The translations under genes and the position numbers were made by a program. From Raillietiella orientalis (taxonomy: Eukaryota), in the NCBI GenBank assembly GCA_036172245.1, contig JAYWIR010000035.1, positions 1,550,001 to 1,614,000 on the forward strand: a stretch of 64,000 nt of DNA, read 5' to 3'. Shown here piece by piece: positions 1 through 64,000 of this stretch (position 1 is the stretch's first letter; each line of letters begins with the position of its first letter). The notes under the pieces were generated by a model, which saw only the letters and a program-made list of their open reading frames with translations, made no database searches and was not told where the DNA came from.

Positions 1-429
1 GCGTACCGCGTGCTTAATCGAGGTACCGACTGACTATACCAAGTGCTGATTAAAGTTACTATTGTAATTGTTTAATTACACCACATTGAAAAAAATATTT
101 TCATTTTTCCCAAACATATGTTATTTATTTAAAAACTATGATTATAATTCGAATAAACCAATAATTCAATCAAATTTTCAAGATATCACAAAAATGAAAA
201 ACAATATAGTAAATTCTGAACGACACTGAGAAAAAAACGAGAATAGTCAGCCGATATAAATAGAATTTTGTTTACTGCCGTTGCTAAGGGAATTTTAAGA
301 ACGTGATTGCATGCGTCCATCTCAAACATGGATGGTTTTAACTTATGTCTCTTGTAGAAGGTGAAAACATTCCTCAGACGCATAGATGCATCCACAGCAC
401 TCAAAGGGTTAAAGAGCTTTGTTAGCCTG

Positions 430-930
430 AACTCCCCCCTCCCCCCCCCTGCTAAGAAGACGAGCGGTTCTTCAGCACTTGGCGAACCAAAAAAAAAAAA
501 AAAAAACGAAAAATCGAAAAGAAAAAACAAAACGAGAAAAAAAGCCGGATGCGAAGCAGCGAAAACAGAAGAACCCCAAAGGATGTCCATCAGCCGCACC
601 TGACGCTTCTTCCCACGCGAAACGGCTCCCTAGAGTTTCGACCCCCCAGCAGTCGGTGTGGTTCCACAGAGCGGCGGTGTTCTTGCTCTCCATGAGCAGG
701 AAAAAGAAAAAAAAAGAAGGAAGCACGCAACCTCTCTGAATCTTCTTCGGCCGTATTCCCGCGCCTGCCTTGGCGTCCAAGGTTTTTCCCATTCAGGAAG
801 GATCCAAGTGGTCTCCCTTTCGAGGGAATCGCGTGCAAGAGAGCTCTCTGAAGTTGTTCGGGAGCAGCAGCTCCCCAGCGTGCAGGTCTGCGAACACGGG
901 TGGTTGCTTCGCCGATCCCCACCACCAAGG
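430..930 (-). mobile_element. Possible highly decayed 3' end of an L1-like element
   Basis: Minus-strand DCWGVETLGSRF...GHP loosely resembles the CxxCGxxETLxHL zf-RVT/C-terminal region of the elements at 33-47 kb, followed by a T-rich UTR-like tract. Very degenerate. Confidence 0.25.
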
Positions 931-3368
931 AGGTTCTGTTCTCCTTGACGGCAGCAGTTCCTCAACAGGAACGGAACACTCTGACAGGATATGTTCAATT
1001 TCACATCCCTGCCGCGGCCGTCGGGATGGAGAAGAAAGGAGGGCTTCTGCATCCAAGCGAACCCACATAGGGAGGAACCATAGGTACTCTTCAGCAGAGC
1101 GCGTGCTGCAGCAGCAGTCCCTCCTGTCTGAGGTCCCGCCCCACCAAATGCTCTCCTCAGGTAGGAGGTGATCAGGTGACCACGCCAAATAGTGAGCCAG
1201 GTCAACGGTGCGAGCCCTGCCGAGATGGTCCCGGCTCCTCTGAAGTGAGAGTGGGAAGACTTTCGAAATCAGGGAGGTGTGTCCGGTGCCTCCGGCACCC
1301 AGATGATGAACGAGAGGAACCGCCCTGCAGGCTGTGTAGAGTGGGAGGAACTTAATACAGGACACCACGACCATCATCTGACGATCAGGAGTGAACCTGG
1401 ACTGGCCGAGAGAACATCGTCCTTGAAACACAAAATCCTGGTGTTCGGTGCAGGCCCGTGGGCACCCACGGATGTTTCACCACGAATTATCCAAAAAAGG
1501 TACAGATGGTCTTATTTTTGCAAGAATGCTGACCACCGCTCACTTCCACTCCCAATAGAATGAGGACCGGGTAGCTTCTGATGAGATCACGGTTGTTACG
1601 GAAACGAAAGAAGTCTCTATCCCCTCCCATACGTAAGACCCGAGCGTCCTCAAGGAGGCTGGAAACGTTTGAAAGAGGAAGAAGGAGAGGATTCTATTGG
1701 CCACTGTTGATCCGTGGTCCTACGGCTGCATGCTCACCGTACAGACGAAAGATGCCTGGAAGAAAGAGAAGGCACGAATTCCGAGTTACGGATTCTGCGG
1801 TGTGCCTGCTTCAAGAGAAGGAATAGCATCCTCCTATATCCTACTCACAGAGCATTCCTTCTGGGATGAGTGTGTGTGCATGCGGGAAAGGGAGAAGTCG
1901 GGTCGCTGTGTGGCAACGGAGACTTCTTACAGTTGGCCGCAGCTCCTCTCCTTCTCGGCTGCTTGATAACTGAAGGGGGCCCCGCCTCCAAGCACCGCGA
2001 TCAAGAAGTGTCGCTGTTCCTGAAACCGGAAGCGAGAGAGACGTGCAGCGCACGTCAAACGCTCCGGCAAATCATCCGCGCCTCCCCAAGGCTTTCGGGA
2101 CGCATCCTTTCGTCTGGACGTGCCCTGGAGCCGCGTCGACTGTCGCCCAGTTTCCTCGTTCCGGCCCTCCGCTTCTATGAGACCTCTCCCTGGTTTTGAC
2201 CCCATGCACTCTGGGATGTCTCTGTTGGAAGGGAGGGTTCCGGGTGCGGATGCGACTTCGCGGGGTGCTGCGCCAGCGTCTGGTTCCTGAAACGGTTTTG
2301 GAAAAGAGGGAGGGACTTTCACCCGGATCTTTCCTAGGTACATGCCACGTCTCTTTCCAGACGTAGCGCGTCCCCCGGCCCCTTGCGAGGGCGGCTTTCT
2401 GAGTCTGCCCTTTCGCCGGGAACGATGCAAAGGCAGTGGCGCCCCCTCGCCTTCTCGGCTCGGAGCTGGACGACCCGAAGCTGTCGCTGCCGTGGCTCCC
2501 GCACTCTTCCGCTCGCCCTTGCCGCGTCGTGAGGGATCGATCCAGAAGCATCGCAGCATCCCTCGCGCTGCAGCGCACCGGACCGCCCGGCCTAACTGCC
2601 CCCCTCAGCCCACCTCACAGGCTAATCTTCCCGCGTCACGTGACCCGTGGGAGGGCGTGTTCGGAATCTACCGAGGCCTCTCCTTCAGCTTAGGTGGGGC
2701 TTCCTCCAGCGCTCAAGACACTGGTTGGCGGAAGGCAGGAGGACCCTTTGGTCTGGACGGAGCGGGGAGGACATCGTTTCTCGTCCCCAGGTTCGCCCGA
2801 GGCGTTTCTGTCTCCTCTACGTGCTCTCGAAGTAACAAGCGATGGAAATTTCCTTGAAAAGGGAGATAGGCCGCTGGAGAGAGGGGCGGATGCACCGGGA
2901 TGAGGAGGCAGCCTCTTGCTTTTTCGGGCTCTTCGCCCTCGGACACCTCTTGGAGCGGCCACATCTCCTCGTCCTCTTCCTTCTTCTTCCTCCTCTTCCT
3001 CCTCCTCTTCTTCTCGAGGGAAGGAGGCGGGAGGGAGGGGGAACTGGGAACGCACGGAGGTCCTCGAGAAGGGCGTCGACCGTCCACCTCCCTTCCCTCT
3101 CCCCAGCTCCCTCCTCCATGTCGCTTCCTGTTTCCTCCGGCGACAGATGCGTTTCATTAGTCGCCGCACCTCGGATCCGGGATCATCTGGAGAGTGGGCG
3201 GGTGGGAAAGCGGGGTAGAGGAACTGCAAGGAGCATTCAATGCGCTCCCGAGAACCTGGTGGGGAACCGCGAGGAAGGGTCGCGGTCCCTTGGATTGCCT
3301 TTGGGATCCTCGGACACCCTGGGAGTGGTTGAACGGGAAACGATCGATTCACACCGGTCTGGGGCTGA

Positions 3369-3389
3369 GTGTGTGTGTGTGTGTGTGTG
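3369..3389. repeat. (GT)n microsatellite
   Basis: About 10 perfect GT units read directly. Confidence 0.9.
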
Positions 3390-5082
3390 GTGGAGTGAAG
3401 GGGGAGGGGCAGGAAAGGGGAAAAAAGGAAATCCACCATTCAGCTGGTGGTTGCCATCCAGAATTCCTTCCTCCTTCAGAGGGCGGTATCCCACGGAGTC
3501 ACCAGATTCTTCCCGCGCGTGCGGCGCAGAGGACGGCGCCGGGAAGGGCAGGAGGGAGACGAGCAAGGACGCGACCCTGCTCCTGGAGGCAGCGAAGGAG
3601 GAGGATGAGAGAAATGAGGAGTCCGGCCCCCGGATGCACGGAGAGGACGGGGGAAGGTCGTTGTCGCGACGATGACCTTCCCCCGTCCTTCCTGGACTTC
3701 TCCCAGGGGCAAAGGAGGGAAAGCAAGAAGGGGAAGGGGTTTCTTCGAGGGCTAGGGCAGGACTCCCCCCTCCGGTGACGTCACTGGCAAACCCCAAACC
3801 CCCGCAGACCGCCGAAGCGGAAGTTCCTCGTTAGTCGCGCACTTCCGGTATTGCTCTCTGCGGGCTCTTTGTAGGGCGGATGCCGGTCTTCCCTCCTCCC
3901 CGCTGCGGCGGCGGCTTGGAGCGACCCTGCCGGCTCCTCTCTCCCCTCTCGTCCCTCAGGGCATCCCTCCTGGGGGCGTCCTGCAGGTCAAGAGGAAGGC
4001 AAAGCTCCGTCGCCTCTTCGAGCCATGGGCGCACTGGACCTGCAGGGCGGAAGGGGGCACGAAATGTGTGGGATGGGGGGGATTTTTTAGCCTGTGCGGG
4101 CGGAGGGCCCCGGTGCTGTCGCGATGGCACCCCAAAGGGTCAGAAACCATCGCGACCGCGGGGCTCGACCTACCCGGAGGGTAAGCATGGTGCGATGCCA
4201 CGTGGAATGGCAGAGGGAAGGGGGAGAGATCCGTGGCGTTGGGGAGGGGGTAAAAAAAACCGGGTGATCGTGGCGTCGGAGCGACCTCGTCTCCCAGTTC
4301 GCGCCTATCCCCGCTCAAACCCGAGCAGAGCTATCCGAGATGCGTTTGGTGGGAAAAGGCAGAGGGACGCCGCGTCCATCTCCAAGGGGGATGAGGCGAT
4401 CCAGGAGCTCTCTCTCCGCGGTGACCCCACACTCCTTTCGGAAGTCCCCTTGCCCTTCCGTCGTTGTCGGGAGGGAAGAGGGGTGGGGGAGGAGGGGGGA
4501 GGCAGGGGAGAGATATTCGTCATGGGACCACCGGAGGGAGAAGGGGGGGGGGTGCAGCGGGCCACTCCTTGCAGTCTTCCTCCGTCCTGTCGCTGGCTCC
4601 GGGCTTCATCCGCTCAGCGCGGACACCGACCCGGCGATGGCGTCCCGTCGTCACCGCCGTCGGGCTCCTGACCTGGAGCAAAGCGGGGTGCCCGCCCTCT
4701 GTCCGGCTGCCTATCGGAGGCCGAGCGACGGGGTGTCCCTCTAGAAAGACAATAAAGTCTTCCCCTCCTTCCTCCTGTCCCCGCTCCCTGAGACGGACGC
4801 CGCTCCTTTCGGTCCAGAGCAGGGCAAGAAGGAGGTGGAGTGTTGCTCGCGCTCGGAAGAGAAGGAAGGAGAGAGGGAGTGGGGGGGAGAAGGAGGGAGT
4901 CTGCCGGTCGGGAAGCGAGCAAGGAAGGAGGGAGGGAAGCGAGGGGGGGAGGAGGAGGAGGGAGAGCGAGGGCTCCCTCTCTCCCGCCGCCTCTCTCCCT
5001 CCGGCTCAACCACCCGCGCGCGGGACTCGACCTGCCAGTTGACACTTCGCTCGCTCGTGCGCGTGACTGCGGGTGCTTGGAG

Positions 5083-5363
5083 ATGAGCGCGGCCGCCGCT
5101 CCCGGGCAGCAGCAACAGCAGCATCCACAGCGGGGCCGACGCCGCCGACGCCGCACCTCCGCAGACGACGGGGACGGCGACGGTGAGAAGGCCGAGCATG
5201 ACCACCGCCACGACGACCCTCGGGATATGACCTCCACCCCTCGCCCCCTGGACACCGGCCCTTCGAGACCAGAGGCGGACGTCCAAATTGTCCTGCACGA
5301 CATGGATCTCTGGAATGCTTTCCAGCGCTATACCAACGAGATGATCGTCACCAAGGCCGGGAG
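5083..5363 (+). CDS. Bra: Brachyury-family T-box transcription factor, exon 1
   Basis: ATG 5083; ends ...VQIVLHDMDLWNAFQRYTNEMIVTKAG-R (T-box N-terminus); donor AG|GTGAGT at 5364, phase 2. Start codon is inferred. Confidence 0.9.
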
Positions 5364-8300
5364 GTGAGTGCCTGAGGAAAGGGACAGGGTAGAGAGAAAA
5401 GGGGGAGGGAGAGGGGAGGAAAGAGGTCTCCGGACAACGCGTGGGATCCCGAAAAAAACGTCATCGCCGAGATGGGTCGCTCTCTCCCGGAGGCCGCCAT
5501 CGCCCTGGAGGATCGTGAGCAGCGAAGGGCAGGGTGATGTGCTCCCTCGGTACCGAAGACCCTCACAGTTTCCGTGAATTCCGGGGTGCATGGCACGGAG
5601 AAGGGTCGGGAACGGATCCTCCTCTTCCTCCGCGAGCTGCTGCTCTCTCCAAGCGCTCCCGCACGGGGAGGAGCAGACACTCTGCCTCGGGAGGCTACGG
5701 CTGGGAGTGCATCCCCGAGGAGAGAGAGCCAGCCTCCCTCTCCCTTCTTCTTTGTTTCATTTGGATTGAAAGGGTCAGGAACACCTTCCTTCACGGGAAA
5801 GGGGGGCAGGGGAGGGGGAGGGAACCTTTCCGCACCGCTGCGGAACGCGTGCCAAGAAAAGCCCGCGACGGCGGTGGCAAAGCGGGGGAAGGGATATCGT
5901 ATCCCGATTCCTGCCTCTCTTCGTGTCCTTCAAGGGTGTTTCCCGTAGCTGCGATGGTGATCCCGCCTGAAGCAGCAGAGGCAGAATGCCGGGATCAAGG
6001 TGTCGTTCCTTTACCTGCCGCGTTGCGGTGCACTATCCGGGGCCGGCGCGCGAAGGATCGGTTTGCCGGTCCCCAGTCCCAGGTCTTCTTCCTTCCTCCA
6101 CTCCCACCCTCCTCACTCCACCCGGCCCCCTTTCCTTATCCCGAAATTCTCTCGGGAGGCATGGCAACGCGGGAACGATCGCCTGCCGGCAAGGCCGGGC
6201 GGGGGAGAGCTAACCTCGCGTGTAGGCGTTCGGAAAGATCGGAAGAGGAAAGCGGCCGAGGAGCTGACCGAAGGAGGGACCGTCTCCTGCCGTGGCTGAG
6301 GAGACTCCGGAGAGACGGGCAAAGGCGTCTCATCCGAATCAGGAGAGAGAAAGAGGAGAACGGAGGATGAAGTGGAGCACGCCGAGCGAACTTCCTCCCT
6401 CTTCTCCCCCCCTCCCCCCTTCCCTTACTCCGCGGCACTGCCGCCGCCGGCGGTGGCCACTCCCACGCTACAAATCTGCCTCCCGAGTGGGGAGAGCGCG
6501 CGTCTCCGCACCCTCTCCCGGCCTGTCCGCTGCCGGAGGCATGCCGGACGCACCTGGAGGTCCGACCCGAGAAGGGAGACGGACGGAGCAGAGCCGGCGG
6601 CTATCGAGACTGATAGTTCTGGCTCCAGGAAACCTCCGGCAGCGGACAGCGTGCAGCAGCGCCGCCGAGAGGTGCTCCCGGGAGCTGGTGACTCCTTCGA
6701 CAACCCGTCCAGATTGACTTCCTCTCTCCCCCCCCCTGGGATCGTGAAGATGCGAAGAGGTGGTGGTCCACCGCCGCTTAAGCTGCGCGCGATCGAAAGA
6801 TGGAAATGAGGCGGGAGTGGTCGAAGGTCCTAGGGGACGTCGCAAGGGGCACGGAGGATTAGCCGGCGAAGTCGCGAGCGGACGGGGCAGAGCCGGCAGA
6901 GAGTCCGGGCACGGTCCCTCCAGAGGAGCTTCGTGGCACCGCCGACCGGGAGGGGGGGCGTTCCCGCGGAACCTGGTCACGGGAAAGTCGGGATTTCCGC
7001 GTTTCCGAGGTGGCAAGGCTCACGTCTCCTCGTCCGGAAGGATCCTTCGGGGCCCTTGACGAAAACGCGGGAAGGGGGCGCTTGCACCGCCGGTCACGCG
7101 GCCCAGAACGCGAAGAGCAAGGAAGGGCGGAGCTCTGCGGTGCCTTGGGGAGTCCCTCGAAGCTTCGATGGTCGGCAGGAAACCTCGGGCGTCCCTCTGC
7201 AGAAGCGGTCGCCGGAGGCCTCGGAGCGAAGGTGGTACCGGTCTGCCCCCCCGTTCGCTACCTGGAAGGCCTGGATCCGACCTGAGCGCGACTCTGCCCT
7301 CCGGCACCCGGAAGAAGGAAGAGGAGGGGATCGGACACCAGTCGAGGCAACAGTTTTGAGGGAATTAGGGATCGTCAGGGATGCATCGACCCCGAAGATC
7401 CCCTCGAAACAGGACGGGAAACGGGAAGGAAACGAAGCTCTGGCCGGAGGAAGAAGATGCAGGAAGACTAGAATCCCAACGGCCTTTTGAAGGACTACGT
7501 GGAAAGATGATCCGCGGTGAAAACAAGAGCTGCTGCAAGGAGGAATACGGCAACTCTCCCCTCTCGCAGACGGCAGCGCAAGGAAAGGGTGGAAGGTTAG
7601 GCAAGACGGAGGAGTCCCTCTGGATTCGAGCGGCTTTCGGCGTCTCTTTCCGGGAGAGAAGGGAGGGGAAGTGTAAAGCAGGGAGGCGGCTATCGTTTGG
7701 CGGCCTCTCCTGCGGAGCGCGAAGGTGGCGGAGATCCGGACGAGAAGCAGCCAGGGTGGGGATCCGGCCAGAGACCAGGAGAGAGTCAGGCACGCCGAAG
7801 GACGTGGCGATCCGGACACCGTCGCTCCCGGGAGGAATCGAGCTGACCCGCGACGCCTCCTGCGATGTTTGGAAACGGGAACGCGTCTTGCCTGCGGAGG
7901 ACGTCGCCCGTCGCTGCAGTGCACTCCCCATAGACCAGGATCGAAACGCGCGGACATGAAGTGGGCGAACGGAAGGAGCAATGTAGCAACGGCGTCGTAG
8001 TGGGTTCGCACTTCTGCCTGAGAGCTCCCCCGTGATTACATGCAGAGAAGGAAGATTAGTGAAAGGGAAGAGAAAACGGGAGCTGAGGAATGCACCGAGC
8101 TTCCTTGTGGTTCCTCTTTTCCCTGACTCCTCGTGGAGATCACAGAGGCCTCCATCCCGTTTCCGGGACAACGGCGCACAGCATGGGAACGTTGATTCAC
8201 GTGCAACCAGAAGCTCGAGCACTCGCCCGCTGCGACTCGAGCAGCTCGGCAAACGCTCCGAGAGTGAAGGAGAGCCCGAGTGCCAAGAGATGCTCGAGAT

Positions 8301-10609
8301 GTGGGTTCCGCACGCTCGACTCTGTGCAGAGGATCTAGTCCCCAATGAGCCAAGGAGAAAACCTCCCGGAGGACTCGAGCTTCTACCCTTCCTCGCCCCT
8401 TTCTTTCCCCAGAGCAACCCTTCGAGCTCTCTCTCTCTGGCCTGCGAGAGATGGTGGTCCAGCATTCTGGATGCGGAGGCAGCACCGATCACACCGACGA
8501 GACGAGGTCTCTCGCCTGCCGCCACCGGCTCGCGAGGAGAAAGGTCGCACGAGGCTCCCGAGCGCCCTCGACCGGCAGCAGCTGAACGGCGAGCGTGGCG
8601 AGCCGTTCAGCTGCGGCTGGCACGGTGAGGCGCTCCAGCAGTCTCCTGGAGGGATCAGAAGCTTCGAAGGGGTCTACAGACCGAGGAGGAAGGAGCCAGT
8701 GTCCGGGACCCGCAGGGCGGAGGCAGTGCGGAGCCGCTGTGCACCGAGCTTGCGAGAGCGCGCCCCGGATCCGAGGGCGCTCGGGCGTGCCAGGGTCACT
8801 CCGCACCTTTGCTCCGGGTGGTCCAAGGCGAGGAGGAGAAGGCTTCTATGCTTGCACATCTCGGCGCAGTCCTCTGTTCGGAGGATTCCAAACAGCGTCC
8901 TTGCCTCTCTGCGGCAGCGGCGGCTCTGGCCACCCTGGGGCCAGTGCAGCGCCGCTCGGTTCTTCGGCGAGACCGGCGTGTTTGCGGCCCTCTGAGGCCG
9001 GGTCCCATTTCCGCCCGCGCGCGTCCCGCGCCCTCTCAACCACCTTCTCGCCATTCGATCCCGCACAGCCCGACATCGCTGCGTTCCCGCTCGGCAAGCA
9101 GGCGACCCACTCGTTTCCCCAGAGCCCCGGAACTTTTGGCTGACTTCGCCGATCCCGTCACTCCAGGCGAATTTTCACGAACCATTTCTGGTGCACCAGG
9201 GGGGACCCTCGGAAATCTCGAAAGTGAAGCTGATGGGGCTCGACGGAAGGGATCGATTCGAGATGGTCGATATCCGGAAGTTTCCTGGCTCCTGCTGCTC
9301 TCAACGAACTGTAGGAGCCGCTAGTGTAATCCGCGATAATAACGATAATGATACTAATTACCAAGGTAAATTGAGGAAGCGACTCAGTGGTGTATTCAAA
9401 TGCAAGTGTCTCTTGTTCCCTCCCTGAGTGGAACATTGCAGTTCTTTCATCCATGCACAGCAGCCCGAATTTCCCTCTCCCTCTCTCCTTCTTTCTCTTC
9501 TTTCCTTTTCTTTCTTTCTTTTATTTTTTTGACTGTTGCAGTTCGTCTTTCAGCGTTTCAATCATGGACTTTTTTTCTTCTGGAAGAGGCAGATGACTTG
9601 TTCAAAAAAAAGGCCAAGCACGTCCCCGTCAATATGTTTATCTTACGATAGGAGGCCTGTCTTTATTTTTTCTTCTTCTTCTTCCTCCTCTTCTTTTCAC
9701 CCCGCCTGCATCTCCTCTTCTTCGCTTTCCGAAAATCTTCCAAACACTTCGCTCTCTGCTGCCCGTTTTCGAGCTTCTTGAACCTTGGAGATTGTCAGGC
9801 TGGAGGATATTTATCGTGCTGAATGCAGAGGTCCCCTTTACACGCCCTCTCGGATTTATGAATTTCCTGTTTACCACCGATCTCGTTCAAGTCCATCCGT
9901 TGGCACCAATCTTTTTCTCGGCGGGGTCATCAGACTTCGATCCACCTCGGTTTGGACTTCGACGCACTCTTCTTTAGCGTCGCACAAAAGCGCCGTGTTG
10001 GAATCGGGCTGGCGATCTCTGCTGTTGCCGCGTTCCTCTTCCCTCGCCGCTCTGCCGCTGCGGCCATTTCGTTCCGTCTGAGGGATGCCTGGATCCGGAA
10101 GGAATGCGGCGGCGGCAACGAATCGCTCCCGCTAGTGGACCGATCGGCTTCTCTCGCGGGGCTGTCGGTGTGTCTTCGCGAGAGACCCGTCGCAGCGCAG
10201 GTCCTTCGCTGGTAATTTCCCGCCTCTCGGTTGAGGTTCGAGCGCGCGGCGGATCTTCCCGCTGGCCTCCCCGGTCTGGAAATCGAGCGAACGCGGGTCG
10301 AGAACGCCGCTTTGTCGGCACGAGAAGAATGGCGAGTAGGGCCGGCTCGAACGGATGCCCTTTGTTTCCTGCTGCCTCTCCAAAAAGGACAAGCGCTGGA
10401 GAAGAGCAATCATCGATGTCATTGTGATCTCTTGAATCGGAGCTGCAGAAGGCTGTGCCGCGACCGGAAGTGGAATACTCGGAAGCCGACACGCTCACCT
10501 GCTCCGGGTCTGACTGCACCCAGGAAATTCCCCAAGTTCCCACGCGCATCACAGCAACCAGTCCAACCCCAGCACCGAGCCTGGATTTGGGAACACTTGA
10601 GATACCAAG

Positions 10610-10764
10610 CGCCGCCTCTCTGCAGTGCTCTAGTTGGCGCAGGCGTCGGACAGCAGGAAGGGGGGGAACGCCAAGAAGAAGCTGGTCCTGGTTTTGTTCC
10701 TGTCTCCCCACTGCAAATAGCGACAGGGATGAGCCAGTGGAGTGGATCTGCGCCAATTGCTTGA
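10610..10764 (+). mobile_element. PHD-finger-like relic, probably decayed LINE ORF1
   Basis: LQCSSW...WFCSCLP...EPVEWICANCL has PHD-like C..WxCxxC spacing. PHD domains occur in CR1/L2 ORF1. No intact frame. Confidence 0.3.
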
Positions 10765-10807
10765 GGGAATCGAGGAAGACCTCGATTCCCTCAAGCAATT
10801 GGCGCAG
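10748..10807. repeat. Perfect 28-bp inverted repeat with 4-nt loop
   Basis: CTGCGCCAATTGCTTGAGGGAATCGAGG-AAGA-CCTCGATTCCCTCAAGCAATTGGCGCAG. Confidence 0.95.
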
Positions 10808-11622
10808 TGGATACGCAAAATAATGATAGCGGTGGGTTGCCAGAAGGACGGTTCGTCTCTCGATCTTCCGTGGGCTTATCCGAAAGGGATTCTCGCTCCT
10901 GCTTGTGGGCGGGAATTTGCACGCAGCGACGCGATGAACCCGTCGGATGGATTTCGAGCGGGACGCTCCCAAAGAGATAACGAAGGACGGAGGAGAGCGT
11001 CGCTCGTCTCGAGAACCAACCAATCAGCGGCTCGCCTAAGCTGCAGTGGAGTCGAGACGGAATCCGGAATGAGTCTTGAGGTTTTCCGAGGAGCCCAGGA
11101 ACGATCCCAAAGGGCGCGATTCAGCACATCCGATGGTGGCTTTTTCGTAGTCGGGGCTGCTCAATACTGAAAGTTCTCCTGAAAGAAGGGCGGAAGTTGT
11201 GGAGACAAAGGCTCACACTCAGGGTGAGCAAGAGTACGGGACCACGGGGAGGGAACGCTCCGAGATGGGGGCATCCTGACTCTTGTGGGGAAGGGGAGGA
11301 GAGAACAGGGGGAGGGAGAGGACATGACCGTGGAGCGGTTTCAAGAGGGGCCCCGCGTTGCAGAAGCGGTACTCCCTGCGAATCGGATTGCCGGCCCTGC
11401 TGGCTGGGAAGTAGGCAGTGCTGACTGCAGAGACCGGAGTGAGGAGGGGCAGAACCAGGGAGCGTCACTGGCATCCCGGTTTGCGAAGGGGAGAGGTTTC
11501 GATCGGGGAAAGCGTGGGGTTTGGAGATGCCCGACGAAAGACGGAGAGGCTCGTTAGGCGACCGGAAGGAGCAGCCACGTGACGCGCACCGGAGTGCAGA
11601 AAATGTCTGCAAAGTGAGTGGT

Positions 11623-12465
11623 TGGCACCCGGTCAGGCGGGAGCGTTTATTTATGAAATAAACATCCATGTCTGTGGCAGGACATTTCATCCTGACACGT
11701 TACTTATAACTACGAGGGGGAACCTGCCGGGAACTGGCATGCAGGCCGGCGGGGTTCGCCTCGGCAGCACAGCGGAAGAGGAGACAAAAAGAAAAACATA
11801 GAACAAAAAAACATACAGTCAAAAATGGGGGATTCGGGAAGAGAGCACTGTGTGCTAGAGAGTGTTCTCTGCATCCTTGTAAGGATTCCCGCAAGTTCTT
11901 GTTTCAATATTGCCAGACGGGGCCATCCTTATGAAGAAGACAGCAAGATAGATCCATCGTCCTGATCGGCATCCCTATCGTCCTGGCCTCCTCTGGCATT
12001 GCTCGACGCAGCCACGATCCCGCCGCGTGGGCAGCAAAGTGCTGCTAAGGATGCGGCCGGTATGAGGGCATCTTGCAGGAAGAGGCTCTTTAAAACGCCT
12101 TTGGCGTTGCCAACGGGGGTTCCTAGGGTCACAGCAAAGCGTCCACGAAGGGGTCGGAGGGCAACACAGTCCATTTGGAGGTGAGGGAGAGATTCCCGCT
12201 CCTTGCACCTTGCACAGTTTGGGTCCACACACACCTATGTCCAATGATGCCGGCGGGCATTGCACGGAAGGTCTCAGTGCAGCAGCATCAATGCCGAATG
12301 CTGCCACTTCAAGGGGAGGGTGCGGGTATTCATGAGCGCCGGGGCCACTGCAGATCTTCCTCCGCAAGACCCAGTAGCACGCCCCAGCGCAAAAGTCCAT
12401 GAGGTCGAGTACTCGGGGTCGCAGCGTCGGTGAGCTGGACCCAGTGCTGGGTGAGCTGGCCGCAG
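11623..12465 (-). mobile_element. 5'-truncated L1/Tx1-like LINE (copy L) in Brachyury intron 1
   Basis: zf-RVT VDPNCARCKERESLPHLQMDC...AALCC, 3'UTR, terminal motif at 11626-11651; 15-bp TSD TGCAAAGTGAG(T/C)GGT at 11608-11622 and 12466-12480. Confidence 0.85.
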
Positions 12466-15400
12466 TGCAAAGTGAGCGGTAAAGGCAGAAGGGTGGCAGA
12501 GTAGATGCCAGGAAGAGGACGGTCGCGAAACGTTTCTCTCGAGTCGGCGACGCCCATCCTTGCTGGCAAGCGCGTTTTCGTGGCTTTCGCCACGAGCTCG
12601 AGAATCTAGAGGGTTGCCCGGTCACTACCGTTCCATTTCCCATGACTTCCAGTCTTGGGGTATGGAATTCGTTCCTCTCCCTCCCCCCCCCCCCCCCCCT
12701 CTTCCTTCCTCTTCGTTTTGTTGCATGTCAGTGCGCTTGAAGGATGTGGCCGACAGATCGAAGCTTCGAATAGAGTAACGGATTTTCATCAGTGAACAAA
12801 AATTTGCTGTTCGAATGCAGAGGCGGGATCAAAGCGCACGATGAAGCGAAGAAGGATGCCCATCCCATCCCGGATGTTCGGAAGGCACTCGTGGGAAAGC
12901 CTGAAGGAGAGCAGCACAGACACAGCTGCTGCATTTCCCACGATAAAGTCTATTCCTCGAAGTTTTGAAGATTCGAATGCAACGGGAAGATTCCCACAGG
13001 GCATCGCCGGAGGAGTCACGAAGACGGTAGCTGCGGGGTCTCCTTGACCTCTCGCAGCCACAGAACACCCTTCCGCGGGCTCTCCCGTTTCAGGTGCAGC
13101 CTTCCGGCTGTTGGCGAATGAGCTGCGCCTAGAGTTGAAGAATTCCTGGTTCACTAGAAATGGACGGATTCGGGCCGGCGCGCCCAAGAAGCTGTCGTCT
13201 GGGAGGAAAGGAAGCAACAGCAAACGTCTCTGAGCTCGATGCTCTTCGGTCGCCGGGAAGGATACGTGGGGTGTCATTTTGAAGGAACATCCATCATCGC
13301 AGCACCACCGGAAGTCGCTGCGTTTTGAAGCATCGGGTTGCTCTGAAAAGGGAAGGGAACGCGCTGCGTCTGCAGCCGTGTTCGAAAAGTGTCCAAATGC
13401 ACCTTTCGATCGCAAACACCGGGGCGCACCGAGAGGAAATCCCGACACGGTTTGAACCAGGCTTGCATGCTCAGGCTACGTATGCGCAGGTGTTGCTCGA
13501 ATTTCCCAGAAACATCGATTTCGTGCAAGGAGGAAAGCGAGGGCGTTCTCTTCCTCGAAGTTCTGTGGGTCTTGAGATTCGGACTCTCGAGGCGCGCGAC
13601 TCCAAGGAAATCCTCCAAGGAATCTCGTGCCTCGACTGAAGAATCGATGGCCAGTCCGGACCGACGATTCCAGAGATTCTTTCACGAACCAAGGCGGGAG
13701 GGGGAACACGGCGAAGTGTTCGGGCCACACGACTGCAGCATCAAACCAACGAATCCTCCAGTAACACCCTTCGGAGGATCAGTGCACGACCCGGGGTCAA
13801 GGACGTTTTCAGGGGTTGAAAAAAATTGAGAGCACAAAGTAGAAGATTCCCTCGAACCGAAACACAGCATCCGGATGTGCGAAGTCCTTTAGTGGAAGAC
13901 GTGGCGAGAACCTGATGAGGCCTTGGCGGAAGCTGGAGAGTCCGAGTTGCCCGTATCTCATCAGGAAGCCACAATCTCTCCACATCCGAGCCGTTCATTC
14001 CCATGATTGAGGGGGGGGAGAGTGCGCGGCTGCTGCATCCTCAGCATCCCTGAGCGAGGCACGCGCGAGTCGGGAATTTCCCGCGACCTCCTTCTCCCCC
14101 TCCTCCTCCCCAGAGGAACTTTTTCTCCAGAGTGCCCAGACGGGTCTCTTGGTGAAGTGGCATCCTATAAAGGTGAGATGCAGATCCACGGGCTCATGCC
14201 AGAAGAGATGGTGGACGTTCTGGAAAAGAGTGGATTCCTGGGTGGGAGTTGTTGTGTAGCCACTCCCGACGAATTTGGCGTCGAGATGCGACCCATTTAT
14301 GACCCTGATGTCTGCTGACTGAGCTGCTTCAAGGAGGTGAACAGAAGGAGCGCTGCAAGGGCATCTAGAGAGATGAGGGATCCTGGAATCGAACTTCTGC
14401 TTCATAGGTTGAAGACATCAGGATAATTTGCATAGCCTCGTGGTGTGTCGCGTGTGATCAGGGAAACCCTGTGAGAAGAAGGCTGCGCTCGCCCCAAAGA
14501 TGGAGAAGCACTGGACATTCAAGACTAGGACGGGGTCCTTTAGATGTGGAGTCCCGTCATTGAAGGGATTATTGGATGAAGCCGGAGATTGGCGGGAACG
14601 CCGCACTCACAGACAGCGGAACGACCTGGGAGTGGACCAGCGTTCTGAAGTGTTGTGTCAGTGGCTGGAGCGACTCCAGCTAGTCCTAAGGTTGTGGATG
14701 GGGAAGCAGAGGTTGTGGTTCAGGAGAGTTGGGAGAATGCTGAGCCGTACAGTCACGGAGATTTCGATTCCTGCTGGAACGACAGCAGCGAACGTCATGG
14801 CATCCGAAGGCAGTAGGCTCGATCTCTAGCCTCAAAACAAAAACGTGGTTTGCTCAGGATTTGCACACTAGCATGGCCGCGGCGATCGGGGGGATGTGTT
14901 TCTGGACGGTGTACAGGTACGTGTACACCGTTACACTTTCTTTATCGAGTGGGACGAGATGCCGAAAACCGGGGCAATTCGAAGGCAATCTTCAGGGTGA
15001 CCGAAGGGTTAGAACGTGCGCCTCGAAGCAAGATCGGACCTTCTCCTGCTGCGGGAGGGTGGGTCGCGGAGACTCGCTTCCTCGAAGTGGCCGTCGAAGG
15101 GAAGCATCGTGACAGCTCGCGCTAGCACAGGGGAGTGTGCCCTGAGATCAACAGAACGGAGGTGACGAGAGTGTACAGTGACAGGAGGAGCGTTCGGGAA
15201 GGGGACGGATGTCCTCATAAGGCGCACACGCTGGAACGGTGCTGGTGATGGCGGAGTGGGTGATCTTTGGAAACGATGAGATTCCGGTAGGCATGGGGAG
15301 GAAAACGTTCAGGGTCAGATCCCGCTGCCGATGCTCATGAAGGCAGCTGTAGACTTCCGCGTCTCTAGAGGGCAGCATGCGAGGCCGGAAAGTCCAGCTT

Positions 15401-18400
15401 CGCATGCTTCCCGGACTCCCTTTCGTCAGGCCAGGTGGAAGAGGGCATGCGCGACCTCATCTGGGCTGCCCACTCATCTGACACTTCTTCATGATGACAC
15501 TCTGAATTTTTCAAAGGCTTCTTGGGCGTCTGGAGCGAAGGTTCATGCGTGATCGAGGAGGAGCGCAGTCGCGAAGGCGGGGGACCGCGAGCGTCTTCTT
15601 CATCACTGCATGGGATCCTGAGATGTGAGTGCGCCCGCGTGTTCTTGTTGAGAAGAGAAAAAAAGGAGCGCCAATTCTCAACGGAAGATTGGCAGGGTGG
15701 GCAAGGAACCAAGAAGACAGTAGCAGCAACAGGCCGGGCGCCTCTGCGGTAGCCGCACGTTACGGATGCGTAGAAGCGTGTGGGACCGCAGCGGTGGCGG
15801 CCCGATCGCACTTACGGGGGGGAGAGCGACGCGGCTGGTTGGTCGGTCGCCTTCGCCACGGCGCTACTTCCTGGGACGGCGGAGCAATTAGGAGGGCAAA
15901 AGGGCGTCGCTACGGCAGCAGGCATGCGGCTGACTTGCGATCCGCCCGTCTCTCTTTCCGTTGGGGAAACGCGGCCGAGCCCAGGGTCTCGAGGGCGCTC
16001 TCCCCGCTTCCCGGACGAGGAAGCAAACGGCATGGGGGTTGCCTTCTATCCTTCCTCTTCCCCCTCTCGAGTTCCCGCGAACCCTCCCTCCCCATTCCTG
16101 AGGATCCCGCGAGACAGGAGCTGCCGTGGGTTGTCAGATCGCAGACGGTGCACCCTCCCTCCTCCTCGCATTCGGAGCGACGTTTGAGTCACCGCTTCCC
16201 TTTCTGGGGCTCCGCGGGGTCGGTCGGCTGTCATTCCGGAGACGCTTGGAGGAGCGCGCTGGATTCTCGTCCGCTAAAGGCGCCCTTTCACACGAAAGAT
16301 CTTCCTCCCTCTGAAAAGGAGGAAGTCTTTTGCGGAGGGAAGGAGGGAAAGGGAGCGGCTAATTCCCGTTTCTCTCGCTCGCCACTGCAGTGAAACTGCA
16401 GAGGGAGGGAGTGGGGGGTGGAAAGCTGCACTGGAAGGGGACCTGTCTTCGTGTAAATCACAGATGCATCAGCGCCAACTGGACGCTGTGATGGGGAGGA
16501 GGCGTCCGATCGTGGCGGTCTAGAAGCCCCGGAGCACGCTGAAGCTCTTCGCGACGGCGCCCATGAGTCAATGTGGCGACTAGCCGGCGAAGTCTCGTTC
16601 CCCCCCCCCCCTCCCTTCCGCTCTTCCTCCTGCCGGTTCCTGCGGAATCGCTCTCCGGCGCGTGAGAGCGATATCCGGGAGATACTACACTTTGCATATC
16701 CGGGAGATGCATCGCTCAGGAAAGACGCTTACGGATGGACGCGAGGTGTTTCAAAGGGAAGGGGGCTGGGTTAAGAGGAAGGGGGTCCTCTCCAAGGATC
16801 CCTGGTCGAAAATATGGAGGCGTATGCGAGGTCGGCCCTCTTTCCAGAGACCGGAAGAGAGTGCTCGCGTCGCCCTCGCACTTCGGAGGGGCGCTGCTCC
16901 CAAGCGGTGCCGTCGAGTCTTCCTAGAAAGGGCCATCGGTCTCCCACCCACACAGACATTTTCCTTGACCCGCCCACTCTCCTCCCGGAAACGGCGAGGG
17001 AGCGGGCGTCTTGGAGGTGGAGCCAGCCGATTTGGCGATGCCTGGAGACGTGCTCAGGACGGTGAGCGTTCCGAGCGCGAAAATTCTCTCTCCGCGGGTG
17101 GACATTGGTGTCACATGCACCCACGGAAGGCCCTATGTTACGTAGGAGTACACTCCCTTGCCCTGAAGGTAGGGGTCCTGTGTTCTCCCCCCCCCCCTAC
17201 TTTTAGTTGAGGATTCCGGCTGGCTAAGAGACTGGTTCTTAGGGGGAAAAAAAAGGACAATTATCGGGGATGCTGGGTACAGGGCGTGAGAGCCCGCGCA
17301 CAATAGGAGCGTATTCCTGACGGATGAATGAGCACGGGATGCGCGTTTCACGTGACCCGCATTGGAGGGTGGCTTTGGAGAAGGAACGGGCAAGAGTGCG
17401 GAATCCTTCAGGTGAGCGGGAGGGGAAGGGAACTTCACCCAAAAGAAGTCCTTTCTTCCCATCCCTTCCCCCGCCCCCTAGATGAGAGGAGTACTGGATG
17501 AGAACTATCGGAAATTCAGAACCTCAGATGAGGACGCCTGAGGAGGTGGATTTGTGACGCTTCCTTCTCGGTAGAGAGCGACCTCTCTCCGCTCCCCACT
17601 CAGCTGCATCCTCCCATGGAAAGGGGAAATGGTAGATCTCGAGAGGGAGGGGGGAGGTCCTTGCTTTTGACCAGACGCAGCTTACCACGGATCATAGGGA
17701 GCGGGGCACGCCAGAGCTGGTGGCGGTACACTCGACTGTGAGCTCCTCAACTGTTAAATGCAGATCTTCGTGTACAAGGGATGGCGGCCATCTTGGAAGA
17801 TTCTCTTTTGGTGGATTTCAGTGGTTCGCCCTCGATGCTGAGGATGATGGGAGCGGATTCCCAACGAGCGTTCCCCCCTCTGGATGCGCGTCCGCGAGGA
17901 GCGGAGGAAAGGGAAAGAGGGACAGCAGAGAGCATCCAAGAAACCTTGAAAATCTTCGCAAAGGTTCCGTACGTGGGACGGTCAGAGAGCTCGCAGAACG
18001 CTGAAGATTCCACATTCTGCGAACATCCGACGGTGCAACGCGCGCACCTCAGTTGCCGCCTACCTGCTACTGAGTGTGCCTGCAGCAGCATATTGGCTCT
18101 GTCCTCGAAGCCACTGAACACACGAGCTGTTGGTCAACTGAGCACTCTGCAGAAACGAGGGTACAACTCGTGGGTTTTAGTAGAGAACCTATTGGAGCCC
18201 ACACGCACGGAAAGAAGAAGCAAACGCTCTCAAGGAAGGCATAAGGATAAAAGGAGGAATCTGTCCCCTAAATGCAAGTGCCTTGCAGCTGCACACGCTC
18301 CTCTTCAAGGAGAACCGTCTTCCACATGCAACGGATTCCTGCTAGACATCCAGGTCATCTTGCTGTCGCACGGCCATGGAATCGGCAGGCGAATTTCGGC

Positions 18401-19115
18401 AGCAGGAATTCGAGGTTGAGTGATGGTTTATTATCCTCTGGAGTGCTGGAGGAGAGAGACTTGATGCGACAGTGGATCGAGAGAGGGGTGGAGTCTGGGT
18501 GAATCCAATCTCAGGAAGAGGAGATTTGCGTGCAGCAGCTTGATCCCGAAATTCCCTTGCTCATTCGCGAGAATTTCACTCAGCACCTGGACACGGCTTG
18601 ATTTGCCTCCCCCTTGAAATCCACACCGCTACCCTGGATGGATTCTCACATTCACACACAGAGACTGCGTGGCAATGAGCTGAAGATCCAAAGACCACAT
18701 CAGGTGCTCCGCCTGATGAGCTGCTTTCGAGCCTATCCTAAGATCATCCGCACTCGAAGCTGCTTTCTTATAGTACGTGATCGCAATGTGAAGGGAAGCG
18801 TGAGAGCATCGTTTGAAAAGAACGGACGCATCTTGCCGCTTGCACGACCAAAAGATCCAAAAACGCGCGAAACGGTCGCCAAAGGGACGGACGAATGAGT
18901 TCCTCTGGCATCTGCTTCGAAAAGGCCGGAGATGCTCGCGCCTGAAGCGATCCGGGTGATACACCACACTCGAAACAGCTGTGTCTTCATGAATCGCATG
19001 GTTTTCAAAGATCGCGTGCGGCTCCCTTTCGTTTCGCCATTCCCACTACTTGCACCCCCTTCCGCTGTTTGAATCTCGAGCGATTGCAAGAAGTAATTTC
19101 TCTTCCTAACTCCAG

Positions 19116-19211
19116 GAGAATGTTTCCGGTGATCAGGATCTCAGTCAAGGGTCTGGATTCGTCGATCATGTACTCGGTGGTCTTGGAGGTCGTTCAGATA
19201 GATCAGCACCG
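19116..19211 (+). CDS. Bra: Brachyury-family T-box, exon 2
   Basis: Acceptor TCCAG|; RMFPVIRISVKGLDSSIMYSVVLEVVQIDQHR; donor GTGAG; phases match exons 1 and 3. Confidence 0.92.
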
Positions 19212-19274
19212 GTGAGCAAGATCGGACAGCAGCAGAGAACTGTCCTCACCTGCAACTGTCCTTTCTCTTTCCAG

Positions 19275-19443
19275 CTGGAAGTTCATCAACGGGGAGTGGG
19301 TGATAGGAGGAAAAGCAGAACTGCCGCCTGCTTTCACCACATACGTCCACCCGGAAGCTCCCAATTTCGGATCTCATTGGATGAAAGACTTTGTGCGTTT
19401 TGACAAAATAAAGCTGACCAACAAGCCCGGGATCAAAGGACAG
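19275..19443 (+). CDS. Bra: Brachyury-family T-box, exon 3
   Basis: WKFINGEWVIGGKAE...YVHPEAPNFGSHWMKDFVRFDKIKLTNKPGIKGQ; AG/GT boundaries. Confidence 0.95.
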
Positions 19444-19629
19444 GTGCAATCCGCTTCCAATCCGACTCTCCAGACCTCCTTCTTCCCCGACTATCGCGGC
19501 TTCGTTTCCCAGCTTTGCTTTTTCCATTTCCAGTTTTTCAAAGAATTTTTTCGGTGGACGCATGCGCCCCCCTCTCCTCCCCTCCTCTCTCCCCCTCCCC
19601 AACTAACTTGCTCTGCTACTGCGTTTCAG

Positions 19630-19764
19630 ATCACGCTCAACTCTCTGCACAAATACGAACCAAGAGTGCACGTTTTCCGCATCGGTGCCGAGTCCGAGTG
19701 CGTCAAAACGTGCGCGCTCCCTGCCACGCAGTTTATCGCCGTGACAGCGTACCAAAACGAAGAA
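19630..19764 (+). CDS. Bra: Brachyury-family T-box, exon 4
   Basis: TTTCAG|ITLNSLHKYEPRVH...TQFIAVTAYQNEE|GTAAGT. LNSLHKYEPR is typical of the Brachyury subfamily. Confidence 0.95.
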
Positions 19765-22470
19765 GTAAGTCCATTGCTTTTCGCTCAAGTCGAGAATCAT
19801 AAAAGCCCATTTGAGGGTGTCCTGTTGTGTGCATGCTCTTGCGTGAGTGGGTGGGTGTTTGTCGTGGGCGTGACCGTCACTCGCCCCTTCTGAACTCGGT
19901 CTACTAAAGCTTTATGGGTTCGTCGCATGGTACCGAACCCTCGGGAAGCGGCATTTGGGCAGCGGCGGCAAGATGGTCACCTCCTGGCACCAGGCAGCCA
20001 AGGAGCTGCGTTACGCCGAGCACGCCTTCCGCGAAAGGGGGGCCATCGATGGCTGCTTCGGCCCCGCAACGTTAGCGTGGCATTCCTTTTGTGGGCAGCT
20101 CGTAAGGTGGTTTCAGTTTCTCAGAGGAACTCTTTCGCAGCATCTTACAAAAAGCAGTTCGCTTCTTCCTGTTGCTGCTGTTGCATTTCAGTTTTTAGGT
20201 GCAATCCGAGTTTCCTTCTTCCTTTGCATCCTTCTGCTCGCGGATCATCTAGTCGCTCGCTGAGCTTTCCTTGTGTGCCAGGGACGCATTGGCTTATTCT
20301 CTGTAGACCATCGCCACCACAGAGATGAGCCATTATTAAGCGTTGGTTAGACTTGCAAACTTGGAGTGTCACTTTCTGAATGTTTACCAAGTTCGATAGT
20401 TGCTATGAAGTTACCTTTCCGTTGCTCGTTATTCATCGTAATTTGAAAGCGCCTCCTCTTCTCGCATATGCGTGCTTCCTCTCCCATTATCATGTTTCTT
20501 GTTTTAAAATCCCATCTCGAACTTTCGGATAAACTTTCTACGAGAACACTGTAGAAATCTCGACTTCGTCCTGGTTACGCAAGAACGGCGTCTTCGTGTT
20601 TTCTGGATTCGTCCTTGAAATCATTGTAACTTTGAAAGGATGTCGGTCGGTGACCATGGTCTTATCCACTAATCAGACAACTGCTAATCCTACTTTTCTC
20701 TGTTTTCGCCGCATTACAGCATCTTGTTTGCTTGCGACTGTTTGGACACCATCTTTGGATTCTCCTTGCAATGAACCACTCGAAGTACTCGCACGTGTTT
20801 GTGTAAAAAAAGCAGAGATTACTTGGCAATTCTTCATAGTATTTTTCACTTGTTTCGTCCCAAACACAGAAACGAACCGGTTTACTGGTTTATTACTGCT
20901 TTTATTCTTTCCTTATCCTCTATGGATTCTAGAGTCGCGAACGCTTTTCAGCGAGAAAGAGCTAAGCGCGCTCTTGCTACCATATTATTGCTCTTTTGTT
21001 CTTTTAAGGCCATGAAAGTTCTTTTAAGGTCGTTTTCTTCTCCTAAGGTATAATTCTACATTGGAAAAAAGATCGCTTTTTAGAATGAACCTCACAAGCG
21101 TAAGAGAACGAATAAACTCGATGCCTGTGGACACAGCTCCCAGCAATACTTTCTTTCTACATTGCTTTCTATCCGTTCCCTATTCTTTATATAGATAATT
21201 CCAGTAAAGCATTTTCATCAGACAAAATCTCCAGAATCTTTGGTCTTCCTAAAATCTTTAAAAGTCTGAATTATCGCCTCATTATGGATTTATTAATTAT
21301 AGCAAAAGTCGCCTAAGGCAGCTGCACTTTAGTGAAATTCTTTTCAGAAAGGTGTATGCACCCTGTATTCGCACCAGCACTTTTTGCTATCATTACTAAT
21401 GTGGGTAACTATTCCATGGAAAGAGTATGCTACTTTTCTGGGTTCTGAAAATAAAAATAGGTTTTGCACCATACACGAGGGATTCAATGAATGAGCTAAG
21501 CTATGCCGTAGTCATACCTTCTTGGTTTATGGTGTACATTTTGATCCACTTGGTTACACGTGCACTCTCCCTTTCGGGATGCACTGATGCAAATGCTTCC
21601 GAAAGTGGAAGACCGATTGCATGGACCAAACGCTGGACTCTATGATTTCATTGCATCCGTTTTACAGAACTCACAGGAACTCTCTTACTGAAAGCGAATT
21701 TTCTGTCAAAACTGTTTCATATTCCAAACTTTACAGGAGCATTTACAATTCCACTCGAACACTGACATCGGGAAATGGTTAGGAGATTTTTTAGCTTAGG
21801 TTACATGACATTACCCAGCCCGTGCTGGAGTTCCGAAAGCTAATTGAGACATCACTCTTTGATTTTTTTTTTTTTTTTTCTTCCAATAAATATCGAAACA
21901 GATATGAAAAGTTTCATGTTGCAACCTGAATCCAAAGCTGCCACTACTATTCGCTTGTTAGTAGTTCAAATAAGTAAATAAATAACATCAGAAACTCCTG
22001 GAATTTCTGCAAGTTGGGAAATTTCGAAGTTGAAAATAATTTTCCACAGCCTTTCTTTCAGTCAATTAAACAACCGTTCCATGACTAAGGGATTCTCTTG
22101 AATTTGTTGGTTTTTGGCAAGGCATTCCTCATGTCGAAAAGTTCTCTCTTTAAAGAACGATTCCACGGGAAGACAGGTAGGGGTTCTGAGAATGGGGTTT
22201 CCAAGAGTGTGTGGGTTCTGAGCTTCTGAAGCAGTTTTAGCTTTGTTTAGAAAGTTATGGTGGGAGAAATGGCAGTTCTTTGGTTTGAAATATCGTTGCC
22301 AATTTCAACAACAAAAAAAAAAAAAAAGCCCTGGATACGTATACTGCGCCAGATGAACATAGAGTTCTCCTTGCTGTAAATCTTTACTGCTTCCTGCCGG
22401 CTGCACTTTATCGCAGATGTTTCAGGATTCAGACCAAACCTGCACTTAATGCGGATCTTCTCAATTGTAG

Positions 22471-22727
22471 ATTACCACACTGAAAATAAACTACAATCCC
22501 TTCGCGAAAGGATTCAAAGAGGGTAAAGACAAACAAATGCAGAGTTTGGTACCTGTTCCGCTCATCAGCAGCTGGCAAAGGATGCAGAACAAGTCCAAGT
22601 CCCACGAAACTTCGAATTATCTCTCCGAGAATCAGTGGGATCAAAACAGTATCTTTAAATCATTTACGCCCATAAGGAACAAACGCTACAGGTTCCCGAA
22701 GCAAGAATATGATCTTCAAACAAGTGG
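22471..22727 (+). CDS. Bra: Brachyury-family T-box, exon 5 (end of T-box)
   Basis: TGTAG|ITTLKINYNPFAKGFKE, frame stays open; donor at 22728 (GTGACC) inferred, otherwise stop at 22729-22731. Confidence 0.85.
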
Positions 22728-22980
22728 GTGACCCTTTTTATTACTTCATTTGTTGGGGATTGTACCTTCAGAGGGCATTTCATTCAAAACCTGTGCGCAG
22801 GCTGAAAATAGGGGGTGGGGGGCTGGCAGCCGATAGGTTTTCATTATTCTAACTCGGAATCTATGCATATTTTCGATCCTCATCCCTTCAGGAAAAGAAC
22901 TTGAGGATCTCTAGAGTTTCTATAAAGAACTCGTGATTTTCGATAATGACCTCGAGGACCGTATACTTTCTTGTTAACAG

Positions 22981-23383
22981 CAACCCGCTTGTTGGCCTCT
23001 TTTCAGGAGTCCCTTCGCACAACCCTGATAGCCTTCCGGAAAACTTCAACTGCCTGTCAAATATCCAAACTATAGTGCCTTTCCATAATATGGACAGCAA
23101 TTGTGTTTTCCCTTGCCAATACTCGCAATACGGGATCCATCGCGGAAACTTCGAAGACTCCTCAAACACTCACTCGGTTTCTTGCGCTTCAAATTATCAC
23201 CAACCTCGTTTTCCCGTACCACGGTATCCGGAAAAGGACCATAGCAAAGATAACTGGACACACCAAGAGGACTTATGTGAGAAGCATAAATATTTCGACA
23301 CAGGTTTTCCTGTACAAACAGCTTCCTGCGTATCTATAGGCGATTTACGTCGGTCCATATTTTGTGCTTCCATGTCACCATGA
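22981..23383 (+). CDS. Bra: Brachyury-family gene, putative last exon (S/P/N-rich tail)
   Basis: Acceptor CTTGTTAACAG|; phase 2 matches the 22728 donor; joined CDS is 1341 nt (446 aa). No conserved motif confirms this exon. Confidence 0.55.
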
Positions 23384-26300
23384 GGGATTTTCTTCCCCTC
23401 CCCCCCACCCCCCCCTTCGAGGCACTGCACACCGTAGCATGAATAACTGAGCTGTGATTGCATCAGAGCATGAAAGGATGGTACTTAGAGAAACAAAAGA
23501 ATCAGGCCTTTGGGAAGTATGACCTGCCGAAGAACTGTTCTGGACGCAAACATTGATCACGAAAACTATTTTTTGGAAATAAAATTGCAAAATCAAATTT
23601 AATAACATCTACGATTATTACTCTTTTAATTTTTGTATTTTGTTGAACCCTTCAGCAACAACATGTGGAATGCTGAGTCCATACTGGTAATAATCCACTG
23701 ATTATTCACAGATAAATACCAATGCTTGCCCACGATATCCGAATATCGACGCTTCTTTTCAAGCCATCGCTTACCAAACTTTCGTTCCAGAGAAGTTGCA
23801 AGATGGGATGAGAGGGAGGAAAAACCTTAAAGGAGTAAATGTGGGTACAAAAAAAACAAGTGCAAAAAACCGTATCCGTCATAGGGAGACTTTTCCTCTT
23901 TCTTTCTCTCTCTCCCTCCCATTTTGAGGCTTGCGTGAAATGAAAGTTTGGCAAGTGAGGATTCGGATGCTCTTATGTTTGTACCTACAATATTCAAATC
24001 CTAATATCCATGGCGCCGAGTTCAGCATCCGCATGCAGTACGGATGGGAGAGTTGTTTTCGGATGCAAACCAAGCAAGCTCGGTACCAAGGTAACGGGGC
24101 GCCCGTCCGTCACGCACCTCAATGTATTCATGATTCTATGTAAATAGAATAAGCATTAAACAGATCTGTGAAAGAAGCATGAAAACTGATTCCGGAGAAA
24201 CCACAGAGGAAAAAGAGCCTTTAAATGACGAATCAAAGTCGTCTAGTAACCACAGTAACCCCTTACGTTAAAAAAAAAAAAAAGGCACAAAACACACATA
24301 CACACACATGATTGTAATTTACAGGATCTGTATCTCATTTTGGAAATTTTCACTGAACCTCAAAAGTGTCGAGAATCATCTATGATTGCTACCGAATGAG
24401 CACGATACATTTCGACTTCTTCGGGATAATTCAGTTCACTGAATAACATAAATTTATATTCAAACACATTGTTTGGAATGTGTAAGTTAAACACAATGCA
24501 AACGTGAGTTTGATATGAACACCTCAACTTGGTTTGGTCCATTCGTTTTATCTTTTAAACGTCTGCTGGAAAACGTGTATTCTTAGTCGGGTGCTACTCG
24601 GTCAGAATTCGTTTTATAACAGTTTGGAATTACTGAATGGAAAGATGCGCAGTGAACTGTACGATTCCACGTAGATGGACCTTGACTTTTTTTGTATTCG
24701 AATGTCTAATAATATGTTAAAAAAATTCTCCTACCTACATTGAATGTAGAGATCTAAATTGTCTAATGAAATTAAACTCTAACTGCTCCAGTTATGTTCA
24801 TTTAAAGTTCGACCTCTTGAAAGGGAACAGGATTGCCAGGTTCCCCTTTCCGGTGATTTCTTGTTGCTCCCCAGTTGGGACAGTACAAACAGCTGATGCG
24901 ATTCGATTTCGTAAATACAATTTTGAAGAATTAACTGCAATATTTTCAGAACGTTTTTATATTCCTAAAAATTCATATCCATTTGAACGTTTCATGCGCT
25001 CTTGGACGTTCGATTTAAATGGATATGGTTTTCCACATTCCTGGTTGTTTCATGATCCAACTGTCCGACATATTCTACAGTAATCGTTGAAACAACCAAG
25101 AGCTACTAAAACTATCCTGAAAGATGTCATTAGGATTAGGTCATCTATGATACTATTTTAATTCGCAATTTGATAATCTGCCTGTTACTGCCTTTTATCT
25201 TGCATTCTTACAAACTAACGTTTTTGAGTCTTGCATCAAAGTTCCAAGCTCTTTCATTTTCTAAAAAGGTCCTGTATCTTCAGCTATCCACTGTCTTGAA
25301 TTCTATCATTCAAGTTTGAATATTCTATATCCGAAACACTGACGACGGTTGTACACCCTCGTGCTTTAAAAAGAAAGTTTTATCGGAAATTCCAATCCCT
25401 TTTACCAATTACATTTGCAGTCCAAAGCCAAACATCTTTCCATAACCATAATTTTCTGACTCTTATAATTTTCTAGTGGCGAGTGAAGTGGGATGAAGCT
25501 TCGACATCAAATGGAACGCAATGGATAGAGGTAACGTTGTTAGCCAATCTTACGGACAGAACTCTTACTACTCCACTACACACATCATTCACATACGAAA
25601 CAAAATCCAAAAATGAAAAATACTTTTTTCATTTTGCATCAGGGAAATGAATTTACACAAAATTTAGTGCTTGTTTCAGTATACTCCCCTTGTTTACTGC
25701 AACGATCCTCAGAAGTGTACTCCGAGTTTAGTGATGTTTAAGACATAGGGATTTTTGAATTGTTCGTTGAGCCACTCCTGCAACCTTCGTTACCATCGAA
25801 AGGTTCGTCCAGACTCCGAGGTCAGATCGGATGATGACTTCGGGAGCACCAATCGCATGGTTCTGCACATAAACTGTCATACTTTTTTTTTCAATTTACC
25901 CTCGTACAGCATATCTCTGGTCCACAGCAGCAGTCAACAGGCTCCAGCGTTTGGTAGTCACAATATTAAATAACTTTGTTTTGAGGAGTGACATACATTT
26001 TCGACCTCGCCGAGCCTCGCAGAAGAATCTCTTGTCCACCGTGAGTTTTCCGAAAGCCATCAATCAGCGTGAGCAGAGTTCGGGAGTATGGATCTCCAGA
26101 GATCGGACTTTCTCTGTGGCCTTTCGCTGCATATCTGTTAGTCCTCCTTTGAACAGCGTTTCAGCGTGTGGAAATCAATCCAGTCCATATGCTGTTTCCT
26201 CTGCTACTCACCGAAAAGGCAATCTTTCATATCTATACCGAGGAACGCGATTCTTTTAACATATTTTTCCTTTTTCGACCGCCCTAGAAGTCAGCAGTCG

Positions 26301-29300
26301 ACCTAGAACACTCGCGCTCCTCTCCGACACCTATGGAACCTGTTGATTTCTCTCCCTGCTGACTTCTAATGGTGAGAAGGCTAATGCGGTTAGCGTCTCC
26401 GTGAGAAATCGACAGTCTGACTGCAAAGCACCAGTACGGTTTTCGCAGCTGTTTCAAGCTGTGGTTAAAGTATGGAAACTCCCATAAAGTGTGAAAGGGA
26501 AAGAAGTCAAATTGGCCTCTGGACGGAAATTCTCTTTTCGACCGAGCTGTTTACATTTGGAAATCTTATGAAATAAAAGCTGATATGGCCAAATAGTTAC
26601 AAGGAAGCATAGCGTAGCTTGTGAAGAAAGATGAAAAAACAACCATGTATTTTTATGATATAAAAGGTTCATGGTTCCCCCCCCCCCCTTGATTCTTATG
26701 ATGCTCATTCTTTTGCTGATTCTTATGAGGTACTTTGCTGCTGATCTCCTAGAAGCTGCACCGGAGAAGAAATGATCCCCCTGTGATGTCCAAAACAAAA
26801 CGCCCGTTCCCACAGCTACTAGAGATTACGATTCGTGATCATTTTGACACTATGGCCGCTGTGTAAACAACGCTGGATTCGGCTGAAGAGAAACAAATCT
26901 GTGGGTACTCAGCAAGGCGAGCTGCTGGTATTTCGCAAGGTTTGGCTAGGCAGAAACAGCTCAGTGTGCCTTTAGATATTTCCTTAAGAATCTCCTGCTC
27001 CAAAGATTAAAGAAGCATAGGACGTCCTTCGGATGATGACTGATAGTTTCTCCGTTACCACCAGTTTCTCTTGGAAATCAGTGCCCTTTCACACCCCAAC
27101 AGGAGGCAGTAAGGTGGGTTTTTGTGTTCCAGTCATGAGCGGGGACTGCTCAGACGAGATCAAGAAATTGCAACTCCAGCACTTTGTTCTCATAGCGACA
27201 GCAGAAAGCTTTCCAGCAGTTTCACTTTAATCGGCATTTTCTTTTATCCTTTGAATAATAATGCGAAGCAAGAAACTAATATAAAATCTACATCGGTCTA
27301 TGTTTATCCAGATGACATTATGTTTTTTCAGTAAAGACCGAAACCTGTGCGTTTACCCAAAACAGGTCGATGTTAGGTAAGCAGGGAATAGGTATCCGTT
27401 CCTCCTGTGGACCGGAATCGCGCAGTGAGTGAGCAAGCAAATACCTTACCGTGCATATTTTTTTCTTTTAAATAGTCTCCCCGAAATTATTGGATCTCAT
27501 GAGTTCACATCGTGGCCTACTCAATACGATGACATAAGAGCTCGGAAATATAGCTGGCATGATTTTCATCTAATAAGAAAGCCCAGTCGAGGAGGAATCC
27601 TGTGACGATCAAATGTGTCCGAAATCTCTCTTGACTCGCATGCACAAACATTATGCACAACATAATAAATGACCGCCGGTTGCGTCTATGGAAGGCAAAA
27701 TTCCTTCTCTGCCTACCATCGGAATTGGTCCATCAAGCGTCGTCCGTCTTTCTCTGGTGTTTGCAGACCGTCCCGAGTATGGATTACTTTTGCGGGAACC
27801 AAACGCTCAGAAACACGCGATTCGTTCACTTAGATTTTCAGTCAGATTAAGTTTTCTGTCTGCAGATCATGTTCCCTGCAAAATACTTCACTCATCTTCG
27901 CCCACCATTCTCTCCCTGACGTGTATCCAACAGCCTTCCCACTTCCACACAGGCTCCATGAGTAGAGAAGACCTCATTTTTTCTTTTGGCCTTCTCACTA
28001 TTCATTTGCAAGAGTATTCGCGAGGTTGGAGAAGGAACAAAACAAGAACCCAGCTGATCGAACTGAGCTGCCGTTGTTCATTTCTTTGATCTCTTGCACA
28101 GAGATTCGACCTTTATGCATTCTCAATCAACGTACAATTATATAAAGCATGATTTGGAAGGAAACTAATGAAGCAATGATCTTGAGAGCAATGCTCACAG
28201 TTTTGAAATAATGAGGGGATTCCAGTCCATCTTTTAGAATAAATAATTACAGAGCATCTAATGAAATAATTTAGTAGCTGGAGGTCTATATTTACAGTTT
28301 ATTTGCATATCTGCTCGAGTCCGGTTTGATTATGCTTTGAAGTCTGGGAGGACCACTTGCAATTATTGCAATTATTGCACAGATTTATCAGAACCAGAGC
28401 CACATCGGTAGCAAAAAGCTGAAAATATTTTCCAGATAAATGCACTGAAGATCGTCTTCAGCGTAATCGTTTCAGCCAAATGTCTGTAAACCATATCGAG
28501 CCCCTGGACTTGCATGATGATATCTTATGGACGCTCTTCCCAATCGTATGCAGACGAAAGTCATAATTCTCATCGAATAGCGCTTCTTGAGGAACATTCG
28601 GAAAGGGAAAATCAGGGTCCGGTGCTAAATTGACATTATGGATTCCGATTGCATGGAGTCCGAGTAAATCAAGCCTCCTAGCACTGAAAGTTAATGTAAT
28701 AACCTTAGGGTACCAATTAGAAAGTAAGGTTGGGGTGAACTTTTTTATTTTCCTTGGAAAAAAAGATTCGATGCTAAAGAAGCTACAACGCAGATACATG
28801 AAGATTTAGAAACTGCGCTCACAAAGAGATAGTTGAAAGCAAGAGAGGAATCTTGGAAAAGAAGACTTTACAAAGGCATATCTGGATGAAATGACAAGAA
28901 CGAAATGATACATCACGTTTGTCGCGATTTATTTATGCCCACCAGGTGCTGGAAGAGAAAACATGCCAAGATCATCTTCGAAAAATTGGATTTCAACCCT
29001 CCCTGAAATACCATTCCATAGCTGAAGAGATAGCGTCGACTTGAGTGGACGCAACTTTCCATACGCAAATGATGATTCTGTGGTCACAGCAAGGATGTAT
29101 CTTGACTGTAAAAAAATTCCCGAGGAAGTAAGAGGAGGGTTTCAGGAATAATTTCATGGCTTCACTGCAACTTAATAACCAGATCAGATTAAAAGTGCAC
29201 TGGCAAGAAAGTGAAAACGAAAGCACATTTATTGTGGATAGGCATGGAAGCAACAAAGTTTTGTGCTGGCAGTGGGCTCTGGGCAAATTGCATCTTGCCA

Positions 29301-31619
29301 ACATATCAGTGCAGAGATGGATCCGATTTGTTTATGGAATGATAGAAGCTCAGTGCGGAGATGGACTTCAGTCAATTTTTAACATCATAGATGTACAGTT
29401 GCAGGCATGTACCATTGGCTACAAACGCTAGGACGTATAAGTCAAAAGGAAAGCATCACAAACTCCTTCAAAAAAAAAAAACGAGACGTGATCTCATTCT
29501 CGAATCAAAATTATCCAGCCTGGCTGGAGAACCTGTTCCTCACCTTGGAAACTCCTCTACGAATGCAAGCCCGATTCAAATGAAAGCTGCACCTCTGAAA
29601 CCTAACGAAAGAAAAAATGGATGGGTATGATGGGAAAAAACGATAGGATTTTTATTTTACCATTGGCTAGCTCCTGATTTCTTTTCTCAAACCTCAAAAA
29701 GGAAAACCAAGGAAAATGAACATCACGTGAAAAACCAATAATTTCCTACAAAAAAAAAGAGAAGGAAATACTATTATCAACAAGTACTACGATAAAAAAG
29801 TATCTTTCTAACTGTGGTTTATCATTAATTCGAATTGAAGTTATTATCATATCAGTGAATACAACGAAATGCCATACAATAAAGAGGCTCCTGAAGGTTC
29901 CCCCTACTGGTCCTTAATTGCAGTAATCCCAGTGAACGATGCTTCAAAATAAACAACCCTTCATGTGAACCAGTGTTCCTAGAACTACATGGAACTATTT
30001 GTAGACATATATACACCTTGGTAAATATGTTCTGTTTCTTCTTATTTCAATTTGGAGTTCTATGGATTTTAGCAAACAGCAATGCTGCAAATGGATGTTA
30101 TCAGAAAATAACATTAGCATCATGGATAGTTGATAAACACCGATCTTGTCTATTGCAAAGCAGACCTCTTCATGTTTATAGTCATCAGTTAGATAAAATA
30201 AAACCTAAATCTGTTCTTCCAGAGATCAGTTGTCGTTTTTTTAAGAATTGTTTGTGATACATTTCAAACAATCTCGGACACTTTATTCACAATGTATTAG
30301 ACAGCTTTGTTCAACATGGATTTTCTAGAAGCCATGGATTTCTTGAGTTTTACTTAAAGTACCCTCATAGTAGGACCCATGGGTTATTTCCCCCCCCCCC
30401 CTAGTATACGTTCTTTTACGTTGCCGCAACACTCATCATTCATTTTAATTGCCACGTCAAAGACATCAATCTTACAGCACTAACCTACCACAAGTGCGTC
30501 ATGAGTACTGTTTCAAAGGACGATATGACTAAGAGCGGGAGCTAGCATTCTTTTCGTGATGATCATACTCTATCAAAGATCCTGATGAAGCATTCCTTGA
30601 ATTTTTTCATTTGCTTTCAGTAAGTCGCGTTTTCATAACTCGCAACTCTTCGAACGATTTCTGCGAAAAGTGAAACTTTGAACTGTTAGAGTCTCAGTAG
30701 TTTGACAAGTACTTCCCTCTAAAGCATGCTGCTAGTTGATCTGGGATAAGCTTCAGCATTTTTTAGATCCAGTGGAAACATTCCATCATGGCATATTTGC
30801 AGAAACATTCATAAGAGCAACCCACATATCTCTTGGTTATTACATGGCTCGTTCTCATTTTCCTCAGCTCGGAAAAAGTCTCGATCCCATACAAGAAGTC
30901 ATCGGATCCCTTCGCGAAATTTTGATAAGTAAATGGAGCACCGAAAATGTTTCAAGCACCAATTTTCCAACTCTCATCGAATTTATTCAAAAGAAAAAGC
31001 TCATCACTTACTTTTACTGCTCCCTCACCATGAAGATGGTTGTCATTTTCGCCATTGGCCAGCTGTCGATTTATTTTCTCAAACTTCAAAAAGGGAAATT
31101 AAAGTTTTAAGTCACGAGCATCATAATACTCGTTAGTTTTAAGTCGCATGAGACATTTACATTTTGGTCTGCAATGAACCCTTCAAATGACGGGGTCAAG
31201 GTCAGTGGATTCGTGATGTCTGGTAGGACATGCCAAAAACCTTTAGCCAGAAAAACCTGAACGTTTCCACGTTCGAATTCGAATGCTTTCAGTGACTTCC
31301 GGGATGAGTATACTTCGTTCGCTTGTTCGTCGAAGATTCCTTCCTAAGAGAAAAAAAGCGAGCAATAGGAAAAATATGCTCCACGTTTTATTTCGGAAAC
31401 TACGGCAGCGCATATTCCACAGACTGATGATTGATTACATTTATGGAGAACCAGGTATTACGAAAAATGGAGTCACAGGACTGTACGAAAAGCTTTTCAA
31501 TCGCTGAGGAAACGAACATCGCTGTCAGGTCTCCTGTAAAATTACTCTTACTGAAAAATATGAAAATCAATCAGGGTGTCATCCGATTCCACATCGGATA
31601 GTTGTGACCTGCTTCTTCT

Positions 31620-33717
31620 TTCCCCAGTCCGACTCGCGGTGGCGTAAATTTATTGGAATAAAACCATTCACTCGACATTTACACACACAACAAAACACAC
31701 TGATGCGGCCCACGCGGGTACAGCACTACACCGTCCTGGCCGCACAATTCACTACCCGGAGGTAGTGCAGGAAAGTCCAGGATGGGACTCTCCCATATGC
31801 TCGGATGTATATTTGTTTTTTCAGGAGTCCACGTAGAACGTCCGGGGCACTGAACACTTGTCCACGGGAAAGTTTCGCTCTTCTGATGAGGATACTCCTC
31901 ATGAAGGAGGCCACGATCACTCGCACGTGGGGTTGTAGAGGGGTACGCCGTTTTCGCCTTCAAAGAGCCCTCCTAGGATCTCCAGCGTCGGCGTATCCTC
32001 CTTCTGCACCTCTCGCTTTACTACTCTCCAGTTCCGGACGAGGGTGCGACAGGTGTAGATGTGCAGGTCATCTTCGATGGACCCGCATCCTGGGCACTGG
32101 TCGTCGTCGGGGTTCCCGGTCCAGTGTTGGAGCCTTGTGCCACACAGGATGCCTCCGTAGTAAAACATCAGGAAGCAATCCTCAACTTCCGGTGGCAGCG
32201 AGGATCTCCATAGGACCGCCCCGATCGCCTTTGAGTCGACGGCGGGGTTGTCAAATTTCGACTTCATTTTTCGCATTGCTTCCGATGGTGATGTCTCCTT
32301 GGAACTGAGAGAGTTGTTGTTCAGGAAGTTCACCCTGGACCACTGCGTGCCTTGATCCTGCCAAAGCTCCCGGGTCCTGTGAGTTATCCTCCTCTCCAGT
32401 TGTTTTTTATATGCGAGGACTCGTCGTGCGTGTATACCCACCCTGTTCGACAGTCGCTCGCATGCGTCCATGGTCACTTTCCGGGTCTTCTGGATCCACA
32501 TTCCCGTTTCCCAAGGGACGCTGAGAAACAGCGGGATCACCTTGGTGAGTTTTTTGCTCCATAGCTGCTTTCTCCTTGGCACAATTCGTAATTTGAAGGT
32601 CCACATCAGACTCTGGATTCGCAGCGACGTTGGGTCCACTTTGTCCCAGTAGCCCGCGGTGAGCTCCATGGCGGACATGAGGCCATCGGTTCCTTGCACC
32701 AATCTTGTGAAGGCACGGTGGAACTCAAACGGCCACTCGTCCCATGCGCTGACTATTCGGACCAAATGTTTTAGGTCCTGGAGCTTCACGGTAGTGGCTA
32801 CATCGCGCAAGCCGGTGCCTCCTTCCGTCTGCGGGAGATGCAGGTATTGCAGCTTTGTCTTTGGTCTTTTGCCGTTCCAGACAAGTTTCCTCTGGATGTT
32901 GGCCAGGTCTTTTGTCGTCCTTGGGGGGAACGCTAGAAATGACGCGGCGATGAGAAACTTCGGCGCCATAACCCCGTTCCAGAGGTTACCCTTATCCTTC
33001 TGCGAAAAACATCTCCCGATGTATTGGCTGGACTCCTCGTGCAGCTTGACCAGGATGGTCGACCATTGCTGCAACTCCAGGGCAGGTGTTTCGTCGCCTA
33101 TGTGTACCCCGAAGTGACGTTGTCCGCGATCTGAAAGCCATGAACGTGAAGGACGGTGACGTCCGGTATTCCCACGGCGAGCAGATGGGACTTGTTGGAG
33201 TTCACCTTGAGTCCGAGAACGCATTCCATGGCCTGAATGAAGTTCAGGAATGCCTCCTGGTCCCACTCGTCAGACATGAAGAAAAGCAGGTCGTCAGCGT
33301 AGGCCAGGTGCGTGATGTTGCCTTCTTCTTTCCCCCAGGTTGATACTCTTGAGCCGGCTCTCGCGGTAGACGAAGGCGCTTATCGCCTCCATGTACAGAA
33401 CGAAGAGCATGGGGTTCAGGGCATCTCCCTATCGGACTCCTCTTTTCATGTGGATGTTCTGCGACGTTAGCCCGTTCACGGTGATCGAGAAATTGGCCTC
33501 TTCCCAAGTGTGTGCCACATGTTGCACGAATCTCCCCTGGAAACCCTGCTTTTCGAGGATCTTCAGCAGCGTGGTCCACCGAGTCGAAGGCCTTCTCGAT
33601 ATCGGTGAAGACCAGCACCAGGTCATTGCTCAGGATACGATTGCATCCCAGGAGGGTCTGGGCGCACCTCAAGTTATCCCACATGCGTCTGCCTGGCACG
33701 GCACACGTCTGCGATGC
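31620..33717 (-). mobile_element. Decayed L1/Tx1-like LINE ORF2, distinct family (copy E)
   Basis: QTCAVPGR, DIEKAFDSVDH, RGVR*GD, AYADDL, EGGTGL, QCPGCGSIEDDLH; frameshifted; AATAAA near 31650. Confidence 0.88.
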
Positions 33718-35004
33718 CACCCGGATACGCCGGGACCTTTATTCAAACTCTTTCTGATGTCATAACAATACGTGATACAAGGCCCCACTAACGGCCAACA
33801 TTTCGCCGGACCTGCCGAGACGCCGGGACGCAGACCAGCGTGACTCCTTGGCAGTGGAAGGGGAAGGGGGAAAAAACAAAAAGAAAAATAAAACCAATAA
33901 AATAAAAAAAAGAGTTTGGAGGGCCGGGAAGGGATCACTGACCACTGGTAGGAGGGTCCATGCTTTGCAGTATTCCCTCGAAGTCCTTCTTTAGTCCACC
34001 CAGCTGCGGCCATTCGGTAGATCTCTGCAGGAAGCGAGCAGCATACGGGATGACGTCCCTTTCGTTGACATCTTCATCTTCGGCTTCACTCCAGGCCGCC
34101 ACAATCCCACGGATGCAGCAAAGTGCTGCCAGGGTTGCGGCTGGCTGCAGGGCTTCCCGCACGAAGAGAAGGCGGTAAACGTCTCTGGGGTTGCCGCCAA
34201 CCGGAATCCCAAGGGTCGTTCCGAAAAGTTCTCACAGGGTCCGGGAGGCAGGACAGTCAACTATCAGGTGGGGGAAGGACTCCCGCTCTCAGCACCTGGC
34301 ATACTCAGGGTTTACTCTTCCCCGCGTCCAGTGGAAGCAGCGCGCGTTGCAGGGTAGACCCCTATGCAACAACAGGAGCGCCGACTCTTGCAACTTGAGG
34401 GGGAGGATATTGGAACCATTCAGTACCGGGGGTCACTTCAGGTCATCCGTCGGGATGCCGAGCATCTCGCCCATCGCAAAAGTCACACTCGGGGTCGTGG
34501 CATCTGACAGCTCTCACATGATCCAACCGCTCATCTTCTCTCTGCCCGCGATCCGACGGTAGACTTGCCACTTCGGTGTGCGGCCGCTGACGAGGGCCCT
34601 CCATAGGAAGGGCAGAGCCGTAGCGAAAGGGGTGGTCTCCTCCCATGTGCTCTTTGCGGGACACTCCACAATGGTCCTCAGGGTGCAGCGGGCGTAGGTC
34701 CCGAATCTCACGCAGTTCCAGCTGTCACTTCAGGAGAATGGCATTTAACTTCGCCCACGTTCTAACAGATTCCTCCAGCCATGCGGAGTTGGCGGGGCTG
34801 CATACCATCCAGCCATTCTCCTTGGCAATTGTAGCCATGCGTCAAAGGAGGAGGCCGCATCCTCTGATCTTCCGGCCGGGGCACAGAAGTTGAGACGCGA
34901 GTCCTTGAGTCCTGGAGACGGGCCGGAACGCACCAAGGGGCGCTCCACAACTTCGCTGCGATGGCAATGGTGCGCCATTGCAGCTGGATTTCCAAGCGCT
35001 CTCC
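33718..35004 (-). mobile_element. 5'-truncated L1/Tx1-like LINE (copy A)
   Basis: QLQW..LWSAPWCVPARL, ESFPHLIVDC, AALCCIRGIVAAW, 3'UTR and terminal motif at 33718-33743. Confidence 0.88.
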
Positions 35005-35620
35005 CGACTCTTCCGGAGAAATTCTCCCGGCTTTTTCTTCCGGATGGCGCACCGGCGATCGGAGAGGAAGAGAGAGCCCGCCTGGACGAGTCTTTCACGA
35101 TCGGTGAAATTATCACCGCAATCGGGAAGTTCAAGAGGCGGAAGGCACCGGGAGAGGACGACCTGCCCGCGGAATTCTTTTAATGCTTCGTGGCGGAGCT
35201 GACTCCCCTGGTGCAGCGCTTAACGCTGTTGATTCGGGAGACAGACGATGTTCCCGCCTCCTTCCGATCGGCACGGATGCGTCTCCTCACGAAGGGAAGG
35301 GAATTGCGAAACCTCAGCAACTGGCGTCCCATCACCGTGTTGAACGTGGACGCCAAGTTGCCGGCGAAATTGTGGTCGGAGCGACCAGGGCGGGTGGCGG
35401 AAAGCTTCATCAGCCCGTAGCAGACTTACGCTGTTCCTGGGCGGAGCATGTACGCCAACCGGCTCTTCACGAACACCTGGTTTCAGTTTCAGCGGGGTAG
35501 AACAAACGAAGGGAACACGGTCGGCACTCCGATTTCCGGGACATCCGCTGATGGTTCGCGGGACGGTCGGGAGCACGTGGGGGTCTTCGCGGTCGCACTC
35601 GACTTGCGCAAAGCATTCGA

Positions 35621-37626
35621 TTTTCACCCGGATTTCGCCGGGTCGTTCATTTAAAAATAAACTTTAACAGATATGTCAGTTGCTGCAGCAATGCTCCAGC
35701 CACGCACGAAGAACCACGGAGCCTGCCGGGTCACCGGTTCGCAGACCGATACGGTCCACCAAGGCAGCAGGGGGAAGGGGGGAAAACAAAAAACTAAACA
35801 AAAAGAACAAAAAGAGTGGGAGGGTACGGGAAGGGATATCACTGTTGCTGCTGGGGCCGTAGCATCCTTCGCAGGATGCCGGCAAGCTCTTTCTGCATTC
35901 CTGGATCCAGGTGGGGTCACCGCGACGCCCTCCTCAAAAATTCAAAGGCGTGCTGGATGGCACCCTTATCGCGAGGTCCTCCCGTAGCCTTACTCCAAGC
36001 GGCGACGGTCCCGCGTAGGCAGCACAGGGCTGCTATCGAGGCCGCAGGCCGAAGGGCGTCGGCAACGAAGAGGGCTTTCAATGCGTCCCTGGGGTTGCCG
36101 CAGGGGATTCCGATGGCCGCGGCAAAGCGGAACCAAAGGGGCCGAAGGGCAACACAATCCACTAGTAGGTGGGGGAGGGACTCCCGTTCCCCACGCCTAA
36201 CACAATTGGGGTTCACCGTTCCCCAGGTCCAGTGGTGTCGGCGGGCGTTGCAGGGGAGTCCCCAGTGCTGCAACAGTAGAGCCGACTCCTGCCATTTTAA
36301 GGGGAGGGTGGAAGTGTTCATGAGCACCGGGGGCCACTTCAGATGTTCAATGGGAACATCGAGCAGCGCGCCCCAGCGCAGAAGTCCATTGGGAGGCGTA
36401 CTCGGGGTTGCAGCGTCTGTTAGCTGGCCCGTCTTCCACTCTCCTATCTTCTTCTCCTTCCCGGAGATAGTTACTCTAACCTCTCACTTCGCCGCAACAT
36501 CGCTGTCCTGATCTTCCATTAGGGAGGCCAGCGCAGCAGCGAGGGAGGTTCTTCCTGACCACGCTCGCTTCTTCGGATCCTCCAGGATCTCTCGGAGCGT
36601 GCAACTTCTGTAGCACCCAAACAGGAACCGTCGTTCCTGTTGGGCGTGTTGCATGCCGCACTGTGCCCACGTGCGAACGGTTTCCTGCAACCAGGCACTA
36701 CCGTTCGCGGGGCGACAGGTGATCCATCCGTGGTTTCCCCGAACCAAGGCAGCTACCCTCCGCAGCTGGAGCTCACATCGGTTGATGCGGGAGCGATGGA
36801 GTGAAAGAAAGGACGTGAGTCCCATCTTCCCAATGGCTTTCTTGACGAGGAGACGTGCAGGGACGCACCAGCAGGTGCACCACAACTCCGGCACAAGTGC
36901 CAACATCCGAAACTGGAGCTGTCGCTCCAGCCGCTCCAACGTCAGGATGCCTAGACCGCCATCCCGACGCGGAGCGCACAAGTCCTTCAAGCTGACTCGG
37001 GCCCTCCCGTTGCCCCAAAGGGCGATACAGAGGAGGCCCTTCGTCCGCTTTTTTATTCTCTCTATGGGGGGGGGCAAACAAAAAGCAGGGAACGAAGGAG
37101 AGGAACCGCGAACGTGTTCCAAACCGCGGCCCGTTCCGGCAGGAAAAACCTGCCGCCTCGGAAGGGGCCGATCGCCGTCTCTACTTTTTGGAGGCAGCCG
37201 GACCACGCTTCCGCAGGGGAATAGTCCCCCAACGGCACACCAAGGTACTTGAAGTACCTCACCGTGGGGATCCCCAAACGGACCCATTCCTGCTGCCCTG
37301 CCCACGCCACACCAACTGGCATTACGGACGACTTCGCCCTGTTCACCGTAAGTCCGGTTCCCCGACTCAGCAGGTCGAAGAACTCCTCGACCGCCGAAGC
37401 CGGGGTGGACATAGGGAGCAGCAGCAGAAGGTCGTCCACGTACGCTGAAACCGCCGGCGTACCGGCGCAGTCGTGCGGCAGGTGCTTTAGAGGATCCCTG
37501 TACGCTCTCAGTACCAACTCGAAGTAGGTACTGAAGAGCAAGGGACTCAGGCTGTCTCCTTGACGTATCCCACGCCGCACCGGCACGCCGTGCACGGTCT
37601 GCCCGCTGAAAGAAACGTTGATGAGC
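35621..37626 (-). mobile_element. 5'-truncated L1/Tx1-like LINE (copy B) nested antisense in H
   Basis: GIRQGDSLSPLLF, AYVDDL, YLGVPL, zf-RVT; perfect 15-bp TSD GCGCAAAGCATTCGA at 35606-35620 and 37627-37641; A4 tail. Confidence 0.92.
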
Positions 37627-37900
37627 GCGCAAAGCATTCGACTGATTCGACCAGGAGCTTCTTCTGGAGCTTCTGGAACGCTTGGGATTCCCGGCCTCTT
37701 TAATAGCCTTTCTGCGCTCTTGCTGGCGCGACGCGCTGTTTAACATTTCTTTCAGAGGAAGAAATGTGTTCGGTGTGCTGGTGCGCCGCAGGATACGGCA
37801 GGGCAACAGTCTGAGCCCTTTGCTCTTCAGCACCTACTTTGAGCAAGTGCTGAGGGCGTACAGGGAGACTCTAGCTTGCCTGCCGCGCGTGTGCGCAGGT

Positions 37901-38128
37901 TTTTCACCCGGATATGCTGGGACATTTATTGTTAAAATTTTATAATAAAGTCTTAAGTTTTTTCAGGTAGAACACGTGGTTTTGCCTGTCTTGGAACACT
38001 TGCTTTTACCGGCTACCAGACCGGTGAGATTCTCTTCGCTGGTGAAGGGGGCGGGAGAACCACACACAAAAAAAAAAAAAACACGAGAGGGCAATGTTTT
38101 ATGGGGAGGGGGCAGGAGGGTTCCCAAG
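37901..38128 (-). mobile_element. 3'UTR-only LINE fragment (copy D)
   Basis: Terminal motif at 37905-37930 with a short A tail; UTR similar to the adjacent copy C. Confidence 0.75.
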
Positions 38129-39650
38129 TTTTTCACCCGGGTGAGCCGGAGCTTTTATTATTAAAATTTTTTACATCAAAAAAAAATTCCATAATAAAGT
38201 CTTTTTTTGTTAACACTATTTTTCTTTTTCGGTCAGCACAAAAGTTTTGACTGTTTTGGGGCACTTGTCCTTACCGACCCTTAGGCCGATAAGGTCCTCC
38301 ACACTGGCGCAGGGTCAGGAAAAACCAAAAAAAAAAAGAAAAAGAAAAACGCCTGGGGGGGGGAGCAATGTTTTTGGGGAGGGGAGGAAAGGGAGGGGAT
38401 CACGGTACGCCGTGAGGAGGCCTCTGCATCCGGTTTCGCATGCGAACAAGTGCCGACAAATGTTTTTTAAGTCGGCGCCAACGGGAAGCCTTCTCCAAAG
38501 AGATGGCTGCCCAGTGGATGGCATTCCGACTGGTGCGGCACCTCCTTGACGCGGTCCACTTGTCCAGGATTCCGCGTAAGCAACAGAGCACTACTACACA
38601 CCCGGAGGCTGGCATGGCGTCCCGCACCAGGAGGCGTCTAAAAATGTTCTTGGGGTCGCCCACCGGAATGTTCAGGATCGACGAGAGTCGATCCCACATC
38701 TGACGGAGGGCAACACACCCGATGATTAAGTGGGGAAAGGTCTCCCTTTCCCCGCACTCTGCGCAATTGGCATCCACACTCCCCGGTGTCCAGTGAGACA
38801 GGCGTGCTCTGCTTAAAAGTGGAGCAGAAGTGGCCCAATGGAGCAGAAGCAACGCCATCTCCTGCCACTGCAGGGGAAGGGTGCCGTTGTCCCAAGACGC
38901 TGGGGCCACTTCACCTCCTCCGGAGGCATGTCGAGCAACTCGCCCCCGCGTACAAGTCCATTCGGCGGGACACTCAGGGTAGTAGCGTCCGCTAGTTCCC
39001 GGGACGTCCACGCCTTCATCAGTTTTTTCCTGCCCTTGATGAAGCAGGACACTTCATAAGAAGCCTCCTCTTGGCTGTCCCTGGCTTCTATGAGGGAGGG
39101 CAGCACGGGGGCAAGGGGGGTGAATGAAGCCCACAAAAGCTTTTGTGGGCTGAAAAGAATTTCCCACAGGGGCTGGCCAGCGTTCCGGCCTCGACGAAGG
39201 CAGAAGTCCACCTCGCTGGAGCCGTTGATTTTTGCCCACGCGGAAACAAAACAGACTCCTGTAGCCAGGTAGTCAAGTCCGCGGGGATGCAGGAGATCCA
39301 CGGATTGTCCCTCACCAGGGCAACCAGATCCCGTAGCTGAAACCCACAATGGTTCAGACTACAGTCGTTGGCTGCTAGGATTGAGGTCAATCCGTAGCAG
39401 CCGGTTGCCCTGTGGGCGAGGATTCGTGCGGGCGCACACCATGGTGCTGTCCAGCTCTTTGCCACAAGGGCAAGTTTTCTGAATTGGAGCTGTCGCTCCA
39501 TGCGCTCCAACGTCAGGAGACCAAGTCCACCGTCCCTGCGTGGAGCTCACAAGTCTTTAAGCCGGACGCGGGACCTCTGGTTGCCCCAGAGGGCTTTCCT
39601 TATGAGGCTCCTTGTCCGTGTTCTAATTTGGGAAGGGACGGGGCACACAG
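38129..39650 (-). mobile_element. 5'-truncated L1/Tx1-like LINE (copy C) nested antisense in H
   Basis: LERMERQLQFR, WTAPWCAPAR, NCAECGERETFPHLI; terminal motif at 38134-38159; the C+D unit is bounded by GTGC(G/C)CAGGT at 37891-37900 and 39653-39662. Confidence 0.85.
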
Positions 39651-41286
39651 GGGTGCCCAGGTACACCAGCCGTGTCGGCATATGCGCACGATCTTCTGCT
39701 GCTGCTTCCATGTCCACCCCGGCGTCGGCGATCGAAAATTTTTTGTGCTGCTACGCCGCGGGACAGGACTGGAGGTGAACAGGGCGAAGTCGTCCGTGGT
39801 AGCAGTTGGTTCGACATGAGCAGGGCAGCAGGACTGGTTCCGCTTGAAGATCCCCATAATGCGGTATTTTAATTACCTCGGTGTGCCGTTGGGGGACTAC
39901 TCTCCGGCGGAGGCGTGGTCCAGCTGTCACCAGAAGGCTGAGAAGGCGATCGGCTCATTCCTGGATGGTAAGTTTTTCTTGCCGGAACGGGCCACGGTGT
40001 GGAACACGTTCGTGGCCCCCCTTTTTCTCTCCTTGCTTTTTGTTTGCTCCCCACCCCGTGGTGTAAAGAGGCGGACCAAGGGCCTCCTGAGGATTGTCCT
40101 TTGGGGCAGAGGGAGGCCCCGAGTCCACCTGAAGGACTTGTGCTCTCCGCGTCGTGACGGAAGCCTCAGCCTCCTGACTCTGGAGCAACTCGAGCTGCAG
40201 CCTCAGTTGAGAACGCTTGCCCTTGTGACGACGTGTGGAGCACCAGCTGGTGCGAGTCTGCACGACACCTGGTCCAGTGAGCCAGAGACTGCGATTGATT
40301 GTCTACCTTCCTAGAGCGTCGCAAACACCAGTACCTGTTCCACTGCGGACTGGATTTTTGACGAGTGGCCAAGCTGACCAGGACGAACACCTGGATCTCC
40401 AGCCAGCCCGCAAACGGCAATGCCTGGCTGCAGGAAAGCTTTCCCAATTGGACCCTGAACGAAGAAGCGAGCTCGGAGTTGCGCCAGTGACTGCTGCACT
40501 CCTTTTAAGATTGCCGCTCGCTGCAGGACGTCACCGTGCAGCCTGCCTCTTGTGCGTGGGCTGAGGACCTCCCCAGTCGCGACTCTTCCCTACTTCAGGG
40601 AGCAACGGGGACAGCCGGACAAATAGGAGGTCCGATTTGTGATAGGTCGTCGGACGAAGAAATTAGGTGGTTGTACCACAAGTCAGCCAAGTGACGCTGC
40701 GACTCCAAGTGCCCCACCGAAAGGACTGTTGCGCTGGACGAGCTGCTGATCATCCCGTTGGAAGTACTCGGGTGGCCCCCAGTGCTGAAGAATACCCGGG
40801 CCCTCCCTTAAAGTGGCAGGAGTCGATGTTTCTGGTGTTCCACTGGGAACTTCCCAGCAATGTCTGCTGATCTCACTGGGCGAGGGGGGCAGTGGACACG
40901 AACTGCGTCAGGTGCGGGGTACGGGAATCCCTCCCGCACCTACTTATTGACTGTGTTGCCCTCCGGCCCCTTTGGGAACGTTTCGGTACGACCTTAGGGA
41001 TCCTGGGAGGCTGCCCTCCCAGAGACGTTTTTCGGCTCCTCTTCGTGCGGGACGCCCTGAAGCCAGCCGCAGCCGTAGCAGCACGTTGCTGCATCCGTGG
41101 TATTGTGGCGGCCTGGAGTGAAGCCGTTTTTTCCCCCTTCCCCTTCCACTGCCGAGAAGAGTCACACTGGTCTGCTTCCCGGCGTCCCGGCAGGTCCTGG
41201 GAAATGTTGGCCGTTAGTGGGACCTTGTACCACGTAATGTATTGACGATTGAAAAGTTTTAATAAACGTCCCGGCGTACCCGGGTG

Positions 41287-44200
41287 GCATCGCCGTATAC
41301 ATGGACAAACCCGAACTCACCGATGACCTCGTGGAGATCAACGGCAGGCTCCTTCCCGCGGCCACGACGTTATACTTGTCAGGTCTGCATCCGATGACGG
41401 AAGGGGACACACTAGCCCGCCTCAACGAGACTGGCTACCACGAAGACACCTTCGGCGGGGAAGCCATCCTCAAGATTCGGATGACGAAAGGAGCACAAAT
41501 TCCGACCCTCGTCCGAATCGACGAACATTCGCACCACGTACGCGTGGCATACCGGGAGCAGCCCGACTTTTTCCGCACCTGCATGATCTTCGGACACAGG
41601 ACGGCGGCCTGCCCCGACAGAAGGGGGTGCCCGCGCGTCACACCGAGAAACTGGAGTTTTTCGAGAGACTGCGCGACCGCTGGCTCAGCAACTCCGGCCC
41701 CGATGTGGCTCACCTCGTAGCCAGGGACTTCAACGTCCACGCGCTATCGGAGGAGTCTCACCGTCGCCGGGAGAAACGGCTGGTGAACGAGGTGTGCGCG
41801 TCCGTGCACGCCTCGAATTTGCTGGCCGACGATCCCGGGATGCGTGCTTTGCCGGACCATGTGTTCCTCGACGATCACCTGCATTGTCGGGTGGGTCGAA
41901 GAGGTCCCGTGCCGTCCGAGCTTTCCGACCACTACAGGCTGGATTTTGAGCTACTCCCGCCTGGCAAGGGCTCTCCGACGCACGTCTGGAGGTTGCCGGC
42001 CGACTGGTTGAGAAATCCGGTGGCTGCGGAGCACCTCCGCCAGCATCTCCGGACCTTGGCCGTTCGAGAGCTCGTGGACTGGGACGATCTGAAAAGATCG
42101 GTCCGCGAGTTCTGCAGCCGATTCCCCTTGCGCCTGCTTCCCCGTGGCTTCGGGGAAGGCGTGGCCAACAGCAGAGAGTTTCTGCAGGCTCGCCAATTCT
42201 CCCGATGCCCGGACGTCCGGTACCTTGCGGAGTAAAAGGCCAAGGCCGAGCGCCAGGTCTGGCAGTCAGGAGCGGCTTGTCTGCTCGACGACCAGGGCCT
42301 AGAGTGCTCGGGCGCGGCCGAAGTTCGCCGCCTCCTAAAGCGCTACTACTCCTCGTTGTATGCTAGGGAGCCGACGGAACGCAGTCTCTCGGAGCTGCTT
42401 CTGCCGGCGGATTCCCCGGCGGTCGACGAGGAGGAACGCTCCACTCTTGACTTGCCCTTCACGGCGGAAGAAGTGTCTTCCGCCATAGCGGGCCTCAAGA
42501 AGCGCAAGGCTCCAGGTGAGGATGGTCTGCCTGCGGAGTTCTTCCAGTGCTTCGCGGCGGAACTCATCCCCCTGGTGCTGAGGCTTTCTGCGCTGATGCG
42601 AGAGACGGGCAATGTCCCGGCCTCGTTTCGCTCAGCAAGGGTGCGTCTCTTGCCGAAAGGCGGAGACATGCGCCATTTAAGCAACTGGCGTCCCATCACC
42701 TTGGTGAATGCGGACGTCAAGTTGTTCTCCAGGCTCTGGGTCGCGCGCCTAGGCAGGATCGCTGGATCCGTGGTAAGTCCGGAGCAGTCTTACGCTGTTC
42801 CCGGGCGGTCCATGGAGGCGAACCTGTTCTTCGCGCGCAAGTGGCTCGAGCTGCAACGTTGCGTGGCGCACGACAGCCAGGCAACCGCATCTGCGGCTGC
42901 CCAGGCTAGGCGTCGCTGCATTCGGCCTGGGGAAGCGCCGGGTGCCTTGGCGGTCGCGGTCGATCTCCGCAAGGCGTTCGACTGCGTAAATCAGGATCTC
43001 CTGCTGGAGCTTCTGGAACGCCTCGGTCTCCCGGTGCACCTCGTGGCCTATTTGCGCGCTTGCTGGCGCCACGCGCTCATTTCCACCTCTTTTAGCGGCT
43101 GCCAAGAGTACGGCGTGCCGGTGCGGCGGGGCATCAGGCAGGGCGACAGCTTAAGCCCGTTGCTCTTCAGCATCTTCTTTGAGTTGGTGCTGAGGGAGTA
43201 CAGGCTGACGCTGGCCAACCTGCCGAGCTTTTGTCCAGGAACGCCGTCCGTGGCGGCCTATGCTGACGACCTGCTTCTTCTTTTACCCATGACCACCCCG
43301 GCGTCCAGTCTCGAGGATTTCTTCGAGCTGATTCGCCGGGGAGCGGGCATGAGCGTAAACAGGAGCAAGAGCGTGGTCGTACCTATTGGTGCGGCGTGGG
43401 AGGGGCAGTCCGACTGGATCCGCCTGGGGATCCCGACCGCTTCGTCCACCCAATATCTGGGCGTTCCGCTGGGGAACATCAGCCCAGTGGAAGTGTGGTC
43501 GGACTGCCTTCGGAAGGCTACGAGTGCGCTGAGCCCGTTCCAGCATGGCAGGTTCCTCCTGTAGGAGCGGGCCGCGATATGAAACACCTTCGTGGCCCCC
43601 CTCTTGCGCCCCCTGCTTTTTGTTTGCCCGCCTCCCTACTCGGCGAAGCTCCAGGCGCACAGCCTGTTGAGGAACGCTCTGTGGGGTCCTGCGAGGTCCA
43701 GGATCCGCCTGAAAGACTTGGCGGCTCCGCGTCGGGATGCTGGCTTAGGCATCCTGACGCTGAAGAGAATCGAGCTGCAGGTGCAGCTTCGGATGTTGGC
43801 CCTGTGCGCTAACCTTTGGTCCACTCCGTGGTGCGCTCCTGCGCGCTTGCTCCTGCGGCGCTGCACCGGCAGCGACGGACTTCTGTCGCTGCGTCCGCAT
43901 ACGGAGCGCCCCACGACAAGTTTCGGTTTCCCTTTCAAACCCCTCTACCGGCTCCTGGCAGCCCAGGAATGGATCTCCTGCCGCCCAACGAACTTTCAAG
44001 CCTGGCGGCAGGAACCGTTGCATGGCTGGGCAAAGCACCAGGATGTTTCCCTCCTGGAACTCCGTTGCGTTCACCTCTCCCCGTACTGCACGGTGGATGA
44101 GGTCTGCAGCAGCCAGGAGAAGTGGACCCGCCTGGCCCTCACCCCCCTCGCCGACGCACTGTCAGCCCTCAGGGCAAGAGATGACAGCTGCGAACCGGCG

Positions 44201-45701
44201 AGATGGGAGGTCGCCTGCACCATTGCAGGAACAACACGACCTATTAGCGGCTGGAGGACTTGCGAGCTGGCAGACGCCGCCACGCCTCGCCACATCTCGA
44301 AGGGACTCCTTCGGTGGAGTGAATACTTGAGTGTGCCCCCCGAAGAACTTGTGGTCCCTCCCTCCTGTTTGAACACTTCTGTGTTCCCCCTTTCGTGGAA
44401 GCAGGACGTCATCATGCTGGTGCATTGGGGTTTTCACTCCAACCAGCGGACGAACCGTGTTTCCGGGGGAGTTGTCTCCCCAAACTGTAAGCGGTGCGGG
44501 GAAGTGGAAACGCTCCCGCACCTGCTCCTGGACTGCGGTGCCCTTCTAGGACTTTGGCGGAGGCTGGTCTCAGCTCTCCTGCACCAGGGGACACCGCGAG
44601 GGACTTGATGCGCCGCTTCTTCACGCCAGGCGGCCTGTCTTTGGGTGCTGTCGTTGCAACCGTGTGTTGCACCCGCGCCATCGACAAGGCCCACCGAGAG
44701 TTGGAGAAGCTGGCCATCGTTCGTCAGCCCACCGGATTAGCCAGCGCAAGCATGTCGTCGGCTGCCGAGTGGGCCCATCTGCCACAGGACGTAAGGAGAG
44801 AGATCGCCGGCATCCATCGCCGGTTTTGAAAGGAAGGAACGGACTCACCAAAGACCCCTGTCCCCTGCCCACCACATTTTTATTTTTATTTTTTATAGTA
44901 GTGTATTTGTGATCCCCTCCCTCCCGTTCCGGACTTTCGCCATACCGACCTGCGTGTCGGGGATCCCACCCCCTTCGTATCTTGTTTTCCCCTTTGTCCA
45001 GGAACTCTGTTCCCGGATAGTTTCTAATAAACGCCCCGGCGCACCCGGGTGGTAAACAGAAGGGGGTGCAGGCACTGCGACAAACCCGGGCATGCCAACT
45101 CCGAGCGCGAGCGCCCCAAGCGATGCTACTTTTGCAAAGCTGGGGGATACAGAGAAGAAGGACTGCTAGCCTTCCAAGAAGGAAAGCGGCGGAAGGACAA
45201 CTCTGCCATCTCATTGGAAGAGATGTCCGCTCCTCCCCCAACGGCGAAGAGCCCCGCAAAGAGCGGGAGGCCGCCGGCGTAGGAAAGGAAAAATGTGGGT
45301 CGGGAGGAGCCTCCTGCTAAGGCAACCTCCGCCGCCACACCTCCCGCGAAGGAAACTGGGCAGGAGGCAGCGATAAGCGAAATGCAGGCAAAGATCGACG
45401 ATCTGCGCTCTACAATTAGAGAGATCGCTAATGAGAAGCAGAAAGGCTAGGCATTCCAGCAATCCAAAGACCTGCTGGAACACCTGAGGCAAGAAGCCAT
45501 TCCGTCTCAGATGGTCTTGCACCTGGAAGATCAGGTGTACGTCAGCCTCACTCCCCTCGTCCTTCCGGAAGAGGAACGCAAGCAGGGGGAGGGAAAACCA
45601 CCGGCAGAAAACCTAAACAGCGCCGAGATGATCGAAGCCCTGGAAGCAGAGGAGAACGCGGCCAGCTGCCACACCTCGGAAGAGGATACTCCTGATGCTG
45701 T
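41287..45701 (+). mobile_element. L1/Tx1-type ORF1 (gag-like, zinc knuckles; copy G), split into 41287-41630 and 45070-45701
   Basis: IPTLVRI...RVAYREQP.FRTCMIFGHRTAACPDRRGC | RHCDKPGH...RCYFCKAGG; three CCHC-like knuckles become contiguous once copy F is removed. Confidence 0.8.
41631..45055 (+). mobile_element. Near-complete ORF2 of L1/Tx1-like LINE (copy F): APE endonuclease, RT, zf-RVT; pseudogenised
   Basis: EN motifs DFN and LSDH; RT KAPGEDGLPAEFF, NWRPITLVNAD, DLRKAFD, GIRQGDSLSP, AYADDL; CKRCGEVETLPHLL; in-frame stops (e.g. 43562); perfect 14-bp TSD ACAGAAGGGGGTGC at 41617-41630 and 45056-45069. Confidence 0.93.
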
Positions 45702-45993
45702 CACCCGGTCACACCGGGGCGTTTATCATAAACTGACAACAGTTGCAGTATAAGGCCCCGCTGCGGCCAATAAAATAAGGGACCTGCCGGGTCGTCGGTG
45801 CTCAGACCGACTTGACTCTCCACGACAGCGGAGGGGGATGGGGAAAAAACAAAAAGAAAAGTTAAACAAAATTAAAAAAAAAGAATAGTTCTCTGGAGGG
45901 TCGGGAAGGGATCACTGTCCGCTTGGTGGAGGTTCCATCCTTTGTAGGATGCCGACGAGGTGCTTCTTCCTGTTTCCCAGGTGGGGCCATCGG
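45702..45993 (-). mobile_element. Short 5'-truncated LINE 3' end (copy J, related to A)
   Basis: WPHLGNRKKHLVGILQRMEPPPSGQ* matches copy A WPQLGGLKKDFEGILQSMDPPTSGQ*; UTR and terminal motif at 45702-45727. Confidence 0.82.
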
Positions 45994-46595
45994 TGTATAC
46001 GGCGAAACCCCCGACGAACGGAACGATGGCCTTGATCCACGTGAAGTCTATCTTGCAATGGATCGCCAAGTAGATGTCACGGATTGCGTTGTTGGTGAGT
46101 CGGCCCATGAGGAAACTGACGGAGGTCACTTCCAAGCCGAACCTTCTCAGGGGTCCTGAACCCTTTGTGATTTCTTTTCAGACGATAACGCCGTTCCCTG
46201 CGGACGACGCGGGCTTTGCGGTTGGGACGGATGCGGCCACTCTCCCGTACGACAGCGCTGTGGGTGCCTGACTGCTTTCGCAGCTGCCGAAACGTCGTCG
46301 CTGTTTCCGTGGATGGTCCAGCTTCCACCTCCATCCTGGACATCTTCTCCTTCCTCTTCCCAGAAGGGCCTCGGTGTTGGGTTGCTCCACTTGGAATTGA
46401 AGACTCCATCTTCCACCACACTGATCACTCACTCACTTTCACTGTTCGCTTGCCCACTTGGGGCACACAAAAATTGCCGCGGCAGCGGTATTTCACGCTG
46501 CCTTGGCGGGGTATTGGGTAAAGTTTTCAACTAGCAATAATCGCGCTTCGTTTCCAATCCTCGGCTACGATATTGCTCGTGCGCAAGGCTGTTTC
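45994..46595 (-). mobile_element. LINE 5' region and ORF1 N-terminal half (G')
   Basis: SYGRVAA...IKAIVPFVGGFAVY ends at the residues where copy G begins (GIAVY). The 5' boundary is approximate. Confidence 0.55.
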
Positions 46596-46617
46596 TTATT
46601 GTAACAGAAAAGGAGGT

Positions 46618-47112
46618 TTGTCACCCGGATTTGACGGGGCATTTCTTTGAAAATAAAAGTACATGGAAATGTTTCTGTGGTGAACCCCTTGGATCACCAC
46701 GTCACGGCAACTTTCAGTCACCGGTTGGGACACCGGCGAGGTCCGTTTCCGAAGCGAGTGGGGCGGGAAAAACACAAACAAAAAGAAACAAGTGGAACAA
46801 GGGTGAGGGAGGTGTTCTGGATGGAGGGAGGGCAGGGAAGGGATAACTCCTCGCTGGGAGACGTCATCTATATCCTCTTCAGAATATCTGCAAGTTGCGT
46901 CCTCACACTATCCAAGTGAGATCATCAGGATGTGATCTTTCAAAAAAAGACGTCCAATGGACAGCATCCCTGCCATTCTGGCCTATTCTGGATGCGTTCC
47001 AGGCCGCCACGATTCCGCGAATGCAGCAGAGAACTGCCAGGGCAGCGACCGGGGACACAGCGGCACGCATAAAGAGGGGCTTAAAAATTTCCTGGGGCTG
47101 CCTTCGGGGATG
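46618..47112 (-). mobile_element. Short 5'-truncated LINE (copy K)
   Basis: LAVLCCIRGIVAAW, UTR, terminal motif at 46622-46648; 9-bp TSD AAAGGAGGT at 46609-46617 and 47113-47121. Confidence 0.8.
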
Positions 47113-48472
47113 AAAGGAGGTAAGTACTTGTACAGGCAGATCTATTCAACTGAGTATTGAAAACACAGATACATTAACTATTGATTTTTTTTAATATTTT
47201 TCTGCTGGTAAAAAAAAAAAACAAAAACAAATATGCAATACATCGTTTATATTTTTTTAATAATGCTTTTCCGGTTTTAATCGATGAAGGGAGAGGGTAC
47301 GTGGTTAAAATTCTCTTCTAGTACTCATTCTTGATTCAATGAAATTAAGCACCGAATGAAATTAACTCTTTTTTTTCACCAAGTGCATCTTGGTATAGAC
47401 GAGACCGAATAGAAATCGCCGACTGTTTGAGATGCGTCCACGTCTATTCATTAAGGGCACTGCCTTCTAGACCACATATGGGCTTCTATTTCTATTTCAT
47501 CTATCTATAGTTTAAGTTTCATACACCCCAAACCTTACAATACTGCTCTTTATTTTAGTCTCCGCCTCCCTTCAGAATAATAAGTGAAATAGCTGTCGCA
47601 GCTAAAATGTTCATTAGTTTTGAGTAGAATTCTGATGATGTAATTTAAAAGGTTCTTTCTCGCTCTACGAGATTTTCAAGAATCCATTCTCTTAATGCAC
47701 TGAATTCTTCACAGGTCTTTTATAACACGCAATGGCATGGCACAACGAAATTCATCATAATAGGATACTTACTTTTCATTTACCATACTATTGTTTTATT
47801 TAAAAATTTCCACTTAGAAATACAGTTTCCTCTAGTAAAAAAAACTAAGTCAATAAATGATGAAGAGAACAGAACACACACAAGTCAGTACTTTCTACAG
47901 CTTACGAATAGAATTTCGTTTCTTACTATTTCAGAGAAAAAAGGAAAATTTTACTGAGAATTACCTATTGGAAGGTCAAATAATGGGAAAGGGAATGTAT
48001 TTCGAACAACCCAATACCGAAAAAGCAAGTTTGCGTCCTACAATGATCGAGAAAGGCGAAGAAGCTGAGATCACTGGAAAACACTTGCTTGTTTGCATCG
48101 TTTCTTTCGAACTTGGAACCGGAGTTCCACGAGGCAGGCGGCTCCTGGAGAACTTTCCAGCGGGATTCACAAGGATACGGAAAGTAGGATCGTGTGGTAT
48201 AATCACAAAGGAGACACATTATCCCGTTTACACGAATATGTCTGCACACGCACTGAAACTTCGACGATGGCTGCGGATGTCGGCAGTGGTCCCAGGCCCG
48301 GTTACCACATTACGGCCTCATGGGAGTCTTGACAACGGAGATTCCGTCCGCGCAGTGTTGCACCCGCCGCCTTTGCGAGTCGCGAGGAGCAGACAGCCCG
48401 AAAAGACCTGTGGGAATACGTGAAGTTACGTCGGGATTTGCAATTCGCAGTGTTGACACCAAAGATAGCCCC

Positions 48473-50388
48473 ATGCTGAAGGAAATGCAAATGAGAAATT
48501 CGGGCACCAATGCCATAGAAACGTTGTTGGCATCGCTCAAGCTTTTGGAAAAAATCAGAGTTTTAAATGCCTTCATCACCACAAATGAAAAAGATGCGGA
48601 AAGGGCTGCGATAGCCAGCAGCAATAGAATAAGAAAAGGTTTTTATAATTTGTCGTAAATACATTGGTAATGATGTAATTGACCTGTTCAAATCAATGTA
48701 AGCTGAATGCAAACGAAACATACTTAAGAACCGACACTTGCGTATTTTAAATGCCCTTTAACTTTAACCGAAAATCAGTTAACTGTTTTGCAGAGCAAAA
48801 GTTAAGTAAAGCTGATGGACTCATAATTGGGGTGAAAGATAATTTCTCTACAAAAAACATTAGAACGACATGTGCCTCAAAAATGCTTCAAGAGTACATA
48901 CCACCTTATACAGCAACTGTTGTTCAACGTCTTTTGAATGCAGGTGCAATATTACTCGGAAAGACTAATATGGATGAATTTTCCATGGGGTGAATTAAAT
49001 TTATACATTAACCATATTTCAATTTCGTTTTTAAGATCAGGATCTGTGAACTCTGTATATGGGCCTGTTAAGAATGTATGGAACAGTCAGGTCAAATATA
49101 AAGTGCATAATCTAAGAAGTGAACATTCTCAAATCTCACAAGAAGAAATTACGAATTCTTTGGAAGCTTCAGATTTTCACATAAGTGGAGGCAGCTCTGG
49201 TGGAAGTGGTGTTGCTGTGAGCACAGGGGTATGTTCAGCTGCATTGGGATCTGATACTGGAGGATCTGTACGGAACCCAGCAGCACACTGTGGTGTAGTT
49301 GGCTTGAAACCAACTTATGGATTAACTTCTCGGCATGGCCTTATATCACTAGTAAATTCAATGGATTGTCCTGGAATCTTGGCATCTTCTGTTGAAGTTG
49401 CAACAGATGTTTTGAGTCAGTGAGAGGCATAAACTTGTTTGCCACAATTAAGAAATTCACAGATGTAATAGCTGGTCCAGATCCATTAGATCCTACAACT
49501 TTTCCTGAGGTTCCTCACCCTGTTGTCTTGCAAAAATCGCCTTCACTCAAAGGCTTACGAATTGGGTTACCTACAGAATTTTATTTAGATGATTTGGAAG
49601 AAGAGATGTTACAAGTATGGTCAGATGTTGCTGAAGAATTAGAAAAGGCAGGAGCTCAACTTGTGAAGGTTCAGAATTGTTGCCAATAGGACTTCCTCAT
49701 GTTTTATTTTGAAGGTTTCTTTGCCCCATTGTCCCTATAGTTTGGCTTGCTACACAGTGCTTTGTGCTTGTGAAGTGGCTAGCAATTATGCTAGGTATTC
49801 TGGCATACAATATGGTTATAGGGATTCTGAGCAAGCATCTGCTGAAACTTTGATTGCAGCTAACAGAGAGAAATCTCTTAATGAAGTAGTCCGCAACCGT
49901 ATTCTGGCTGGCAATTTTTTTCTGCTCAGAGAGTAAGTTGAACTTTATAACGAAACCAATTTTTTATACACAGCAGGAACTATGAACACTATGTATTGAA
50001 AGCAATGAAGATCCGCAGACTTATAACTCAAGACTTTCAAAAACTATGGTACAATCAAGTGCACTTATTATTAGCACCTGTAACCCTATCTGCAGCACCA
50101 CTATATTCTTCCTTTCAGATGACCAATATAAAGGATCAAATGACAACACAGGATTACTTTACACAGCCAATTAATTTAGCAGGTTAGATGCATATTTGGT
50201 ATATGTTGTACTAAAGGTGTCCTTGTACTGAAGGTCTCCCTGCAATTAGCATTCCTATCCAGCTTTCCAAGAAAGGGCTCCCACTAAGCATACAACTAAT
50301 TTCACAGCCTCTGAAAGAAGATCTGCTTCTGAATGTTGCTCATTGGTTGGAACTGTATTTCTGCTTTCCTTACTTGAGCATTTTGTAA
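48473..50388 (+). CDS. QRSL1: Glutamyl-tRNA(Gln) amidotransferase subunit A, mitochondrial (GatA)
   Basis: Exons 48473-48638, 48794-48989, 49036-49415, 49463-49668, 49715-49932, 49977-50182, 50234-50388; all GT-AG and phase-consistent (508 aa). Amidase signature: [60 protein letters not shown]. Start codon inferred. Confidence 0.95.
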
Positions 50389-50413
50389 AATCCTTTGTAC
50401 TCTTCTGCACTGA

Positions 50414-53746
<3,333 letters not shown>

Positions 53747-54699
53747 AGATTATCATTTATCTGTACTGCAAAAATTATAAATAGAATATCAAATTTTAGT
53801 TTAGGTTAAAGAGATGTTTGTGGCATGGCTGGTTACTCGACTGTGGCAACATAAACAAAAGTTTACTCAGTTTTTTAAAATCTTTTTCACGATTTTCATG
53901 AGTTTATTTACAAGTTTCAATACTGGCCTGAATAAACATTGCCAACATTACAACTAGTTAAAAGCAACACGATTTGTATTGTTGGATTATGATGACCCAC
54001 AATTTTTTTTTCAAAGCTAAATAATACAAATATTCCTGTTTGTCATTTCCACTCGAGATATAGGTATTTTTACTCAGTATTCTTTAAGCAATACCTAATT
54101 TAAAGACTTCATACTTAACACAATTAACTGCTTATACTGACTCTTCTGACTCCAACGCCTAATTTATTCAAATTCCTGTTTATTCATTAATTTTAATGTT
54201 TCGCCTGTTTTAATTCATTCAAATTTCTGTTTCAGAATTCATCACTGCACTGCGTATTGTAAGAGATTTCAACTTTTTTAACTCATATATAATTTCAATG
54301 TAACATGTACTTTATTTAGAGAAACATCTTTTTTGACCAACAAAACCACACACAGTTCTGATGCAATACTACTCACAATTGATTCCAGCTACCTGGCTAA
54401 ATGTTATTTTCTTTACCCAAACAACCCCTTTTTAAAAGTATTTTGCTAACTAACCAACCATGAACCGAAACTACATAAGACAAAATCCAGTAATTTAGTA
54501 AAAATTTGGGACATGGCAAATCAATGAACTTATCAATATCACTTTTGGCATTCCTCTTGCGTTTTCAGAACACTAATTTTTATAGACGTCCGAGAAAGAT
54601 TTTCACGAATTAGCCCGCACATGAAGTTCAACGATGAAGGCATAAGTGTATTCTGTATTTGTGATCATTCATTCTAACCAGGTAACGATTGCATATCAC

Positions 54700-55270
54700 C
54701 TGAAAACCTACCACTGCCCTGTGACGAGACGGAAACTTCCCACGGGATTCACTCTTTTCGAGCTGCTGAATTGGAATCCCACATTAACCTTAAGAGTCAT
54801 GGAAATATATATTCCTGTTTGCCTCTCACTGCACCAAGTGCAAATGTTTATTTTTTCGAAACGATTGCAAACACTGCACGGCTGAACGAGAGGCTCTGTA
54901 AATATGCAACTTATGCTCGCTCGGTGTTTGGCTGGTGGAGGTAACCATAAAGGTCGTTCATAAATTAAATTGGAGGAAATGAGACACAAATGTATGGTGA
55001 ACATTGCAAATACCCTCGGATGCGTTACGATTCTCATAATGGTCAGTTTATTTATTGTAGGAATTGGATAATTTCGTTACCTTGAATTTTTGTGTATGCG
55101 TACGAAGACATACGTTGTCTCGGTTTGGAGCAAGAGTCCGTTCTCTTGAAACACCTTCGATGCTATCTTCATCTTGATGGCATTCCACGACACCAACACG
55201 GTCCCATGGCTTGGGACTGCAAGCTCAGACGGGAACGGCCGTTATCACGGGAGAAGATCCAATTTCAGCC
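54700..55270 (+). pseudogene. Possible very old non-LTR RT relic
   Basis: Degenerate motifs in the expected order and spacing: FSKRLQTLH (DFSKAFD-like), YAYED (YADD-like), KIQFQP. Confidence 0.3.
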
Positions 55271-56391
55271 GGGGGAGAGATTCGTTTATCCTCCGTGGGA
55301 CACGGGATAAACTCGGATCGAGCTGGAAGCATCCGTTTGTTTTCGTTTTTTTTTTTGTTTTTTGCGTCCAAAAAAAAAAAAAGCAAATCAATTTGCTTCG
55401 CTTCTCAGACATCACGTTCGATGACGAGTATTTCTGTGGACCAAGCAAAACCTGAAAATTCAAAGGAAACATGGAAGCAGTCGGTGGCCAGCAAGCATGC
55501 ATGGGTGATGCAAAGACCAGGATGCAGCATGCACAGGAGGTATCTCGGCACATTCCGTTCACTGCTGAGAGCTCTAAACACAAATCTGATAATTCAATAA
55601 AAACAAATTCTTCCATTTATTCATTTTTTTCCTTTTTTTTTTTTCTGGGAGAGGGGGGGGAGCATTATTTTCTTTTGTTTCCAATATCTTAATTCTCGGG
55701 AACATTCTCGAGATCATGCAGCACGTTAGAATTTAAACGGCTTGCTTCTGATGAAATCTTTGCAATCTCTAAAGAGCATCTGTCGTGAAAACTTCGTCGT
55801 TGCTACTGAATGGGAATGCTGTTTTCACTTCCACTGAAGAATTCATACCTCCAGCAGGAAACTCCTTCAGCCAATATAGACCTGCAAGCGTTCGAATAGT
55901 CGAACATGGTTTGAAAGGCTTTCAGATTTTCAGTGGAAGGAATAGACAGTTAATAGACAATCGGTTTTCAACTCGAGAATGAATACGTTAACAGATGATT
56001 CTTCTAGATACCTAATTGCTGAAACCAGTTTACATTTTCAATGAGTAACTATATATGCCATCATCATCATCGCCCACTTTCCCATTCAATCTCCCAAATA
56101 AACACACGCAAAATGCAAGTTGTAATCGGTCCGTGGTCAAGTCTGCCGACGGGTCTCACCCTGCAAGTGTTGACGTGCAGACGAGCGTGTCGCGCGGAAT
56201 CCGATCCAGGGTGCACCTGCAGGGATGTGCGCGTGTAATTACCCGATACTGTTAATTACGAAATCAAATTTAGAGTTTCTCAAATGCATGAGAAGCAGTT
56301 AAAAATAGTGAATGTGCATCGATTTTTAAAATAGTTTTGAGAAAACAGCAAGTTACAGGGAGTGCATACATACATTTACTTACATATCTAC

Positions 56392-59030
56392 CATAGGTTT
56401 CTGTCTTCTCGTGTTTACCACTAATAAAATTTAGCAGGCTTGTGTCAATACAATACTTTTTGAAGAGCACAGTTGATATATTTGTCAAATTTTTTCGTAC
56501 TATATTGACGAAAACAAGAGAACGAAATCGTCAAACAAATGTTGACCATTGACATTTATTTATATTTCATTTCTATCGAACCATTTCTATTAATTGGTAA
56601 ATAAGACGTGTGTTAATAGAGAAAAAAATATTTTAATAAGCGGACCTAAATAAAAATAGTAAATAACTGATTTTAAATTGTATTTCTTAAGCTAATCATT
56701 TCTTCATTTTAGTTTCTTATTTGACAGCTTAATATCAATCGAATGCTAGGCAAAGAACAAAACCCAGTTTCTTAGTTTTATTAGTGTTTCAGTTTCACTC
56801 AAAAACCATTGTATAGTACACCCAATTCGGTTCCGGCGAAGGAAAACGAATTGGAATGAAAAAATTGCAATTTTGCAATTACGTGAATTGTTATATTACT
56901 TGATAATTATCTACCCTTATTATGATTAATGAACAAATCAATCCTACTTTTTTTTACAGATAACATCATGGCAAAACCTATGAAAAAACGTGCACAATAT
57001 AATACTGAATATTTCAACTATGGGTTCATCCAGTCGCCTACAAACAACACATTACCGATGTGCCTGATTTGCCAAAAAGTTTAATAACTAAAGGCTTATG
57101 GATCATTTGATAAAATGACGCCCTGAAACCTTCAAGACGACTAGAATACATGACAAAAGTTCAAGCTGATAAAAAGGATAAAGTTTTACCTAAGTTTTAA
57201 GTAATTAAGGAAAACAGACAGCCGACATTGGAAAAACTCTTGTCGATAGCATCCAAACAGGGTGGATTGCGTGCTTCTTACAACATTTCTTCACTAAATC
57301 GGGAAAACCACAGACTATTGGCGAAGAACTAATTCTACCAGCTATAAGTGAGGTAATAAGCACTGTGCTATACAGGCCATCATCTGATATTACCACGGAA
57401 ATTTCTTTGAGCAATAATACAGTGCAAAGAAGAATTGATGAAATGTCTCAAAATGTTGAAGACTCATTATGTGGGTATTTAAAAACATCCCAGTTCTCTA
57501 TACAGCTTGATGAGTCAACTTTGCCAGCAAATGAAGCCTTACTTTTAGTATACGTGAGATTCATAAAAGAAAAAAATTGGCCAAGAATTATTATTTGCTA
57601 AAAATTTGCAAACTAAAGGAGAATCAATATATCATACATTGAAAGAGTTTTTTAAAGAACAAAAAATTCCCTCGAGTAATATCTTTCAACTGCTACTGAT
57701 GGTGCTCTAACGATGACAAGGCGCCACAGCGATTTTCTTGCATACTTAAAAAAAGAGGTACCAAATGCATTAGCTGTGCCCTGTGTCATTCATTATCAAC
57801 ATTTAGTTGCCAAAAATCTGAGTGATCGCCTAAATAGATCATTATATTATGTCATTAAAGCAACGAACAAAATCAAAAGCAGTTCATTGAATGATAGAAC
57901 GTTTAGACAGCTTTGTATTGAAAACAATGAAAACTCCAATCGTTTGCAGCTTCATACAAAAGTTCATTGGCCATCAAAAGGCGCCTGTTTGGATCGGTGC
58001 CTGCTAGAATTCCTAGAAAAACATGATAAGGCTGTACGAGTCAACATGATTGAATCCAAAAATGGCATAGCTTATTTGACAGACCTATTTAATAAATTTA
58101 ATGAAACAGATCTACAGTTCCAAGGCGATGAGCTGAACTTAATCAAAACAAAAACCGTTATTTCCGCGTTATTCAGCAAAACTTTTTGTGTACAAACGAA
58201 ATTTCGGACGTGGGAAATCCAGCCAATTTCCAAATTGGTCAACATTAGAAAAACACGATGAAGACTTGTTTACCTACTGTCAGAACGTAGAGGCTCTCCA
58301 TTCTGACTTAAATCAACGATTTGAAGATGTTCTTAATGTGAACATACTTGATTGGGTTTGGGATCCCTTTTCGAGTACTTATACAGAAGAATCTCCAGAA
58401 TTAGAGGAAGAACTGATAGAAATTATAAGAAATGAGGAACTGAAAGTTAAATTCAAAAAGGGCCATCAACAGTTCTGGTTGCAAAAGCAGATACCTACAC
58501 TTTATCCTGGATTATATGCCATAGTACAAAAGTTTTTAATTGCATTTCCTTCATCAAATTTAGTGGAAGTTAATGGGGCTCACTGCGGTCACAAATCTGT
58601 TAACTAAAAAAAGGAACCTGGACTGCAAATAACTAATCGCGGTGATTTAAGAATAGAGCTTGCAAATATAGAGCCGACTATTAACAAATTTTTAGCAGCA
58701 CACCAGCTTCATCCTTCTCATTAGAATTATTTATAATGTTATTCGTGATTTTTATTTTAATATTATCTTTCGTTATCGTAGTTTTCTGTGTGTAATGAGA
58801 ATGTTACTACGGTCGATTTCAATAAATTATTTAAGCTTGTTTTATTTGCAACAACATTTTTTCTTACTATGTTGTAGGACGTAGATAGAAATATAGATAC
58901 ATAAAATAAAGCAAATTTGTCACTGCATCTTTCTGTTTGTCCACTTAAAGAAGACACATTTTCAGAGAGGCTCTGAATAATTTTTTATCTGAAAAAGAGG
59001 CAGTAGGCCAAATAAGTTTGGGAACCTATG
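56392..59030 (+). mobile_element. Decayed hAT (Buster/ZBED8-SCAND3-like) DNA transposon
   Basis: Transposase pseudogene at about 56968-58723: YN.EY..YGF, PMCLICQKV (BED finger), KPQTIGEELILPA, SLSNNTVQRRIDEM, FSIQLDEST, TDGA, CVIH, LIAFPSS. Right TIR-like AAGTTTGGGAACCTATG ends at 59030; left CATAGGTT at 56392 is partial; 8-bp TSD ATATCTAC/ATATATAC. Confidence 0.88.
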
Positions 59031-59899
59031 ATATATACAATACTACATGCAAGCGGCAATCACTAACAAATCCCCAACAAATGTTACATATCGGAGTTAT
59101 TATCCCATAAATCCAGATATTGCGTCCACCATTTAAGATTTCCATGCTGCACAATGGAGAAGCTATAGTAAAATGAAATTTATTGAACTCTTGCTAGTTA
59201 AAATAGTTGGGACGCGTCGAAATTTTCATGACATCCCTGCATTTTCTCTTAAAATAACCTCCCGATTCTGTATTTTTCCTCTATTATACTCTCTGTAGGA
59301 CACGAAACATTACGACTTTTATATGTTGTCTCTTGTGTTGAATATACTACAGCGGTGAAGTGACGGCATCGAAATATTTCTGCTAAATAGTACCGGGGAT
59401 TTTTCGGCTGACGATATTTCAATGACGAAAATTTTTTACAAATTTCCAATAAGCATGAAATGATACTAATCCACATATTAGGCGATTAGGATGCAAATAA
59501 CTAGAACAAAATTGCATTCACAAATATTGTTAAAAACTTAATGCGCTACTTATGATCAAACTAGTGGGATCTAACAGAATTATTTTATTAACAAAAATTC
59601 ACGAATGATTTTGTTCAATATTTGTCTGTTATTATTAGTGCTCACCTCCATGATACTGCATCAAAAATATTATTCTAGGAATCTTGGAGATAATCATAAT
59701 GGAATCTAAGATGTTCTTGGAAGCTTGGTCTCCCCGGCATGCTGGCAGCTGGGACAATTTTGTAGTCGACAGCTGTTTCAAGCTGTTGACATCGTCCGAT
59801 AGGGAAGTCAGGCATCCCCACTTCGATACACTATGAGCAGTGGTTAGGAATAACCTGTCAATGATGGAACATTGCGGAAATTAAAAATTACCTTGAAAT

Positions 59900-60600
59900 A
59901 CATGAAGTAATCAGAAGGAAATGTTTGCACATACTCAAGTGCTCTCAGTGTAGATATTAGAACCATAGGCTGGATAATGGGAAAACTGCTAAAACAATGG
60001 AAGGTGGAAAAGAGCTGGAAAATGGTGGAAACACTACCCCTACATTTAGTTGTGCCCTTAGTCAGCGTGTATTCTGTTTCTTGTACCTTAATGAAAGTAT
60101 TAATTGATAGTGACTAGGCAAATTCATTTCTGGCTCAATCACAGGCGAATGTTTCCGGACCAGTAGCTATGTTAGGAGCTTATGGACGTCTCGGAGACCA
60201 GCATTCAGTCAATGAAAAGCAACTTCGATCTTCAAAGATGGATAATCCAGAATTGCCATAGGTAATCCAACTATCAATAGATACATGCGGTGGAAGCTCA
60301 CCGTTGAACTGAGAGCAGGGAAGCATAGCGTCTTTGAGGGAAACGCATCCCGACCATGAGAAAGGTCAGCACCGCTCTTCCAAGGATCCCCACGTCCATA
60401 GCAATGGAGACTGAAAGAGTTTCGAAGATTATTCTTTCGTACATGCGACTCGAATGAACTCTAACCTCATGTTCCATAGCAGTTCGAGCTTCACCGATTA
60501 GTGATGACACCTCATGTGCAGACCATTCGCTGTTTGGCAGGATGTCTTTGGGACGTAATCAATCACTGCACAGAGAACTCCCACTCCATTACTCAGTGCC
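59900..60600 (-). mobile_element. Possible decayed LTR-retrotransposon integrase relic
   Basis: FETLSVSIAMDV, WITYG/GLP, EPEMNCLV loosely follow the integrase motif order (IAMDF; YGxP; HPxTNGxV). Heavily frameshifted. Confidence 0.35.
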
Positions 60601-62539
60601 AATGATAAGCTAAAAAAGAAACTCAAGGAAATGAAGACAGAACCCTGGGAGGTGCTTGTTTTCAGCCAACGGATATTCGGATTAGACTTAAACCTGATCT
60701 AGTGCTGTGCAGAGACGAAAGGGTTTTAAACCTAGTCTGCCTATTTGAGACTTTGGCAGAACAGAGACCTTAGAGAATTCCAGGAAAAGGAACCAAAGCA
60801 AATACTGAGGTTCGGCTCAGTATTTGCTTGTCACACGTAAACCACCAACAATAAGAAGAATGGGAACCAACATCGAAAAAAATGCAAGAGACTTGAGGCT
60901 GAAAAAAATGTCTCTCCCATCATTCTGTGTATCGTGCAATTAGAATTTCTTTCTGGGCATTTATAGCTTGTCCCTAAACTGCCTGCTCACGGTCATCCAT
61001 TTCGCATGGTCACGTTGGACGTTTATTGAAAAGCAGTGAATATAAAAGGCAAGAACTGGATTGCTAATCAAGACTAAAAGTCCCCAGGAGTGGGAACGCC
61101 GACTCACAGCTCGTCTGAATGCAAAAGACGAAGAAAAAAAGGGAAGCGACAGAAAGCAATTGGAAAAACAAGCTAGAGACCAGATGGCGATCATTGGTAC
61201 AGGAGCTCCAGACTTTGTGCACACTGCGTTACATGCAGGCGAACTTCCTGCGTTCCCTCTCCAGGAGGAGCTGTCTAGAGGACATGCGTGATGCTGCAGA
61301 CGTATCACAACGTAATATGCAATTGGAAGAAGGAAGCCCTTAATGCATCAAGAACTGACTCAGAAAGCGCCTCAGAGAGCTCAGCCGATAGAGGAGCGCC
61401 GTGTCCAGACGCTTCCCTGAGCCACGGAAAAGCGCCACAGCCCGACGCACTTATGGAACACGTTTCCCACCCAGACATGAGGTGTTGGCGCTCCGTACAC
61501 GGGAAACGAGCCCCAGTGTAGAAGGAGCACCCTCCACGCTACCCATCAAGGTGCACCACGAAAGCGAACAAAGGCAGGGAAGCGACAAGTCCGTGTTAAA
61601 AGTTCGGCTCACGGAGCAGTGTCGTGACCCGAAGAGGTCTTGGTGTGTTCCTCACGTCGAAGAAGTGCCTCGTTGACCATCCTTCCAGAAGGATGCCTTG
61701 CGTTCAGTAATGAAAGAGGAAGCACCGTGCTGGACGTCTACCTAACGAGGAGCGACCCGCAGACGACCACAAGGAAAACTGCAATCGCCACTCCTCTGCA
61801 AGCTCAGAGCACGACTTTTCAAGTTGAAAGGCTTTACATCCAGCTGAAAGATTCTTGCCTCCCCTTTAAACTTGCTTTTTGCTTCGTGTTTCAGGAATGT
61901 ACTTGTGATCAAGCGGAAGGAACTTTTTCTTTGCGATCTCTTTTATTCCTTTTGCATTGCCTGAGGTTTTCCAGTTCGGAAAACTCGAGAAAGACAAGCA
62001 ACCTCCTGGCTACACTCGCGAAATCGAGTGGCATTCACGTAACGTAGGCAAATGAAATGGAAAACTGCAATCTTCGGGTGTAAGAAAGCGACATTCGATG
62101 CGTGTCCAACTGTGGCTGGCAGCGTGTTTCGGGGGAGGGCGCACGCCCCGTGGCACCAGCAAGACGATTGCCCACACCTTGTTGAAACTTTTCGTTTCGA
62201 TCGCTTTCGTAAGGGTTGCTGTTACTCGCAGGCAACAATAATCCTTACGACCTCGTTGCTGAGTTGTTTGGTTGCATTCTCATTTTGTTGGTTCTCGCCC
62301 TCGGCTTCGAAGATCTCTTTCGTCCGGAACTGAGCGGCTCGAAGGAAAGCAGGAAAACAACAACAACTTGGCTCGTGGCGCACAGAAGCCAAGAGTGGCT
62401 CCTGCGTGCAGTTCGGTCAGGGTAAGCCGGGAGACGTGGCTTAGCTTCCGATCGATGCAACGGAGAAAAGAGCACTGAGAGAACCTTACCGAGCTGCTTG
62501 GTGTGAACAGCGAACTCGGCGAAGTAGTCAGCGACTGCA

Positions 62540-62711
62540 TTGAGATCCCGAATCGAAAACGCACTTTATTGGACTCACGGATGGCACAGAAAAGGAAACT
62601 TCTTGTAAAACGAGTAGTTTTGTAGGGTGGCTGGAGATGTGAAGTGCTAGTTCTGTCATAGAGATGACTAATATCATAAAAATGAACCGCATCATTTTGA
62701 TGATACTTCAC
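62540..62711 (-). mobile_element. Possible 3' end relic of a CR1/L2-like ORF2
   Basis: KTTRFTRSFLFCAIRESN resembles the RTxRFxxSF...xxWN C-terminal motif of such LINEs. Confidence 0.35.
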
Positions 62712-64000
62712 AGATAACTTTTACTTTTTTTTATAGTGGTTTGTGCCTTTAAGTGAGACCTCTTATAACCTTTTATCATTTGGCTGTAGCATAATGCGGT
62801 TCAAATGAAACAGTGAACACAAGCGCATAATGCCGAAACAATCCAAAAAGCTTGAGGACTAATTCTTATAAAAGGAAATCAAAAGTCTTCTTAATTAACG
62901 AGAAAAAGTTCATTTTGTTCATTCTAATCTATTTTATGGTTTTTTTAATTAAATTTTGAAAATTCCCTGATATTTCTTTATACTAATATAAATTATACAT
63001 TGATTTCTCTTTCCAGCATGAAGTTTTTTCTCAACTGATTATAAGTAAACTACAGCTAAACAGTGTATGCAATTATAATATGCTTTTAAATATTTTTCTG
63101 AAAATACTATGTTCTTATCTCTACTATTCTATACATGCATATAGTTTTTGTGGTAAGATATTTGCGTAGATCAGGATACGGAGGTACCTTTTGCCAAGAC
63201 TATAAAGCCTACATAATCATCTTGAAAAGTAAAGTTCAAAGATGTCAGAATAGTAGACCTTGAATATGTCATATATATATATGTTTCCATTGTAATTTAA
63301 TTACATGCAACAACTTTTTTTAAATTAATTCTTTGTTGGAATTGAATATTTATTGGAATTTGTGTAATGGCAAGCCTACAGTGAGCATTCCGCTCACAAA
63401 CAAAATGTGATGGGACGTATGAAGTGACAGGCATGGATGAGGAGAAAGTTTGTTTTGATATTGTATTTGTAAGTATCATAAAAATGATGCGAATACTACG
63501 GATATATTGTGTTTTATTCAGTTGTTAAGGAGATAACTATTGATTCTTATTGAAGAATACTTTGGCAGAACTTTTAATTTTATGTTCATTAATTCAGCAA
63601 TATTTTTAGAGTTCATTTGTAACATTCTTTGATTTTTAGAACAATGAGGAAAAGCATTTTTCTCAATATATTAAGTTTCTCAATGCGTTAAAGTTCTAAG
63701 AAGTAGCTGCATAACTACAACTACTGTCTTGCAACAACATTCAGTCAATGCTGTTGCATGACATAGCTGCAAGGACCTACAGCTGAAAACATCTCACGTA
63801 ACAATTCGTGTCTAATGAATCATTAACTAAAGCAGAGTCAAGATTTAATAGAATTTGTTTGAAAGTTAATGTTGACAGTTTCAGATGCCCAGATATAGCT
63901 AGGTCATGATACTTTAACATTGTTTTTCAATGCAGTGTTCGTGATTTTTGTAAATTTGTGAATTTATGTTTTGCGGGATTTTTTTGTACTTATTCTGAGT

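Follow-up and report, generated by a model that had tools for sequence, protein, structure and literature searches.

A conserved hairpin motif at the 3' ends of nine decayed L1-like retrotransposon copies in an animal genome

Nine sites in a stretch of animal DNA of 64,000 nucleotides (the window) share a terminal block that runs from an AATAAA-type hexamer through a short hairpin to the invariant heptamer CCGGGTG. On balance, these sites are probably the true 3' termini of one L1-group family of LINEs, whose RNA would be selected by stringent-type recognition and copied by target-primed reverse transcription (TPRT) from just past the hairpin. L1-type elements are the usual example of 'relaxed' template choice, which depends on poly(A). 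The original prediction had built on this, calling 'stringent' recognition typical of L2/CR1-type LINEs, and the novelty that it drew from this premise was overstated. Conserved 3' stem-loops mark stringent LINEs, those of the L1 clade included, and exceptions within the L1 group have been published from plants (the maize/sorghum LINE1-1_ZM group) and from a green alga (Chlamydomonas L1-1_CR) (Ohshima 2012, PMC3472496). The window family therefore fits a known mode of copying rather than a new one.

Arrangement of the copies

The nine terminal sites all lie at the positions and on the strands originally given, and each marks where a 5'-truncated copy of a non-LTR retrotransposon ends on its 3' side (Table 1). 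Every copy in the window has lost its 5' part; the longest, copy G, begins near the start of ORF2. Copy E is split in three by the insertions of e35625 and of the B/C composite, in which copies 37905 and 38134 form one insertion within a single target-site duplication (TSD). The nine copies arose by at least eight insertion events. Outside the terminal block they are 65-77% identical in pairwise comparison, except for one pair at 87.6%, the value found for the 3'UTRs of D and E with the 7 nt past GTG included.

Table 1. Positions in the window of the LINE copies, their TSDs and the upstream stem-loop hp1
Feature	Position	Strand	Details and basis
e11626	11623-12465	-	5'-truncated; ORF2 C-terminus and 3'UTR; motif 11626-11651; tail CCA 11623-11625; tblastn to ORF2 residues 979-1093
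TSD of e11626	11608-11622 and 12466-12480		15 bp, 1 mismatch
Copy D	33718-35001	-	motif 33718-33743; 5' end approximate; tblastn residues 813-1072; head-to-head with E; GCATCGC 33711-33717 past its end
e35625	35621-37626	-	inside copy E; motif 35625-35652; tail AAAA 35621-35624; tblastn residues 583-1091
TSD of e35625	35606-35620 and 37627-37641		15 bp, GCGCAAAGCATTCGA
Fragment B (e37905)	37900-38128	-	3'UTR; 3' half of composite; motif 37905-37930; tail AAAAA 37900-37904; nhmmer
Copy C (e38134)	38129-39653	-	5' half of composite; motif 38134-38159, then AAAAA, then B; tblastn residues 766-1084; zf-RVT E 0.0074
TSD of B and C	37892-37899 and 39654-39661		8 bp, 1 mismatch, TGCGCAGG/TGCCCAGG; flanks B and C jointly
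Copy E	35022-41286	+	pieces 35022-35620, 37627-37899, 39654-41286; motif 41261-41286; collinear tblastn residues 354-552, 548-644, 636-1084; alignment to G spans both junctions
Flank of copy E	41287-41293	+	GCATCGC
Copy G	41314-45078	+	motif 45026-45051; outer limits from candidate TSD
ORF2 frame of G	41327-44611	+	1095 codons, 3 internal stops
e45702	45702-45992	-	3'UTR fragment; motif 45702-45727; 5' end approximate; blastn to 3'UTRs of D and e35625, nhmmer
e46622	46618-47112	-	fragment; motif 46622-46648; tail ACAA 46618-46621; blastn to E
TSD of e46622	46609-46617 and 47113-47121		9 bp, ACCTCCTTT
hp1	11719-11775	-
hp1	33808-33862	-
hp1	35718-35774	-
hp1	37993-38051	-
hp1	38258-38314	-
hp1 of copy E	41141-41197	+	7-bp inner helix; nhmmer, RNAalifold
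hp1 of copy G	44919-44969	+
hp1	45779-45836	-
hp1	46706-46762	-

The short copies were considered as SINEs and rejected, since blastn shows them to be truncated LINE 3'UTRs; no SINE partner was seen in the window. A joined reading frame, used to see whether an older LINE, F, continues beyond copies E and G, showed no RT motif upstream and is uninformative on this point. A decayed tenth copy may lie at 61008-61118 on the minus strand, where nhmmer gives a non-significant match (E 0.48). The window also holds a T-box exon, 53-69% identical to Brachyury-type proteins from many animals, which shows that the DNA is of animal origin.

Placement within the L1 group

The ORF2 of copy G carries a reverse transcriptase (RT) domain that matches RVT_1 with an E value of 3e-23 and a score of 83 bits, the cut-off being 29.6. 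Among solved structures human L1 ORF2p is nearest to it (1e-35), with R2 at 1e-17. In the translation, a CX2CX7HX4C motif lies at the C-terminus of ORF2, after the RT; its residues C302, C305, H313 and C318 are conserved in the alignment, and jackhmmer matches ORF2 to the CCHC regions of zf-RVT proteins, the Pfam zf-RVT model itself reaching only 0.0074-0.027, below cut-off. A PDB sequence search with the C-terminal 341 aa of ORF2 gave no detectable match to any solved chain, and the Protein Atlas returned only generic RVT_1 clusters. An APE-type endonuclease is suggested by a weak tblastn match (E 0.001) of copy G, from about 41567 on, to residues 96-299 in the APE part of P0059 and by DFN/SDH-like motifs read by eye in the decayed N-terminal region, where Pfam found no APE domain even at E 5.

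The RT phylogeny, which had been proposed as a check on the clade, groups the window RT with zf-RVT/plant-L1-type proteins. This quick maximum-likelihood tree holds 52 rows picked from 162 matches, their labels taken from Pfam architectures and names of sources instead of curated clade references. The window RT falls in a 36-row group (SH-aLRT 99%) together with all 21 zf-RVT proteins, three of them from plants and plant L1 included, and apart from 16 rows of the Exo_endo_phos_2 and RNase H types. The elements had been called L1/Tx1-like: the RVT_1 match, the likeness to L1 ORF2p, the CCHC motif and the tree uphold the L1 group, but do not separate L1 from Tx1. The best explanation of the sequences is that they belong to one diverged, decayed family of putative APE-type non-LTR retrotransposons of the L1 group in an animal genome.

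The Tx1 clade has the same L1-group architecture of ORF2, according to passages of PMC3747384, and one window copy sits just upstream of a U4 snRNA gene, at a distance of 18 nt plus a 9-bp TSD. Tx1 elements, as those passages have it, are target-specific. In contrast, the five TSDs of the window family (the candidate for copy G included) have no common target sequence, and the insertions lie in other LINE copies and in host DNA. The five targets being unrelated, the family shows no target specificity.

Conservation of the 3' end

A strict form of the motif, AATAAA-N2-6-CCCG-N4-10-CGGGTG, matches four times in the window against 0.00 expected from 100 shuffles. The heptamer CCGGGTG is present at 21 sites where 6.3 would be expected, the 12 outside the nine copies having neither hairpin nor AATAAA context. 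A motif-independent nhmmer profile of the whole 3'UTR recovers exactly nine copies in the window, all with CCGGGTG. The same set comes back from a profile built on the last 45 columns and from one built on the region of the upstream stem-loop, with E values from 1e-6 to 1e-40 over the three profiles. No copy devoid of CCGGGTG was found by the 3'UTR profiles across the window.

The expectation that the terminal motif is conserved far beyond its surroundings is borne out. Mean pairwise identity among the nine copies is 77% for the block from AATAAA to GTG, against 29% for the spacer upstream and 30% for the 30 nt past the element end, and the homology ends at GTG plus 3 nt. Within the block, the 3' arm CCGGGTG is indeed invariant (100% in 9/9 copies) and the loop does vary freely (44%). 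The claim of a conserved stem held in part: the 5' arm is 79% identical and 42 of 45 cells can pair (93%), but none of the five pairs has a compensatory change and all five measures equal those of shuffles. A sequence motif therefore fits the terminal stem as well as a structure does. A hexamer of AATAAA type lies 20-22 nt before GTG in every copy, three of the nine having a variant (AATGAA, GATAAA or AAGAAA). NCA directly follows GTG in six of the nine, and the third nucleotide after GTG is an invariant A, a feature missed at first, so the element ends read CCGGGTG-NNA.

A second structure, also overlooked originally, does covary. This stem-loop, hp1, lies about 100-130 nt upstream of the terminal hairpin. 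Its inner helix is 88.7% paired, and both sides have changed in five of its seven pairs across the nine copies. Only 4 of 500 shuffles match its covariation score, and slid controls pair in 24-43% of cells. The 3'UTR runs through poly-T and poly-C tracts, hp1, a free spacer, the AATAAA-type hexamer, CCCGG-N5-6-CCGGG and UG-NNA; Rfam holds no family matching these LINE 3'UTRs. Vertebrate L1 3'UTRs likewise have poly-T and poly-C tracts and a terminal AATAAA, but end in a poly-A tail, which the window copies do not, as far as the relevant portion of Boissinot and Sookdeo (2016, PMC5381506) goes.

Tails and target-site duplications

Four copies have ends fixed by TSDs of 8-15 bp, and only 3-5 nt separate GTG from the TSD in each. 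For e11626, the exact 11-mer core of the TSD was reached in 1 of 2000 shuffles; for e46622, a match as long as its TSD occurred in 54 of 2000. The claim of almost no poly(A) stands for these four copies; the tail read as GTAA and those read as absent were not confirmed. The GTAA reading at 45051 conflicts with a 10-nt repeat, equalled in 7 of 5000 shuffles, that flanks copy G (41304-41313 and 45079-45088) and would leave 27 nt past the hairpin. Copy G may thus carry 27 non-A nt between hairpin and candidate TSD, in which case initiation need not be hairpin-proximal. The ends at 33718 and 41286 had been read as tailless, and the identical 7 nt GCATCGC adjoin both; these 7 nt common to D and E past GTG have no certain explanation. 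A TSD was searched for around copy 45702 and not found.

The poly(A) tail of relaxed, mammalian-like L1 is thus lacking at all four well-supported TSD-defined ends. Tails of A could have been lost with age from such old copies; that the TSDs on either side are intact speaks against losses on a large scale.

A model for 3'-end recognition and its alternatives

The model that we favour proceeds in three steps. The 3' end of the element RNA would form some 23-25 nt downstream of the hexamer, directly beyond the hairpin. ORF2p would then bind this structured 3' region in the manner of stringent LINEs, with either stem-loop as the possible anchor. Finally, TPRT would begin at most a few nucleotides beyond the hairpin, which would explain why almost no poly(A) is copied. 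Two traits of stringent LINEs bear on the model in this sample, which consists of nine old copies within a single 64-kb window. The 3' end is conserved across diverged members, and compensatory changes are present, in hp1 though not in the terminal hairpin.

It is unlikely that the terminal block is a 3'-end processing module only, in which a poly(A) signal is joined to a structured site of cleavage and read-through is thereby prevented. In that case the RT would recognise something else, for example hp1 or poly(A) itself, and the short tails would come from priming at the start of poly(A) or from later shrinkage. Cleavage for polyadenylation usually prefers the position after CA, which the NCA in six of nine copies fits, and the spacing of the hexamer in all nine and the terminal stem without covariation speak for such a module as well. 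Poly(A) sites, however, do not normally need an invariant heptamer, and here it is the heptamer that is fixed and the hexamer that varies; tails of only 3-5 nt inside intact TSDs also argue against this explanation.

A little less probable still is that hp1 is the real ORF2p site and CCGGGTG-NNA a single-stranded, sequence-specific initiation site, its hairpin being incidental to a palindrome. In its favour, compensatory changes are confined to hp1, the 3' arm is more strictly kept than the 5' arm, and three cells of 45 are mismatched. Yet the 5' arm is far better conserved than the loop, and pairing is kept almost throughout; a role for the 3' arm alone would not predict this. The notion that the motif is an artefact of chance or ascertainment, suggested by sites spotted by eye through CCGGGTG in a region of 55-63% G+C, is refuted by the shuffle expectation and by the motif-independent profile, which recovers the same nine copies only, their homology ending at the motif.

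The favoured model, stringent-type recognition with TPRT from just past the hairpin, has a bolder extension that we regard as doubtful. An animal L1-type RT would work without poly(A), anchored on the hairpin and starting cDNA 3-5 nt past it, and the same affinity would explain the composite insertions. If true, affinity for hairpin ends would account for the tail-to-head pair, 38134 then 37905, in a single TSD, and for the head-to-head outward pair 33718/41286, which maybe arose at one blunt break between GCGA and TCGC of a palindrome. Both composites could come from template jumping or from double priming onto a second element RNA.

Comparison with known LINEs

A comparison with LINE1-1_ZM and L1-1_CR, made by description and not by sequence, reveals clear likenesses. 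These families have an L1-group ORF2, a short 3' block far more conserved than the rest, and a 3' stem-loop with compensatory changes, which in the window is hp1. Unlike them, the window family is from an animal, has tails of 3-5 nt and closes with an additional, invariant hairpin; no SINE partner was seen beside it in the window.

Human L1 ORF2p with an Alu-type template is also an L1-type enzyme with a hairpin near the start of cDNA. In the sections of Thawani et al. (2023, PMC10830416) that bear on this, its C-terminal segment binds a hairpin stem adjoining the poly(A) tract, and this stem-loop may set the start of TPRT. The human enzyme needs about 15 nt of single-stranded poly(A) to span the distance from stem to active site, whereas the window copies have UG plus 3-5 nt; if hairpin-anchored starting is true of them, their start geometry differs from that of the human enzyme. 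The L2-clade elements UnaL2, ZfL2-1 and ZfL2-2 resemble the window family in their conserved 3' stem-loop near the end, proposed as the RT recognition site, and in their very short tails (in part of PMC4176376). They belong to another clade, the window RT lying apart from Exo_endo_phos_2-type proteins in the tree. In ZfL2, the same part of that source states, specificity comes from the loop, and a short tandem repeat forms the tail. In the window family the 3' arm of the stem is invariant and the loop is the least conserved part, which counts against the favoured model.

The titles and abstracts searched, mainly of papers available without subscription, describe no animal LINE of the L1 group that ends in a hairpin and lacks poly(A). 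Scanning metagenome contigs with a protein pattern yielded 51 matches, of which none was confirmed. Searches with a pattern for hp1 (metagenome contigs) and with one for the terminal block (contigs of prokaryote genomes) gave at least 120 matches each; 240 of these, rescreened with the three nhmmer profiles and tblastn, contained no relative, the short patterns being too unspecific. Two contigs that weakly matched the terminal profile, L137 and L194 (E 4.5e-4 and 8.6e-4), were rejected as bacterial MAG contigs without 3'UTR or ORF2 similarity. The one sequencing run listed for the window was of DNA and shared 0.12 of words with it, no RNA run being listed; 627 of its contigs aligned at 80%, of which 446 were less than 90% alike. 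Of its 529 loose contig ends, the 6 that were listed all fall within the 3'UTR, in a low-complexity tract rich in A/T, and are uninformative on element ends.

Significance

The value of the family is comparative, the general principle being already known and the evidence consisting of nine decayed copies in one window. An animal lineage of the L1 group with two conserved 3' structures and almost no poly(A) would add one case to the question of whether stringent recognition is the ancestral state in the L1 group. Set beside human L1 ORF2p, it would also serve as a natural contrast for asking how the distance from hairpin to active site sets the start of reverse transcription.

Nine Terminal Motifs

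All evidence considered here comes from nine decayed copies within one 64-kb window. The original prediction placed an AATAAA-type hexamer and a hairpin, CCCGG-loop-CCGGGTG, at the 3' end of nine LINE copies, and all nine sites are present exactly as noted. The strict pattern AATAAA-N2-6-CCCG-N4-10-CGGGTG has 4 matches in the window versus 0.00 expected from 100 shuffles, and its relaxed form selects the nine sites and nothing besides. CCGGGTG occurs 21 times (6.3 expected), the remaining 12 occurrences having neither hairpin nor hexamer context. Because the sites had been located via CCGGGTG, ascertainment bias was checked with three search profiles covering the whole 3'UTR, the last 45 columns and the upstream region. 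Each returns the same nine copies (E 1e-6 to 1e-40), and none detects an extra copy without the motif in the window. The shuffle result for the strict pattern and this motif-independent recovery refute chance as the origin of the nine motifs, leaving it next to no credence. A stretch at 61008-61118 on the minus strand, with T-rich and C-rich tracts, gives a non-significant profile match (nhmmer, E 0.48); it carries AATAAACGTCC without the hairpin and may be a decayed tenth 3'UTR copy.

Architecture of the Nest

The Brachyury-type T-box exon in the window identifies the host as an animal; an amidase exon is present too. Maps made with tblastn and blastn reveal nine 5'-truncated copies. Copy E is split by copy e35625 and by a composite of copy C and fragment B, joined tail-to-head within a single target-site duplication (TSD) that encloses both parts. 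Copy C ends with CCGGGTGAAAAA, directly followed by fragment B, which comes from another subfamily and bears a terminal motif of its own. The junction stems either from an earlier insertion of C into this other 3'UTR at the source locus or from a jump of the reverse transcriptase (RT) to the 3' end of a second RNA. Copy D inserted into fragment F, a different, older LINE with ~25% protein identity to copy G.

Copy e46622 is inserted just upstream of a complete U4 gene, its 3' TSD copy ending 18 nt before the U4 start, and so parts that gene from whatever stood further upstream; this single case gives no sign of target specificity. In the block at 2000-19000 G+C is 53-65% and both strands carry long open frames; the block includes a LINE fragment (11623-12465), and nine frames searched there gave no Pfam match.

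Features of the window, with TSDs and the bases that follow GTG, the end of CCGGGTG
Feature	Position	Strand	TSD	Tail past GTG	Remarks
Copy e11626	3' end at 11626	-	11608-11622 / 12466-12480 (15 bp, 1 mismatch; 11-mer core in 1/2000 shuffles)	CCA	
T-box exon	19219-19893				Brachyury-type
Fragment F	32736-33710	-			LINE RT
Copy D	33718 to about 35001	-			head-to-head with E
Copy E	35022-41286	+			two minus-strand insertions
Copy e35625		-	35606-35620 / 37627-37641 (15 bp)	AAAA	
Composite (e37905)	37900-39653	-	37892-37899 / 39654-39661 (8 bp, 1 mismatch)	AAAAA	
Fragment B	37900-38128	-			229-nt 3'UTR piece, after C
Copy C	38129-39653	-			5' half of composite
Copy G	beyond E; frame 41327-44611	+			1095 codons, three internal stops
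Copy e45702	3' end at 45702	-			short fragment
U4 snRNA	46452-46590	-			Rfam RF00015, 85.8 bits, model 1-138 of 138
Copy e46622	3' end at 46622	-	46609-46617 / 47113-47121 (9 bp; 54/2000 shuffles)	ACAA	short fragment
Amidase exon	48938-49420				

Where the Elements End

The predicted near-absence of a tail holds at the four ends fixed by TSDs, where 3-5 nt follow GTG, and is less secure at copies G, D, E and e45702; a search for a TSD of the last found none. In the alignment, the third base past GTG is A in 9/9 copies (CCA, GCA, AAA, AAA, AAA, GCA, GTA, ACA, ACA), which points to CCGGGTG-NNA as the probable element-encoded terminus, with a truly added tail of only 0-2 nt. The 10-nt direct repeat GACAAACCCG flanks copy G (41304-41313 / 45079-45088), a match of that length arising in 7/5000 shuffles. 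If it is the TSD of G, 27 non-A nt would separate hairpin from target, and the start of G would precede a possible ORF2 start codon (41322) by 8 nt.

Directly past both D (33711-33717) and E (41287-41293), whose 3' ends face outward, stands GCATCGC, which could be a 7-nt subfamily tail. Alternatively, the tail would be GCA and the flanks of D and E the halves of a palindromic target, GCGA/TCGC, cut mid-site. The outer flanks would then join as the 8-bp palindrome GCGATCGC, which suggests two opposite insertions at a single blunt break.

Conservation and Pairing

Compared pair by pair, the nine copies are on average 100% identical in the 3' arm (CCGGGTG), 79% in the 5' arm (CCCGG) and 44% in the loop, bearing out an invariant CCGGGTG, a largely kept stem and a free loop. 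The block from AATAAA to GTG reaches 77%, the upstream spacer 29% and the 30 nt past the end 30%. The predicted terminal hairpin fares less well: its five base pairs form in 42/45 cells, but the nine copies contain no two-sided changes in them and all measures equal the shuffle controls. The data thus allow the hairpin but do not demonstrate it, and a sequence motif would also fit conserved arms around a free loop.

A second stem-loop, hp1, missed in the original prediction, lies about 100-130 nt before the element end. The inner helix, 7 bp long, is 88.7% paired and has two-sided changes in 5/7 pairs; its covariation score, with the helix pair taken whole, is attained in 4/500 shuffles, and slid controls pair in just 24-43% of cells. 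Such controls, run on nine sequences that are related, give an indication rather than proof. The stretch before hp1 holds poly-T and poly-C tracts similar to those known from the 3'UTRs of vertebrate L1 (PMC5381506).

ORF2 and Classification

Copy G, the longest, encodes an RVT_1 domain (E 3e-23) and a C-terminal CX2CX7HX4C that lines up with the CCHC found in proteins carrying zf-RVT, although its own Pfam zf-RVT score is below cut-off. APE similarity is weak (tblastn E 0.001, no Pfam match). Among solved structures, human L1 ORF2p is nearest to the RT (1e-35; R2 1e-17). Database relatives are distant, with one metagenome protein 64% identical and every other at most 34%. A rapid maximum-likelihood tree was built from 52 rows, author-selected from 162 matches. 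In it the window RT falls within a 36-row group (99% SH-aLRT) that includes all 21 zf-RVT proteins, plant ones among them; 16 rows classed as Exo_endo_phos_2 or RNase H type fall apart from it. Tree placement and ORF2 features, as read from sequence, put the elements in the L1 group; of the L1/Tx1-like identity originally proposed, group membership stands, L1 and Tx1 being inseparable in a tree without named references.

Mechanism and Known Systems

Direct support exists for where the copies end, for how conservation is distributed along them and for their placement in the L1 group. The most likely reading of these results, a probable one, is stringent-type recognition: ORF2p would bind a structured 3' module, cDNA synthesis would start right beyond the terminal hairpin, and hardly any of a poly(A) tail, or none at all, would be copied. 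Given the well-established spacing between hexamer and poly(A) site, a hexamer 20-22 nt ahead of GTG makes a poly(A) site right behind the hairpin plausible. A purely 3'-processing role for the terminal block is unlikely. Still less probable is that hp1, the stem-loop with two-sided changes, is the anchor and CCGGGTG-NNA a sequence-specific start site.

For stringent-type recognition there are precedents. In monocots and Chlamydomonas, Ohshima 2012 reported LINEs of the L1 clade whose 3' ends are conserved and whose stem-loops show compensatory changes; these elements retain poly(A) repeats. The same paper proposed that stringent recognition is perhaps ancestral in the green-plant L1 clade (PMC3472496). 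Thawani et al. showed that the human L1 enzyme holds the stem of a hairpin with the C-terminal segment of ORF2p; ~15 nt of poly(A) lead from stem to active site, and the stem-loop may set the start of target-primed reverse transcription (PMC10830416). The loop gives specificity in the L2-clade ZfL2 (PMC4176376), whereas it is free in the window elements. A literature search by title and abstract, of incomplete coverage, found no comparable L1-group lineage in animals. The underlying principle is already known and not new; the window elements differ from known systems in host kingdom, the lack of a poly(A) tail, the two-hairpin layout and the invariant 3' arm.

Follow-up and report, generated by a model that had tools for sequence, protein, structure and literature searches.

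A hairpin kept by compensating changes in the 3'UTRs of a LINE family of Raillietiella orientalis and its possible part in 3'-tail recognition

The nine sites analysed in this work are the 3'UTRs of nested copies of one diverged non-LTR (LINE) family, most of which are visibly 5'-truncated. They are located in a single stretch of DNA of 64 kb, which is referred to as the window. Each 3'UTR carries a 6-bp hairpin (hairpin 1), and the evidence supports this hairpin as a sense-strand cis-element that is selected for pairing. A 3'-tail hairpin that is kept by compensating mutations is a known kind of feature and not a new RNA class.

We consider hairpin 1, with a probability of roughly 0.55, to be one of the two parts of a module for 3'-tail recognition in a stringent LINE, whose reverse transcriptase (RT) is L1-ORF2p-like. 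The ORF2 protein that the element encodes would bind the loop on its CUG side as well as the conserved stem. A terminal hairpin would set the start of reverse transcription, so that the copies end at a defined nucleotide with no A-tail. This would be the stringent mode of LINE 3'-tail recognition. The position, conservation, and maintained pairing of the hairpin, the G-U strand bias, and the defined ends without a tail are what is observed; the protein binding and any role in retrotransposition are inferred.

Nine hairpin copies and the LINE family that carries them

All nine hairpin strings, each of 18 nt, were located exactly where the original prediction had placed them. The strings match those it had given when the minus strand is read for J, B, D, C, K, L, and A, and the plus strand for H and F.

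33822..33839, minus strand: hairpin 1 of copy A, GCUGGU-CUGCGU-CCCGGC, four Watson-Crick pairs, one G-U pair, and one U/C mismatch
41166..41183, plus strand: hairpin 1 of copy H, a close relative of A; the weakest of the copies, with two mismatches
45794..45811, minus strand: hairpin 1 of copy J, six Watson-Crick pairs, two of which differ on both sides from the commonest pair
35733..35750, minus strand: hairpin 1 of copy B
11733..11750, minus strand: hairpin 1 of copy L, one C/A mismatch
46720..46737, minus strand: hairpin 1 of copy K, loop GUCCCA instead of CUG
38008..38025, minus strand: hairpin 1 of copy D; the 5' truncation of this copy lies ~100 nt upstream of the hairpin
38273..38290, minus strand: hairpin 1 of copy C, stem extended by CCUU/AAGG
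44944..44961, plus strand: hairpin 1 of copy F, the least certain homology, with divergent flanks

Columns 59-76 of the alignment A1, which was constructed using MAFFT without structure input, hold all nine hairpins. The helix of hairpin 1 is one of just two consensus helices retained by RNAalifold. The loop starts with CTG in seven of the nine copies (the exceptions are C and K), as had been predicted. Loop position 2 (U) is invariant and loop position 1 (C) is kept in 8/9 copies, a pattern of sequence conservation that suggests a base-specific contact at these positions.

The assignment to the 3'UTR was also correct, with the motif on the ORF2 sense strand and ORF2 upstream of it, because the ORFs directly upstream on the same strand contain RVT_1 matches and weak zf-RVT matches (copies B, C, and F) and because the ORF2 C-terminal segments upstream of L, A, B, and H are similar at the nucleotide level. 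The C-terminus of ORF2 exhibits a Cys-X2-Cys...His-X4-Cys motif with weak zf-RVT matches. Among solved structures, the RT matches L1 ORF2p with E values of 9e-36 to 8e-35 and R2 with 3e-17 or weaker. The RT thus appears closest to L1 ORF2p among solved structures, while its named relatives are annotated just as 'reverse transcriptase' and its relatives in the protein atlas are generic RT clusters alone. No Exo_endo_phos match at E<=0.05 was found for an AP-endonuclease in the ORFs upstream of the RT in the longest copy, which is possibly truncated. The same region gave no PDB match at E<=1, and the longest copy has at most ~940 nt upstream of the RT-aligned part.

Four copies directly abut another LINE fragment. 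One copy has an inverted 5' segment of the type that twin priming produces. Copy D is a 5'-truncated LINE and not a SINE, and no partner SINE with this tail was found in the 64 kb window, where the covariance model finds the nine LINE copies alone.

A covariance model built from A, J, B, L, and K recovers the held-out copies D (28.5 bits, E 5e-6) and C (20.2 bits, E 8e-4). Copy F scores 11.4 bits (E 0.17) against a model built without it, and its support as a homologue is weak. Beyond the nine sites, the best covariance model score in the 64 kb window is 17.8 bits, and no further motif site was identified. Kinship among the copies is uneven, with A and H 87.6% alike over 169 nt and C and D also a related pair. 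The sample of nine copies thus holds fewer independent lineages.

A weak extra model match at 13657-13707 on the minus strand (18.8 bits) was not counted; it has neither a clear hairpin nor the terminal motif. A purine/A-rich run on the opposite strand could be taken as a LINE A-tail, which would put the motif on the wrong strand or in a 5'UTR; this was ruled out by the ORF2 C-terminus, which lies upstream on the same strand, and by the 5'-truncated copy D, which retains its 3' end. Copies H and F lie on either side of one ORF, in the same orientation, and could be read as Penelope-like terminal repeats with hammerheads. This reading was dismissed since H is the end of the preceding copy and since Rfam gave no hammerhead match.

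Maintained pairing in hairpin 1 and the wider stems

The compensatory and G-U changes that the original prediction had described were borne out. Forty-nine of the 54 stem cells are paired, and four of the six pairs are altered on both sides (G-C/A-U at pair 1, C-G/U-A at pair 2, G-C/A-U at pair 5, and U-A/C-G at pair 6). These double-sided changes are spread over different copies (J, F, C, L, and A) as well as over four pairs. The percentage of paired cells is 90.7%, compared with 20-54% after a shift of the 3' arm by 1-3 columns. Among 500 column shuffles, seven match the covariation score and 18 match the percentage paired, and relatedness alone can exceed these controls. The arms have collected 27 substitutions with just five unpaired cells. 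The same 27 substitutions placed randomly leave 36.9 +/- 2.5 paired cells and reach 49 or more in none of 200,000 trials, in a test that presumes a star phylogeny; A and H are close relatives.

The flanks had been described as poorly conserved. This holds for the flanks of the hairpin, with a pairwise identity of 0.34-0.51 compared with 0.63-0.64 in the arms, but not for the 3' terminus, which far exceeds the hairpin. The identity of the arms is moderate and little above that of the C-rich tract (0.56). The pairing probability of hairpin 1 is at least 0.59 in five of the nine copies (A, J, K, D, and C) and at most 0.06 in the other four (H, B, L, and F), where alternative pairings prevail. The MFE z-scores of the 3' 126-175 nt are undistinctive (mean -1.2 in sense and -1.8 in antisense).

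The hairpin might have no function and be a GC-rich near-palindrome that was inherited from a common ancestor, with compensations too few to count. The small sample with its related pairs A/H and C/D, the shuffle controls that relatedness can exceed, the four contexts in which the hairpin is not predicted, and the failure of the held-out model to recover F are all in keeping with this explanation. However, it has to accommodate 27 arm substitutions with so few unpaired cells, double-sided changes at four pairs in different copies, and flanks that have diverged to 0.34-0.51 identity, and we regard it as decidedly unlikely.

The ratio of G-U to A-C cells on the ORF2 strand is 8:2, and this excess favours a sense-strand RNA. 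If the hairpin acted as DNA or as antisense RNA, 43 instead of 49 of the 54 cells would be paired, with the eight G-U pairs becoming mismatches. RNAalifold also prefers the sense strand of A1, with a consensus energy and covariation term of -15.55/-0.43 in sense compared with -14.11/+0.75 in antisense. The evidence on strand from the ten informative G-U and A-C cells is suggestive and not decisive. It bears on the explanation that the inverted repeat acts as double-stranded or cruciform DNA, where it would be bound by a dimeric protein of the host or of the element, or would serve as a signal in integration or second-strand synthesis. Such a DNA repeat would show compensating changes too, the arms are near the palindrome ACCGGT, and both the outer stem and the terminal hairpin again contain strings with CCGG. 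The G-U excess and the preference of RNAalifold for sense oppose this explanation, which is very improbable.

Hairpin 1 is enclosed by a CTGYC/GGCAG outer stem in A, H, J, B, and L, and a further stem follows in A, H, J, and B, as predicted; two pairs of this further stem are altered on both sides in B. The description as a multi-stem cis-element is valid for the outer and third stems of one subfamily, but the outer stem is weak in K and missing in C, D, and F. In the group of A, H, J, B, L, and K, 93% of the outer-stem cells and 83% of the third-stem cells pair, and RNAalifold predicts both stems there. Across all nine copies the outer stem is 69% paired.

33782..33854, minus strand: three-helix module of copy A, with outer stem 33850-33854/33812-33816, hairpin 1, and third stem 33807-33811/33782-33786
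41149-41223, plus strand: three-helix module of copy H, layout as in A
45755-45828, minus strand: three-helix module of copy J, layout as in A
35693-35767, minus strand: three-helix module of copy B, layout as in A
11763-11767/11724-11728, minus strand: outer stem alone in copy L

The multi-stem layout of A, H, J, and B is also what an unrecognised self-cleaving ribozyme in the 3'UTR could look like, and other retroelements carry ribozymes (HDV-like ribozymes at LINE 5' ends and hammerheads in Penelope-like elements). The statement of the original prediction that the motif does not match the hammerhead, HDV, or twister consensus agrees with the Rfam search. Rfam 15 gave no match at gathering score in the whole window, ribozyme families included, and none at E<=5 on either strand of 33600-46900 and 11500-12000, although the Rfam models could miss HDV-like folds whose sequence is little conserved. 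The hairpin motif itself was not found in Rfam or in the literature search. Copies C, D, and F lack the extra stems, and cleavage in sense would sever the coding part from the 3' end that is needed for copying. The sequence is unbroken across the motif in all nine copies, and no copy starts or ends there; the RNA that was copied is thus not cut at the motif, since even the 5'-truncated copy D runs through it. A ribozyme is scarcely credible here.

The 3' terminus and the rest of the 3'UTR

A stronger feature than hairpin 1, absent from the original prediction, is located at the 3' terminus. It consists of AAUAAA and a terminal hairpin with an invariant CCGGGUG, followed by ~6 nt and no poly(A).

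33712..33743, minus strand: 3' terminus of copy A, with AAUAAA, 3 nt, a CCCGG-N5-CCGGG hairpin, UG, and a ~6 nt tail
41261-41292, plus strand: 3' terminus of copy H
45696-45727, minus strand: 3' terminus of copy J
35619-35651, minus strand: 3' terminus of copy B
11620-11651, minus strand: 3' terminus of copy L
46616-46647, minus strand: 3' terminus of copy K
37899-37930, minus strand: 3' terminus of copy D
38128-38159, minus strand: 3' terminus of copy C
45026-45057, plus strand: 3' terminus of copy F
33849..33940, minus strand: start of the 3'UTR of copy A, with a conserved box, a U-rich tract, and a C-rich tract up to the outer stem
33918-33940, minus strand: conserved box that contains the ORF2 stop codon of copy A

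The terminal CCGGGUG is present in 9/9 copies with an identity of 1.00. The similarity among the copies falls from 0.49 to 0.18 at ~6 nt past CCGGGUG, which marks a defined 3' end. None of the nine copies has a poly(A) tail, and the longest A-run is 5. In sense order, the 3'UTR consists of the ORF2 stop, a C-rich box, a U-rich tract, a C-rich tract, hairpin 1 (6 bp with a 6-nt loop that is mostly CUGNNN), a variable stretch, AAUAAA, and the terminal hairpin. The U-rich tract is one long run ~40 nt upstream of hairpin 1, and the distance from hairpin 1 to the 3' end of the element is 83-132 nt.

AAUAAA is exact in 6/9 copies (A, H, L, D, C, and F) and is replaced by GAUAAA in J. The last nucleotide of the element lies ~27 nt downstream of AAUAAA, which is within the usual cleavage distance of 10-30 nt. 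Signals for mRNA processing are thus clearly present in the 3'UTR. These signals fit a role of hairpin 1 in the life of the transcript (stability, export, translation control, or 3'-end formation) instead of in RT loading. The hairpin would act together with AAUAAA and the terminal hairpin, or the U-rich tract, whose long run is so near, would interplay with a poly(A) tail. Triple-helix ENE structures that clamp poly(A) are reported in transposon RNAs (PMC12501189), and they resemble the present case in being structured, U-containing parts of retroelement 3'UTRs upstream of a poly(A) site. However, an ENE requires a stem with U-rich internal-loop strands on either side, which hairpin 1 lacks; its flanks are not U-rich on both sides but have a single U-run upstream, and no Rfam family matches it. 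The hairpin is also 83-132 nt upstream of the cleavage region, and the genomic copies have no A-tail, so a tail is not what gets copied. Taken together, a role in the life of the transcript appears unlikely.

Recognition of the 3' tail and comparison with known systems

Three functions had been offered for the motif. ORF2p loading fits best, the ribozyme is without support (no Rfam match and continuous copies), and 3' processing fits AAUAAA and the terminal hairpin better than hairpin 1. The identity of 1.00 in CCGGGUG is far above that of the arms of hairpin 1, and the terminal hairpin alone might therefore be the recognition element.

Conserved 3'-tail stem-loops are how most LINEs distinguish their own RNA from cellular RNA. 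According to PMC4176376, the retrotransposition of stringent LINEs depends on a cognate 3' stem-loop, with ORF2p binding the stem generally and the loop specifically. The 3' tail here resembles those of eel UnaL2 and zebrafish ZfL2-1 and ZfL2-2 (L2 clade), R2, and SART1 in that its sense RNA carries a stem-loop that is short and conserved. In those tails, the stem is likewise kept by pairing and the loop bases by sequence. The defined 3' end and the lack of a long A-tail are also shared with stringent LINEs. In contrast to UnaL2 and ZfL2, the sequence here is different, the RT is nearest to L1 ORF2p, a second hairpin is present at the very 3' end, and neither terminal short repeats nor a partner SINE is seen in the 64 kb window. 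The eel and zebrafish L2 stem-loops are also nearer to the 3' end than hairpin 1.

L1-clade LINEs are relaxed and poly(A)-dependent. The family described here is similar to them in its RT, which resembles human ORF2p, in its Cys/His C-terminal motif, and in its inverted 5' segment, whereas the absence of poly(A) and the invariant structured terminus set it apart. For human L1 and Alu, a position-specific 3'UTR stem-loop has been suggested as a cue for RT recognition (PMC5135761), where the consensus is a bulged stem of 8-10 bp that adjoins the poly(A) tail. The stem here is of 6 bp and unbulged, is not followed by poly(A), and exhibits compensating changes between diverged subfamilies.

A more specific form of the two-part module can be put forward tentatively. 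The family would be an L1-related LINE that recognises its RNA not by poly(A) but by a stringent 3' module, which consists of the internal covarying CUG-loop hairpin and the invariant terminal hairpin that closely follows AAUAAA. The cleavage site itself would be where reverse transcription starts, and an A-tail would never be copied. The direct head-to-tail junctions (C/D, A/next, and H/next) would arise by template jumping, where the enzyme leaves one template and continues on a different one at its structured 3' end.

Relatives of the element were searched for in other data. The ORF2 C-terminal alignment gave 154 pattern matches in metagenomes, and none was confirmed as a relative. The DNA pattern of the terminal hairpin matched at least 116 metagenome stretches, and the 25 of these that were inspected look unrelated. 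The motif model scores at most 13.2 bits on 116/116 of the stretches listed, so they are regarded as chance matches. One DNA sequencing run (X1) contains 0.12 of the sampled words, and no RNA run is listed as containing them. The contigs of X1 include 630 aligning pieces, 448 of which are less than 90% alike, which indicates that the element family or its relatives are abundant in X1. Among the X1 variants listed, none is inside the hairpins.

The compensating changes that occur naturally among the copies provide mutants with which the reading of the stem and the loop by the protein can be tested, and the hairpin module could be of use in retrotransposon-based insertion tools as a compact handle on the template. 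An RT that looks L1-like but leaves no poly(A) bears on the question of relaxed L1-type versus stringent recognition, which is raised in PMC4176376. On the path that has been proposed from stringent to relaxed LINEs, this lineage would occupy a natural intermediate stage or mark a reversal, if the L1-related stringent reading is true.

Position and covariation of the 3'UTR hairpin

Nine copies (A, B, C, D, F, H, J, K, and L) of one LINE family in the window carry a hairpin with a 6-bp stem and a 6-nt loop in their 3'UTRs (hairpin 1). All nine strings listed in the original prediction were found at their positions. The opposite strand beside each hairpin is purine- and A-rich and could pass for a LINE tail, so the orientation was checked. 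Copies B, C, and F have the ORF of the ORF2 C-terminus directly 5' of the hairpin on the same strand, and a coding segment of roughly 400-470 nt is alike upstream of the hairpin in L, A, B, and H. The stop codon of this ORF in copy C, TGA (38400-38402), belongs to a box conserved across seven copies. Copy D is 5'-truncated about 100 nt upstream of the hairpin and keeps all downstream sequence, as should be the case for a LINE copy. The predicted placement in the sense-strand 3'UTR therefore stands, given the upstream ORF2 C-terminus and copy D.

Compared with its close relative A (33849-33990, -), copy H (41110-41150, +) is missing about 130 nt internally: the ORF2 end, the box with the stop codon, and the greater part of the U-rich tract. 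Its C-rich tract, hairpin module, and terminus are retained. Another small hairpin (AUCCU-4 nt-AGGAU), which may reflect coding-sequence conservation instead of structure, lies about 20 nt upstream of the stop-codon box in five copies.

Table. AUCCU/AGGAU hairpins.
35864-35877, -, copy B
45937-45950, -, copy J
11873-11886, -, copy L
46870-46887, -, copy K, 7 bp
33960-33973, -, copy A, one mismatch

All hairpin statistics are based on the nine copies only. The nine hairpins fall in columns 59-76 of A1, a structure-blind MAFFT alignment of the 3' tails, and RNAalifold over its 230 columns predicted two helices only, hairpin 1 and a terminal hairpin. The stem is paired in 49 of 54 cells (41 Watson-Crick, 8 G-U), with the five unpaired cells in A, H (two), L, and F. 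Four of the six pairs are changed on both sides, in seven cells, and these changes are spread over different subfamilies. Among 500 column shuffles, the covariation score was matched in 7, the percentage paired in 18, and the number of pairs changed on both sides in 36. Sliding the 3' arm by 1-3 columns lowered pairing to 20-54%. When the 27 departures from the consensus arms were redistributed at random, each copy keeping its own number, 36.9 +/- 2.5 paired cells were expected and 49 was reached in 0 of 200,000 trials, a significance that is overstated since copies are assumed to be independent; without H, 45 of 48 cells were paired against 32.9 +/- 2.3 (0 of 200,000 trials). The 5' half of the loop is also conserved (C in 8/9, U in 9/9, G in 7/9).

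With only A, J, B, L, and K used for training, a held-out model recovered H (62.0 bits), D (28.5 bits, E 5e-6), and C (20.2 bits, E 8e-4), and gave F only 11.4 bits (E 0.17, rank 14 of 27 listed). The best score of the full model in the rest of the window was 17.8 bits. The held-out model also weakly matched 13657-13707 (-; 18.8 bits, E 0.002), which has a C-rich lead-in but neither a clear hairpin nor a terminal CCGGGTG and is possibly a decayed tenth tail or a chance match. Hairpin 1 is a real, selected structure of this L1-like family, and the original observation of it is confirmed.

RNA fold, wider stems, and 3' terminus

The ORF2 strand has 8 G-U against 2 A-C cells, and these counts swap in duplex DNA or when the complementary strand is read. 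RNAalifold on A1 gave -15.55 kcal/mol with a favourable covariation term of -0.43 for the sense strand, against -14.11 kcal/mol and +0.75 for the antisense; two other alignments (A4 and A5) showed the same direction. A sense RNA structure is thus favoured, on ten informative cells only. Thermodynamics gives hairpin 1 no extra support. The MFE z-scores of the last 126-175 nt were -3.4 to +1.0 (mean -1.2) in sense, against an antisense mean of -1.8. The in-context pairing probability is 0.59-0.99 in A, J, K, D, and C and <=0.06 in H, B, L, and F, where nearby CCGG- and GGACC-type strings offer competing pairings.

Two further stems, an outer and a third, were assessed in the subset A, H, J, B, L, and K. 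There, 93.3% of outer-stem cells pair, and K has U-A in place of G-C at one pair; the third stem is 83.3% paired, with two pairs changed on both sides in B. RNAalifold predicted all three helices in the sense strand of this subset. The outer stem is only 68.9% paired across all nine copies, and neither stem has a convincing counterpart in C, D, and F. The originally proposed multi-stem layout is therefore a subfamily trait, with hairpin 1 as the shared core.

A second feature, absent from the original prediction and much better conserved than hairpin 1, ends each of the nine copies. Its parts, in order, are AAUAAA (exact in 6/9 copies, GAUAAA in J), 3-4 nt, the terminal hairpin CCCGG-N5/6-CCGGG, UG, and some 6 further nt. 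In the window, CCGGGTG is found 21 times, where 6.3 +/- 2.8 would be expected. Exactly nine of these are in the terminus context, each 83-101 nt (132 in C) downstream of a hairpin 1. Pairwise identity averages 1.00 in CCGGGUG, 0.78-0.79 in the AAUAAA region and 5' arm, 0.49 in the next 6 nt, and 0.18 beyond, so the element ends about 6 nt past CCGGGUG. No poly(A) tail was found in any of the nine copies. The terminal helix has no pair changed on both sides and varies in its 5' arm only.

Rfam 15 yielded only U4 in the window at the gathering score and no match at the nine sites at E<=5 (searched in 33600-46900 and 11500-12000). The suggestion of an unrecognised ribozyme is unsupported: a sense-strand self-cleaving ribozyme, besides lacking an Rfam match, is difficult to square with copies whose sequence runs uninterrupted through the motif. 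The U-rich strands that an ENE-type poly(A) clamp requires on both sides of a stem are absent. Papers listed in literature searches included general studies of LINE tails and none of this motif; the comparison with described motifs covered Rfam 15 and these listings.

The LINE family and its surroundings

The window is eukaryotic DNA in which blocks of about 31-45% G+C alternate with blocks of 54-65%. Diverged reverse-transcriptase (RT) fragments are nested on both strands in the G+C-rich block at 32-46 kb. Copy L (11620-12700, -) lies by itself in another G+C-rich block, at 2-19 kb, where RT hits are absent.

Table. RT-related and host features (the three zf-RVT matches score 15.6-17.3 bits; Pfam cut-off 27.5).
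42236-43561, +, RVT_1 match (among several), E 3e-23
35920-36483, -, ORF with weak zf-RVT match
38403-39053, -, ORF with weak zf-RVT match
43583-44605, +, ORF with weak zf-RVT match
46452-46590, -, full-length U4 snRNA gene, 85.8 bits (Rfam)
48751-50184, +, amidase gene, at least 5 exons, short introns
50417-50653, -, CCDC28-like exon
18946-19890, +, T-box domain exons, E 1e-26

Human L1 ORF2p chains match the best-preserved RT with E values of 9e-36 to 8e-35; for R2 proteins, E is 3e-17 at best. A large protein collection contained one close relative (64% identity); the other 41 matches were <=34% identical. A Cys-X2-Cys...His-X4-Cys motif is conserved at the ORF2 C-terminus of four copies. 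Metagenome scans with the ORF2 C-terminal alignment and a terminal-hairpin DNA pattern gave no added relatives among the matches listed.

Among the runs listed as sharing words with the window, there was one public DNA run and no RNA run. The 630 matching contig pieces of the DNA run, most <90% alike, show that the family or its relatives are abundant there; the run contained no linked variants for hairpin analysis. Summed contig depth was 90 over the bin with the 3' tail of copy A (33600-34043), the highest of 30 bins, against 19.5 and 5.8 beside it, and was also high (38) over the bin with the 3' tail of copy J (45588-46031). These peaks fit many 5'-truncated copies.

The 5' end of the U4 gene (46590) lies about 25 nt downstream of the 3' end of copy K (46616) in the same orientation (-). 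This single case in the window could represent insertion into an snRNA promoter region or snRNA-locus targeting.

Candidate recognition of the 3' tail by ORF2p

Several copies are joined directly to another LINE fragment. Head-to-tail joins without spacer are seen where the 3' end of copy C meets the 5'-truncated start of D (both within 37899-38346, -) and where the ends of A (33711-33743, -) and H (41261-41330, +) abut same-orientation RT-coding sequence of another copy. The D end abuts an inverted RT fragment. Template jumping and repeated target-site use are mechanisms described for R2. The head-to-tail joins suggest one of these, and a jump could have landed on another RNA at its structured 3' end. 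A 169-nt inverted duplication of 74.6% identity (37461-37629 and 37732-37900), with RVT_1 matches on opposite strands, lies in RT-coding sequence beside the D 3' end. Twin priming yields 5' inversions in L1 insertions, and the duplication looks like such an inversion.

According to PMC4176376, the ORF2p of stringent LINEs binds the cognate 3' stem-loop, with general recognition of the stem and specific recognition of the loop, and reverse transcription begins at a defined end. The compensated stem, the conserved 5' half of the loop, the fixed tail-less end after AAUAAA, and the direct joins of several copies fit that description (PMC4176376) and are the basis for a stringent-mode reading. By this analogy, we give a probability of roughly 0.55 that hairpin 1 belongs to a stringent-type recognition module with the terminal hairpin as start-site determinant. 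The cognate ORF2p would bind hairpin 1, its stem generally and its loop specifically, and the terminal hairpin would fix the start site of reverse transcription.

Hairpin 1 is probably a new example of the well-known recognition structures of LINE 3' tails. More unusual is that an L1-related element has an invariant terminus of AAUAAA plus hairpin and no poly(A).
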